Assembly (NCBI GenBank): GCA_035221665.1
Contig: CM069148.1
Location: 51,832,001-51,896,000 of the forward strand
DNA length: 64,000 bases
Direction: 5' to 3'
Source: Okamejei kenojei
Taxonomy: Eukaryota
The notes beneath the pieces are model-generated. The model made no database searches. It saw only the letters and a list, made by a program, of their open reading frames with translations, and was not told where the DNA came from. Position numbers and translations under genes: made by a program. Positions 1-64,000 of this stretch are shown piece by piece; positions within the stretch are counted from its first letter, which is position 1; each line of letters opens with the position of its first letter.

Positions 1-54
1 TAAACATGTAAAGTGAATAAATCGCCCCTGTTGGGTATTTTCTCGATGTGCCTG

Positions 55-816
55 TGTAAATAGCTCATTCTAAGCTTCCCCCCAGTCTAGTTTCAGTCAA
101 AAAGCACTGAGTCAAGCACTTGCACATCTTAACTTTATTTTGACAAAACACAATTACAGTTGCCACTACTGTACCTAACCACCGCGGGTTCGATCATCGT
201 ATCTGCCTGATCAAGCCCTCTTTAGCCTCGCTCAAACAGAGACACTCCAGAAGGTCATGCAGTCCCAAGCGTTCTCCCAGAAGACCGACACAAGACCTAG
301 TGGGAGCGGCCTTTTATAGGTCCCCGAACGTTGAGGGGCCGAACCACATAGGGGTGGTCTCTATACAGTCCAATAACATCTTTCGATTAACATGGTATAC
401 AATAGATATTTCGCTTACCCGATAATACAGTAATTAATACAATGTAGTCAAACGGTGCTTCTGAAAGGAAGCAAACATAGCAACATTTGCCCAGATATTC
501 AAGAAACCCAGACAAGGCTCAATACTTAATCCAATCAACATCTAGCAAAGTAAAGCTTTGCAACATTGTATACAATGTGTATGTCTGGTTTGCATTCATC
601 CAATCCATTCCATGCAATTTGCACCTAATTGTCAGGATCTGCAGATGATCCATTGTCTTCCTGCAGCTCTTATCTAGGCTCTAGACAAACTGGCACCATT
701 CTGCAGATTGTCCTATTTCTGCAGATGGCACATTTAAATTGACCAAATGGTCTAGCACCCCAGAAGCCTTTACTCAATTTTAGTATCCTGGCCTCCCAAT
801 TTGGCCAGAACTAACA
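55..816 (-). mobile_element. Solo LTR (762 bp), Gypsy/ERV-type, with 4-bp TSD
   Basis: TG...CA termini flanked by CCTG at 51-54 and 817-820. Minus strand has TATAAAA (312-318) then AATAAA (134-139). A homologous copy lies at 51164-52115. Confidence 0.85.
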
Positions 817-1535
817 CCTGTGTGTGCTCACACATGCATCATCTGAGCTTAGGTAAGAGATTATTCACTCCGCATGCCACTTCCAAAGCACTTGTGAGTT
901 CTTGGAGTCAAGTACAGGGCAGACAGAAGATGTCACTGTCACTTGGTACTTTAACTCCAAGAATAAACCCAGCGAATCTGGATTTCCACTCAAATTATGA
1001 TTCTCCATTCCCAACGGAGCCATCTGTCTATATCCTGTTGTAATTTGTGGGCATAATGCCGTGTGCATTTACAGTAGTTCAGACAGCGAATTCTGGATGT
1101 TAACGTGGTGGTGAAGGGTAAAGTGTGGAAATGAAGGAACCGTACTGCACAGGAACAGGCCCTTCGGCCCACAATGATGTGCTGCAGCGTACGAATGTTA
1201 CAGGAATGACAATGTTAACACTCTTTGTCCAGTTTGGAAAAGTTTAATATAGAACGGTGCAGCAGACCCCTCGGCCCACAGTGTCTGCACCGAACACGAA
1301 GCCTGTTTAAACTAATCTCCTCTGCCTGCGTGCGGTCACGGGGAGATCGTACAAACAGACAGCACCCGAGGTCAGGATTGAACCCGGGTCTCTGGCACTG
1401 TGAGGCAGCAATTCTACCGCTGAGCCATTGTTCCGGCCACCTCACATCAGTGATCGCTGGTTGGTGGGCCGAGTGTGTATCTCACTGTATCTTTTCTTCA
1501 ATCAATCAAGCCTGAATTTTGTAGACAAAATGAGT

Positions 1536-1745
1536 TGGAAGGAACTGCAGATGCTGGTTTATACCGAAGATAGACACAAAAAGCTGGTGTAACAGCGGGT
1601 GAGACAGCATCTCTGGAAAAAAGGAGTAGGTGATGATTTTGGGTTGGGACCCTTCTTCAGACTGGGGGTCCTTTTCTCCAGAGGTGCTGTCTGACCCGCT
1701 GAGTTACGCCAGCATTTTCTGCCTATCTGAATTGTGCAGATGTTT
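1536..1745. mobile_element. Penelope-derived fold-back repeat (degenerate hammerhead on - strand)
   Basis: ggaactgcagatgctgg...cagcatctctgga...gggttgggacccttcttcagac followed by an inverted copy (gctgtctgacccgctgagttac). Confidence 0.7.
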
Positions 1746-2819
1746 CTTTGACTTATTTTATACAACGAGTAGAGAATTCTTATTTTTCAACTGCATGAAA
1801 TCATTGGATTTAATTTCAAAACTCCTGTTACTGCATAATCGAATTATTCTATCTATTGGTCGGACAACTGACTAAATGAAACTGTGGGGACACCAAAGCT
1901 GTCAAATAATTTATTTTTTTACTTACATCATTTAAGGTATGATCTAAGGGGAGCGCTTGCATGACAAAAGCAAATTCTACTTTTGTGTCTCTCATCTGTA
2001 GCTGAAAAGAGGAACAATTCCTCTTGTGCCAATATTTGTCGAGCATAAATATTTGTAACCGTTACCATGGTAATTTAGGAAAAAAAACACAAGAAACAGT
2101 AAATGTTGAAAGTTACACCGGGAACAAGGATAAATATTTCTGGGGAAGAATTTAAACTTTAGATAGCATGTAGGTGAAATTTTGGAAATGTTATCACACA
2201 GCCGCCGGTGGCCAGGAGAAGGGGCAGGGTTTTTCCTCCGTTTCCAGTCAAGCATATGCTCCACGCATCAGTTCTTCGCACAGTCATTTGGTCTGTGTTT
2301 TAACTGCTCAGATGTAAAACATTAGCAGATACCACAAAGGCTTCAGTGAGGTCTTTTGTTCCCTTCCATGTGGTGATTTTGCAGGTTGCGCAGGGTTTTG
2401 GAAGCATGTTTGCTTTAGCTTGCCTCGTCAGGAGTGGCGGGGGAAGGAGTGCAAGACATCCAAGCAGGAAATAGACTAATTCATATGTGGTTTTCAACAA
2501 TATTAGACAAATTTTAAAAGGGACTGATTATCCATTACGACGCAATTGAGTCCATATGGACTTGGCAATAATAAGTCTATTTTATCCCCAAGTTTCAATG
2601 GATGGTTCAAATTTCCTCCTGTCTCAGAATACACACAGAGGGAAATCTTTAACATCCCAATGATCACGGCTGTTGATTCCACTTTAGAAGACAAACTCGT
2701 GAAACCCTTTCCTCTTAATGTTACAACGAGGGAATATTAATTTACGTAATTCAATGAGTGTCTTGTTATTTGGAAATAGAGTGCAATTTCTTTTTTGGCA
2801 ACTCAAACGACATTAGATC

Positions 2820-3215
2820 TAGGTTTAGGTTTAGGTTTATTATTGTCACATGTACCGAGGTACAGTGAAAAGCTTTGTCTTGCATGCTATCCAAACAGAT
2901 CACATAACCCTTTACATAAATACAATCGTCAAACTCAAGAACAATAGATAGAGCAAAGGGGAAGATACAGAGTGCAGAATATAGTTCTCAGCATTGTAGC
3001 GCATCAGTTCCAGAGACAAAGTCCAATGTCCGCAATGGGGTAGAGATGAATCGCACAGTACCCTAGCTTATGGAAGGACCGTTCAGAAGCCTGATAACAG
3101 AGGGGAAGAAGCTGTTCCTGAGTCTGGTGATGTGCACTTTCAAGCTTCTGTACCTTCTGCCGGACAGGAGCGGGGAGAAGAAGTAATGACTGAGGTGGGA
3201 CAAGTCTTTTATTAT
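2820..3215 (-). mobile_element. Rex1/Babar-type LINE 3' end
   Basis: (TTTAGG)n tail and ttattgtcacatgtaccgaggtacagtgaaaagc motif, shared with copies that carry Rex1-like ORF ends (17655-18250). Confidence 0.7.
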
Positions 3216-3775
3216 GGGATGGTTAGCATATTATCTAAAGTGCTTCATTACAACCGCATGATAGTTCTTTTAATCTTTGAGCGTGACTCCTGTCTGCACC
3301 TATCCTTAAGGTACCGACTCCCATGGTGTTTGGAGCTAGCCGCCACCCTAATATGCTGTCTCTGCAGTGAGACTGACTAATGAATGCTCGCGAGCTGCTC
3401 AATTATCACAACTATTGCATCTCCTTCAACGCTGAGGCTATAATTTTTCGACAAGTGTGCAGACTTTTATTTTGGTGTCACTGGGCAACAGTTAAGACAG
3501 GGATCTCTGGCTGATTTGTTTCCTCTCCCACTTATCATGTTCGATGATACAATGATTCAATTCAAGGATTTGATGATACTTTATTGTCGCATGTACCTCG
3601 GTCCAGTGAAGCTGATTGTTGGTGCATACGGTCCGGTGAAATCACACAGCACACCTCACCCTGGCAGTACACAGAGTCGCCACATTTCTGGTGCCGACAG
3701 AGTTTCAAACGTTTTTTGTAACAGTCTTATCCTCTCACAGCGGCAAAGCAGGCCTGCCTCTGCACATGGCCACAG

Positions 3776-4060
3776 GTGCCCCCCTCCCCCCCACTGGGTC
3801 CCTCTTCCTTCTTGTTTTTCCCCACCAGGTTCCCCCCTACATTCTTGACGGCCCCCCCGCCAGGTCCCTCTTCATTCTCGGTGATCCCCCACTGGGTCCC
3901 TCTTCATTCTTCATGCCCCCTCCCTCCCGGGTCTCTTTTTGTTCTGGGTGTTTGCCCACCGCATCCCTCGATGTTCTCAGTGACCCTCTGCTGGGTCCCT
4001 CGTCTCCACCCCTCCATGCCAGATCCCCCTACCTCCCCTACATCCAGGTCCCAGTAACCC
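3776..4060. repeat. Degenerate C-rich minisatellite, core ccactgggtccctcttcattct
   Basis: Core recurs near 3790, 3860, 3888, 3925 and 3990. Confidence 0.6.
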
Positions 4061-4287
4061 CCTGCCGGGTCCACCATTTGACGGTGCCGCCATGGTTGAG
4101 GGCCGACCAGGTTATCATGAATCAGGCATCGGAAATGGACCCAGAGTGTTCATGGGTCATCTTGACCATGGATGGTTAATTTAGCTTTCAATTCCACAAT
4201 TGTTATATGCTTTTGACCCAAGGACGTAAACTTGGCAATTGCAAAATAGAGCAAAATTATCAGTTGCTATTGATGGACCCAAAATTG

Positions 4288-4561
4288 GACATGAGAATTA
4301 AGGGACAGAGGTTTCGGGGTAACGTGAGGGGGAACTTCTTTACTCAGAGGGTGGTGGCTGTGTGGAATGAGCTTCCAGCAGAAGTGGTGGTGGCAGGATC
4401 GATTTTAACATTTAAGAGTAAAGTGGATAGGTATATGGACGTGAAGGGAATGGAGGGGTATGGTCTGAGTGCAGGTAGATGGGACTAGGGGAAAACAAAT
4501 GGTCGGCACGGACTGGAAGGGCCGAGAGGGCCTGTTTCCGTGCTGTAATTGTTATATGGTT
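4288..4561 (+). mobile_element. Young CR1 LINE 3' fragment inserted in a Penelope-derived repeat
   Basis: Nearly identical to 31181-31457. ORF end ...EGYGLSAGRWD*, TTATATGG tail, approximate AAAAT target duplication. Confidence 0.9.
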
Positions 4562-4724
4562 AAAATGCTGGAATAACTCAGCTGGACAGGCGGCATCTCA
4601 GGTCTGAGAAAGGGTCTCAACCCAAAATGTCACCCATTCCTTCTATCCAGAGATGCTACCTGTCCCGCTGAATTACTCCAGCATTTGTATCTATCTTCAG
4701 TGTAAACCAGTATCTGCAATTCCC

Positions 4725-5095
4725 ATCTATACATCTACTACTATTAGAGTCATAGACTCATACTGAATGGAAATAGGCCCTTCGGCCCAAATTTCCCATG
4801 CTGACCATCTACGCTGGTCACATCTGCCCGCATTTGGCCCATATCCCCCTAAACCTGTCCTGTCCATGTATCTGTCCAAATGTCTTTTAAATGTTATAAT
4901 ACCTGCCTCAACGACCTCCTCTGACAACTTGATCCATAAACCAACCAAACTCCATGTGGAAACGTTGCCCCTCAGGTTGCTAGTAAAATGTTCCTCTTTT
5001 ACATTAAACCTATGTCCTCTGGTTCTTGATTGCCCTACCTTGAGTAAAAGATACTGTGTATTCACCCTATCTATTCCCCTGATGATTTTACACAT
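4725..5095 (-). mobile_element. CR1 LINE 3' fragment (older subfamily)
   Basis: Minus-strand translation SRTRGHRF...FKRHLDRYMD...GRCD. Confidence 0.85.
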
Positions 5096-5569
5096 GATAT
5101 TATATGCTTTTATTACATAAAGACTCCCAAGTTAATTGATTAAAGAACAGTTAGCTACCTCTCAATTGCATGCAAATGTTTGAAAAATCCACAGTGCATG
5201 ATTCAATAATTGAATCCCCAATTACTGCATTTTGTCACCTCCAATTGAAAGATCTTTCAGCATGTTTGTGTAGATTTTGTTAAAGACTACAATCTGAAAG
5301 CTTTTGAGAATTAAATCCTTAAATCAAAATATAAATAAATAACATAAATTGGACTTTGGCTCCGAGGCAGAATAGTACTGAAGCGTTGTACATGATATAT
5401 TGTCACTTAGGAGAAAGGCTATTGCTTTTGCTGGATCACAACAGCTATAATTCGAGGCGGTTACAAATCAAACGTGCACAACACATCATTCAAAGTCAAT
5501 CATCCTTAGGAGGGGGAAATAAAAAGCTGTATTGTGCATTTCTTGAGGGTGAAGCTTCAACACTAAAGT

Positions 5570-5875
5570 AGGCCGCACGGTAGCGCGGAGGTAGAGTTGC
5601 TGCCTCACAGCGCCAGAAACGTTCCATCCTGACTACGGGTGCCGTCCGTACTGAGTTTGTACGTTCTCCCTGTGACCACGTGGGTTTTCTCCGGGTGCAC
5701 CGGTTTCCTCCCACAAGCAAAAGATGTACAGGTTAATTAGCGCTCTGTAAATTGTCCCTCATGTGTAGTATACTAGCGTATTGGTGACTGTTGGTCGGCA
5801 CAGACTCGGTGGGCCGTAGGGCCTATTTCTAAGTTGTATTTATAAACTAAACTAAACCAAACTATGCTAAACTAG
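5570..5875 (+). mobile_element. HE1-like tRNA-derived V-SINE
   Basis: tRNA-like head, V-domain gtgggttttctccgggtgcaccggtttcctcccac, CR1-like tail and (ctaaa)n. Confidence 0.85.
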
Positions 5876-6670
5876 ATGGAGGAGAATTAGAATGAAAGGC
5901 ATGAGAAGATTCTACCACCATTGACTGATATTCAATCCTGAATGAATAGATTAGTATAATGTACACTGCTAAAATAAATTAAAGAGAATGATCTTTGTCC
6001 TTTTATATTCCTGTAATGTGGATGCATTGTCACTAGCAAGAGTGGCATCTATAACTAATTCTTAATTACTATTGCGTAGATTATAGGTTCACATGTAGGC
6101 ACAGTAGGTAACTAAATAAAGAGGGTTAGATTTCTTTGCAAGAGGCGTGAATTCTAACGTTGGGAGTGCTTGGTACAATTTAACGAGCATGAATGAGATC
6201 ACACTTTTCTTTACAAAAGCAAGTTTATTTGTAGGTACAAAATCACGGTGTAAACATTGGTCTAAGATAAAAGCTGCAAGGAAAGGCCTGGGAACTACAG
6301 ACCTGTGAGCCTTACTTCAGTGTGTGGGAAGGAACTGCAGGTGCTGGTTTTCACCGAAGATAGACACAAAGTGCTGGAGTAGCTCAGCGGGACAGGCAGC
6401 ATCTCTGGAGATGAGGAAAAGAGCTGATTCAGACTGATCGAGAAAGGAGAGGGAGGTGATCTCACATCCTTTTGTCTCCTTTTTTTAATAATCTCTCACC
6501 TTTGCCCACTCATCTGAAATCACAACTCCCTCTCCTGTTTCCACCTATCACTCGCCAGTCTTTGTCCCACCCCTCCCTCACTTTTCCAGCTTTCTCCCTC
6601 CGACCACAAGAAGAAGGGTTCCTGACCCGAATCATCACCTATCCATGTCCTCCAGAGATGCTGCCTGACC

Positions 6671-6984
6671 CATATAACCATATAACCATATAACAATTAC
6701 AGCACGGAAACAGGCCCTCTCGGCCCTTCCAGTCCGTGCCGACCATTTGTTTTTCCCTAGTCCCATCTACCTGCACTCAGACCATACCCCTCCATTCCCT
6801 TCACGTCCATATACCTATCCACTTTACTTTTAAATGTTAAAATCGATCCTGCCTCCACCACCTCTGCTGGAAGCTCATTCCACACAGCCACCACCCTCTG
6901 AGTAAAGAAGATCCCCCTCACGTTACCCCAAAACCTCTGTCCCTTAATTCTCATGTCAAACCTCTGTCCCTTAATTCTCATGTC
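6671..6984 (-). mobile_element. Young CR1 3' fragment with a 27-bp duplication at its 5' end, inside a Penelope-derived repeat
   Basis: (CCATATAA)n tail at 6671. aaacctctgtcccttaattctcatgtc occurs twice in tandem. Host resumes at cgctaagttactccagc. Confidence 0.9.
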
Positions 6985-7310
6985 CCGCTAAGTTACTCCA
7001 GCTCTTGGTTTTGTACTCAGGATTCCAACATCTGCAGTTCCTTGTGTCTGTATTCATACTTTTGTTGATTCATACAAGGCTTTGTTTTCTCCTGTTAGAG
7101 GTTGATGCAATATCATTCACTATTATTGACTTCTGCGACTTTAGTATGATTTTCAGGAAAGGAAACGAAAACACAAAAAGCTGGAATAAATCAACGGGTC
7201 AAACAGCGTCTCTGGAGTGAAAGAATAGGTGACCTTTCGGGTCGAGACCCTTTTTCAGTCTTTGAGTTACTCCAGCTTTTTGTGTCGACGCTATCTGACC
7301 GGCTGAGTCA

Positions 7311-7626
7311 AGGGCCTGTCCCGCTGTACGAGGTAATTCAAGAGCTCTCCCGAGTTTAAAAAAAATCAAACTCTTGGTAAGCACGTAGAATGTACGCAGC
7401 GGGTACGTCGGAGCTCGGGACGTCTTTTAGCGGCTCGTAACGCTAACGGCAGGTACTTGGGAAACGCGGTAAGCTCGTGAAGACTCGTGAAGATTTTTCA
7501 ACATGTTGAAAAATGTCCACGAGAGCCCCGAGTACTTACGAGCGGCCATTACCATAATTCTCCTAGTTCGAATCAGGGGAAACTCGGGAGAACTCTTGAA
7601 TTACCTCGTACAGTGGGACAGGCCCT
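7311..7626. mobile_element. PIF/Harbinger-type MITE (316 bp)
   Basis: ~34-bp TIRs agggcctgtccc(g/a)ctgtacgaggtaattcaagag; 3-bp TSD TCA at 7308-7310 and 7627-7629; CpG-rich interior. Confidence 0.85.
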
Positions 7627-8309
7627 TCACTTCAGCTTTTTGTGACTATCTTCAGTTTAACCTCAGCGTGAAAAGATATCGACAACATAACTGCATCAGT
7701 GAGAAAAGGTCACGTATTCCAAAGCTCTGATTAAATCATTCTCGTCCAAGTGCGTTTGTTTATGTTCTTTAAATTTCCCTCTCTTCTCATGACATTGTTT
7801 CCTGAAGCTGAACAGACAATGCTTGCGTGAGCATTAATTCTTTTCAGGAGCCGCATTTCACACAGTGGATTCCTTTGTGGCAGCTGCCTAGCGGGACACA
7901 AAGACATAGTCAAAGATCAAGTGAAGAGTTTTGGCATTCGGTTGCATATCTCAACGACTTCAAGTGTGGGCCTGTTTCAGGCAGGTGTGATTAGATACTA
8001 TAGTTTTAAGGACATTTATATTCACAATCCAAGTGAGCACCTATTTAAACAGGAATCCAGCAGGGTAAACGCATGCCGTAAATCCAGTTGTATAATAGGT
8101 TCTGTTCACACAGCTTACCCAAGGAATAACATGCTGTCAAGTCTGCTTCTTTACATATGAGCATCAATTGAAAATCCCCATTACCTGAATGTATGGAATG
8201 AGCAATTTGTATCTGTCAATAAACCATTCTCTCACCTATAATTTTGGGAAGAAAAATCATGTTTCTTATAATCTTGTTTAGATCATAACAATTGTTTAGA
8301 TTGTTTGGA

Positions 8310-8625
8310 TGAGGGCGTCACGGTTGCGCAGCGGATAGAGCTGCTGCCTCACAGCGGCAGGGACTGGGGTTTCATCCTGACCTCGGACGCTGTCTGTGTG
8401 GAGTTTGTACGTTCTCCCTGTGACCGTATAGATTTCCACTGGGAGCTCCAGTTTCGTTCCACACTCCAATACTACAGACAGGTTTGTAGGTTAATTGGCT
8501 TCTGTAAATTGCCCCTTGTGTGTAGGACGCAGAACAAGTGTGCGGGCGATCAATGGTCGGCATGGGCTCGGTGGGCCGAAGGGCCTGTTTCAACATTGTA
8601 GCTCTAAACGATCTCAAAAATAAAC
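8310..8625 (+). mobile_element. HE1-like V-SINE
   Basis: Same head, V-domain and tail as the other copies. Confidence 0.85.
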
Positions 8626-8899
8626 TATAAATAAGATCCGAAGACATTGGAGCAGAATTAGGCCATTTGGTCCATCGCGTCTACTTCACCATTCAATCAT
8701 GCTGATCTGTCTCTCCCACTCAGCGCATGCCTTCTCCCCATAACCTTTGAAACCTTTACTAATCAAGAACCTGCTTTAGAAATACCCATTGACTAACCTT
8801 CACCACTGTCAGTGGCCATACAGATTCACCACACTCTGGCTCAAGACATTGCTCTCCATCTCCTACTCATTCAAATAAACATAACACAAGTAGTTATCG

Positions 8900-9410
8900 T
8901 AAAGGATGGAAATGTGATGTAATTAAGCTGGAAAGAGTGCCGAAAAGATTTACAAGGGTGTTGCCGGGGCTTGAGGTTCTGAACTATAGGGAGAGGTTGA
9001 GCTGGCTAGGACTTTATTCCATGGAGCGTAGGAGGATGTGATATCTTATTGATGTGTATCAAATCATGAGGGGAATAGATAGGGTGAATGCAGAGGCCTT
9101 TCTCCAGGGTGGGGGAAATCAAAAACAAGAGGACATGTGTTTAAGGTGAGAGGGACAAGATTTAATAGGATCCTGAGGGGCAACATTTTCACAGAGGGTG
9201 GTGGGTATATGGAACGAACTGCCGGAGGAGGTAATGAGGCAGGTACTATAACAGCATTTAAAAGGAGTTTGAACAGGAACATGAATAGAGTAGGTTTAGA
9301 GGGATATGGGATAAGGAGGACAAATGGGACGAGCTGAGATGGGGCATCTTGATCGGCATGGATGGGGCTGAGGGCCTGTTTCCATTCTGTGTGACTCTAC
9401 GATTCTAAAA
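8900..9410 (+). mobile_element. CR1 LINE 3' fragment
   Basis: Degenerate ORF2 C-terminus (TRGH.FKVRG...) and CR1 3'UTR. Confidence 0.8.
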
Positions 9411-9609
9411 GGAACCCCTTGCAAAATGTCACAAGAGTACTTCCCGATTAATTTATTGTGGATAATTTCTGAACATCACGATTGTTAACCTTTTGTTGTA
9501 AATATTGCTGTTTATCACCGACATAGCAATGACCAAATCAAAGCAATCTACACACACTCAGGAAACACGTTTAAACATAGTGGCAGTAATGCATGCTTTT
9601 TTGTGATTT

Positions 9610-9920
9610 ATTTTAGTTTAGTTTAGAGATAGAGAGTGGAAACAGGCCCTTCGACCCATTGAGCCCACAACGACCAGCGATCCCGCACCTTAACACTATC
9701 CTACACACACTAGGACCAATTTTACATTTGTACCAAGCCAATTTACCTACAAACCTGTACTCCTTTAGAGTTTTGGAGGAAACTGAAGATCTCAGAGAAA
9801 ACCCACACAGGTTAGGGGGAGAACGTACAAACTCCGTACAGACAGCACCCGTAGTCAGGATCGAACCCGGGTCTCTGGTGCTGCAAAGCAGTAGCTCTAT
9901 GGCTGCTTCACTGCGTCGCC
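9610..9920 (-). mobile_element. HE1-like V-SINE
   Basis: Reverse complement of the SINE consensus with (tttag)n tail. Confidence 0.85.
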
Positions 9921-10064
9921 CAACAGATTGTAAGATTTCAGGATTCAACTTTAAGGTCTAAATTTGACATTTAGAGTAGGCGTTGATATTTTGTAATTGT
10001 GTGTAATCCTTAAATCTTCTTTAGTTTTATCCACCCAACTTTAAACACTGTTGGTAAAAACGGA

Positions 10065-10425
10065 TAGTACAGTGAAAAGCTTTTTTGTTGCATGCTATCC
10101 AGTCAGCGAGAAGTGTATACATGATTACGATAAATCCGTCCACTGTGTACAGATACAAGATACTGTATAGGGTATAACGTTTAGTGCAAGTTGACTTCCA
10201 GTAAAGTCCGACTGAATATTAGCGGAGGGACTCCAATCAGGTAGACGCACTCTAGTTGGTCAAAGGATGGTTCAGTTGCCTGATAACAGCTGGGAAGAAA
10301 CTGTCCATGAATCTGGAGGTGTGTGTTTTCACACCTCCGTACCTCTTGTCCGATGGACGAGGGGAGAAGAGGGAGTGACCAGGGGTGGATGGTGAGAGAG
10401 TGGTTCAATTACCCGATAACAGCTG
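10065..10425 (-). mobile_element. Rex1/Babar LINE 3' fragment
   Basis: gtacagtgaaaagc...gataacagctgggaagaaactgtcc matches the other Rex copies. Confidence 0.7.
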
Positions 10426-10610
10426 AATTTTAATATTTTATGTAAACAGAGCTGAGAATAATTTCAAGCAGATGGATATTGTTCTAATTTCCACTGCAGC
10501 TTAAGTACAAAGAACTGCAGATGCTGGTCTACACAAAAGACACAAAGTGCTGGAGTAACTCAGTGTGTCTGGCAGCATCTCTGGAAATCATGGATAGGTG
10601 ACATTTCATC

Positions 10611-10644
10611 GGTCTGATGAAGGCCCCTGACCCGAAACGTCGCC
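10611..10644 (+). ncRNA. Minimal type-I hammerhead ribozyme motif (best core-retaining copy) in a Penelope-derived repeat
   Basis: ggt-CTGATGA(10614-10620)-A-gg...cc-GAAAC(10634-10638)-GTC(10639-10641)-gcc. Stem I is ggt/gcc; stem III is reduced to an ACGT palindrome. Activity untested. Confidence 0.65.
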
Positions 10645-10829
10645 TGTCCTGCTTTGTTCCGACTAAAGTATGATGAGTTTTACATTTACCATGCAATCTG
10701 AGTCTCTTAATTGTTTGTTCTGCTACTCCTGACCCTTTTGGCAGTATTAGGAACGCATTTTATACACTAATTTCTACACTTGGTTAGAAAACGTTTCGAG
10801 GGATACGAGTCAAATGTGGGAAAATGTGA

Positions 10830-11370
10830 CTAGGTTAGCGTTGTGAGTAGTTTTGGGCCCCATATCTGAGGAAGGATGCGTTAGCATCGGAGATGGTCCC
10901 GAGGAGGTTTACAAGAATGATCACAGGAATGATTGGATTAATGTCTAACGAGCGTTTGATGGAACTGAGCCTGTACTCGCTGGCGTTTGGAAGGATGAGG
11001 GGGAACTTAATTGAAACTTACTGAATAATTCAAGACCTGGATAGAGTGGACGTGGAGAGGATGTTTCCACCAGAAGGAGAGTCCAGGATCAAAAGTCCTA
11101 GCCTCAGAATTAAAGGACGTTCCTTTAGGAAGAAGATGTGGAGGATTTGTTTTTTTAGCCAGAGGGTGGTGAATCTATGGAATTCATCGTCGTGGAGATT
11201 GGGTATTTTTAAAGTGGAGATTGCAGATTCTTGACTAGTAAAGGTGTCAATGATTATGGGAAGAGAGCAGGAAAGTGGGGTTAAGAGGGAAAGATAGATC
11301 AGCCCTGATTGAATGGCGGAGTAGACACAATGAGCCAAATGGCCTAATGGTGCTCGTATGACTTATGAAG
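10830..11370 (+). mobile_element. CR1 LINE 3' fragment
   Basis: Degenerate ORF2 end (DVERMFP...FFSQRVVNLWNS). Confidence 0.8.
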
Positions 11371-11769
11371 GTTAGAACGGGCATCTTGGTCGGCATGGGC
11401 AAGTTGGGCCAAAGGGAGTGTGTCTGTGCTGCATGACTATAACTTCTGCATATTATTCATTTTCAGTAGTATACCGATAACGACTTGCAGAAGTCAGATC
11501 TTATACAGCGTGCAAGAGGTTAAACATTGTTAGAGCAACTGGAATCTGGCAATGATCAAGTGATTGAATAGTCTTAGCAATCACAGGCATGTATGTGACT
11601 GCAGATAATGCCGACATGTCAGTGCACACCGTGGGAGGGAGTTGCACCAACTTCGAATGCTTTTTGTTGCTTACTTACGCAAGGACAATGGATCCAAATT
11701 CCTACATCTGAATTTTCGATTTCAATTCAAATTCACTTGTGGGGAAATCTAAACAAGCCACTACCAATC

Positions 11770-12730
11770 TATATTAACAATTTAGACGAGGGAATTAAAT
11801 GTAACGTCTCTAAATTTGCGGATGACACAAAGCTGGGTGAGCTGTGAGGAGGATGCTATGAGGCTGTAGGGTGACTTGGACAGGTTGGGTGAGTGGGCAG
11901 ATGCACGGCAGATGGAGTATAATGTGGATAAATGTGAGGATCACTGTGGTGGCAAGAACAGGAAGGCAGATTATTATCTGAAAGGTGTCAGATTAGGAGA
12001 AGGGGAGGTGCAACGAGACCTGGGTGCTTCTTCATCAGTCACTGAAAGTAAGCATGCAGGTACAGCAGGCAGTGAAGAAAGCTAATGGCATGTTGGCCTT
12101 TATTGAGAGTGGATTTGAGTTTAGGAGCAAGGAGGTCCTACTGCAGTTGGACAGCGCCCTGGTGAGCGCTCCTGGAGTATTGTGTGCCATTTTGGTCTCC
12201 CAATTTGAGGATATTGCTATTGAGGGAGTGCAATGTAGGTTCACCAGGTTACTGATGGCGGGAACTGACATATGATGAAAGAATGGGTCGACTGGGTTGT
12301 ATTCGCTGGAATTTAGAAGGATGAGACGGGAATCATATATAGAATCATATAAAATTCTTAGATTGGACAGGGTAGATGCAGGAAAAACGTTCCCGATGTT
12401 GGGGGAGTTCAGAACCAGGGGTCACAGTTTAAGAATAAGAGGTAGGCCATTTAGGACTGAGATGTGGAAAAACGTTTTCACACAGAGAGTGGTGAATCTG
12501 TGGAATTCTCTGCCACAAAAGGCAGTGGAGGCCAATTCACTGGATGTGTTCAAGAGAGAGTTAGACTTAGCTCTTTGGGCTAAGGGAATCAAGCGATATG
12601 GGGGGAAAAGCTGGAATGGGTTACTGATTTTGGATGATCAGCCATGATCATATTGATGGCGGTGCTGGCTCGAAGGGCTGAATGACCTATTCCTGCACCT
12701 ATTTTCTCTGTTTCTATGTTTCTATTTTCA
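11770..12730 (+). mobile_element. CR1 LINE fragment, RT C-half, frameshifted
   Basis: YINNLDEG...SKFADDTKL and QRVVNLWNSLP; several frameshifts; ttctatgt-type tail. Confidence 0.9.
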
Positions 12731-12811
12731 AGTATCTGATGTTCATGTTGTTGTGTTTGCCGTGGCCCGGAGCTGTTTGTGTGTTTGAAACATATTATTG
12801 TGTAAAAGTAA

Positions 12812-13005
12812 AACACAGAGTGCTGGAGGAACTCAGTGGGTCAGGCAGCATCTGTGGAGAACATGGAGGGGTGACATTTTGGGTCGAGACCCTTCTTCTG
12901 AACCTGAGAGAACCTGACCCAAAATGTTGATGCCTGGCCCACTGAGCTCCTCCAGCACTTTGTGTGTTGCTCAAGATTACAGCATCTGCAGTTCCTTGTG
13001 TCTCC
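12812..13005. mobile_element. Penelope-derived fold-back repeat
   Basis: gtgctggaggaactcagtgggtcaggcagcatc...gggtcgagacccttcttc followed by an inverted arm. Confidence 0.75.
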
Positions 13006-13074
13006 ATTGTGAAAAAGTAGAACACCTTGAATTAATACTTCTGGTGAAGAGAAGTCGGCGGCGAGGGTTCGGCA

Positions 13075-13345
13075 GGGTGGTGGAGTGGTAGCGTTGCTGC
13101 CTCACAACGCCAGATACCCGGGTTCAAACCCCACCACGGGTGCTGGCTGGGTGGAGTTTATACGTTCTCCCTGTGACCGTGTGGGTTTTCTCCGGGTGCT
13201 CCGGTTTCCTCCTACTTCCCAGTGTAGGTTAATTGGCTTCTGTGAATTGTAAATTATCCCAAGTGTGTAGGATAGTGCTAGTGTACGGGGTGATCGCTGG
13301 TCGGTGGGCCGAAGGGCCTGTTTCCACACTGTGATGTCCAAAGTC
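13075..13345 (+). mobile_element. HE1-like V-SINE
   Basis: SINE consensus match. Confidence 0.8.
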
Positions 13346-13569
13346 TGAAAGGTGGATGATAGTTGTCTACTGCCTGAATCAGAGCCCATTGTATTCATCT
13401 GTTAACATGTAAATGCATAGAAAAAGCATTTGTGCAAAGGTTTTTGAACATTTTTTTGTTGAAAAGTGTTTTGAACTATGTGTTCATTGCGTACCAAAGT
13501 TTTAGTCCTTTGGAAACTTGGAGCAGGCATTTCCTACCCAGATTCCTCCCTAAGCAGAATCATTATTGA

Positions 13570-14020
13570 GCTAGGGAGGGTGCAGTGAGGATTTATGAGG
13601 ATGTTGCCTGGACTCGAGGGCATGAGCTTTAGGGAGAGGTGGGACAGGCTAGAACCTGGAGCGCAGGAGGCTGGGGGGCAATCTTATAGTGTATAAAATC
13701 ATAAGGGGAACATATAGGGTGAATGCACAAAGTCTTTTACCCAGAGTTGGGGAATCAAGAACCAGAGGACACAAGTTTAAGGTACTGGGGGAAAGATTTA
13801 ATAAACTCTTAGGGACAATGTTTCCACACAGAGGGTGGTGAGTATGTGGAACCAACTGCCAGAGGAGGCAGCTGAACACTTGGACAGGTACATAGATAGG
13901 ATAGGTTTGGACGGATATGGGCCAAACGCAGGCAGGTGGGACTAGTGTAGACGGGGCATGTTGGTCGGTGTGGGCAAGTTGGCTGAAAAGTCTGTTTCCG
14001 TGCTGTATCACTCTCTGACT
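13570..14020 (+). mobile_element. CR1 LINE 3' fragment
   Basis: ESRTRGHKFKV...gggccaaacgcaggcaggtgggactag 3' end. Confidence 0.8.
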
Positions 14021-14474
14021 ATTTCCAGTTGTATATTGCACAATTGTTGATATTATTAATTACTCGCCAACAGAAATTGGATGAAAAGGTTGCATCGAAT
14101 ATCCTTGTGTAAAACAAGGAGCACATTACGCTGAGAGAATGGGTCTCCGAGGGTGCACTGATCTGCTGTGGGACATTTCTGCTGTATTCTGCACATATTC
14201 CTCCAACATATGTTTCAATGTATTAGTCACATCACCGGAGGCCTTGGGCACAGACTGAACATCTGTGCACTGATATGTTCAACTCGCAGATGCCCCAGTC
14301 TGTGGTGTGGGGACAGCCCATGGCAACTCTACCCTCCTCCCCCCTGCCCCCCTCCCCCAACATTCCCCCCCCCCCCCCCCCCCCCCCCGTGTTGCCGCAG
14401 TCTCCATCTGCCCATTGCCTGTACTGTTCCCTGCACTCCACCCGTCCCAACTGGCAGAGTTCGAGGCTGAGGTT

Positions 14475-14815
14475 TTCCCCTTTCCCATCGGGCAAGAGGT
14501 ACAGCAGTATGTAAACGCACAGCTCCACATTCAGGGACAGTTTCTTCCCAGCTGTTATCAGGCAACTGAACCGTCCTATCACCAACTGGAGAGCGGTCCT
14601 GACCTCCCATCTTCCTCATTGGAGACCCTCGGACTATCTTTGATCGGACTTAACTGGATTTTATCTTGCACTAAACGTGATTCCCTTATCATGTATCTGT
14701 TCACTGTGGACGGCTCGATTGTAATGATGTATTGTGTTTCCGCTGACTGGTTAGCACGCAAGACAAAGCTTTTCACCGTACCTCGCTACATGTGACGATA
14801 GACAAAACTAAAACT
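14475..14815 (+). mobile_element. Rex1/Babar LINE 3' fragment
   Basis: PSGKRY...FRDSFFPAVIRQLN-like end plus Rex 3'UTR. Confidence 0.75.
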
Positions 14816-15754
14816 ATGACTTAATGTGGAGATCTAGTAGAAATCTTTAGCATTCCACCTGCCTCCCCCCACTCCCCCAATCTTCCCCCTCTCCCCGCCC
14901 CCACTCTCCCTGTCTTCCTCCATTCCCCACCCCTTCCTTTACTCCTCTTGTTCCCCTCCCCCCCCCGCTCTCCATGTATTCCCCCACCCCAACTGCGTCC
15001 CCCCATTCCCCACCCCCTCCCCCACTCCTCCTGTCCCCCTCACCCCCACTCCCTCCCCCGCACTCCAGCTCCCCTCGGGGAGTGTCGATGGAACATGACT
15101 CGAGGGATGGCTCTGAGCGAGCTTAGTTATTTAACGCTTGCGACAGGATTTATTGACTTTTGTGCAAAGTGAAACGTATTAAAAAACGGTTCATTCCGGC
15201 TCAGCTGAAGGGAAGTGCCCTGGAACGGCAAGCGCTGCTGGTGAAAGATGGTTAGGCTTACAAACCTGAAGGAGCAACTTCATTAGATGAGAGAGCCTTT
15301 TGAATTAGTGTCAAGAAGGCAGCAATTTAACATGGAGCTGAACCTGAACTCACGGCTCGATCTAGCTCATCAAGCCAGCAGTCACTAATACACAACCCTG
15401 CAACACTGAACAACATTCCAGTGCGATCACTGACTGAGTGTTCCTTTTCCAAAGCCCCAGCTGCTCGTGCAACACTAGTCCGATAGTTTGTTATTTGTCA
15501 CGCGTGCAACTGCGCAGTCAAATTCATTTTGCATATATTACACATGTGGGCAGCGCCATGTTTTGCCGCCATTATTCAAAGTCCAAAGTCCTGTCAGCCC
15601 ATCTGGCCATTTTTGTGTCCCAGAGCTGACCTTAAAGGCACTGTAAGCATTATCCTGCTTCATCCTCCTACCATGCCCTTGCTCTTCACATCTGCTGTCT
15701 CTAGCTCTCTCCCGGCCCCACCGAGCAACAAACCGAGCGGGCGGGCACTTAACT

Positions 15755-16050
15755 AAGGGGCGGCACTGTGTCGGTAAATTGCCACATCACAGCGCCAGAG
15801 ACCCAGGTTCGATCCTGACCACGGGTGCAGAGTTTGTACGTTCTCCCCATGACTGCTCGGGTTTTCTCTGGGTGCTCCGGTTTCCTCTCGCACTCTAAAG
15901 ACGTGCGGGTTTGTAGGTTAATTGCCTTCAGTAAAAATTGGAAATTGTCCCCGGTGTGTAGGATAGTGCCAGTGTACGGGGAGATTGTGGGTCGGCATGG
16001 ACTCGGTGGGACGAAGGGCCTGTTTCCACGCTGTATCTGTAAACTGAACT
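15755..16050 (+). mobile_element. HE1-like V-SINE
   Basis: SINE consensus match. Confidence 0.8.
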
Positions 16051-16614
16051 ACCTGATGGAGGCAGGACCTAGTGGGTATGAAATGGGAGGCTAACAGTTT
16101 GCACAGCTTTGTATGCATGCAGGAATATTTACTCTGCTCAAAGAGTGTCAATCAGAGAGCAATAGCATGGGAGACATCATAAATTTCTAAGCTGATGCCG
16201 AGGAACAGACATGAGCTGTCATGTTTGAACTAACATTGCAGGACCGGGGTAATGGATGCCTTCACGTGGTCCAGTAGTCAGCAGATTCTCTTGTGGTGAT
16301 GGATGCTGTCAGCATTCTCAATGTTACACCAGATTCCACCGCACAATCAACGTGGCTTTCCCAGCCCGTGCAAAACGAGATCGATTTATCCTGAGTGCTC
16401 GTCGCTTGCTAAATGAAATTAATGCACTGTGTCGGGAGGAACTGGTTTACACTGAAGATAGACATAAAATGGTACATGCGTAGGACAGATTTGGAGGGAT
16501 AATAACCAAAGGCGGGCAGGTGAGACTAGTGCAGCTGAGACATGTTGGCCAGTGTGGCCAAGTTGGGCCGAAGGACCCGTTTCCATACTCTTTCCCTCTA
16601 TGAAATCTATGAAA

Positions 16615-16875
16615 CTCAGTGGGTCAGGCAGCACCTCTAGATAGAAGGAACGGGTGACATTTTGGGTCGAGACCCTTCTTCAGGCTGAGAGTCAGGGGAG
16701 AAGGAGACACAGAGATATGGATGGGTAAGTTGTGGAAACGAGACATCAAAGGGGATGTGTATCAAGGGGAATAGAATAGAATATTGTCGGCTCGGGGAAG
16801 TTGACAACAAAGCACACAAAGATAAAATGTAATGAGGAAGGCAGTCAGGCTGGTTGGAGAACTAGGATGGGGGGT
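16615..16875 (-). mobile_element. Penelope 3'/pLTR fragment just upstream of the SOX6 acceptor
   Basis: Reverse complement reads ctgaagaagggtctcgacccaaaatgtcacc, plus Penelope 3'UTR-like sequence similar to 24600-24940. Confidence 0.7.
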
Positions 16876-16916
16876 TGGCTGTGTTGCTCTGTTCTCTTCC
16901 TGCTCGGGTGTTTGAG

Positions 16917-17150
16917 GGAGTAAGGCCGTGAATGGGTCTGCAGCTAATCTACAGCAGTGTGATTGTTGGCCTACAGGGAGTACTACAGTACCGGAGGCTC
17001 GGGTCTACAGAGAAACCAGGGGTCGCAGCAACAACGAACCGCACATCAAACGACCAATGAACGCCTTCATGGTGTGGGCGAAGGACGAGCGCAGGAAAAT
17101 ACTGCAAGCCTTTCCAGACATGCACAACTCGAACATCAGCAAGATATTGG
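16917..17150 (+). CDS. SOX6: SOX6 exon (N-terminal part of HMG box); alternative in-frame acceptor at 16977
   Basis: [79 protein letters not shown]. Acceptors tttgAG|16917 and ctacAG|16977; donor GTGAGT at 17151. Confidence 0.95.
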
Positions 17151-17229
17151 GTGAGTAATTGGGCAAACCATGCCTCAAACTACAGCTACCTCCTTCCTTT
17201 GACGACAGTGTTTATCACCCAACTCATAG

Positions 17230-17550
17230 ACATGGGCAGTCACGGTGGGAGCAGACGTAGAGTTGCTGCCTTACAATGAATGCAGAGCCAGCACCCGATT
17301 ACAGGTGCTGTCTGTACGGAGTTTGTACGCTCTCCCCATGAACTACGTGGGTTTTCTCCGAGATCTTCGGTTTCCTCCCACACTGCAAAGACGTACAGGT
17401 TTGTAGGTTAATTGGCTTGGTAAATGTAAAAATTGTCCCTAGTGTGTGTAGGATAATGTTAATGTGCGGGATCACTGGTCGGTGCGGACCCGGTGGGCCA
17501 AGGGGCCTGTTTCCGTGCTGTATCTCTAAATTAAACTAAACTAAACTAAA
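17230..17550 (+). mobile_element. HE1-like V-SINE
   Basis: SINE consensus with (ctaaa)n tail. Confidence 0.85.
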
Positions 17551-17654
17551 CATCAAATTATTATGGACACACGGAACTGCGGATGCTGTTTTACAAGGAA
17601 ATACACAAAGTGTGGAACAACCTAGAGTGGGTCAGGCAGCATCCTCAGAAGCCT

Positions 17655-18250
17655 TCTTTAGAAAGCTTAGGAAGTTCGGCATGTCCCTTACAACTCTCAC
17701 CAACCTCTACAGATGCGCCATATAAAGCATTTTATCAGGATGCATCACAGCTTGGTTTGGGAACAGCTCCATCCAAAAGCTCAAGAAATTGCAGAGAATT
17801 GTGGACGCAGCCCAGACCATCACACAAACCAGCCTTCCTTCCATTGACTCCATTTACACCTCGACTCGGCAAGGCCAGCATCCCAAACTCAATGATGAGT
17901 GGCACCCTGGCCACTCCCTCTTCTCCTCTCTCCCATCAGGCAAGAGGCATAGAAGTGTGAAAACGCTCACCTCCAGATTCAGGGACAGTTTCTTCCCAGC
18001 TGTTATCAGGCAACTGAACCGTCCTCCCAACAACTAGAGAGCAGTGCTGAACTATATTTACTTCATTGTAGACCCTCTGACAATCTTTGTTTAGACTTTA
18101 CTGGCTTTATCTTGCACTAAATGATATTCACATTATTCACTTTATCATGTATCTGGACACTGTGGATGGCTCTATTGTAATCAAGTATCGTCTTTCCGCT
18201 GACTGGTTAACACGCAACAACGATAACACGTGACGATAAACTCAACTCCA
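17655..18250 (+). mobile_element. Rex1/Babar LINE 3' end inserted into a Penelope-derived repeat
   Basis: RKLRKFGMS...CITAWFGNSS...HPGHSLFSSLPSGKRHRSVKTLTSRFRDSFFPAVIRQLN. Host halves at ~17570-17645 and ~18255-18410. Confidence 0.85.
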
Positions 18251-18939
18251 GCTCAGTGCCTGGAGGACATGAACGGACAGTGTTTCCCGTCAGACTGAAG
18301 CATTTGAAGGATCCCTACCCAAAACGTCGCCTGTACCATTTCCTCCACAATTGCTGCCTGACCCACTTTATGCTCTACTCAACATGCCAGTATCTGCAGT
18401 TCCTTGTGACTCAATTTTAAGAAACTATCTTCCAGGAATGTGTTAACGTACTTTTATGAACAGGGATGTAATATTTTAATATCCTTGTTACGCATCTGAA
18501 GAGTGAGAGGCTGCTGTTGTCATTCAATGTGAATCAGTTGTCTAAGGTTACCTGCTATAAATCCATAGGCAAAATGCAAGCAAATGGGAATAGTGCAAGA
18601 TGTCCACCAAGAACATGATGGGCCAAAGGGCCTTCTTCTGTGCTGTATATCTCTATGACTGAAAACCATGCCATGGTGTTCAGAATGCCTGAATAGCCCC
18701 ACGCAGTTCCCGTAGGGGTTGGGTTCACCAAGAGTTCAATCAACTGTTGGCAAAAGGTCCATCAAATAAAAGTGAAAAATGCTAGAATTAGACAATTCTC
18801 CTCAAAATCTACTGGAATGGTATTTTGCGGAGTTGAGTAACAGAGCATAAGAAGAACGATGACTGAATACAAATGTATGCGGGTGAGAATCAAAATATTT
18901 GTAGTCTGGAACGGTGCAAGAAGGAAGGACCCCCCATGG

Positions 18940-19222
18940 GTTTAGTTCGGCCCACCAAGTCCTCGCTGACCATCGGTCACCCGTTCACACTAGTTCTATG
19001 TTATCCCACTTTCTCATCCACTCCCTACACGCTAGGGGGACATTTACAGAGGGCTATTTAACCTGCAAACCTGCACAGAAACCAAAGCACCTGGAGGAAA
19101 CCCACGGGGTCACAGGGAGAATGTGAAAACTGCACACACAGACAGCACCCGAGGTGAGAATCGAACCTGGGTCTCTGGCGCTATGAGGCAGCAGCTCTAC
19201 CCGCTACGCCACCGTGCTGCCC
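18940..19222 (-). mobile_element. HE1-like V-SINE
   Basis: Reverse-complement SINE. Confidence 0.8.
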
Positions 19223-19865
19223 ATATTGCAGGGGGTGGATCTTTCTTCAGGGAAGTGAGCCGTCCAAAGAATGATGAGACATAAATTCGTGACAAATTTG
19301 TTTAGAATAGCAATTAGGAAGAATTTTGTGCTCCCGAAATGTAGTAAAGATTAATAATAACCCGTCAACACATGATAATAAAAGCAAGTAGGGCTTTTGT
19401 TAATTGTTTACATTTCAATTTTCTATGGAATACAGTTTTACAGCCAGCTGTCTGCAAATGTCATCATAGTTTACTTTCTGCCATGTGTGTCATGGCGTGG
19501 AAGGGTAGAACTTAGCTGGCAAATTAAAACATACTTGTCTTTGTTCTTTTTTTAAACACATTGGCTACCACTGTTGATTACCATAGTGATCCTCGGAGTT
19601 GTTTTTTCCAGTGCCCCACCATAGAATAAACCCATTCCTTCACTGACCCCCTCCTCCAACCCCCCCATCCCCCTCCCCCATCCCCTTTCCACTAATCCCA
19701 CCCCATCCCCCTCCCTTATCCCCTTTCCCAAGCCCATCCCTATCCCCCTTACCACCCCTTCCCCATCTCGTGCTCCACCCCCCTCCCCCATCCACTCCCT
19801 CTCCTTCCCATTCCCCTCCCCCACCCACTCAAACAACATGGATAGGATAGTTGTAGAGGGATGTA

Positions 19866-21485
19866 CAGTGGCTTGCAAAAGTATTCATACCCCTTGAACT
19901 TTTCCACATTTTGTCACGTTAAAACCACAAACGTAAATGTATTTTATTGGAATTTTATATGATAGACCAACACAAAGTGGCGCATAATTGTGAAGTGGAA
20001 GGGAAATGATACATTGTTTTCAAATTTTTTTACAAATAAAAAACTGAAAAGTGTGGCGTGCAAAAGTATTTAGCCCCCTTTACTCTGATACCCCGAAATA
20101 AAATCCAGTGGAACCAATTGCCTTCAGAAGTCATCTAATTAGTAAATAGAGCCCACTTGTGTGTAATCTAATCTCAGTATAAATACAGCTGTTCTGTGAA
20201 GGCCGCAGAGCCTTGTTAGAGAACATTAGTGAACAAACAATGTTCCTTGGGCATCATGAAGCCCAAGGAACACACCAGACAGGTCAGGGATAAAGTTGTG
20301 GAGATGTTTAAAGCAGGGTTAGGTTATAAAAAAATAACCCAAGCTTTGAACGTCTCATGGAGCACTGTTCAATCCAAAATGGAAAGAGTATGGCACAACT
20401 GCAAACCTACCAAGACATGGCCGTCCACCTAAACTGACAGGCCGGACAAGGAGAGCATTGATCAGAGAAGCAGCCAAGAGGCCCATGGTAACTCTGGAGA
20501 AGCTGCAGAGATCTACAGCTCAGGTGGGAAATTCTGTCCACAGGACAACTATTTGTCATGCACTCCACAAATCAGGCCTTTATGGAAGAGTGGCAAGAGG
20601 AAAGCCATTGTTGAAACAAAGCCATAAGAAGTCCCGTTTGCAGTTTGCCACAAGCCATGTGGGGGACACAGCAAACATGTGGAGGAAGGTGCTGTGGTCT
20701 GATGAGACCAAAATTGAAGTTTTTGACCTAAATGCAAAACGCTATGTGTGGCAGAAAACTAACACCGCACATCACCCTGAATACACCATCCCCACTGTGT
20801 AACATGGTGGTGGCAGCATCATGCTGTGGGGATGCTTTTCTTCGGCAGGGACAGGGAAGCTGGTTAGAGTTCTTGGGAAGATGGATGGAGCCAAATACTG
20901 GGCAATCTTGGAAGAAAACCTGTTAGAGTCTGCAAAAGACTTGAGACTGGGGCGGAGGTTCACCTTCCAGCAGGACAACGAACCTAAACATACAGCCAGG
21001 GCTACAATGGAATGGTTTAGATCAAAGCATATTCATGTGTTAGAATGGCCCAGTCAAAGTCCAGACCTAAATCCAATTGAGAATCTCTGGCAAGACTTGA
21101 AAATTGCTGTTCACAGACGCTCTCCATCCAATCTGACTGAGCTTGAGCTATTTTGCAAAGAACAATGGGCACAAATGTCAGTCTCTAGATGTGCAAAGCT
21201 GGTAGAGACATACTCCAAAAGACTTGCAGCTGTAATTGCAGCGAAAGGTGGTTCTACAAAGTATTGACTCTGGGGGGCTGAATACTTTTGCACGCCACAC
21301 TTTTCAGTTTTTTATTTGTAATAAAATTTGGAAACGATGTATAATTTTCCTTCCACTTCACAATTATGCACCACTTTATGTTGGTGTATCACATAAAATC
21401 CCAATAAAATACATTTCGGTTTGTGGTTGTAACGTGACAACATTTGGAAAAGTTCAAGGGGTATGAATACTTTTGCAAGCCAGTG
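19866..21485 (+). mobile_element. Full-length Tc1 (Passport-like, IR/DR) transposon with defective transposase
   Basis: TA TSD at 19864-65 and 21486-87; ~213-bp TIRs starting CAGTGGCTTGCAAAAGTATTC. An 8-bp deletion near 20375 and TAA at 20800 break the ORF relative to 58889-59908. Confidence 0.95.
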
Positions 21486-22334
21486 TAGACCAAACGTGGG
21501 CAGGTGGGAATAGTACACTTGGGATATCTTGGTAACATGGACAAGTGGGGCCGAAGGGCCTGTTTCTTGCTGTCTGACACTATGACACATTCCCAGCAGT
21601 CTGCGTCCAGTGTTAACTCAAAATTGGAGTTAAAACATCAACTGATTATTGTACAGTGAGCTGTGTCCTTTGTTCATAAGCTCCATAATTGGCTAATGAA
21701 TGCTGGAGGATTTTTGTTAGTAATTTCGGAGCTATATTTATTTCAGTATAAAACCATATTCTCGCCACTGAATCAGCCGGCCTTCCTTGTCTGAGTGCAG
21801 ACAAAGCCAGCAATCAGTTGACAACATGGTGAGGCGAGGCACTGAGTGATGTTATTGTTTACACCATGCATGGACATAAAAGGGACTGTTGCTGTGAATG
21901 GGATTTAGATTCAGAAACACAAGCATTCACACTATCTAGAACTCTTTTCCACGGAATGAATAGTGATCAGAGAAAGTGATCAAATCTCCAGACACTTGGA
22001 TTATCTTGCTGCAGACTTGCATATTTATCGCTTTGGCATGTCTTTAAGCTGTGCCCATTTATTGAGCTGACTCATTGATTGTAAGAAATAACGGAGTCAC
22101 AGAGTCATACAGCACAGAATTTGGCCCTACAACCCAACTCGTTCATGCTGATTAAAGATACTCTATCTACACCAGTCCCATCTACCCTCCTTTGGCCCAT
22201 ATCCCTCCATACCTTTTCAAACCAAATACCCGCCCAAATGTCTTTTAAAGAGCATAAACATTCAATTTCTTAAATAATCATTTTTCTCTAATACTTTTTG
22301 TATATTTCTAGATATATTTATTACCTGCAGTCTT

Positions 22335-22635
22335 TAAGTTTAGAGACTGCGCAGAAACAGCCCCTTCGGCTCACCGAGTTCGCGCCGACTAGCGATCCAC
22401 GCACCCTAACGCTATCCCACACACACTAGGGAGAATTTACATTTGTACCAAGTCAATTAACCTACAAACCTGTACGTCTTTGAAGTGTGGGAGGAAACCG
22501 GAGCACCTGGAGAAAACCCACGCAGGTCACAGGGAGAACGTTAAAACTGCGTACAGACAGCACCGGTAATAAGGATCAACCCCGGATCTCTGGCGCTGTA
22601 AGGCAGCAGCTCTACCACTGCGTCACCATGCCGCC
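22335..22635 (-). mobile_element. HE1-like V-SINE
   Basis: Reverse-complement SINE. Confidence 0.85.
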
Positions 22636-23039
22636 CTTTACATTTATTGGGAATGGATAGATGACATATTGAGTCCCTGTAGAAGAATGGTGTTTGTCCA
22701 TTCCCTCCACAGATGCTGCCTGACTCGCTGAGTTCCTCCAGCACTTTGTATTTTGCTCGATTCCAGCATCTGCAGATTCTTTGGCTGCAGATGCGTCTAG
22801 CAGGAAAAAATAAATGCACTACACATTTCTACTAAATAATAGATTTTCGCCCTGGCACAATGGTGTGGAAGGTTGCTGTCTGGACACTCATGTTAATTGC
22901 TGCACTTGCTGAATTGAAATCAACACTAAATATCTCTGTTAAAGTGAATAATGGTGAAATTCCACAACATTATAACAACAGCGGTTGTATTAAAATAATG
23001 AAATTAGCATAATAAACTCTTTACAAATCTACATAATTA

Positions 23040-23072
<33 letters not shown>

Positions 23073-23684
23073 CCCTCTCTCTCCCTCTCTCTCTCTCTCC
23101 CCCCCCCTCTTCCTCTCTCTCACTGCGTTAAAAAAAACCTTCACATTCAAACGATCACACCATCTAAATTCTTCTTCTTTAACTTTTTAGGGGAGACCTG
23201 CACATGATTAGCCTATTAATATAAAGTTTTCATAAGTTGTCAAAACTCCCTTTAATTTTTTTGAAAAATCTGACATGGGAATAAGACAAACACTTGATTC
23301 ATCCCAATTAAGCCATTCACATGATCTCAAATTGTTCCAGATTCCTGAGTGATTAAATTAAAAAATGTCAATTCAAAATTCAAGAGTGAAGAGCTCATGA
23401 AATTTGTGAAGTGGCATTGGTATGGCTTTATTATTGTCAGGTGTACCGAGATGCAGTGGAAAGCATTTGTGTGTACCTGGTTCATTATTTATTGGTTTGT
23501 ATTTAGACTGAGTAGATAAATAAATGGAGACAGAGATATTCCACTTCCCACTTATAGAGTCATGGAGTTATAGAGTCAGACAGAACGGAAACAGACCCTT
23601 CGGAAGGTAGATGGGACATGTTGGCCAGTGTGGACAAGTTGGGCCGAAGGGCCTCTTTACACACTGTGTGATTCTATGGCTCTA

Positions 23685-23835
23685 AAATATGCTGGAGTAA
23701 CTCAGCTGGGACAGGCAGCATCTCTGGATAACATGGATAGTAGTCTGAAGCAGGGTCCCAACTTAAAACGTCACCTATCCATGTTCTCCACAGATGCTGC
23801 CTGACCTGTTGAGTTTCTCCAGCACTCTGTGCCTT
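23685..23835. mobile_element. Penelope-derived fold-back with degenerate hammerhead (+)
   Basis: agtctgaagcagggtcccaacttaaaacgtcacctatcc between inverted arms. Confidence 0.7.
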
Positions 23836-24574
23836 TCTAAACCTAAACCAATTTTTTCAAATTTTTTTTAAGGATAGGTAATGGAGTGTTTTACTTAGTG
23901 TTAAGTAAGCCCATTGACAAAACATGTTTACTTATTTACTTATTGAATGTTAGACACAAGCTCAGTGTCACGGGCTTTGGAGATTGTGTTCAGGAGTTAC
24001 GTCAGTCTAGTTCTGCTGTGCCTTGTGTTTGTGAAAACGCAGCTGCAGTAACGTCTGATGAGAGTTCCACGAGTACAAACAACTAATAAAAATATTGCAC
24101 ACTTTAGCAGCATGTGCTAACACCCCTGTGACCTGCGATCCAGGGCAAGTATATTAAGGTTCAAGAGTTAGTGTGCTGGTCTCCACAATTAAATCCCTTG
24201 TCATTCCAATTGAAAACCTTTTGATGGAAAACCAAATGATGAAACCTTTTGAAATGCTGGCCTTCTAAATTTGTGCCGGGTAGCATTACAAATTCAGGTC
24301 TCTGAAAATGCTGAGAACAATGTTCTGCATTGTCTATCTTCCCCTTTGCTCTACCCATTGTACTTCAGTTTGACTTGATTGTGTTTATGTAGAGTATTAT
24401 CTGATCTGTCTAGATAGCACCCAACACAAAGCTTTTCACAGTACCTCGGTACACGTGACAATAATAAACCTAAACATAACCCTGAACCTAAAGAAAAGAA
24501 TCTTGATGCTTTGTGCCAGGAATTGGTGTAACCTGACTCATTGCTACGACATACAAACATTCCACAAATAAATC

Positions 24575-24940
24575 ATTGATTTCTCTAACTTCAAGTAATC
24601 CTGGCATCCCCTCTCTCCCCGCTCCACCCCCACCCTGTTCACTGTCTTCCTGGTGAGTCTCATTGCCTGTAACTCGTTTTCACCTAGCTCACAGCTAACA
24701 ATGACCTGTTCCGTTTATCATCGTTACTTTTTTGCATATCTTTCATTCATTTGTTCTATATCTCTCTCTATATCACCGTCTTTATCTCTCGTTTTACTTT
24801 CACCTGACACTCAGCCTGAAGAATAGTCTCGACCCGAAACATCACCTATTCCTTTTCTCCAAAATGTTGTCTGACTTGCTGAGTTACTCCGGCTTTTTGT
24901 GTCTATCTTCGTTTCAAACCAACATCTGCAGTTCCTTCCT
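24575..24940 (+). mobile_element. Penelope-like element 3' end (ORF C-terminus, 3'UTR, hammerhead-bearing pLTR)
   Basis: IDFSNFK* at 24575-24598, pyrimidine-rich UTR, then cctgaagaatagtctcgacccgaaacatcacc at ~24815-24846. Confidence 0.75.
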
Positions 24941-25629
24941 AATCATTTTTGGCGCTGCCTATCATGCTTTAATTTTAAATATTGGATTTCTCGTATCATA
25001 TTTTAAATGTTGAATAAAATATGGTATTAGAATATTAAAATAATTACAGTCTGAAAAGTATTCAGTTAAAGAGCATAAAACATAAAGTAAACATGGTGGA
25101 ACTCATTGGGCCAGGCAGCTTTAGTGGAGGAAATGGACAGGTGATATTTCGGGTTGGGACCTTCTTCAGACTGAATCATCACCATCTGTTCCCTCCACAG
25201 ATGCCGCCTGACCTGCTGAGTTCTCCAGCACTTTGTGCTTTGCTCTTTAACTGATGTACTTTTCATACTATAAAGTATAATTTTAATAACCTAAGTGTCT
25301 TTTATGCGATGTTTAAACCTAATACCTAAAAATAAAGCATGATAGGAGACACCAAGATTTGTGTTCAAGGTTACACCGTTTGTAGTTCCTTGTGTCTGTG
25401 AATATTTAAAAAACAGAGTCCACTTTGTCAGCTTACATTTATGGTTAGAGATCGCGGAACAGGGTGGCAGAATGAGTGATGGCTTCATCCTCAAAAGACG
25501 AACGAGCGGATTCAGGCCATTCAACCCATCGAGTCTACTCTGCCATTCAATCATGGCTGATCTATTTTTCCCTCGCAAACACATTCTCCTGCCTTCCCAT
25601 TAACCTTCCTAATTAAGAACCTGTCAATC

Positions 25630-25710
25630 TCTGCTTTAAAAATACCCATTGACTTGGCCTCCAAGTCAATGGGTATTTTTAAAGCAGATATCTAAAAATA
25701 CCCATTGACT
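25630..25710. repeat. Perfect 28-bp inverted repeat plus a third direct copy, within a CR1 fragment
   Basis: Arms 25630-25657 and 25661-25688 with loop cct; taaaaatacccattgact repeated at 25693-25710. Confidence 0.95.
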
Positions 25711-25829
25711 GTGGCAATGAATTCCACAGATTCACCACCCTCTGGCTAAAGAAATTCCTCCTCATCCCCTCTTCTCTAATTTGAGACAATAATGGACCAT
25801 CTTGATTCACCGAAAAAAGTTCAGTGCAG

Positions 25830-26125
25830 ATTTAGATTTTACACTTCAGAGATACAGCACGGAAACAGGCCCTTTGGCCCATGAAGTCCGTGCCAACCAG
25901 CAATCACCCCATACGCTGACACTCCTACACACTAGGGACGTATTTTACCGAAGCCAATTAACCTACAATCATGTATATTTTTGGAGTGTGGGAGGAAACT
26001 AGAGGACCTGGGAGGAAGCCCACGCGATCGCAGCGAGAACGTACAAACTCCGTACAGACAGCGCTTGAGGTCATGATGGAAGTTGGGTCTCCAGTACTGT
26101 GAGGCAGCAACTCTACCTCTGCATC
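25830..26125 (-). mobile_element. HE1-like V-SINE
   Basis: Reverse-complement SINE. Confidence 0.8.
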
Positions 26126-27124
26126 ACTATACGGCTCAGTGTAAAACATTGTAGAGTCCTGCATTTACACACTACAAAGAATCTTAAAAGGATGTGTTGT
26201 TGAAAGGTCGTCAAATTGAGATGTAATTCTGCAAACACTTACACCCACCTTCCTGCTTGTTGGGGCTCTTACACATAGAAGGGAACATGTGTCCTTGTGT
26301 GAGGTTATAACACGCCCCTGAGCACGGTAATCTTAAATAATGAGAAAATCTACCATCCTTCCGTACAAAATTGATTTAATCTTGGACATGAATGAAAAGA
26401 GAAAAGAAAATCGTACCACAACAATTGTTCCACAAAATCTGTTTCTTATTAAATTATTTGTTGACATTCCGTTTTCTTTAGAGTGAAAGAAAAATCTGTT
26501 TGAAATTATTGTTTAAGGTGAAAGATTTAATAAGAACCCGAGGGGCATCTTTTTTACTCAGAGGGTAGTGGGTAAATGGAACGAACTGCCAGAGCAGGTA
26601 GTTGAGGCAGGTACTCTCTAACAGCATGGGAAAGACAATTGGTGGTGCTGGCTCGAAGGGCTAAATGGCCCACTCCTGCACCTATTGTCTATTGTCTATT
26701 GTTTATTGGACGGGGACATGGATAGGAAAGGTTTGGAGGAATATGGGCTAAACGTGGGCAGGTGGGACTAGTTTAGATGGGGCATCTTGGTTGGCATGGA
26801 TGAGTTGGGCTGAAGGACCTGTTTACGTGCTGTATGACTATGACAATCTTAAAAATCGAAATCTGTAGATGCTGCAATTCTGAAATACAACAGGAAATAC
26901 TGGAAACTAACTTCATCTGTGGAGAAAGAAATAAAGTTCTGATGAAGACCCAATCACCGAAACCATGTCACAAATATCCTTCTGTTTTCCCAGTGGTGGT
27001 ATAAATTCTGTAACATAACATCACACACTGAATATGACTCCATGTATCAACCACTCCATGTATTCAATACCTTTCCATCTATCTTGAAACAAAATCAAGA
27101 GGTTTCATCTGCTGATTGCATAGC

Positions 27125-27758
27125 AGAGCAGCGGGCAGAGCTGCTGCCTCACAGCGCCAGAGACCCAGGTTCCATCCTGACCTCAGTTGCTCTGTGTGTG
27201 TGGAGTTTGCACCTTCTCCCTGTGACAGCATGGGTTTCCTCCGGGTGCCCCGGTTTCCTCCCACATCTAAAAGATGTGTGGGCTTGTAGGTTAATTGCCC
27301 CCTGTAAATTGTCCCCTAGTGTTTAGAGAGTGGATGAGAAAGTGGGATAACATAGTGGGATCGTGTCAGCGTGAACTCGGTGGGCCAATTGGCCTGTTAC
27401 CATGATGTATCTCTAAATCTAAAAATGAACTAAAACATATCAAGTTTAGATTTAGTTTGGAGGTAGATACAGCGCTCAACCACCAGGTCCGCACCGACCA
27501 GCGATCCCCGCACATTAACACTATCCTACACACACACACTAGGGACAATTTTTACATCTACCAAGCCAATTAACCTACAAACCTGTACATCTTTGGAGTA
27601 TGGGAGGAAACTAAAGATCTCGGAGAAAACCCATGCGGTCACGGGAAGAACGTACAAACTCCGTACAGACAGCACCCGTAGTTGGGATCGAACCCGGGTC
27701 TCCAGCTCTGCATTCGCTGTAAGGCAGCAACACTACCCCTGCGCTACTGTGACTGCCC
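27125..27758. mobile_element. Tail-to-tail inverted pair of HE1-like SINEs
   Basis: + copy at ~27125-27430, - copy at ~27445-27758. Confidence 0.85.
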
Positions 27759-28159
27759 ACTGTAGGTTACATATGTATGGATAATGCTTGTTGATCAAAT
27801 ATTGTCACCATTGTATCAGTTTTAAACTGCTGTAGATTTGGAGGCTCTATCACGGTTCACTTTAGCAACATTCTGACCAAGTCTCTGTCACAAAGCGCCA
27901 TTACAATGAGTATCTTTAAAATCATTATAACTACATTATTGCTTGGGATCTTGCAGGGACATAGCAAGCTCAAGACTTGATATGTTGCTGCTCTCCCCAA
28001 AAGAAGTCTCCATTTTAAGTTGGTTCGATTAAAGAGGACTAAGTTTGACAATGTCCTGTTTTATGGGCAATGTGGATGGAGTGTGTGGCTACAGTAATAA
28101 AACTTGGACATAATCGGACTTCTTGCCCGAGAAATTAGAGACACTGTACTGAAAACCTA

Positions 28160-28670
28160 GTCATAGAGTCTTACAGTGCGGAAACAGGTCCTTCGACCCA
28201 CTTGCCCACGGCGACCAACATGTCCCATCTACACTAGTCCAACCTGTCTGCGTTTGGCCAACATCTCTCTAAACCTGATCTATCCATACACCTGTCTAAA
28301 TGATTATTAAATGTTTGCGATAGTCCCTGCATCAACTAACTCTGGCAGCTCGTTCCAAATTACCCACCACCTGTTGTGCAAATAAAAGTTACCCCTCAGG
28401 TTCTTATTAAATTTTCCCCCTCACCTTAAACCTATGTCCTCTGGTTCCCGATTTCCTTGCCCTGGGCAAATGACTATGTGCATTTGCCCAATCCATTTCT
28501 CTCATGTTTCTGCGCATCTCTATAAGATCACCCCTCATCCTCCTGTACTCCAAGGAGTAGAGTCCTAGCCTACATAACCTATCCTTATAGCTCAGGCAAC
28601 ATCCTGGCAACATCCTCTGAAATCTTCTCTGTACCCTTTCCAGCTGGACAAACTCTTACCTATAACATGG
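28160..28670 (-). mobile_element. CR1 LINE 3' fragment
   Basis: LGLYSLEYRRMRGDLIE...TRGHRFKVRG on the minus strand. Confidence 0.85.
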
Positions 28671-29220
28671 TGTCCAGATCAAAATCGTCTTCGTGCAAGG
28701 ATTTGCTGAGCAAGAATTGCGACCAAATTCCTTGTTTCTTTGCTAAATATTCTTCTCCCTTGCTGGCTACTGTGTTCTGTAAGCCGCCCCCAGGAGAATT
28801 GTTCGTGTATAGCAGGGTTAAGCCTTTACATCCTTATATTAATGCTTTAAACATTTTTCACTTGGCAGTCTCCTTAATAGGGAAGACTTTAATGATAAAA
28901 AGAAACATTCAGTAGCTACTTAACTCCATAAGGTTGTGCCTCACTTTTATGAACCTGTTGCTTAGAGTCAAAAAAAGTATAATTGCATTGAATCTTTATT
29001 TTCAACATCTTTTTAAAAACAAATAAGCAAGTTAAAAGCTGCAGAAACAAAACAGCCTGTTACTGAGGATAAGATAATATAAATCTATAATGAGCTGTTG
29101 AAATTTGGCTCCAAATTAATTGCCTAAGTGACAACTGTAATTTGCAGTTTGAATTATAATTCTTGTAGCATATATACAGTCAGAGAATGTTGTATGATTG
29201 TTGATTTGGGTTTATTAGTT

Positions 29221-31457
29221 ACAATACCATTAGTTTCAATATAATTATGGAGAGAGTCAGAACTGGACCTAGGGTAGAGATTTTGAGGGAATGCGTAAGG
29301 ATTTTAAAGGAGTGAATTGGGACACTTTGTTTCATGGGAAGGATGTAGAAGAGAAATGGAGGACATTTAAAGGGGAAATTGTAAGAGTACAGAATCTTTA
29401 TGTCCCTGTTAGGTTGAAAGGAAATAGTAAAAATTGGAAAGAGCCATGGTTTTCAAGGGAAATTGGACACTTGTTTCGAAAAAAGAGAGATATCTACAAT
29501 AATTATAGGAGGCATGGAGTAAATGAGGTGCTAGAGGAGTATAAAGAATGTAAAAAGAATCTTAAGAAATAAATTAGGAAGGCCAAAAGAAGATATGAGG
29601 TTGCTTTGGCAAGAAAGGTGAAAGTAAACCCAAAGGGTTTCTACAGCTATATTAATAGCAAAAGGATAACGAGGGATAAAATTGGACCATTAGAGAACCA
29701 GAATGGACAGCTATCTGCAGAGCCAAAAGAGATGGGGGAGATATTGAACAATTTATTTTCTTCGGTATTCACCAAGGAGAACGATATTGAACTCGGTGAG
29801 TTAAGGGGAAAGAGTAGAGTAGCTATGGAAACTATGAGATTCAAAGAGGAGGAAGTACTGACACTTTTGAAAAATATAAAAGTGGATAAGTCTCCAGGTC
29901 CTGACAGGATATTCCCTAGGACATTGAGGGAAGTTAGTGTAGAAATAGCAGGAGCTATGACAGAAATATTTCAAATGTCATTAGAAACGGGAACAGTGCC
30001 GGAGGATTGGCGTACTGCGCATGTTGTTCCATTGTTTAAAAAGGGTTCAAAGAATAAACCTAGCAATTATAGACCTATTAGTTTGACGTCAGTGGTGGGC
30101 AAATTAATGGAAAGGATACTTAGAGATAATATATATAAGCATCTGGATAAACAGGGTCTGATCAGGAACAGTCAACATGGATTTGTGCCTGGAAGGTCAT
30201 GTTTGACAAACCTTCTTGAATTTTTTGAAGCGGTAACTAGGGAAATTGATGAGGGTAAAGCAGTGGATGTTGTCTATATGGATTTCAGTAAGGCCTTTGA
30301 CAAGGTTCCCCATGGAAGGTTGGTTAAGAAGGTTCAATCTTTGGGTGTTAATGGCGGAGTAGCAAGATGGATTCAACAGTGGCTGAATGGGAGATGTCAG
30401 AGAGTAATGGTGGATGGCTGTTTGTCAGGTTGGAAGCCGGTGACCAGTGGGGTGCCTCAGGGATCTGTGTTGGGTCCACTGTTGTTTGTCATGTACATCA
30501 ATGATCTGGATGATGGGGTGGAAAATTGGATAAGTAAGTATGCAGATGATACTAAGATAGGTGGTGTTGTGGATAATGAAGTAGATTTTCAAAGTCTACA
30601 GAGAGATTTGGGCCATTTGGAAAAGTGGGCTGAAAGATGGCAGATGGAGTTTAATGCTGATAAGTGTGAAGTGCTACATCTTGGCAGGACAAATCAAAAT
30701 AGGACGTACATGGTAAATGGTAGGGAATTGAGGAATGCTGTGGAACAGAGGGATCTAGGAATAACTGTGCATAGTTCCCTGAAGGTGGAATCGCATGTAG
30801 ATAGGGTGGTAAAGAAAGCCTTTGGTGTGCTGGCCTTTATAAATCAGAGCATTGAATATAGGAGTAAGGAAGTAATGTTAAAATTGTACAAGGCATTGGT
30901 AAGACCAATTCTGCAGTATGGTGTACAATTTTGGTCGCCTAGTTATAGGAAGGATGTCAACAAAATAGAGAGAGTACAGAGGAGATTTACTAGAATGTTG
31001 CCAGGGTTCCAGCAACTATGTTACAGAGAAAGGTTGAACAAGTTAGGTCTTTATTCTTTGGAGCGCAGAAGGTTAAGGGGGGACTTGATTGAGGTCTTTA
31101 AAATGATGAAAGGGATAGACAGAGTTGACGTGGATACGTTTTTCCCATTGAGGGTAGGGAAGATTCAAACAAGAGGGCATGACATGAGAATTAAGGGACA
31201 GAGGTTTCGGGGTAATGTGAGGGGGAACTTCTTTACTCAGAGGGTGGTGGCTGTGTGGAATCAGCTTCCAGCAGAGGTGGTGGAGGCAGGATCGATTTTA
31301 ACATTTAAGAGTAAAGTGGATAGGTATATGGACGTGAAGGGAATGGAGGGGTATGGTCTGAGTGCAGGTAGATGGGACTAGGGGAAAACAAATGGTCGGC
31401 ACGGACTGGAAGGGCCGAGAGGGCCTGTTTCCGTGCTGTAATCGTTATATGGTTATA
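29221..31457 (+). mobile_element. 5'-truncated young CR1 LINE
   Basis: Begins at the end of the APE domain (NTISFNIIME), covers the full RT, 3'UTR and TTATATGG tail. Confidence 0.95.
29291..31381 (+). pseudogene. CR1 ORF2 reverse transcriptase; one in-frame stop at 29570, then 591 uninterrupted codons
   Basis: NYRPISLTS, QHGF...RSCLTNL, DFSKAFDKV, GVPQGSVLGPLLF and YADD motifs. Confidence 0.95.
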
Positions 31458-31584
31458 TAGTGTTATATTATTGTCACAAGGTACAGTGAAAAGCATTTGT
31501 TTCCAGTCAAATCAGGTTATACTATACATGGATACAATAAAGCCAACCTCGAGCACATCTGGCAGACTGCAGGATATAGTGGTG

Positions 31585-31790
31585 CAGGAAGGAAGTGCAG
31601 TTGCTGGTTTACACCAAAGATAGATACAAACTGCTGGAGTAACTCAGCGGGACAGGCAGCATCTCTGGTGAGAAGGAACAGGTGATGTTTCGGGTCAAAA
31701 GCCTTCTTCAGTCTTGAAGGATCTCGACTCAAAACGTCACCCATTCCTTCTCCCCAGTGATGCTGCCTGTCCCGCTGAGTTACTGCAGAA
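31585..31790. mobile_element. Penelope-derived fold-back nested in a Rex fragment
   Basis: Opposed hammerhead halves gtttcgggtc...cttcttcagtc and gactcaaaacgtcacc. Confidence 0.75.
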
Positions 31791-32544
31791 TATATTTTCT
31801 CAACATTGTAGTGGAAGAGTTCCAGAGAAAAAGTCCAAGGTCGGTTCTGAGGCAGTTTGGAGAATCAGACAGTAAAACCAAGTCAAACTCCAGTAGAATA
31901 GGTAGAGCAAAGGGGAAGATACAGAGTGCAGAATATAGTTCTCAGCATTGTAGCGCACCTGTTCCAGACACAAAGTCCAATGTCCACAATGGGGTAGAGG
32001 TGAATCGGACAGTACCCTAGCTTATGGAAGGACTGTTCAGAAGCCTGATAACAGAGGGGAAGAAGCTGTTCCTGAGTCTGATGGTGCGCGCTTTCAAGCT
32101 TCCGATCCAGACCACATCATGTGTGAATGAGGACTTTGTGCAAGGGAGTGGGAAATTCATCAACAAATAGGAAAGAAACAATCAAGTGACTAGTACGTAA
32201 TAGAAACAGCAGTAGGACATGGCCTCTGATTCCAGAAGTTCATGCCTGATCTTTCCCTCAGCACCAATTCCCTGTGCTAACCCCATATCTCTTTGTAAAT
32301 TAAATATCCAAAAATCAATTGAATATGCTCATCACTGAGCCTGCACACTCTATAGAGACTTCCAATTCTTTACTAACCCCAAGATGAAGAACCTACTGAG
32401 ATACATTGGTGGTCCAGTCTCTCACTTTGAGACATTGACTCCTGGTTGTATACAGCCTCGTCTCTCCTTCTACACCACCCTTTAAATTTTTTCAAACGTT
32501 TCAATGAGATCACCTCCCATTTTCTGAACTCCACATATTATAGC

Positions 32545-33140
32545 TGCAAACAACGTGTCGACTTCCTGAGAAGACCAAGGAAGTTTGTCATGTCTCCAGC
32601 GGCTCTTACCAACTTCTACTGATTCATACTGTCGGGTTGCATCACTGCTTGGTTTGCGAAGAGCTCTGCCCAAGACGGTGATAAAGTGCCGAGAGTTATA
32701 GAGGCAGCCCATTCCATCACACACACCAGACTCCCCACTATTGACTCCATCTACACTTCACTCTGCATTAGGGAAGCAGCAAATGTAATCGAGGACCATT
32801 CCCACCCTCATCATTCCTCCTTTTCTCCTCTCTCCCGTTGGGCTGAAGATACAAAATCTTGAACGCACATATCAGCAGATTTAAGAAACAGCTTTTTCCC
32901 CTCTGTTATCAGGCCAGTGAATGGTTCTCCCATAAACTAGGGTGTGGTCCCTATTTTACAGCTTAACTCATTGTGGATATTGCACTTTTTCTCTGTAATT
33001 GTAATGCAACAATGTTGTAAATTAAATGTACTCTCTGGCATGTTTCTCTTGTGTTTGCTTTGATTGTACTCATGTCTGGTGTGTTGATTCTACAAACAAG
33101 CTTTTAACTGTATTGCCATACACGAGACAATAATAAATCC
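32545..33140 (+). mobile_element. Old Rex1/Babar LINE 3' end
   Basis: Degenerate GCITAWF...LPTIDSIYTS; gacaataataaa end. Confidence 0.7.
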
Positions 33141-33284
33141 ATGCCATTACCGATATTGTTCCAATCACTATGCGTGATTACATTCAAGCCATCCACAGTG
33201 TACAGATGGAGGATTGAAGGTAAAACATTTATTGCGAGATAAAGTCTGATTAAAGATCAATGGTCTCCAATGAGGTAGATGAAG

Positions 33285-33600
33285 TAAGGGCAGCAGGGTG
33301 GCGCAGTGGTAGAGTTGCTGCCTTACAGAGCCAGAGACCCGGGTTCGATCCTGGCTACGGGTGCTGACTGTACAGAGTTTGTCCGTTCTCCCCGTGATCT
33401 GCGTGGGTTTTCCCCGGGATCTCCAGTTTCCTCCCACACTCCAAAGACGTACAGGTTTGTAGCTTAATTGGCTTGGTATAATTGTAAATTGTCTCTAGTT
33501 TGTGTAGGATAGCGTTAATGTGCTGGGATCACTGGTCGGCGTGGACTCGCTGAGCTGAAGGGCCTGTTTCCACACTGTATCTCTCAGCTAAACTAATCAA
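33285..33600 (+). mobile_element. HE1-like V-SINE nested in a Rex fragment
   Basis: Full SINE with a good B-box gggttcgatcc. Confidence 0.85.
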
Positions 33601-34103
33601 AACTGCTCTCCAGTTGGTCAGAGGGCAGTTCAGTTGCCGGATGTAATTAAATATTTTTTCCAATAAAGAATCAGCTACCTTCTATTACCTTCTTAATAGC
33701 TGGCATCCAAATGGTATGGTACGAGGTTCTACAATTCAAGATCTTCCCTGGTGCATTGGCACCTGGATGCACAGCTGATAGCAGAGATTAAAGGAGTAAA
33801 AATATCAACCAAGGTGTTCCCTCGTCAATGCTGTCCTGTGGCTGTGGCTGGAAGTTCATTAGTTCATTGGTCATGAGAGCAGAAGAAGGCCATTCAGCCC
33901 ATCACGTCTACTCTGCCATACTATCATGACTGATCTATCGAGGAACACCCATCTCACGAGACGTCAGACAGTGAAAGTGTTTACTGAAACGCACATACAC
34001 ACCAGATCAAAGATTTGGTGACATTTGTAAATGTGCTTACTGGACAAAGGATCTTTATAATCCTTCCCTCAGCACTTTGTAACCAAATTAAAGCTCTCGT
34101 TAA

Positions 34104-34445
<342 letters not shown>

Positions 34446-34583
34446 TAGCATTTCATAAATTCTTAAATTCATAAGTTATAGAAGCCATTCTATAGGGGCC
34501 ATTCGGCGCATTTAATCACGGCTGATCTATCTTTCTCTCTCAACCCCATTCTCCTGCCTTCTCCCCATAACCACTGTATATGT

Positions 34584-34630
34584 AGTTGGAGAATTCAATG
34601 TCCAAGAGCAATATGAGGTGCTGTTCCTCC
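34584..34630 (-). mobile_element. Penelope GIY-YIG C-terminal remnant
   Basis: Minus strand reads EEQHLI...DIEFSN, matching the IDFSNFK* end at 24575. Confidence 0.55.
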
Positions 34631-35827
34631 ATCACTCTGGCAATGGAGATATCTTAGGTCATAAGTGATAGGAACTGAATTAGGCCATTCGGCCCATCAT
34701 GTACTCCACCATTCAATCATGGCTGATTAATCTCTCCCTCTCAACTCCATTCTCCTGCCTACTCCTCGGATCCCCAGGCACCCTTACTAATTGAGAGTCT
34801 GTCAATCTCCACCTAAAAAATACCCATTGACTTGTCCTCCACTGCCATCTGTGGCAATGAATTCCACAGATTCACCACCCTTTGGCTGAAGTAATTCCTC
34901 TGCACCCTGTCCCGCGATTCTGAAAGATTGTTATGGAAGAGGCTGTTGTTTATGGAACATTGGACACAGAACAGCACAGGAACAGGTCCTCAGCCCGCAA
35001 TGTCCGTGCCAAACATGATGCCAAGACCAACTTTGATCTGCCTGCCTAGATTAAAAAAATCCCTCCATTCCCTGCATATCCATAAGTCTCTTAAAAACGA
35101 GTATTGTACATCTCCTTTGAACTTTGCTCCACTCACCTTAAAACTCTGCCCTCTGGTCTTTGATATTTCCACCCTGGGAAAAAGGCTCTGTCTACACCAT
35201 CTATGCTGCTCATAACATTATATACTTCAGTCAAGGAACAATCTCTGTGGTGTGTGTACGTTCTCCCTGTGACCGCGAGGGTTTCCTCCGGGTGCTCCGG
35301 TTTCCACTCACATCCCTAAGATGTACAGGTTTGTAGGTTAATTGGCCTCTGTAAATTGCCCCTAGTGTGTAGGGAGTGGATGTGAAAGTGGGATAACATA
35401 GATCCAGTGTGAAAAGGTGACCAAGGGAAACAACCTTTCCACATCCACTCTATCTGGGCCTTTCATTACGCAGTAGGTTTCAATGGGATTCCCTGTCATA
35501 GTTCGTAGTTGAGGTCAGTGTAGAGTCGAGACCGAAGGGTCCAGACCCGAAACGTCACCCATTCCTTCTATTCAAAGATGCTGCCTGTTCCGCTGAGTTA
35601 CTCTAGCATTTTATGTCTAACTTCGGGCTAAACCAGCATCTGCAGTTCCTTCCTACACGTTAAGCAAGGCATGGCAGGGCAGCGGTTGACAAATGATTCA
35701 GAAACCCAGTGAAAGCCGATTGCCGAGATGTTATGAGCATGGGAGTGGCAGTGGAATTTATTTTGCCTTCATATCAGGGAATGTATGGAATGGATAACTG
35801 AGCAGGGGAAGGGCAGTTGAAGACTCA

Positions 35828-36250
35828 AGGAACTGCAGGTGCTGGTTTAATTAAAAAAAGAAACAAAGTGCTGGAGTAACTCAGCGAGTCAGGCAGCATC
35901 TCTGGAGAACATGGATGGGTGATGTTTTGGGTCGGGACCCTTCTTCAGACGGGGAGAAAGCTGGAAGAGCGGTGGCAGTGGGACAAAGCCTGGCAAGTGA
36001 TAAGTGGATAGGTGGGGGGGTGGGGGGGGGGAGGGGCTTTGATAGGCAGATGGTTGGACAAAGGCGAGAGACGAAGAGACAAACAAGTGAGAGATAAGGT
36101 TAGAAGAGGTATGAATTGTGAAGCCAAGGGAGGGAATTTAGGTGGAAGAGAAGGGGGAAGGGGAAAGAGGAGAAATGGGTGCAAATCCAGATGAGACACA
36201 GGGGAGGAGTGGGGGACGGAAGGATGGGTTTGAAGGAGGAAGGTGGGTCT
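35828..36250 (-). mobile_element. Penelope 3'/pLTR fragment
   Basis: gggtcgggacccttcttcagac plus purine-rich reverse complement of the 3'UTR. Confidence 0.7.
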
Positions 36251-36709
36251 GGTTTGTTAGAGCTTATCTCAAATTGGATCAAGAAACATTACAGCAAGTA
36301 ACCTAATTACAATATACCTCATATACAGGAGAACAGTGGAAGCAAAGTAAATGGACTCGTTTAGATGGGGCATTTTGTTAGCATGGATGGCCTGTTTCCT
36401 TTCTGTACAACTCTATAAATGTCGTTATAATGCAAGAATATATATGATGGTCTGTTGGAATATATCTGTTCTGTTGGAAGAAGGGTCCCGACTCAAACCG
36501 TCACTTATCCATGTTCTCCAGAGATGCTGCCTGACCCACAGAATTACTCCTGCACTTTTTGTCCTTGTATGTACTGACCAGCATTTGCAGATTCTTCTTT
36601 CTGTATTCAAATGTTCAACACAAAATACCTATTAAAGTGCCCTGCTCTTGGTGTTTATAAATTAACGACTTATCCAACCAGTTCTTCAAAGTAACCTCCA
36701 AACTAACAA

Positions 36710-37190
36710 GACACAGTGTGCTGGAGTGACTCGGTGGCTCAGGCAGTATCTCTGGAGAACATAGAGAATATCGTTCACATATCACGTCTCCTCTCCCCTT
36801 TATCCACTGTCTTTTATTTTTTCATCTCTGGCCTTTTTCTAACCATCTGCCGATTAATTATACCCCCCAACTATATCTACTTGCAGGACTTTGTCCCATT
36901 TCCACCTCTCTTCCAGCTTTCTCCCCATTATTGCAATCAGTCTGAAGAAGGGTCCCGACCCGAAATGCCACCTATCCATGTGCTCCAGAGATGCTGCCTG
37001 ACCCACTGAGTTACTCCAGCACTCTGTGAAATGACACCTATCCACGTTCTCCAGAGATGCTGCCTGACCCACTAAGTTACTCCAGCACTCTGAGAAATGT
37101 CACCAATCCATGTTCTTGTCCTGACCCGCTGAGTTACTCCAGCACTTGGTGCCGTTTTGTGTAGACCAGCGCCCGCGGTTCCTTGTTTGC
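36710..37190 (+). mobile_element. Penelope-derived element with hammerhead motif and a 66-bp tandem triplication
   Basis: cagtctgaagaagggtcccgacccgaaatgcc at ~36938-36969; units start at 36962, 37028 and 37094. Confidence 0.8.
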
Positions 37191-37252
37191 TCTGTTTTAA
37201 TCCACTGGTTGACTGTACTCGTATAACGCTCCAGTGTACCTCTGTGCCACAG

Positions 37253-37556
37253 GCAGCAGCCCCAGATCCCCATCACCACGGCGGCAGGTGTGGTCTACCC
37301 CAGCGCCATTTCCATGGCGGCTCCCGCAGCCTCGCCTCAGCTGACATCCGAGTATTCCAGTGAGTCCGGCAGCCCCGAGCCCAGCATCGCCGTCATCCAG
37401 AGCACTTACAGCATGAAGGCAGAGAGCGGCAACCTCGCCACCAGCGAGATAACTAACGGCGAGGAGGAGGTGGAGATGTACGAGGACTATGAGGACGATC
37501 AGAAATCAGACTATAGCAGTGACAATGAGAATCAGGAGGCCATCAGTGCCAACTGA
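37253..37556 (+). CDS. SOX6: SOX6 last coding exon
   Basis: cacAG|G CAG CAG CCC gives [22 protein letters not shown]...[25 protein letters not shown]. This C-terminus is diagnostic of SOX6 rather than SOX5/13. Confidence 0.97.
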
Positions 37557-40214
37557 ACTACAGCTGCAATCAGACGCTGACTCTGAACAAAAAAAAGTTA
37601 TTGTTGAGCTTGCATGTGTGGTCCTACAGACTCATCAACAATGGTCTTAACTGTTACTTAATGTGTGAAGCATTCTGATTTGGTTTTTTTTAACGTATCA
37701 TGGACATTTTACATTACTGGCGACAGCCTGAAAACAAAAAAAAAACAAATGAAAACATCAGGACTTGAAAGTTGTTGCTTAATATAAATTCATAGCTATC
37801 TGGCAGTCTTAATTTTTATTTTGCTTTCTCTTCTGTGAGCTTTTATTTTTTCCAGTGCTTTGGTTACTTTTTTTCGTAAGGGGCGGGGGGGGATTATAAC
37901 CTCACTCAGGTATGCTGTGCCAACCAGCAACTTGTGAATGTGTTTTTAATCTGAACTATTTAAAATAATTTAAATTTCGTAGTTCGAAACAAAAAAAACA
38001 ACAGAAAGTTGGGTAGGGGATTGGGGTGGGGAACCAACATTAAAGATGACAACACGCACAAAAGGTATCACGTCAAACAATGTGCCAGGCCTTGGCTGGC
38101 TTTCTTGACATCTTTTTTGTTTTTCTTTTTGATTTGCATCTTGTACAGTTTGTGAAAAAAAAGAAGAAAAGTGCCAAGCATCGATTGACATTGAACTCTT
38201 AAAACACTCTGAAAAGTCTTACTTGGGAGTCACTGCAAAAGTCTTAGACAATCGTCTGTGATTTAGTGAGGAGATGTGGTAACACTTACAGGATGGGTTT
38301 CCATCCAGACAGCAGTGAAGTTACTCAGGAAAATGGAGAAAGGATTTTTGTTTATTGCAACCTGCCACAGTGCATGTGTCCCGTGATTTTGTTTCAGACA
38401 CGTGATGTGCCACGAATAAGGTGTTCAACAGTTATTCCTCAATGCAGAACACACAACAGGCAGCTCGTCAAGTTGTCTTCTTAGAATAGTTCCTTAACCT
38501 TTACCTCATTACACTGAGCTGCAGTGAGAATATCTTCATCATTCCGCAGATCCAAGGGGCCAGAGATCTCAGAGCATTGAATTCAAAAGGAAACGAAGAG
38601 TGTGGCTGGGGAAATATTAAAATAACCGTAGGGTTAAACCAGTGACTGTAAACCGAGGATAGTCTGCTCAGCATGGGAAATATTCCCACAAAGCAGAGTT
38701 TAAATCGGAATCACTCATTATTAACTAAGAGACAATACTTTTCTCCTGAAGGGTATGTCAATCTGAAACATCACCTATCCATGTTCTCCAGAGATGCCGC
38801 CTGACCCACTTACTCCAGCATTATGTTTCCATGTCTCCTCACTCACACTCTAATCCCTTTTCTTCAGCATCAGAACAGTACCAATGCCAACCCACAACCC
38901 TGTCACACAAGTCAGATGGCTATTCCCAGCTCAGCTTTGAACAGATAATGTGGTGCTCGTCAGAGTCATACAGCACGAAAACAGGCCCTTCGCCCCAACT
39001 CGTCCATGCTGACCAACATGCCCCGTCTAAGCTATTCCCATTTGCCCACCTTTGCCTCATATCCCTCGAAACCTTTCCTACCCACGCACCTGTCCGAGTG
39101 TCTTTTCAACTTGTACCTGCCTCAACTACCTCTTCTGGCAGCTTGGTGCTCGTACCCACCACACTCGGAGGGATAGCGATAGGATGAGTGAGGGTGGGGA
39201 AAGAGATTTGGGGGGTGTGGAGGAGTTGCCATATTCTTAGTTAACTCCACGAGCATCACCTGTGGCTTAGTCAAAAGCACACAGTTCATAGTCACAGACA
39301 GTTATCGAGTCATACTGAGTGGAACCATCACCTTAGGCCCAACCTGCCCTTGCCCCATCCGCACTAGTCCCCCGCTGCCTGCTATTGGCCCCTAACCCTC
39401 GAAACTTATCATGTGCCTGTCCAAATATTTCTTAAATGTTGCGCTAGTACCTATTTGTTTTTCCTCCCTCTCTACCCCATCTCCTCCCTCAACCCCCACC
39501 CCTCCCCCTCACCTTCCCCCTCGCTCACCCCCTCGCTCACCCTCTCCCTCTCCCTCGCACCTAGCCCTTCCCCTCTACCTCCGGTGTTCCCACCGCTGGC
39601 TTGTCCGGGCTGCCACCAGCGTGTAGTACCGAGGTGGTCCCACTGCTTGGTGCTTGCAGCCTTAAACAGAGGTCCCGCTGGCTGCCACAGGTGTTTACTA
39701 AAGAAAGTCGAGGAGCAGGGGACTAATCCTTTATCCTTTGGCCAACATATCAATTAGATTACCAGATCATGAAGATTTGCGCCATCCTTCCCTGCACCAT
39801 TGCTTGCTGTTTTTCCAATTCTTCAACAGTGTCTGGGCTTTAGAGGTACCTCACTGACTGCAATATGCTTCAGGCCACGAAAGAGGCCACATAAACGGAA
39901 GTCTTAGTTGTTCCAAGAGTCTTAGCCGTTTCCCAATGGCATCAAACCACAATACTTAAAGCAATTCCATTCCTCAGGCTCTTGCCATTCACCTTGAAAA
40001 GCACAAATGGGGCAGAGATAGAGCAGGAGGATATCGAATACTAATCACTTAAATTCACAATGTCTTAATTCATCTACTGTGAAAATTACTTACACTATGG
40101 TCTTAAACAGAATTTGGATGAGCAGGAAGTAAATGGGTTTGTTTTTAAAAAAAATATATATAGCGCAGCCCAATAAGACATAAGGTTCATCTCCAATAGC
40201 AGCCCTGCATATTC

Positions 40215-40620
40215 GTCAAGTTGAGTTTATTGTTAAATGCATAGATATGGTGAGGTACAGGTACAATAAAATATTGCTTGCAGCAGCATCACAGACACAT
40301 AAATAACACACAGAAACATAATTTATACGTAAACTACAAAAGATAGTGAAAAGAGCAAAGACGTGCGCAAAAACAAGACACTAACAAGACACTAAAGCCA
40401 ATTGGAGAACAAGTGCATGGGCGTGCAAGAGGAAGTGTGTAGTTTCTGTAGCTGAGCTAGGATTGGGATTGTACGGGTCGGTTCAGCAACCTAATGGTTG
40501 TAGGGATGTAGCTGTTCCTGAACTGGATGGTGTGGGACTTTGGGCTTCTGTATCTCCTGCCCAGTGGGTCCTTGATGATAGACACCACTTTATTTAAGCA
40601 GCGCCTGGTGTAGATACGTA
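40215..40620 (-). mobile_element. Old Rex1/Babar fragment in the putative 3'UTR
   Basis: tttattg...ggtacaataaaa...gctgttcctgaactggatggtgtggg resembles the Rex 3' ends. Confidence 0.55.
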
Positions 40621-41273
40621 CAATGACACATTTCCTGTCTTAAATGCTGAATGGGTACTAGAAAATGATAGCAGCCATTATCAAGTCAACACTACTGTTA
40701 TATATGTGTATTTGAGACGATAAATTGGGGGGAACTATAGGCTATTTTTGACAATTTAGGCAGATTTCTGCTTATTATCAAACCCCCCAGTGAATAGTTT
40801 AGTTCCACTATTTCATCCTGGACCAGTTTGATTTAGACTGTGATAATTTAGTTGGGACATCTTGCAATGGGAATAACTGATGAACACTTTGTTTCTTTTA
40901 TAAATCATTCAAGGTACTGACAACTATTTCATTCAAAAAAAAAGGAAAATATTTGAACTTTAAATCTGGCTTCAATGAGGGAGGGTGGGAGGAGTGAGGG
41001 AATGGTTCTTAAGTCTTGTATAATTTATTAAAGTTCATATAACCTCTTACTGATAAACAGTTCCCCTCAACTGTTTAATATTTTTTTAAAAATCAGTTTT
41101 ACTTAGGGCAGTGTATGGCTTTTAGTTTGAAAGTACAATCTGTAGTTTGTATTTCATTGCACCCACACAGTAAGTTTTTTTTAGCTGTTTTGTTGCCATG
41201 CCGATATGATATTTCACAGGCTGGTGGGAAACAAAGGACTGTTTTTTTGGGACTGAAAACTTGATTATTCTTG

Positions 41274-41422
41274 NNNNNNNNNNNNNNNNNNNNNNNNNNN
41301 NNNNNNNNNNNNNNNNNNNNNNNNNNNNNNNNNNNNNNNNNNNNNNNNNNNNNNNNNNNNNNNNNNNNNNNNNNNNNNNNNNNNNNNNNNNNNNNNNNNN
41401 NNNNNNNNNNNNNNNNNNNNNN
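41274..41422. other. Assembly gap (149 N)
   Basis: Run of n. Confidence 1.
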
Positions 41423-44400
41423 AGCACTGGATATAAATGATATTTTTTATCACTTCTGACTAATGTGAAACTGTTTTAAGAGATATTACATGAACAAAAA
41501 GCCTCCTGTAAAGACTCGTGTGGGCTTGCCTCACAGTTGCCAGATTTGAGTCATTTTATGTCTAGTAATTTTATTTATGCAAAAAAAGAAAATGTTATGT
41601 ATGAATACTTTGTTTTAGCTCCATTCAAATCCACCCTCAGTTACTTCCCTTTATTTCTCTCTCTCCCTCTCCCCCTCTCTCCCTCTCCCCCTCTCTCCCT
41701 CTCCCTCTCTCTCTCTCTCCCCCCTTTGTCATTCACCCCCTGTCCGACTCCCCCAACAAGACACTTCATTTCACACCACATTCTCCTCTCCCAATGATTG
41801 GCAAAAACAAACAACAAACCTATCTTGTTTTGTTCAATGATCTTAATTGTAAATTGTATTTGAAAGTCGACTAGATCAAATAAATGTTTGTGTAATATTT
41901 ATTAGCCGAGATCAGGCTCTAAAATATCTTTGCAGAGTTAAAGACAATCAATAAAGGAAGTAGTACAAATTTGGTGAAATTGGAGCTTAAAACAAAGTGA
42001 TAACAAAAATATCCACCATCTCATTTTAGATTTTTTTGTTAAATTGTAAATATAACATAGGAAATAGAATTCTATTTTTGTTCATGAATACATAGTGAAA
42101 TATAAGTTATGTATTTGCTGGTTTGTTATAGATCATTTGTATGTTGGTCCACATTTTTAAATGCTGACAAATCGCTGTACCTCACATAGATACAGAACCT
42201 TCACCTGCAGTGCTGTCTCAGTATTGGGCTATAAGCTGAGGTATTCAGACACCTCGCCGACCGCCCCTCTCTCATGTTTTTTTTTTGTATTGTATTATTA
42301 TTATTAAGGATATGTATAGCATTACCGTTAGTAATGTGCAGAGTAGGGAAATAATTTTATTTAAAGAGAGAAACACTTTGTTGAATCACTTGTACTGTGC
42401 CCACTTCTTAGCAGGAAGAAACCGGTCAACATTTGTGATTTCTTTTGCATCTTCCGTGTGGAGCTGTTATCAGGCAGGGGTGGGGTGGTCGGTGGAGTTA
42501 GCATGAGTTGAACGTTGCTCTTGGTTATGGGGCTGGGTTTAGACTTTCCTATTCCTCAGTGCCATGCAGGTTTTGGTGGACAACGGGTAGAAAGATGTAC
42601 CTTCAGTGTTAGGAATAAAACAGAGATCACCCGATGGTAATGAGGTGTAAAATAAATAGGGAGGATGCTCAATGATACCACCGCATTTGGCCAGTGTAGA
42701 GTTTTTACCTCAGTCCCACCTAAATACTAAATGCCCTCGACAATCTTTCATCGTAGATACAACCGTAAATTAAATCGTCCTCACCATTTTGATCAGTGCT
42801 TGCAACTATCAAGCAAACATAGGCGTATCAGCAGAGTTAGTCTCAAAGGATATCTTAAAGATGTTATCTGGATGACACAGAGGAAGAATGAGAAATGTGC
42901 TTGAAGGAGCAGTCTGCTTTAAGACTGCCTGACTAAACAGAAGTTTAAAAGGGGAATGATCAAAAGGCATGGCTAACAAGCATTTTTGATTTTTTTTTCT
43001 TTGAGTTGTTTCTCACATTAAACAAAGAAACAGTTTTTCCAAACACATTATTTTTTAATATAAATTTGGGAGATATTTAAGATTCTTTATTAAATAAGTT
43101 CTTAATTATTTTAGGCATCTCTGGAACAAATAGGTTCTGAACGACACGTTGAGGGGTGACTCGAAAACTTGCCCAAATTCGGCCGAAGTCCTGTAGTATA
43201 AGTTTCAAGGATATGTAAGACAACAGTCAGGAGATTATGCTGATTCCTAGATTAGCATCTGCACTTTTTATAATGCCGTGTGTAATAGGGCAGAGAGAGC
43301 AAGGAGACAAATGCTGTGGTGCTTTGGGATCTCCATCCTTCCTGCATGCTGCCTTTCTTGATCATTAATGTTGTGATAAAAATATTTTATTCCCAGGCTG
43401 TGCCATATTTTTTATTCAACGTTGGGTTTTACAAAACACGCCCAATGACTTGATCTGCCAAATGCATTAACCTCAAAGGTGACAAAATGTATGATTTCTT
43501 AGATTGATGCAGTATTGAAAATGTCGCAAACCAAGTTAGTCTGGCTCACTTTGGAGTCATAAAGTTCACCTATGATCATCAATGAATATAATTGAGAATT
43601 GTTCGTTAAATTCACTCTTCCTTCCTCGCCTGTTACTGTCACAATCCAACAACGATGTTGTTGAGACACACAGGTGAGATGTTTGAAGCTATTGGGAGTA
43701 TGGGGAAACGTGCAAATAACAATTTGTTTTATTTTGTATCCAGCACACTGCAACCTTGCGGTGTGTTTCTGTTGTTTTGTGTCCCTTTTGGCCCTTGCGT
43801 TTCATGCTGGACCATGCAATTTTATAAAATAACCTCTCCACTGCTTTACGGAGAGGCGTTTTATAGTGTTTGTTCATTCATTGAGTAGTTGCCATTTCGT
43901 TTTTCAGTCGTTGAAAGAAAGTACATTAAGACATGCTTGTAAGCTGTTCCTGCATAGCCTCTTACTGTAACTTTATCTTCCAAAAGTGGAAGTTTTTGTT
44001 TTCATTTTGATGTATATTTGATGTTGTTCTTCATGTTAATTTAATCAGCACAATTCACTGACTTGCTGGACTGACATGCTGGCTGCTGACAAAGTATAAA
44101 GGTTTCTTTAGGTTTTATTTTGTTTCGTTTTAGCATGCACGTGCGACTGGCAACCGGGTCTCTTGTTACCATGGTACTATGCTCTCAATCCTATACCTAT
44201 ACCAGGCGTGGCCATCCAACATTAAACTGGCCCGCTCTTTGTCTCTTGTACAGTAGGATTTGAACATTAAAAGGAAAAGTTTTTCGTTACAAAACAATCT
44301 TTCAACTTTTCATTTTGAACAAATTGCAATTCAGGTACCTGGCCCACTGTAGGAATATATGTTTGGGTGTCTCGAGAGATCGTGTCTGCTGCTGCTTTGA

Positions 44401-44902
44401 TGATGTCTGACAAATGTAAATAATTTATCCAAAAAAAAGAAAAAAAAAGACATGTACAGTCTAGTGTAAAGTTTGTAATTGAACATAAGAGAAAAAAACT
44501 CCATCGCTATGTTCCTCATGTTCTGTTCTTTATACAGTACAAAAGACAACCTTGTTTGTTGGGATGATGTAAAACCTTCTCGATTATGTTCAATGTCCGT
44601 CATTTTTTTTCTCTGCTTGGTATTATTCATAATGTAAATCAGCCTTTTATTTTCCGCAGTATTGATGTGAGGTAAAGTTTTTAAAAATAATAATTAGGGT
44701 TAAATTTATTTTAGCGGTACTGTTAGTCTGAACTCCTCTGCCTCCATTATATTTGAAATAATAAAAATTATGGATGATAAAAACACTAGTCAAAAGACAA
44801 CCAACCTGTTCTTTTCTGGAGTTTTCAGGCACCTTATCAATGAGTACAATTTCAAAAAAACGAATACTTGGGTAACAATCTGAGCATTTTATTTCTACAT
44901 AT

Positions 44903-44950
44903 AATAAACATGAGAAGACAGGGATATGGCATGTTATTGAGTGTGTTTCT
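44903..44950 (+). terminator. Candidate SOX6 polyadenylation signal with downstream GU element
   Basis: AATAAA at 44903-44908, GU-rich tract ~24 nt later; repeat density rises again after ~45220. Confidence 0.5.
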
Positions 44951-45015
44951 GAGACTTAAGTTCATTGACCTCAAAGCTGCTTCTCTCCCTTTCTTTTTCG
45001 CTCTCTCTATATAGG

Positions 45016-45049
<34 letters not shown>

Positions 45050-46479
45050 CACATAAATATATATATATTCACCATCACTCCATCTTTTGTACTGCTGTTG
45101 ACACTTAATTAAAGATACATTTTGTTTTATGAGGCTTGTGTTTCTTCTATGATTTATCAAGGGATTCATTTATGATTGCCGTTTACTTTGAGTTTGAAAG
45201 AGAGTGTTAATAATAGAGCAACACAGAATGTGTTGGAGGAACTCAGCGAGTCAGGCAGCGTGCGTGGTAGGAATGGGCAGATGAAGCTTCGGAGCTCCTC
45301 CATGAGTGCTGCTTGAGTTCCACCATCACTTTCTTTTTAGCTCAGGATTTCAGCATCTGCCATTCATTGTGCCTCCTTACTAATATTCTCTGGGATTTTA
45401 TTTATTCAGTCATCCAATTTGTTTGCATATTGGTTCAATTTAAGCTTTGTAAAATGGCCATTTGAAAAATCGATGATCCATGAAATTAGACATTTACAAA
45501 GACATTTTAAACGAGTTGATCATAGTTTTGCCCACTCAGTTTTCTCAGATATTAAATGAACCTGGTCTAATTTTTCAACTCATGGTTGAACCGATCACCT
45601 AGTGTGGATTTGGAAAGATGCCTCTTAACAAGTAACATGCACTTGTACAATACTTTCCATTAAAATGGAGCACATAATTGGTAGAAACGTGGCTGATGCT
45701 AAACTAAAATAAATTAAGAAAAAGACCAAAAGTAGAGGGACATTTTTTAATGGAAGTTATTATAGCAACAATGTGCAATAAGGGAAATTAAAGCCTATCT
45801 TTTAACTGCACTTTAAAATAATTTTTCAAGATTTGCCTTTACCATTTGAAATGTTACAACTTCTTGTCAGTCGGAAGAGCCCAAACACTTTGCATCTTGG
45901 AAAGTGCCCCCCTGACGTGAGAGTTTACCCTTTTTAAACACTTCAATGCTTCCTCTGGGACATTGGTGACCAGAACTCTTTCTTTCAAACTGAGCAATGT
46001 AAAACAAAAAGCCAAAGTACCGGAGTAACTGAGCGGGTCAGCCAGCATCTCTGGAAGACATGGAAAGGCAACGTTTTGGGTCGGGACCCTTCAAACTGTT
46101 ATCCACGTCACCTACCCATGTCTTGCAGAGGTGCTGCCTAACCTATTGAGTGACTTCAGCACGCTGAGAATGTTTTTGTAGATCAGCATCTACAGGGCCT
46201 TGTGCCTAAACTGTACAATGTTTGATCATAATTCTTCTAACTTGTTTTTATACTAATTTGTCCATATTCAATTATATTGCTGTGTCAAACTCTATTTAGG
46301 CTGAACATTAGAAAATCAAGTCTGATAGTTCCTTTTCAACTCTACCTGAGAACCTGTGGCAGTTTGTGTCACACCTGGCTGTTAATTCTACAGCAACAAG
46401 GTGAATGACGGAGCATGGTGTGAGGTGGGAACTCTGTGGCTGAACACTTGGATTCCAATGATTGCTACAGCAAGGATTA

Positions 46480-47930
46480 GTCATTGAGTGATACAGCATG
46501 GAAACAGGCCCTTCGGCCCAACTCGTCCATGCCGACCAACACTAATTCCATCACTAATCCCATTTGCCCACGTTTTGGCCCATATCCTTCAAAACTTTAA
46601 TATCCATGTACCTGTCTAAATGTCATATAAATGTTATAGTACCTGCCTCAACTACCTCCTGTGGCAGCTTGTTCCATGTGAAAAAGTTGCCTCTTAGATT
46701 CCTATGAAATCATTCCCCTCAAACCTTATAAAATGTTCTCTGTTTTTGATTCCCCTACTCTGGGTACAAGACTCTGTGCATTCATCCTATCTGTTGCAAT
46801 CATGATTTCATACACCTCTATAAGATCACCCCTCAGCCTCCTGTGCTCCAAGGAATAAAATCCTAGCCTGCCCAACCTCACCCTGCAGCTCTGGCCCTCA
46901 AGTCCTCGTAAATCTTCTCTGCACCCTTTCTAGCTTAATGGCAGTAATTGGACATGAAGGTGCAGAGAGGTTTGTGCAGATTGAAGGGTGAAGGAAAGCG
47001 GTAAAATCAACATTCAGCGCATAGCAATAAATTAATCTGCCCACAGGTAAGCGACCAGTTTGTATCAGCTATTTGAGATGTCATTCAATTTATTTTTCCA
47101 TCAACTTCACCGAAAAGTCAAATCTGTAAGACAGAAAGCTGATTGAATTCCATCAATTTTCCACCTGACTAATTCAGCTCAAATTACTCTGCAAAATTAA
47201 TACCAGCATCCCCTCATAGACCATAGAACAGTACAGCAGCAAGGAACCGGCCCTTCGGCCCACAATGTCCATGCTGTACATGAGGCCAACTTAAACTGAT
47301 CTCATCTGCATCTACATGATCCGCATCCCTCCATTCCCTGCACTTTCGTCTGCCTGTCTAAAAGCTTCGTAAGTCCCGTTGTCGTATCTGCCTCCACCAC
47401 CACTCCTGGCAATGTGTTCCAGGCCCTCACTACACTCTGTCAAAGAAAGTGCCCCACACATCTCCATTAAACATTGCCTCTCCCACCTTATATCCATGCC
47501 CTCTAATGTTGGACATTTCCACCCTGGGAAAAGATTCCTACTGTCTACCCTCATCATTTTATATACTTCTATCAAGTCTCCCCTCAACCCCCGATGTTCC
47601 AGAGAAAACAATCCAGGTGTATCCAACCTCTCCCTGGAGCTGTAACCCAGGCAGCACTCTGGTAAACCTCCTCCGCACCCTCTCCAAAGCCTCCACGCCT
47701 TCCTGTAAAGGGGCGACCAGAGCTGCAGGCAATACTCCTATCCCAGCCCACCCAAAGTCCTGCAGAGCTACAACACGACTTCCCAACTTGTTCACAACTT
47801 GTACAACAACATGACTAGTACTCAATGGCTCTGGCAATGAAGGCAAGCATACCATAGGACTTCTTTACCGCTGTATCTACTTGTGATGCCAGCTTGAGCG
47901 AATGATAAACTTGCATTCTAAGATCCATCT
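46480..47930 (-). mobile_element. Two CR1 3' fragments (46480-46940, 47215-47930)
   Basis: Minus-strand LERVRRRFTRVLPGL and GLFSLEHRGLRGDLIEVYK. Confidence 0.8.
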
Positions 47931-48069
47931 TCACTTGTTGAAATGTACGGCTTGTAGCCACAATCCCAGTGATATTGCCCACAATAGGTTGTGAAATTGG
48001 CCATCGATACATTGGAGGCAATAGCATGGTGACTTACGCCCGACGTGGCAATAGCATGGGAGCCGATGA

Positions 48070-48845
48070 CTCACTGCAGCGAGTGACCTCGGTTCGATCC
48101 TGACCACGGGTGCTGTCTGCGTGGAGTTTGCATGTTCTCCCTGCGACTGCATGGGTTTCCTCCAGGTTCTCCGGTTTCCTCCCACAACCAAAAGACGTGC
48201 GGGTTTGTAGGTGAATTGACCGCTGTATATTTGCCTCTAATGTGCAGGGAGTGGATGATAAAGTAGGCATAACCAGGAATCAGTGTACAAATGGTGAACA
48301 GTTGTGCAAGACATTTGTGAGGCCACCCTTGTAATTTTGTCTTCAGTTTGGTCACCCTGCTATAGGGTCGTTAAGCTGGAATTAGTGCGGTGAAGATTTT
48401 GGAGGAAGTTGCTAGTACTCGAGCCTGAGCTATAGGGAGAGGTTGGGCAGGCTAGGACTTCATTCCTCAGAGCACAGGAGGATGAGGGGTGATCTTATAG
48501 AGATCATGAAGAGAGTGGATAGCGTGAGTGCACAGTCTTTTACTCAGGATAGTGGAATCAAGAACCAGAGGACATAAGTTTAAAGTGAGAGGGGAAAGAT
48601 TTAATAGGAACCTGAAGGACAACCTTTCCAGACAGTGGGTGTATGGAATGGGTTGCCAGAGGAGGTAGTTGAAGCAGGTACTATAACAACTTATTAAAAA
48701 CATTTGGACAGGTACATGGATAGGAGAAGTTTCGAGGGATGTGGGCCAAATGCAGGCAGGTGGGCTGAATGTAGATGGGGAACCTTGGCCAGCGTGGGCA
48801 AGTTGAGCTGAAGGGCCTATTTCCATGCTGTATATGTCCATGACT
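48070..48845 (+). mobile_element. HE1-like SINE followed by a CR1 3' fragment
   Basis: SINE at ~48070-48290, CR1 end at ~48330-48845. Confidence 0.75.
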
Positions 48846-50084
48846 GTCGCTAAAAAAGCGAATGTTAACAAGGCCTTTGATTTTACCCCTTATCCAACCA
48901 TAACTGAGAAGTATTTTATACAAATACAACCACAGTAATCAAACTGATTATTCCACAGATGGGCACAAAATGCTGGAGTAGCTGTCACCTTGGTAAGGGA
49001 CAGACTGGCGATTCAATAGACAGTGCCTGGAGTGTACATGCACCACAGGGCTCTGAGAACATTGTTATGTAACAAGAAAGAAAAGGATTAGCAAATGTTA
49101 ATGTGCGTCCCTTCTAGATTGAGAAACATAATTTATAATATGGAAACAGAAGGGGCCAAACTTAAACATGTTCCATGCACCCAGGCACCCACTGATAATA
49201 ATTGTTTAGGAGTGTATAGGAAGGAACTGCAGATGCTGGTTTAAAACAAAGATAGAGACAAAAAGCTGGAGTACCTCAGCGGGACAGGCAGCATCTCCGG
49301 AGGGAAGGAATAGGTGACGTTTCGGGTCGAGACCCTTCTTCATTATTATATTGTTTTTACCATGCAATGTAAGGTGCACAAAGGCTCCTAAAACACTTGA
49401 TACAGAGTGTAAATGTCTGCGGATAGTGCCCTGGTGTACACACATTTATACAGTTCTGCCACTTTGTATCTGAACATAGTCACCACCCTTCTCATTTGAT
49501 GGGTTGACACCCATGTTGCTACAGCAAACACATACATGTTCCATCTCCATTAATTAGTGCATCGGCAGCACAGTTGAAAACACTTCAAGCCTTAATTTAA
49601 CACTTTGCATTAGAAACTGGTCAAAAGTGCCCTTTCTGTGGTACTGGCAGCTGATTTTTAATGAACAACCTGGTTGTGATACGTTTCTTCTGCTATCTCA
49701 GTGTGACAGTGCTGGAGAGATCAGCACATAACTAATGCCTTCACTGGCGTAACGGAAACGAAGATTCATGTTAGTGAAGTCGAAGGTAGACATAAATGCT
49801 GGAGGAACTCAGCGGGTGAGGCAGCATCTATGTAGAAAAAGAATAGGTAACGTTGCGGGTCGAGACCCTCCTTCAGACTGATGTTGGGAAAAAGAAAGGA
49901 AGAGACGGAGACAGTGGCGATTGATGGTTAGCATAGATGTCTTTCACAACTGTTCACTAAACCAAAACATATGCCGCATTTTATCTGATCTGTTTGAACA
50001 ACATACGAAACAAAGCTTTTCACCGTACCTTGGTACCAGTGACAATAATAAACCTAAACCTAAACATATACCTGGACAGGTATA

Positions 50085-50910
50085 CGCAGGGTGACTTGGA
50101 CAGGTGGGGGAGTGGGCTGATGCATGGCAGATGAAGTCTAATGCAGATAAATGTGAGGTTATCCAGTTTGGTAGCAAAAACAGGAAGGCAGATTACTATC
50201 TAAATGGCGTCAAATGGGAAAAGGGGAAGTGCAACGGGATCTGGGGGTCCTTGTACATCAGTCTATGAAAGTAAGCATGCAGGTACAGCAGGCAGTGAAG
50301 AAAGCGAATGGCATGTTGGTCTTTATAACAAGAGGAATCGAATATAGGAGCAAAGAGGTCCTTCTGCAGTTGTACAGAGCCCTAGTGAGACCACACCTGG
50401 AATATTGTGTGCAGTTTTGGTCCCCTAATCTGAGGACGGATATTCTTGCTATTGAGGGAGTGCAACGTAGGTTTACAAGGTTAATTCCCGGGATGGCGGG
50501 GCTGTCATATGCTGAGAGAATGGAGCAGCTGTGCTTGTACACTCTGGAGTTTAGAAAGATGAGAGGGGATCTCATTGAAACATATAAGATTGTTAAGGGC
50601 TTGGACACGCTAGAGGCAGGAAACATGTTCCCAATGTTGGGGGAGTCCAGAACCAGGGGCCACAGTTTATGAATAAGGGGTAAGCCATTTCGAAAGGAGA
50701 CACTTTTTCTCACAGAGAGTGGCAAGTCTGTGGAATTCTCTGCCTCAGATGGCAGTGGGGGCAGGTTCTCTGGATGCTTTCAAGAGAGAGCTAGATATGG
50801 CTCTTAAAAGTAGCGGAGTCAGGTGATAATGGGAGAAGGCAGGAACGGGGTACTGAGTGGGGATGATCAGCCATGATCACATTGAATGGCGGTGCTGGCT
50901 CGAAGGGCTG
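50085..50910 (+). mobile_element. CR1 LINE fragment
   Basis: QRDLGVLVH...LYRALVRPHLEYCVQFWSP...ESRTRGHSL. Confidence 0.9.
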
Positions 50911-51163
50911 AATGTCAGTCACCTTAGCACTCAAATAGATCTGCAACAGGTCCATGAAGCTGGCATCTGAACCACTGTTCCACACTAAAGTCTCAAGCTA
51001 ACCTCCAGCTTACATCTCATCATTCACTGTGTGGTGGCTGGCATTCTTAAACTGAATGTAGAAACAAGGAACCACAGATGCTGGTTTACAAAAAGATGAC
51101 ATGAAGTGCTGGAGTAACTCAGCAAGTCAGACAGCGTTTCTGGAGAACATGGATAAGTGACGT

Positions 51164-52115
51164 TGATAATTACTCGCTTCTAAGCTTCCCCCCGTCTAGT
51201 TTCAGTAAAAACACCGAATCAAGCACTTGAAACAACTACATTTTATTTTACCAAAAGCACGTCACAGATTACACATTGTACCTATCCCACCGCGGGTTCG
51301 ATCCTCGCGTCTGTCTGTTCAAGCCCTCTAGGCTTTGCTCCCGACAGAGGCACTCCAGAAGTTTACGCGATCCCGAGCGCTCTTCCAGTAGATCGACGCT
51401 GAGCCTCGTGATCATAGACTTTTATGTCCCGGGACCTCGAGGGGCCGAACCACATGGGGGTGGTCTCTCAATAACCCAATTACAGATATCGATTAACCCC
51501 ATGCATAACAGGCATTCCCCTAACCCAATGATCCAACAGTTCAATACATTGTATTCACAACGGACTTCGAGATGAAGTCAACTTGGAAACATTTACCCTG
51601 ATTAACAGAAAACCCAGACAAGGCTCAACTCCTCATCCAATCTACACTTGGCAGTCAGACTCTGCAACATTATTTACAACTATTTACAAGGTCTATTCAT
51701 TGGCTATATTTAAGAGGGAGTTAGATGTGGCCCTTGTGACTAAAGGGATCAGGGGGTATGGAGAGAAGGCAGGTAAAGGATACTGAGTTGGATGATCAGC
51801 CATGATCATATTGAATGGTGGTGCAGGCTTGAAGGGCCGAATGGCCTACTCCTGCACCTAATTACTATGTTTCTATGTATGTCTGGTTTGCAGCCATCCA
51901 ATCCATTCTATGCATTTTGCACCAGATTGACGGGGTTTGCAGAGCTTCCCATTCTTTACTTGCAAATTGTATCTAAGCTCCAGACACACTGGCACCTCTT
52001 CGCAGCCTGTCCCAGCTCTGCAGAGAGTAATTCCAATTAGACCAAATCTCCCAGCAACCCTGAAACATAACCCTAATTTGAAGTCCCAGCTGCTCCAATT
52101 TAGCCAGGATTAACA
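51164..52115 (-). mobile_element. Solo LTR (same family as 55-816) containing a CR1 tail at ~51691-51876
   Basis: TG...CA termini; TSD ACGT at 51160-51163 and 52116-52119; interrupts a Penelope hammerhead repeat. Confidence 0.85.
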
Positions 52116-52669
52116 ACGTTTCCGATCGGGACCTTTCTTCAGACAAAAAGGAGTGTGGGAGATGGGAGAAGGGGGCATCACTGGGCAGCGTGGACTCCTT
52201 ACCAGAGAGAAAGGTCCAGAGGTGGAGGGGGCAGAAGAAGATCTAAACATCATGGACAGCTTGGTACTCATTGAGGTGTGGCCATGGGGATACAAAGGTA
52301 AATCTAAAGAATAAAGGGGAGGTCATTTAAGACTGAGGTGAAAAAAAACATTTTCACCCAGAGAGTTTATGGAATTCCCTGCCACAGAGGGCAGTGGAGG
52401 CCAAGTCACTGGATGGATTTAAGAGAAAGTTAGATAGAACTCTAGGGGCTAGTGGAGTCAAGGGATATGGGGAGAAGGCAGGCACGGGTTATTGATAGGG
52501 GATGGTCAGCCATGATCACAATGAATGGCAGTGCTGGCTCAAAGGGCCGAATGGCCTCCTCCTGCACCTATTTTCTATGCTTCTGTGTAAGGCCTCTCTA
52601 CTGAAGACCAACCACTCTGTTTCAGGTAGAGGGAGGTCAGGGAGGATGGTGAAACTTGTCGGGGGTTTA

Positions 52670-53030
52670 TAGTTTAGTTCAATGTCACGTGTACCGAGGT
52701 ACAGTGAAAAGCTTTTGTTGCGTGCTATCCAGTCAGCAGAAAGACAACACATGATTACAATCGTGCCATTTCCAGTGTATAGATACATGATAAGGGAATA
52801 ACATTTAGTTCAAGGTAAAGCCAGCAAAGTCCTATCAAGGATAGTGTGAGGGTCACCAGTAAGGTAGATAGTAGATATGTAGGTACATAGCACTGCTCTC
52901 TGGTTGTGGTAGGATAATTCAGTTGCCTGATACGGCTTGGAAGAAACTGTTCATGAATCTGGAGGTGTGCATTTTCACACTTCTCTACCGTTTCCCCAGA
53001 GGGAGAGGGGAGAGGGTGATGGCTGGGGTC
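52670..53030 (-). mobile_element. Rex1/Babar LINE 3' fragment
   Basis: gtcacgtgtaccgaggtacagtgaaaagc...gaagaaactgttcatgaatctggagg. Confidence 0.75.
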
Positions 53031-55657
53031 AGAGAGGGGGGCAGAGGAGTGGAGGGTGGAGGCACCGTCAGGGGATGGTGGGGGCTCGGTGGGGTGGGGC
53101 TGTGAGGGATAGTATCGGGATGGTGCTGGGAGAAGTAGCACGGTTGGAAAGTGGGGAAGGGCAGCAGGACCCAATAGTGCTGTTAGAGTTATAGTCTTGC
53201 AGGATGGAAACAGGCCCTTCAGCCCAACTTGCCCACACCGACCAACATGTCCCATCTACACCAGTCCCACCTGCCTGCGTTTGGCCCATATCCCTCTAAA
53301 CCCCATCCTATCCATGTACTTGTCTAAATATTTCTTAAACATCACGATATTACCTGCCTAAACTACCTCCTCTAGCAAATCGTTCCAAAACCACCACCCT
53401 TCCTGTAAAAAAAGTTTCTCCTCACCTTAAACCTATGTCCTCAGGTTCTCGATTTCCCTACTCTGGGCAAGAGACTGTGGATCTACCAAATCTATTCCGC
53501 TCATGGTCTTATGAGGTGAGAGGGGCAAGGTTTTAATAGGGACATGAGGGGCACAGAAGGTGGTAGGCATGTGGAATGAGCTGCCAGAGGAGGTAGTTGA
53601 GGCAGGAACTACAACGGTATTTAAAAGACATTTGGATAGGTACATGGATAGGAAAGGTTTAAAGGGAAGGCTCATAGTGCTGGAGTAACTCAGCGGGTCA
53701 GGCAGCATCTCAGGTGAATATGTAGAGATGATGATTTGAGTTGGGACTCTCAGCACTTTTAGTTTAGCTTGGTTTAGAGATACAGCGCGGAAACAGGCCT
53801 GCACCGACTAGTGATCCCCACACATTAACACTACCCTACACACACTGGGGCCATTTTACATTTATACCAAGCCAAATAAACTACAAACGTGAGTGTGGGA
53901 GAAAATCAAAGATCTCGGAGAAAACGCATGCAGGCCACAAACTCCGAACAGACAGCACCCGTATTCAGGATCAAATGCGGGTCCCAACGCCAGAGACTTG
54001 GGTTTGATCCCGACTACGGGTGCGCTCTGCACTGAGTTTGTACTTTCTCCCTGTGACCGCGTGGACCTAGTGTGTAGGGAGTGGATGTAAAAGTAGAAAA
54101 ACATAGAACTAGTGTGAATGGGCGATCACTGGTGATTGTGGACTCGATCGGCCAAAGTTCCACGCTGTATCTGTAAACCAAACTAAACTAAACTGAACAA
54201 TCCTTTGATAAGCTACTGTCTGATTCACCTCCACCCCACTGCAGAATTGGACTTTGTCTCTGGAACTGATGCGCTACAATGCTGGGAACTACATTCTGCA
54301 CTCTGTATCTTCCCCTTTGCTCCACCTATTGGACTGGATTTTGGCTTGATTGCATTTATGTAGAGTATTATGTGAACTGTTTGGATAGAATGCAACAAAG
54401 CTTTTCATTGTACATCGACACACGTGACAATAATAAATCTAAATCTATACGTTAAAGTTCTCAGCATTTAATCATGTTACTTTAATATTTCATCCTCCCA
54501 ATAGGTTTTGCAGAGTTGTAACCATCTAACATCCCATCCAATTCAAGCCTCTCTCATGCCCACATTCAATTATTAACTGCACTTCCACTAAATCTCCCCT
54601 CAGCCTCCTGTAATCTAAGCAAAACAGTCCCAACCTAGATAATCTCCCATCATAACCCCGGATCACCAACGCATGCCTAAATCTTCTCTGGACTTTCACA
54701 CGTGATTTGTCAATTTCAATGATTTTTAAACATTTAGACTTTACAGATACAACATGGAAACAGGCCCTTCAGCCCACCGAGTCCGTGCCGACCAGCAAGC
54801 AATCGATATCGAGTTTGTACGTTCTCCCTGTGACTGCATGGGTTTTCACCGGGTGCTCCAGTTTCCAACCACATTCCAAAGTCATGCAGGTTTGTAGGTA
54901 CGTTAACTTTGGTAAATTGTAAGGTTGTCCGTAGTGTGTAGTTTAGTGTTAGTGTAAAGAATGATCACTGGTTGGTGCTGGCTCGGTGGGCCGAAGGGTC
55001 TGTTTACACACTGTGTCTCTAAAGTCTACATTATATACAAGAAGCAATTTTTAAAAAGAAGGAAGGTGAGATGTGCTGAAATGCTGCCTGGGACCTCCGA
55101 TGGCAACTGGCATGGATATTGGTCTGCCCACCATTAAGAGCATCTGTTTGGAGCAGCCTGATGCAAAGTTGGGGCACAGGCTGCCAGATGGAGTTGCTGT
55201 CATAATCCATCTACATGCAGATGCTCTGGAATGATGCCCAGGCAATGGAATTCATCTCCACTTCCCACTTACCGGGTGAAGCTTTCCTAGAACTTGGCAT
55301 CCATTCCATGAAGGAAGGCGACTGGAAGCCGGCCAGCAGCTTTGACCAGGGAGAAAGTGCCGGCATCTCACTCCCTGCCCTTCCCCGAGAGATGGGAGGT
55401 AATCCTCCACCACGCACACCTTCTGTTTCCATTTTCTAAGAAGATTTTCTCCTAAAACTTGCCTGACTCTTTAATCAGTCCTAATGGGGACGCAAGTAAC
55501 CCTTGCTTTCCCATCCCTCCCCCTTCCCAGTTCTCCCATCAGTGTTACATTCTCCGATTACATTTTATCTCTGTCTGTTTTGTTGTTACCTTCTCCCAGC
55601 TAAACAATTCTCCATTTTCCTTGATCTACATTCCCTTTGTCCTATTTTCACTCCTTT

Positions 55658-56172
55658 AGCGGCTGTCCCACTGCGGCGACCTAAAAAGTTTGAAAAAGTG
55701 TCATGTTGGAAGACCTCCTTCGACCTCCTTCCACTATATTGATGACTAGCTTCGACTAGCTTTAGGAAAATTGGACAACGAATAGTGTAGAGTGAAGACG
55801 ACCTCTTTCGATCTCCTTTGACCTCCCTTCGACTATGTTGAAGACTATCTACGACTACTCTTCGCCTACCTTTGATTACATTAGACTACCCTCGATTACC
55901 TACGAATATAATGCCTACCTCGACTAAACCTACGAGTAAACAAAATATCGATTTTTTTCCATGACAACCTTTTTTTACTTGCGGGCATTTTTCAACATGT
56001 TGAAAAATACGGCGCGACCTAGCTGAGGCCTCAAGTACGCGGGGACTACTCACGAGCATGAAGGAGAGTTACAAAGACCTCCTAGGACCTCGTGTCGACT
56101 ATGCTGCGAGTATGAGTCGAGGGCAAACTCTTCTGAACTCGCGGATTAGGTCGTCGCAGTGGGACAGCCCCT
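55658..56172. mobile_element. PIF/Harbinger-type MITE (515 bp) inserted in a Penelope 3' fragment
   Basis: TIR ag(c/g)ggctgtcccactgcg(g/a)cgacctaa, TTT flanks, CpG-rich cgacct/cgacta internal repeats. Confidence 0.8.
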
Positions 56173-56216
56173 TTTTTTACACTTCCTTATCTATGTATCT
56201 CCCTCTCCCCTGACAT

Positions 56217-56255
56217 CAGTCTGAAGAAGGGTCTCGACCCAAAACGTCACCCATT
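56217..56255 (+). ncRNA. Near-consensus hammerhead motif (G12>A)
   Basis: cagtCTGAAGAAgggtctcgacccAAAACGTCacc. Confidence 0.55.
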
Positions 56256-56759
56256 CCTTCTCTCCAGTTGAGTTATTCCAGCATTTTGTGTCTATCTAAT
56301 GGAATGTATTCTTCCCACTGAATTATTGAAGTTTGAACTACACTTGGTCTCCAGTCCAAAAGTTATCTCAAAAATCATTTTGCCCTTCAGATTTGCCATT
56401 ATAACACTGATGGGGACAGACTTTGCCTTGCACCACTGATATTTTCCTGGAGCTTGCAAAGAAAGCACTTGTTTCAGAAAGAAAAAGTGGCATTCTTTCA
56501 AACATATAATAAAAAAAAGCTTTCTGTCGATTTGTAGCACTAATGTTACCTTGTAGTTCAATAGATGCTCAAAGGAACTTGGGTTTCAAGGCAGCACTCT
56601 GCTATTGCTGACACTGTTCTCAATTGGGTTAAATTACCAGCTCTGCAATTATGCCGTGACCATCTCTATGACACCAATAGCCTCAGCCTCAGATCCTCTG
56701 CTGTAGTGCTTACGTTGGCTAGATGTGAATTGAAGAACCAACATACAGACAGCACCAAG

Positions 56760-58290
56760 CTGGAGCGGGTAGAGCTGCTGCCTCACAGCACCAGAGATCC
56801 TGCTTTGATCCTGACCTCGGCTGCTGTGTCTGTGTGGAGTTTGCACATTCTCCCTGTGACCGCGTGGGTTTCTTCCTGGTGCGCCAGTTTCCTCCCACAT
56901 CCCAAAGACGTGCAGGTTTGTAGGTTAATTGGCCCTCTGTAATTTGCTCCTGGTGTGTAGGGAGTGGATGAGAAAGCGGGACAACGTAACTAGTGTGAAC
57001 GGGTGATCGATGGTCGGTGCGGACTCAACAGGCCGAAGGGCCTGTATCTATACTGTATCACTAAACTAAACCAAAGTAGAATATGCTCTGAGGGCAATAA
57101 TTACATGGACCATTGTTTCAAGCTTTAGCAGAGCCAGAATTATCTACACTTTCAAACCATTGGTAGAGTTTCTCAAGTGGCAGCGATTTACCGTGTCCAC
57201 AATGAAATCTAAGGGATGTGAAATGGTCTCAGAGTATTTAATCATTGGTCTTAGCTCTGGACCAGAACTCAATTAGAATCTTGCTTCAGGATTTGCATTA
57301 TCAAAACCATCTGATGAATGATCCTTTAGCCCACTGTGTACACGCCAACCATTGATCAGCCGTACACTAGTTCTATCCGACACACTTCCACAATTTACAA
57401 AGCCAATTAACCTACAAGCCTGCACATCTGTGAAGTGTGGGAGGAAACCGGAGAACAGGGAGAAAACTCACGCACGTCACGGGGAGAACGTACAAACTCC
57501 GTACAGACAGCACCCGTAGTCAGGATCGAACCCAGGTCTCTGGTGCTGTGAGGCAGCAACTCTACTGCTGTCCAATGTGACCCTACCTGCATGTGACCCA
57601 TACCCTCCATTCCCTGCATAACCATGTGCCTATCCAAAAGTCCTTAAAATGTCACTATCGTGTCTGCCCTCACTATAGCCCCGGCAACACATTCCAGGCC
57701 CTCACCAAACATCCCGCACATCTCCTTTAAATGTTGCCCCTCCCATTAAAGGGTATGGCCCTCTGGGATTTGTCTTTTGTCCATCCTGGGAAAAAGGTTC
57801 TGCCAATCTGCCCCGTCTATGCCTCTCATCATTTTATATACTTCTTACAGAACTCCTCTCAATATTCAATGTTCCAGAGAAAACAATCCTTGTAGCTGTC
57901 CCTATAGCAACCTCTTAATCCAGGCACCATTCTGGTACGCCTCTGTGCACCCTGTCCAAAGCCTCCACATCCTTCCTGTAATGGCGCAGCGGCAGAGTTG
58001 CTGCCTTACAGCGAATGCAGCGCCGGAGACCCGGGTTCCGTCCCGACTACGGGTGCTGTCTGTACGGAGTTTGTACGTTCTCCCCGTGACCTGCGTGGGT
58101 GTTCTCCAAGATCTCCGGTTTCCTCACACACTCCAAAGACATACAGGTTTGTAGGTTAATTGGTTTGGTAAATGTCAAAATTGTCCCTAGTGTTAGGACA
58201 GTGTTAATGTGTGGGGATCGCTGGTCGGCGCGGACCTGGTGGGCCGAACGGTCTGTTCCCTCACTGTATCTCTAAATTAGACGAAAAAAA
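56760..58290. mobile_element. Cluster of HE1-like SINEs (56760-57075 +, 57325-57570 -, 57980-58290 +) and a CR1 fragment (57580-57980 -)
   Basis: Consensus matches. Confidence 0.8.
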
Positions 58291-58508
58291 ACAAAAAAAT
58301 ACTCCAAATGCGGCTTGACCAAAGTCTTGGAGAGTCTGCTTCATGACTTCCTGACTCTTACGTTCCTCGCTTTGTCCGGAACTTGGTAACATCACATCCT
58401 TCATAGAACATAGAAAAATACAGCACAGGAACAGGCTCTTCCGCTCTCAATGTACATATCAAACACAATGACAAGATAGACAAATCTCATCAGTCTGTAC
58501 ATTATCTA

Positions 58509-60127
58509 CAGTGGCTTGCAAAAGTATTCATACCCCTTGAACTTTTCCACATTTTGTCACGTTACAACCACAAACGTAAATGTATTTTATTGGGATTTTA
58601 TGTGATAGACCAACACAAAGTGGTGCATAATTGTGAAGTGGAAGGAAAATGATACATGGTTTTCAAATTTTTTTACAAATTAAAAAACTGAAAAGTGTGG
58701 CGTGCAAAGGTATTCAGCCCCCTTTACTCTGATACCCCTAAATAAAATCCAGTGCAACCAATTGCCTTCAGAAGTCACCTAATTAGTAAATAGAGTCCAC
58801 TTGTGTGTAATCTAATCTCAGTATAAATACAACTGTTCTGTGAAGGCCTCAGAGGTTTGTTAGAGAACATTAGTGAACAAACAGCATCATGAATCCCAAG
58901 GAACACACCAAACAGGTCAGGGATAAAGTTGTGGAGAAGTTTAAAGCAGGGTTAGGTTATAAAAAAATATCCCAAGCTTTGAACATCTCACGGAGCACTG
59001 TTCAATCCATCGTCCGAAAATGGAAAGAGTATGGCACAACTGCAAACCTACCAAGACATGGCCGTCCACCTAAACTGACAGGCCGGGCAAGGAGAGCATT
59101 GATCAGAGAAGCAGCCAAGAGGCCCATGGTAACTCTGGAGAAGCTGCAGAGATCTACAGCTCAGGTGGGAGAATCTGTCCACAGGACAACTATTAGTCGT
59201 GCTCTCCACAAATCGGGCCTTTATGGAAGAGTGGCAAGAAGAAAGCCATTGTTGAAACAAAGCCATAAGAAGTCCCGTTTGCAGTTTGCCACAAGCCATG
59301 TGGGGAACACAGCAAACATGTGGAGGAAGGTGCTCTGGTCTGATGAGACCAAAATTGAAGTTTTTGGCCTAAATGCAAAACGCTATGTGTGGTGGAAAAC
59401 TAACACAGCACATCACCCTGAACACACCATCCCCACTGTGAAACATGGTGGTGGCAGCATCATGCTGTGGGGATGCTTTTCTTCAGCAGGGACAGGGAAG
59501 CTGGTCAGAGTTGATGGGAAGATGGATGGAGCCAAATACAGGGCAATCTTGGAAGGAAACCTGTTAGAGTCTGCAAAAGACTTGAGACTGGGGCGGAGGT
59601 TCACCTTCCAGCAGGACAACGACCCTAAACATACAGCCAGAGCTACAATGGAATGGTTTAGATCAAAGCATATTCATGTGTTAGAATGGACCAGTCAAAG
59701 TCCAGACCTAAATCCAATTGAGAATCTCTGGCAAGACTTGAAAATTGCTGTTCACAGACGCTCTCCATCCAATCTGACTGAGCTTGAGCTATTTTGCAAA
59801 GAACAATGGGCAAAAATGTCAGTCTCTAGATGTGCAAAGCTGGTAGAGACATACCCCAAAAGACTTGCAGCTGTAATTGCAGCGAAAGGTGGTTCTACAA
59901 AGTATTGACTCATGGGGGCTGTATACTTTTGCAAGCCACACTTTTTCAGTTTTTTATTTGTAATAAAATTTGGAAACCATGTATAATTTTCCTTCCACTT
60001 CACAATTATGCGCCACTTTGTGTTGGTCTATCACATAAAATCCCAATAAAATACATTTACGTTTGTGGTTGTAACGTGACAAAATGTGGAAAAGTTCAAG
60101 GGGTATGAATACTTTTGCAAGCCACTC
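58509..60127 (+). mobile_element. Full-length Tc1 (Passport-like IR/DR) transposon
   Basis: TA TSD at 58507-08 and 60128-29; 214-bp TIRs (58509-58722, 59914-60127) with outer and inner direct repeats. Confidence 0.97.
58889..59908 (+). CDS. Intact Tc1 transposase, 339 aa, DD34E
   Basis: Paired-like HTH, GRPPK linker, WSDETK / QQDND / SPDLNPIE with exactly 34 residues between the second D and E. Confidence 0.97.
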   Translation: MNPKEHTKQVRDKVVEKFKAGLGYKKISQALNISRSTVQSIVRKWKEYGTTANLPRHGRPPKLTGRARRALIREAAKRPMVTLEKLQRSTAQVGESVHRTTISRALHKSGLYGRVARRKPLLKQSHKKSRLQFATSHVGNTANMWRKVLWSDETKIEVFGLNAKRYVWWKTNTAHHPEHTIPTVKHGGGSIMLWGCFSSAGTGKLVRVDGKMDGAKYRAILEGNLLESAKDLRLGRRFTFQQDNDPKHTARATMEWFRSKHIHVLEWTSQSPDLNPIENLWQDLKIAVHRRSPSNLTELELFCKEQWAKMSVSRCAKLVETYPKRLAAVIAAKGGSTKY

Positions 60128-60154
60128 TATAACCATCCATTCCTTTCTTATCCA

Positions 60155-60212
60155 TGTGTGTGTGTGTGTGTGTGTGTGTGCGTGCGTGCTTGCGTGCGTG
60201 TGCGTGTGTGTG
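60155..60212. repeat. (TG)n/(TGCG)n microsatellite
   Basis: Directly visible. Confidence 0.95.
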
Positions 60213-60554
60213 TCTATCTATCTAAGGTAGACACAAAATGCTGGAGTAACTCAGCGGGACAGGCAGCATCTCTGGTGAGAAGGAATGGGTGACGTTTCGG
60301 GTCGAGACTGATAGATCTATCTATCTATCTCACATCAGTCAGTGCACGGGTCAATTATGGACAAACGATAAATAAGGGCCATGCCAAGAATATCCTTTTT
60401 CTGCAAGTGATGAGTGATGGCCTCTCTTTAAGGGTTTGCTTTTCTTCCTGTTTATACTAGGTCAAAGTGTCCAAGTACTTCGAATTATCTTGGAATTTTA
60501 GATCTCTGCAAATGTCAGTATAACATAACACCTCTTCTCTATTTACATCCTGTG

Positions 60555-60985
60555 TGTTTTAGTTTAGTTTAGTTTGATTTAGAGATACAGCATGGAAATA
60601 GGCCTCATTGGCCAAGCAAGTCCAGTTCTATGTTATCCCACTTTTGCATCCACTCCCCATATGTTGATGGGGGGAGTGTGCAAACTACACACAGACAGCA
60701 CCCGAGGTCAGGATCGAACGGGGGCCCCGACTGGGTCCGTGCCAACCAGCGATCCCCACACATTAACACTATCCTACACCTACCTAGGGACAATTTTCAC
60801 ATTTAAACTACAAACCTGTACGTCTTTGGAGTGTGGGAGGAACCCGAAGATTTTGGAGACAATCCATCCGGTCAAGGGGAGAGCGTACAAACTCCGTACA
60901 GACAGCATCCGTAGTCAGGATCGAACCCGAGTCTCCGCTGGAAGCGCTGTAAGGCAGCAACTCCACTGCTGCGCCACCGTGATCA
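60555..60985 (-). mobile_element. Two HE1-like SINE pieces
   Basis: Reverse-complement SINE segments. Confidence 0.75.
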
Positions 60986-61053
60986 CCCATCTGGTGCCTG
61001 TATCCCCTGCACCAGTGCTGCACCTTTGTAACAGATACACTCTCACCTAACTG

Positions 61054-64000
61054 ATTTCACTTCGGAGTCATGTGAGTGACCGTGAAGACCCCGCCAGCAC
61101 GATGCGCGACATATCATGTGTAGCACATTGCACACCGACAGGCTGGGCGGAGCGCAGCTCCTCTACCGGCAACTTTAAAAAGGTAAGTTCAGCTAACCTT
61201 GAGTTGGTTAAGGAACTCAGTCTTCATTTGTGTTACAGAGCACCTACGAATCGAGCATGGAAAAAGCTCGAGGTAAGAAAAGGGCTGCTTCCAGGCGCAC
61301 CACGGTGGACCGCGGGACTGCAGGGAAACATCAGCGGCCAAAAACACCAGAGCTGGCCGTTGAACATACGGCAGCCCCCGACTTCATACCACTACAGTCC
61401 GGAGGACCACCGCGGGCTGGCGGTAAGGCAGCGCGGAAGCCGGGTAGCCCCGTTGAAACGGCAGGCCCCGACTACACCGCTACGGTCCGGAGGACCACCG
61501 TGGACTGGCGGTAAGGCCATTCAGAAGTCGGGCAGCCCCGTTGACTCAGCTGAGTCTGGGCATGACAACCTGCCGTTCGCAGATAGCGACGGCGATGGTA
61601 TTTCCCACATGGAGCGGATGATGGAGCATTACTCCAGAGGGACCTACTCCAGCAGGGGTCTGGTCACCGTGTGCCTCTTCACAGGCCCATGGCAGTACCC
61701 TATTCAGGGCTGCCCAATGACTCTCCCTCCTCGCAGGGGAGCATCAGGAGTCAGGGCTGGGCTGACTTCGAAGAGGGGTTGACTGAAGAATCAAACTTGC
61801 TGGGGGTGCAAGAAGAGGAACTTCTGGGTATGGTATCCAAGTTTGCAATACCATCCCAGAAAGGACAGCCACTAAAGCAGCAGTTGGCAGCGAGTATCAA
61901 CTACCTAACTACGCACTAGCTGCAGGAGCAGGTAATGACCGATACTGCAGGCGGATACCTTGCCCCGGAGAACTGCGTGTCTCTGAACTGTCAACAACCC
62001 CATCTGGGGGAACATAAGCCCCAGCATCAGGGCACAAGAAATAAAGATGCAGAAAATTCTGAAACTGCTAGCCACAGGGAGCACTGCGGTCGCCAGGTCT
62101 GTGGATGGCACGGATATGACGGAGGAGCAACAGGACGCGTTAGCCCTGTTTTGCAACGTGCAATTTGAAATAAATTGTTTCAGGAAAAGCACGATCCATC
62201 CAACGCTCAACCCCAAATTTGCAGGGTTGTGCAAAACCAGCAGTACACCACCGCCAAATTTGCTGTTTGGAGACAACCTGCCTAAACAGGTCAAGGACCT
62301 GGATGTGGAAGCTAAAGCGGTGGGCATGATAAAGCCACCTTCCACCTTCAGGTCGACAGCATACCAGCAGCAGAACCCCTGTGCAACCACCAACAGGCCC
62401 CACTACCATACAGACAGGGGCGGGTGAAACTCCGAAGGTCGCACCATTTACGCAGAGGTCTTTTTTAGGCCATGCCCCAGAGCGGCCTTCGTGGAAGATG
62501 CGTCAACCCCACACCACAGTGCCTCCACCTCCCAAGAGCCAAGGACGGAAGAACCCGACCAAACGCCACCGGTAACCATCAAGGTAGGTGGGTCTGGTTG
62601 CCTTGAGAAGACCGCATGCATAACTTCACAAATAGGGGATAGGTTATACCTGTTTGAGGATGCATGGAGTTCCATAATTTCTGACCTCTTTATATTGCAC
62701 AGTATTTAGGGATATAAAATTGAATTCATTAACAAACTCCTCCCACCAGTTCAACATGTACCTAGCTGGAAATTTGTACTTTCTCAAAAGGAGAAAGTGG
62801 AAGGACATGTGGAACTACTTAGATTATATGCTAAGGGAGTAATAGAGAAAACTAAGCATGAACCTCTTGAGTTTGTATCAAACATCTTCACAAAAAACAA
62901 AAAAAATGGAGGATGCAGCATTATCATTGACTTAACTCAGCTGAATACTTTTGTGCAATATACCCACTTCAAAATGGAAACATTTGTAACTGCCAAACAA
63001 CTAGTTTCCAGAGGGTACTTCATGGCCTGCATCGACCTAAAAGATGCATACTATTCAGTACCCATACATAAAGATCACCGCAGACATTTGAAGTTTATCT
63101 GGATGGGGCAGCTATGGCAGTACAGAGCGCTGCCTAATGGATTAACAACAGCTCCCAGGCTATTTACCAAAATATAAAACCAGCATTGGCGTCTTTACGA
63201 AAACAAAACCATATTGTCATGGCTTAGCTTGATGACATCTTAATTGTGGCAAAAACCTTGGAATTGGTTAAGTTAGTTGTGACAGCACCAATTTGCTATT
63301 TCAAAAGCTGGGATTTATCATCCATCCAGATAAATCCAAGTTAATGTCCTCTGTCGTAGTGGACTATCTCGGGTTTACGATTGACACTATTCACATGACT
63401 GTCACTTTACCAAAAAATAAGACAGACTTAATAGAGACATGTAATAACCTTGTTTGCGCTAGTAAATCGACCATTCGGCATGCTGCCAGGGTAATCGGGA
63501 AACGTGGCTACATTTCCAGCTACACATTATGGACTGTTACATTATCAAAATTTACAAAGAGCCAAAATCTCAGCACTCAAATCTCATGCTGGTCATTTTG
63601 ACAGGCCTATGCAGCTACCGGCCAAAGCAAAAATCGAACTGCGATGGTGGATTAGCAACATTCGACATTGGTTTAATCCCATCACAATTACAAATCCTTC
63701 AGTCGTGTTACAAACTGATGCCAGTGCTCACAGTTGGGGAGCTACCGATACCACCTCCAGTTGTGGCAGTAGATGGAATTCGCACGAATCTACTTTACTT
63801 CAGGCACAAGGTATTAACTATTTAGAAATGTTGGGAGCGTTTCACGGGCTACGGGCCTACTGTACAGACATGCATCATCTGCATGTTCGTCTACAAATAG
63901 ACAACACCACAGTGGTGGCATATTTAAATCATATGGGTGGTATCAAGTTGATATCTGTGATGAATTGGCAAATATAATTTGGCACTGGTGCATAGAAAGA
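61054..64000 (+). mobile_element. Decayed DIRS-type (tyrosine recombinase class) retrotransposon, truncated by the window edge
   Basis: gag-like region with LFG motif (62047-62427); pol start IGDRL..F...W...GYKIEF; RT IDLKDAY...ALPNGLTTAPRLFTK; RNase H TDAS...INYLE...DNTTVVAYLN.GG. YLDD is mutated to *LDD (TAG 63225). The left boundary is uncertain. Confidence 0.9.

Follow-up and report, generated by a model that had tools for sequence, protein, structure and literature searches.

Probable truncated ends of Penelope elements with a decayed minimal hammerhead motif around the skate SOX6 locus

The window, that is, the whole 64-kb stretch of skate DNA that was analyzed, carries three mapped coding exons of SOX6 (16976-17152, 34203-34421 and 37254-37553). 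The best matches of the last exon were skate Sox6 sequences (95-96%), in agreement with the locus given in the initial annotation. The window also harbors a dense repeat family. A profile built from the copies in the window returned 48 matches at E<1 in the 64 kb, 44 of which had E<0.01, and none in the reversed window. When arms separated by gaps of ≤200 nt were placed in one cluster, the 44 arms of the whole window formed 26 clusters, corresponding to ~29-30 insertions with 12 head-to-head pairs, and the family covered 4,020 bases (6.3% of the window). All 18 positions at which copies had been annotated before (7/7 on the + strand and 11/11 on the − strand) fell within these arms, 35535 and 60288 being 5′-truncated and devoid of CUGA. 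A ~30-nt motif (the tail) was present in 19/44 arms. The features are, in order:

1530..1734, both strands: head-to-head pair; − arm 1665-1530 (core G12A, tail), + arm 1670-1734
4562..4730, both strands: head-to-head pair; + arm 4600-4730 (G8A, G12A, tail), − arm 4602-4562
6322..6672, both strands: head-to-head pair; − arm 6421-6322 (tail), + arm 6610-6672 with pLTR subfamily B upstream; stops at a CR1-like insertion
6981..7047, + strand: 3′ fragment, possibly the 6610 arm resumed beyond the CR1-like insertion
7160..7292, both strands: head-to-head pair; − arm 7264-7160 (G8A), + arm 7263-7292
10505..10649, both strands: head-to-head pair; + arm 10608-10649 (12/12 core letters), − arm 10608-10505 (tail), which covers the cleavage site of the + arm
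12798..13004, both strands: head-to-head pair; − arm 12902-12798, + arm 12928-13004 (tail)
16611..16880, − strand: solo copy (G12A) with ~190 nt of upstream pLTR subfamily A
16976..17152, + strand: SOX6 coding exon, first part of the HMG box (100% to P0009 residues 593-651)
17568..17643, − strand: 3′ fragment without ribozyme
18292..18414, + strand: degenerate copy, core disrupted
22693..22784, + strand: 3′ fragment without ribozyme
23685..23863, both strands: head-to-head pair; + arm 23741-23863 (A9C, G12A), − arm 23740-23685
24574..24945, + strand: most complete copy, with putative PLE ORF end (24574-24598), ~215 nt of pLTR subfamily A, hammerhead (12/12 core letters; base of stem II and stem I broken) and tail
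25078..25250, both strands: head-to-head pair; − arm 25174-25078, + arm 25172-25250
31583..31800, both strands: head-to-head pair; − arm 31716-31583 (tail), + arm 31715-31800, which lacks the 5′ core
34203..34421, + strand: SOX6 coding exon, second part of the HMG box (exon mapping)
34581..34650, − strand: isolated remnant that by eye resembles a Neptune-type endonuclease C-terminus, unattached to a ribozyme
35533..35659, + strand: solo copy without CUGA, tail present
35822..36270, − strand: copy (G12A, tail) with ~320 nt of upstream pLTR subfamily B; common to one related species
36471..36601, + strand: solo degenerate copy; common to three related species
36701..37186, both strands: − arm 36764-36701 facing, head-to-head, the + copy 36936-37028 (upstream pLTR subfamily B, U16.1C), whose 3′ part is duplicated twice in tandem (37028-37093 and 37094-37186, the latter with tail); holds the most favorable enzyme/substrate pair in cis, which is predicted to be unstable
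37254..37556, + strand: last SOX6 coding exon and stop (exon mapping; skate Sox6 matches)
38747..38836, + strand: copy without CUGA, 1.2 kb past the stop, possibly in the 3′ UTR; common to related species
45206..45371, both strands: old head-to-head pair
45990..46207, both strands: head-to-head pair
48946..48983, − strand: short 3′ fragment
49214..49348, − strand: solo copy, C3 missing, tail present
49750..49882, − strand: solo copy (A9G, A13C)
51061..51164, − strand: 3′ fragment from GAAA on, tail
52115..52147, − strand: fragment consisting of the core only (12/12 core letters), in which G10.1 and C11.1 no longer pair; family sequence is lacking beyond the cleavage site
53659..53752, − strand: degenerate copy
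55493..56302, + strand: pLTR subfamily A, whose start has the stop-codon context seen at 24592; an element of ~515 nt (55658-56172) with inverted ends of 27 nt interrupts it, and the hammerhead (G12A) follows
60215..60309, − strand: copy truncated inside stem II

The elements had been placed throughout the SOX6 locus, but only 31/44 arms lie upstream of the SOX6 stop, one lies 1.2 kb past it, and the other twelve, at 45-60 kb, are at least 7.6 kb beyond the stop and probably outside the gene. The divergence of the arms from the majority sequence had a median of 14.9% (36 arms), and arms within one pair were 63-91% alike, only modestly above random arms. The insertions at 36471, 36701, 37094 and 38747 were found joined to unique flank in contigs of two or three related species, and because these contigs bridge them they are old and fixed. 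The family is likely to represent old, fixed, 5′-truncated PLE ends, a phenomenon that is already known.

The majority sequence of the family contains CUGANGA, an extra A, a stem II of 4-5 bp, GAAA, the palindrome ACGU and GUC. Thus, the features of the consensus first proposed were recovered: majority letters were present at all 12 core positions, the extra A after A9 was found in 24/24 arms spanning the core region, and stem III is reduced to the palindrome. In this palindrome (15.2-16.2), which stands in place of helix III, the C was kept in 18/24 arms and the G in 16/24, the losses being of the CpG type. The G10.1-C11.1 positions were paired in 21/24 arms (19 G-C and 2 G-U), and 84% of the helix II cells were paired. 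Stem I, which had gone unreported, is just 2 bp long in the majority sequence, with 78% of its cells paired, and is marginal for a helix I. The available text of PMC4209133 gives NNN CUGANGAH G..C GAAAN palindrome NU H as the consensus of the minimal hammerheads of PLEs, with helices I of 2-6 bp in the published examples, and tables 2-bp motifs for Culex, D. virilis and Oikopleura. The core, the extra base after A9, G10.1-C11.1, the CG palindrome and the pyrimidine-rich 5′ flank are alike here, whereas helix I lies at the lower limit of the published lengths and loop II is very small. Because the majority sequence fits this consensus, its assignment as a minimal, dimer-type, type-I hammerhead of Penelope origin is supported at the level of sequence.

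The single copies presented a different picture from the majority sequence. A strict hammerhead descriptor, expected at 0.025 per shuffled 64-kb window, was passed by 0/24 arms spanning the core region, and none of the 10 Rfam matches at E≤10 was to a hammerhead family, so that the covariance-model search suggested in the initial annotation did not recover the motif. Only 5/24 arms kept 12/12 core letters, all five with a broken stem II; in the 10611 copy, two adjacent mismatches were observed in this stem. The decay at CpGs noticed before was evident: the catalytic G12, which lies within a CpG, was A in 12/24 arms, and G16.2 was A in 8/24. Outside CpGs, conservation of the core does not exceed that of the downstream sequence (254/277 vs 1430/1592 identities, 0.92 vs 0.90). 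Furthermore, stem covariation across copies, which had been named beforehand as a refuting test, was absent within the window, with compensatory changes in 0/7 stem pairs (18 copies); because the copies are dead and come from two close subfamilies, this bears on the copies and not on the parent. The hammerhead is therefore likely a passenger that decayed without selection.

We then considered the anatomy of the arms. Their 5′ ends were variable (columns 1-75), and their 3′ ends were bimodal, at columns 91-115 in 20 arms and 127-139 in 21, the four shorter ends including columns 80, 71, 43 and 35. In fold-back pairs the tail was found at one end in 9/12, at neither in 3/12 and at both in 0/12 (P about 0.05). 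Six arms extend upstream into two unrelated pLTR sequences (subfamilies A and B), and two of these reach the same stop-codon context. One of the two copies said to be attached to GIY-YIG remnants is indeed joined to one (24574/24575), which consists of ~8 codons plus a stop only. The remnant at 34584 is not joined: its ~70 nt lie on the − strand amid CR1-like pieces, ~900 nt from the nearest ribozyme copy, which is on the opposite strand. The 24574 and 34600 remnants were identical at 17/20 nt (0 comparable matches in 15 shuffles), and the 34584 peptide resembles by eye the end of Neptune1_Ap. By eye, the 24574 remnant is a putative PLE ORF end, and the family would belong to the Neptune clade. 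No RT/GIY-YIG ORF longer than the remnant was present in the window, and remnant searches gave no usable match, the single one being to an unrelated peptidase.

Endonuclease-bearing PLEs (Neptune, Penelope/Poseidon) likewise show heavy 5′ truncation and an inverted head-to-head arm (available text of PMC8557442 and PMC3846280), as well as a 30-40 nt tail on one end and a hammerhead located close to the pLTR 3′ terminus (same sources and PMC11167929), but here no ORF beyond the remnant was present in the window. The inversions and the one-end tail pattern, together with the consensus fit to PMC4209133, uphold the Penelope origin first proposed. That the likeness to a hammerhead is accidental, in a repeat of another class, appears far-fetched. 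The lack of an Rfam hammerhead at E≤10 and of covariation, and an ORF link made by eye only, would fit such an accident, but the majority sequence presents, in order, every core letter (12/12) along with the extra base, the closing G-C pair and the palindrome, the strict descriptor is rare in shuffled windows, and the motif lies downstream of an ORF-end-like stop in arms with a PLE-type tail and inversions.

Hence, we hold with good confidence that the repeats are 5′-truncated 3′ ends of an old endonuclease-bearing skate PLE, the hammerhead being a decayed passenger predicted not to cut SOX6 RNA. Following the available text of PMC11167929, a PLE protein would nick DNA and prime cDNA synthesis at either of two internal positions, ~95 and 65 nt 3′ of GUC, which would account for the two classes of 3′ ends. 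Synthesis would usually stop early, so that just the ribozyme-bearing end would be inserted, and two head-to-head arms would arise if both target strands were primed or if the cDNA snapped back, the arms often being joined via short TCA/TGA overlaps at the palindrome TCAG-T-CTGA, which spans helix I. The inserted copies then lost CpG letters, including the catalytic G12, and stem pairs, with no compensatory changes. To judge from the available parts of PMC4209133 and PMC11167929, the motif would act as a weak, protein-assisted dimer in the active parent.

One feature is not predicted by simple random truncation: in 8/12 fold-backs the long arm starts 2-6 nt before C3, at the core edge (P about 5e-7 for a given 5-column window). 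Break points are thus concentrated where the ribozyme begins, and no such clustering occurs at the cleavage site. Among 41 counted arms, 12 end at columns 1-7 (0.12 per column vs 0.007 at columns 18-80), and since 8 of those 12 are fold-back long arms adjoining an inverted arm, the boundary is not an artefact of the model edge. The short arms of these eight start at different columns (12, 27, 27, 38, 43, 51, 58 and 73), so that they represent separate events. Such a boundary could be that of a discrete, non-autonomous unit of ~130 nt (hammerhead plus tail), transcribed alone and mobilized in trans by a PLE protein, with fold-backs made from the short RNA; non-autonomous PLE derivatives are known (available text of PMC8557442 and bioRxiv 2026.07.22.740005), and in three DNA runs >1,200 contigs per run diverge from the window at 35950, the same edge, with an agreement of only 0.34-0.35. 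We consider such a unit improbable. The hot-spot region is common to both upstream subfamilies, six arms run past it and 23/41 end further 3′, the unit length is not uniform, and diverged upstream pLTRs would explain the loose ends at 35950 just as well. ARAGORN found no tRNA genes, Rfam gave no tRNA-, 7SL- or 5S-type match on the arms, and the best candidate target-site duplications (4-7 nt) were inside the null (3-8 nt). The palindrome at the edge offers a simpler cause, palindromes having been described at inverted PLE junctions (available text of PMC3846280). From the SINE-like unit of the initial annotation there remains the clustering of 5′ ends at the ribozyme edge, but not the unit itself, given the 75-column range, the six longer arms and the missing tRNA head and target-site duplication. 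It is also conceivable, though we think it unlikely, that the ribozyme region itself sets the boundary of the insert, with PLE reverse transcription halting, or its template beginning, at the ribozyme 5′ edge and the cDNA being joined there to a second cDNA. If so, the ribozyme fold or a bound protein, and not cutting, would contribute to building the insertions, giving rise to a ~130-nt ribozyme-plus-tail unit that would make up about 6% of this skate DNA.

The initial annotation had further proposed that sense copies could pair in cis in SOX6 pre-mRNA, and cutting there might alter splicing or SOX6 levels. Ten sense arms within the gene span the core region, and the 36936 copy has an intact enzyme half, for which 37101, ~150 nt upstream of the last 3′ splice site, offers a substrate-like GUC. 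These arms are common to related species. However, a full ribozyme was found in 0/10 of these arms, and stem II had a predicted probability <0.1 in 8/10. In folding models, whose energies leave out tertiary contacts and proteins, the 36936/37101 fold exceeded the ensemble by 12-44 kcal/mol and the 10611 fold by 16. Even for the majority sequence, the active dimer was predicted at −6.1, whereas two free monomers reached −11.0 and an inactive dimer −20.8. In the available text of the sources, published minimal hammerheads had no monomer activity and low dimer activity (PMC4209133), and the anole motif depends on its protein, with no cut ends from it in RNA-seq (PMC11167929). Sense arms upstream of the stop were not depleted in this window (18 + vs 13 −). 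Masking by an antisense arm was borne out in that 6/10 sense core-region arms have a partner, but this covers core letters in only two (10608 and 31715). With no intact sense ribozyme, no selection or covariation and the best arrangement at least 12 kcal/mol above the free ensemble, cis cleavage of SOX6 RNA is very improbable; the copies are predicted not to cut it, and there is no reason here to think that self-cleavage regulates SOX6.

Mass dispersal of solo hammerheads had been taken as new to this lineage, but the available text of PMC4209133 already describes it as the norm, the published motifs being mostly single, dispersed and derived from truncated PLEs, with some in opposite-strand pairs. 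It reports about 4,000 PLE hammerheads per genome in the coelacanth and about 9,000 in Xenopus; the skate density (one insertion per ~2.2 kb) is far higher, but those numbers count descriptor-passing motifs, of which there are 0 here. No term for cartilaginous fish occurred in the two supplement files of that paper that were searched. Non-LTR retrozymes are also PLE-related, non-coding and carry a type-I hammerhead, as the skate copies do (available text of PMC7229834 and bioRxiv 10.64898/2026.07.22.740005), and the latter reports them from one chondrichthyan genome, with a mean consensus of 363 bp. Retrozyme identity was not supported: tandem arrays with a ribozyme per unit would be expected, but the skate copies are solo or inverted, and in the sole tandem (36936-37186) only the leading unit carries the 5′ core. 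The skate pattern was not found described in the literature searched, which did not include Lunse et al. 2017 or Repbase/Dfam, nor was a break-point cluster at the hammerhead edge found for PLEs in the available text of PMC8557442, PMC3846280 and PMC11167929; according to the last, the hammerhead is not needed for PLE insertion in vitro. These results extend the solo minimal hammerheads of truncated PLEs to skates, which hold very many short PLE insertions with break points clustered at the ribozyme edge; the motif may act by cutting or as a stop/start signal.

All 18 of the positions named in the initial annotation, which had described a hammerhead-bearing Penelope repeat, fell inside one repeat family, and its observation as a whole was largely right. 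A first profile, for which six window copies were used, found 47 matches; when rebuilt from the 26 best copies it found 48 at E<1 and 44 at E<0.01, with none in the reversed window. These 44 arms (single profile matches) formed 26 clusters that covered 4,020 bases of the window, and included 12 pairs joined head-to-head. Because four of the 26 clusters include a tail-to-tail neighbour, the number of insertions was put at about 29-30. The host gene is SOX6, whose last exon in the window matched skate Sox6 at 95-96% and that of other rays and sharks at 84-88%, so that a skate is the probable source of the window.

SOX6 coding exons in the window, mapped by protein match
16976-17152: coding exon
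34203-34421: coding exon
37254-37553: coding exon

The arms had been placed throughout the SOX6 locus; this holds for the 31 arms that lie upstream of the SOX6 stop. Of the other 13, one is 1.2 kb beyond the stop and 12 are much farther on, at 45-60 kb. The window also contains a 149-N assembly gap at 41274-41422.

The ribozyme motif was analyzed in the 24 arms that cover G8 to U16.1. Their majority sequence consists of CUGAAGA, an extra A (24/24), a stem II of 4-5 bp, GAAA, CG and UC, and its helix I has no more than two pairs. It agrees with the consensus and the aligned motifs in the PMC4209133 supplement (Cervera and de la Pena 2014), which also has cases of a 2-bp helix I. No Rfam hammerhead family matched in a search of the window. 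The descriptor search that the initial annotation had proposed, here in a strict form (the core, UH and four uninterrupted stem II pairs counted from the base), found no intact hammerhead copy in the real window and 0.025 per window in shuffled ones. The majority form of the family is a hammerhead, and none of the copies in the window is one. All 12 core letters are kept in 5 of the 24 arms (10608, 24810, 25174, 31716 and 52147), and stem II is broken in each. G12, the catalytic base of the hammerhead, lies within a CpG because it is preceded by C11.1, and it reads A in 12 of the 24 arms, which bears out the CpG decay suggested at the outset. Agreement with the majority was 254 of 277 cells (0.917) for the non-CpG core letters and, under an identical filter, 1430 of 1592 (0.898) for the downstream columns; the median divergence from the majority was 14.9% (36 arms). 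Absence of stem covariation had been named beforehand as evidence against the hammerhead reading, and within the window no two-sided (compensatory) change was found in any of seven pairs across 18 aligned copies. A diverged hammerhead-like core, whose opposite arm is faint (E 0.97), was also seen at 26939 (+), within 26861-26985, and is possibly an older PLE family.

PLEs are described in PMC8557442 and PMC3846280 as heavily 5′-truncated, with a truncated copy lying inverted beside them and a tail of 30-40 nt at one end. In the skate family the 3′ ends of the arms fall into two groups about 30 nt apart. The tail motif was present in 19 of the 44 arms, and among the 12 pairs it was found at one end only in nine, at neither end in three and at both ends in none. 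Both arms of the fold-back 25078/25250 finish in an identical 13-nt sequence that is absent from the other copies, which suggests a distinct 3′ end or a flank duplication during fold-back. Six arms extend upstream into common pyrimidine-rich sequence, which is of two unrelated types.

Upstream pLTR sequences
Arms 24810, 56215 and 16690: type A
Arms 35952, 6610 and 36936: type B

The pLTRs of the 24810 and 56215 copies start at an identical stop-codon context, and the latter is interrupted by a MITE-like element of about 515 nt (55658-56172), which is bounded by 27-nt terminal inverted repeats; a 22-nt palindrome inside this element (55987-56008) recurs near 7493-7518. The initial annotation had attached two GIY-YIG remnants to ribozyme copies; the one at 24574 is indeed joined, and the one at 34584 is not. 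The 24574 remnant has eight codons followed by a stop and agrees with the 34600 remnant in 17 of 20 nt, a match that none of 15 shuffles reproduced. By eye, the peptide at 34584 is similar to the C-terminus of Neptune1_Ap in the supplement of PMC8557442. A search with the ORF remnant returned 11 candidates, none at E<=10, the Atlas search gave no usable match, and comparison with Pfam gave no family. A peptidase A4 protein (E 1e-3), the sole match to the ORF remnant among 1.84 billion proteins, was dismissed as chance. A six-frame motif scan of the window, which longer decayed ORF pieces could escape, gave only the two remnants and three chance matches. Target-site duplications at the window insertions did not exceed background, and pattern scans for family relatives with flanks gave none in viral contigs, metagenome contigs or prokaryote genomes. 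Since four scored searches gave no support for the likeness of 34584, and this remnant is unattached, PLE membership rests on anatomy and ribozyme type, and the ORF link is suggestive only. The Penelope origin proposed initially is likely right.

The second part of that proposal, a possible cis pairing of sense copies in SOX6 pre-mRNA, was weighed against the state of the arms. Of the sense arms inside SOX6, ten cover the core region; none of these is complete, and in local folding the predicted stem II probability was <0.1 in eight of them. The best cis pairing joins the enzyme half at 36942 to the GUC at 37101; its helix I has 2 bp and its helix III three weak pairs, and its fold is predicted to exceed the ensemble energy by 12 to 44 kcal/mol (16 for the 10611 copy). 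For the majority sequence, the predicted energies, which leave out tertiary contacts and proteins, are -6.1 kcal/mol for the active dimer, -11.0 for a pair of monomers and -20.8 for a dimer in an inactive fold. PMC4209133 reports no monomer activity and low dimer activity for minimal hammerheads. Nor are sense arms depleted (18 sense versus 13 antisense, small numbers). An effect of these copies on SOX6 RNA by cis cleavage is therefore very improbable.

How such arms might be inserted is suggested by an anole PLE, whose purified protein (PMC11167929) nicks and extends both target strands and begins reverse transcription at two internal positions, by which the tail is defined. Insertion there does not need ribozyme cleavage, the ribozyme cuts only with protein, and no ends at the cut site appeared in RNA-seq. 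By analogy, two start sites of reverse transcription would yield the two 3′ end classes, early termination of synthesis the short inserts, and two-strand priming or cDNA snap-back the head-to-head arms. A cleavage footprint in the 5′ ends was not accepted, as three events at the cleavage site (columns 34-38; 0.020 per column versus 0.007, P 0.10) are no clear enrichment, which is consistent with uncut templates. The 5′ ends were enriched just upstream of the core, so that in 8 of the 12 pairs the long arm begins 2-6 nt before C3 (background 0.007 per column). These eight fold-back events are separate, because their short arms begin at seven different columns. Several arm junctions show a TCA/TGA overlap, the majority sequence at the break-point cluster holds a small palindrome, TCAG-T-CTGA, and PMC3846280 describes palindromes where inverted PLE copies join. 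Among three candidate causes of the cluster, palindrome-guided joining is the most likely, followed by a template beginning at the core edge and, third, a block to reverse transcription by the folded ribozyme or its protein. In four arms (16690, 24810, 36936 and 56215) a pyrimidine tract and then CAG stand immediately 5′ of the core, resembling a 3′ splice site; in D. virilis Penelope an intron ends at helix I (PMC4209133 and PMC2377424). This CAG may be a splice acceptor, and no exon-1 letters in common were seen at the junctions.

Contigs of three other species were compared over the 7.3-kb stretch 33900-41200, and differ from the window by about 2-5%. Their sequence runs from unique flank into four arms, at 36471 in three species and at 36701, 37094 and 38747 in two each (by 41 letters at 38747), so these four insertions predate the species splits.

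Other elements in the window
58507-60129 and 19864-21487: Tc1-type transposon, two copies, with inverted ends of about 215 nt
29273-31455: 3′ part of a young CR1/L2-type LINE, with a 602-codon open RT frame (RVT_1 E 6e-36)
61051-64000: broken retroelement with RT (weak RVT_1) and RNase H-like frames
5588-5765, 8336-8462, 13089-13215, 27130-27354, 33310-33603, 48051-48275, 56764-57081 and others: second abundant repeat family

The Tc1-type copies are recent, because they are 97% alike over 300 nt, and 58877-59908 is open throughout as a transposase frame of 343 codons (Pfam Tc3 HTH, Sleeping Beauty HTH, DDE_3). LINE 3′ fragments at 4288-4562 and 6672-6958 are 97-98% identical to the LINE. The broken retroelement looks DIRS-like, and the second repeat family presumably resembles the tRNA-derived HE1 SINE of sharks and rays.

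In our literature search, which left repeat databases and Lunse et al. 2017 outside its scope, neither the skate family nor the break-point cluster turned up in any paper; a family from a shark or skate may be listed in file 1 of the PMC4209133 supplement or in the bioRxiv supplements. PMC4209133 counts solo minimal hammerheads in the thousands per vertebrate genome, with some in opposite-strand pairs, and ascribes them to truncated PLEs. Retrozymes, as described in PMC7229834 and bioRxiv 10.64898/2026.07.22.740005, are non-autonomous PLE-derived hammerhead repeats, one chondrichthyan included; they form tandem arrays, unlike the skate family. Nothing in the analysis establishes the family as a SINE or a retrozyme, and the SINE-like amplification of a hammerhead unit that had been proposed is possible only, and doubtful. 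The skate family behaves as a PLE minimal hammerhead family, and most of the testable features identify it as one.
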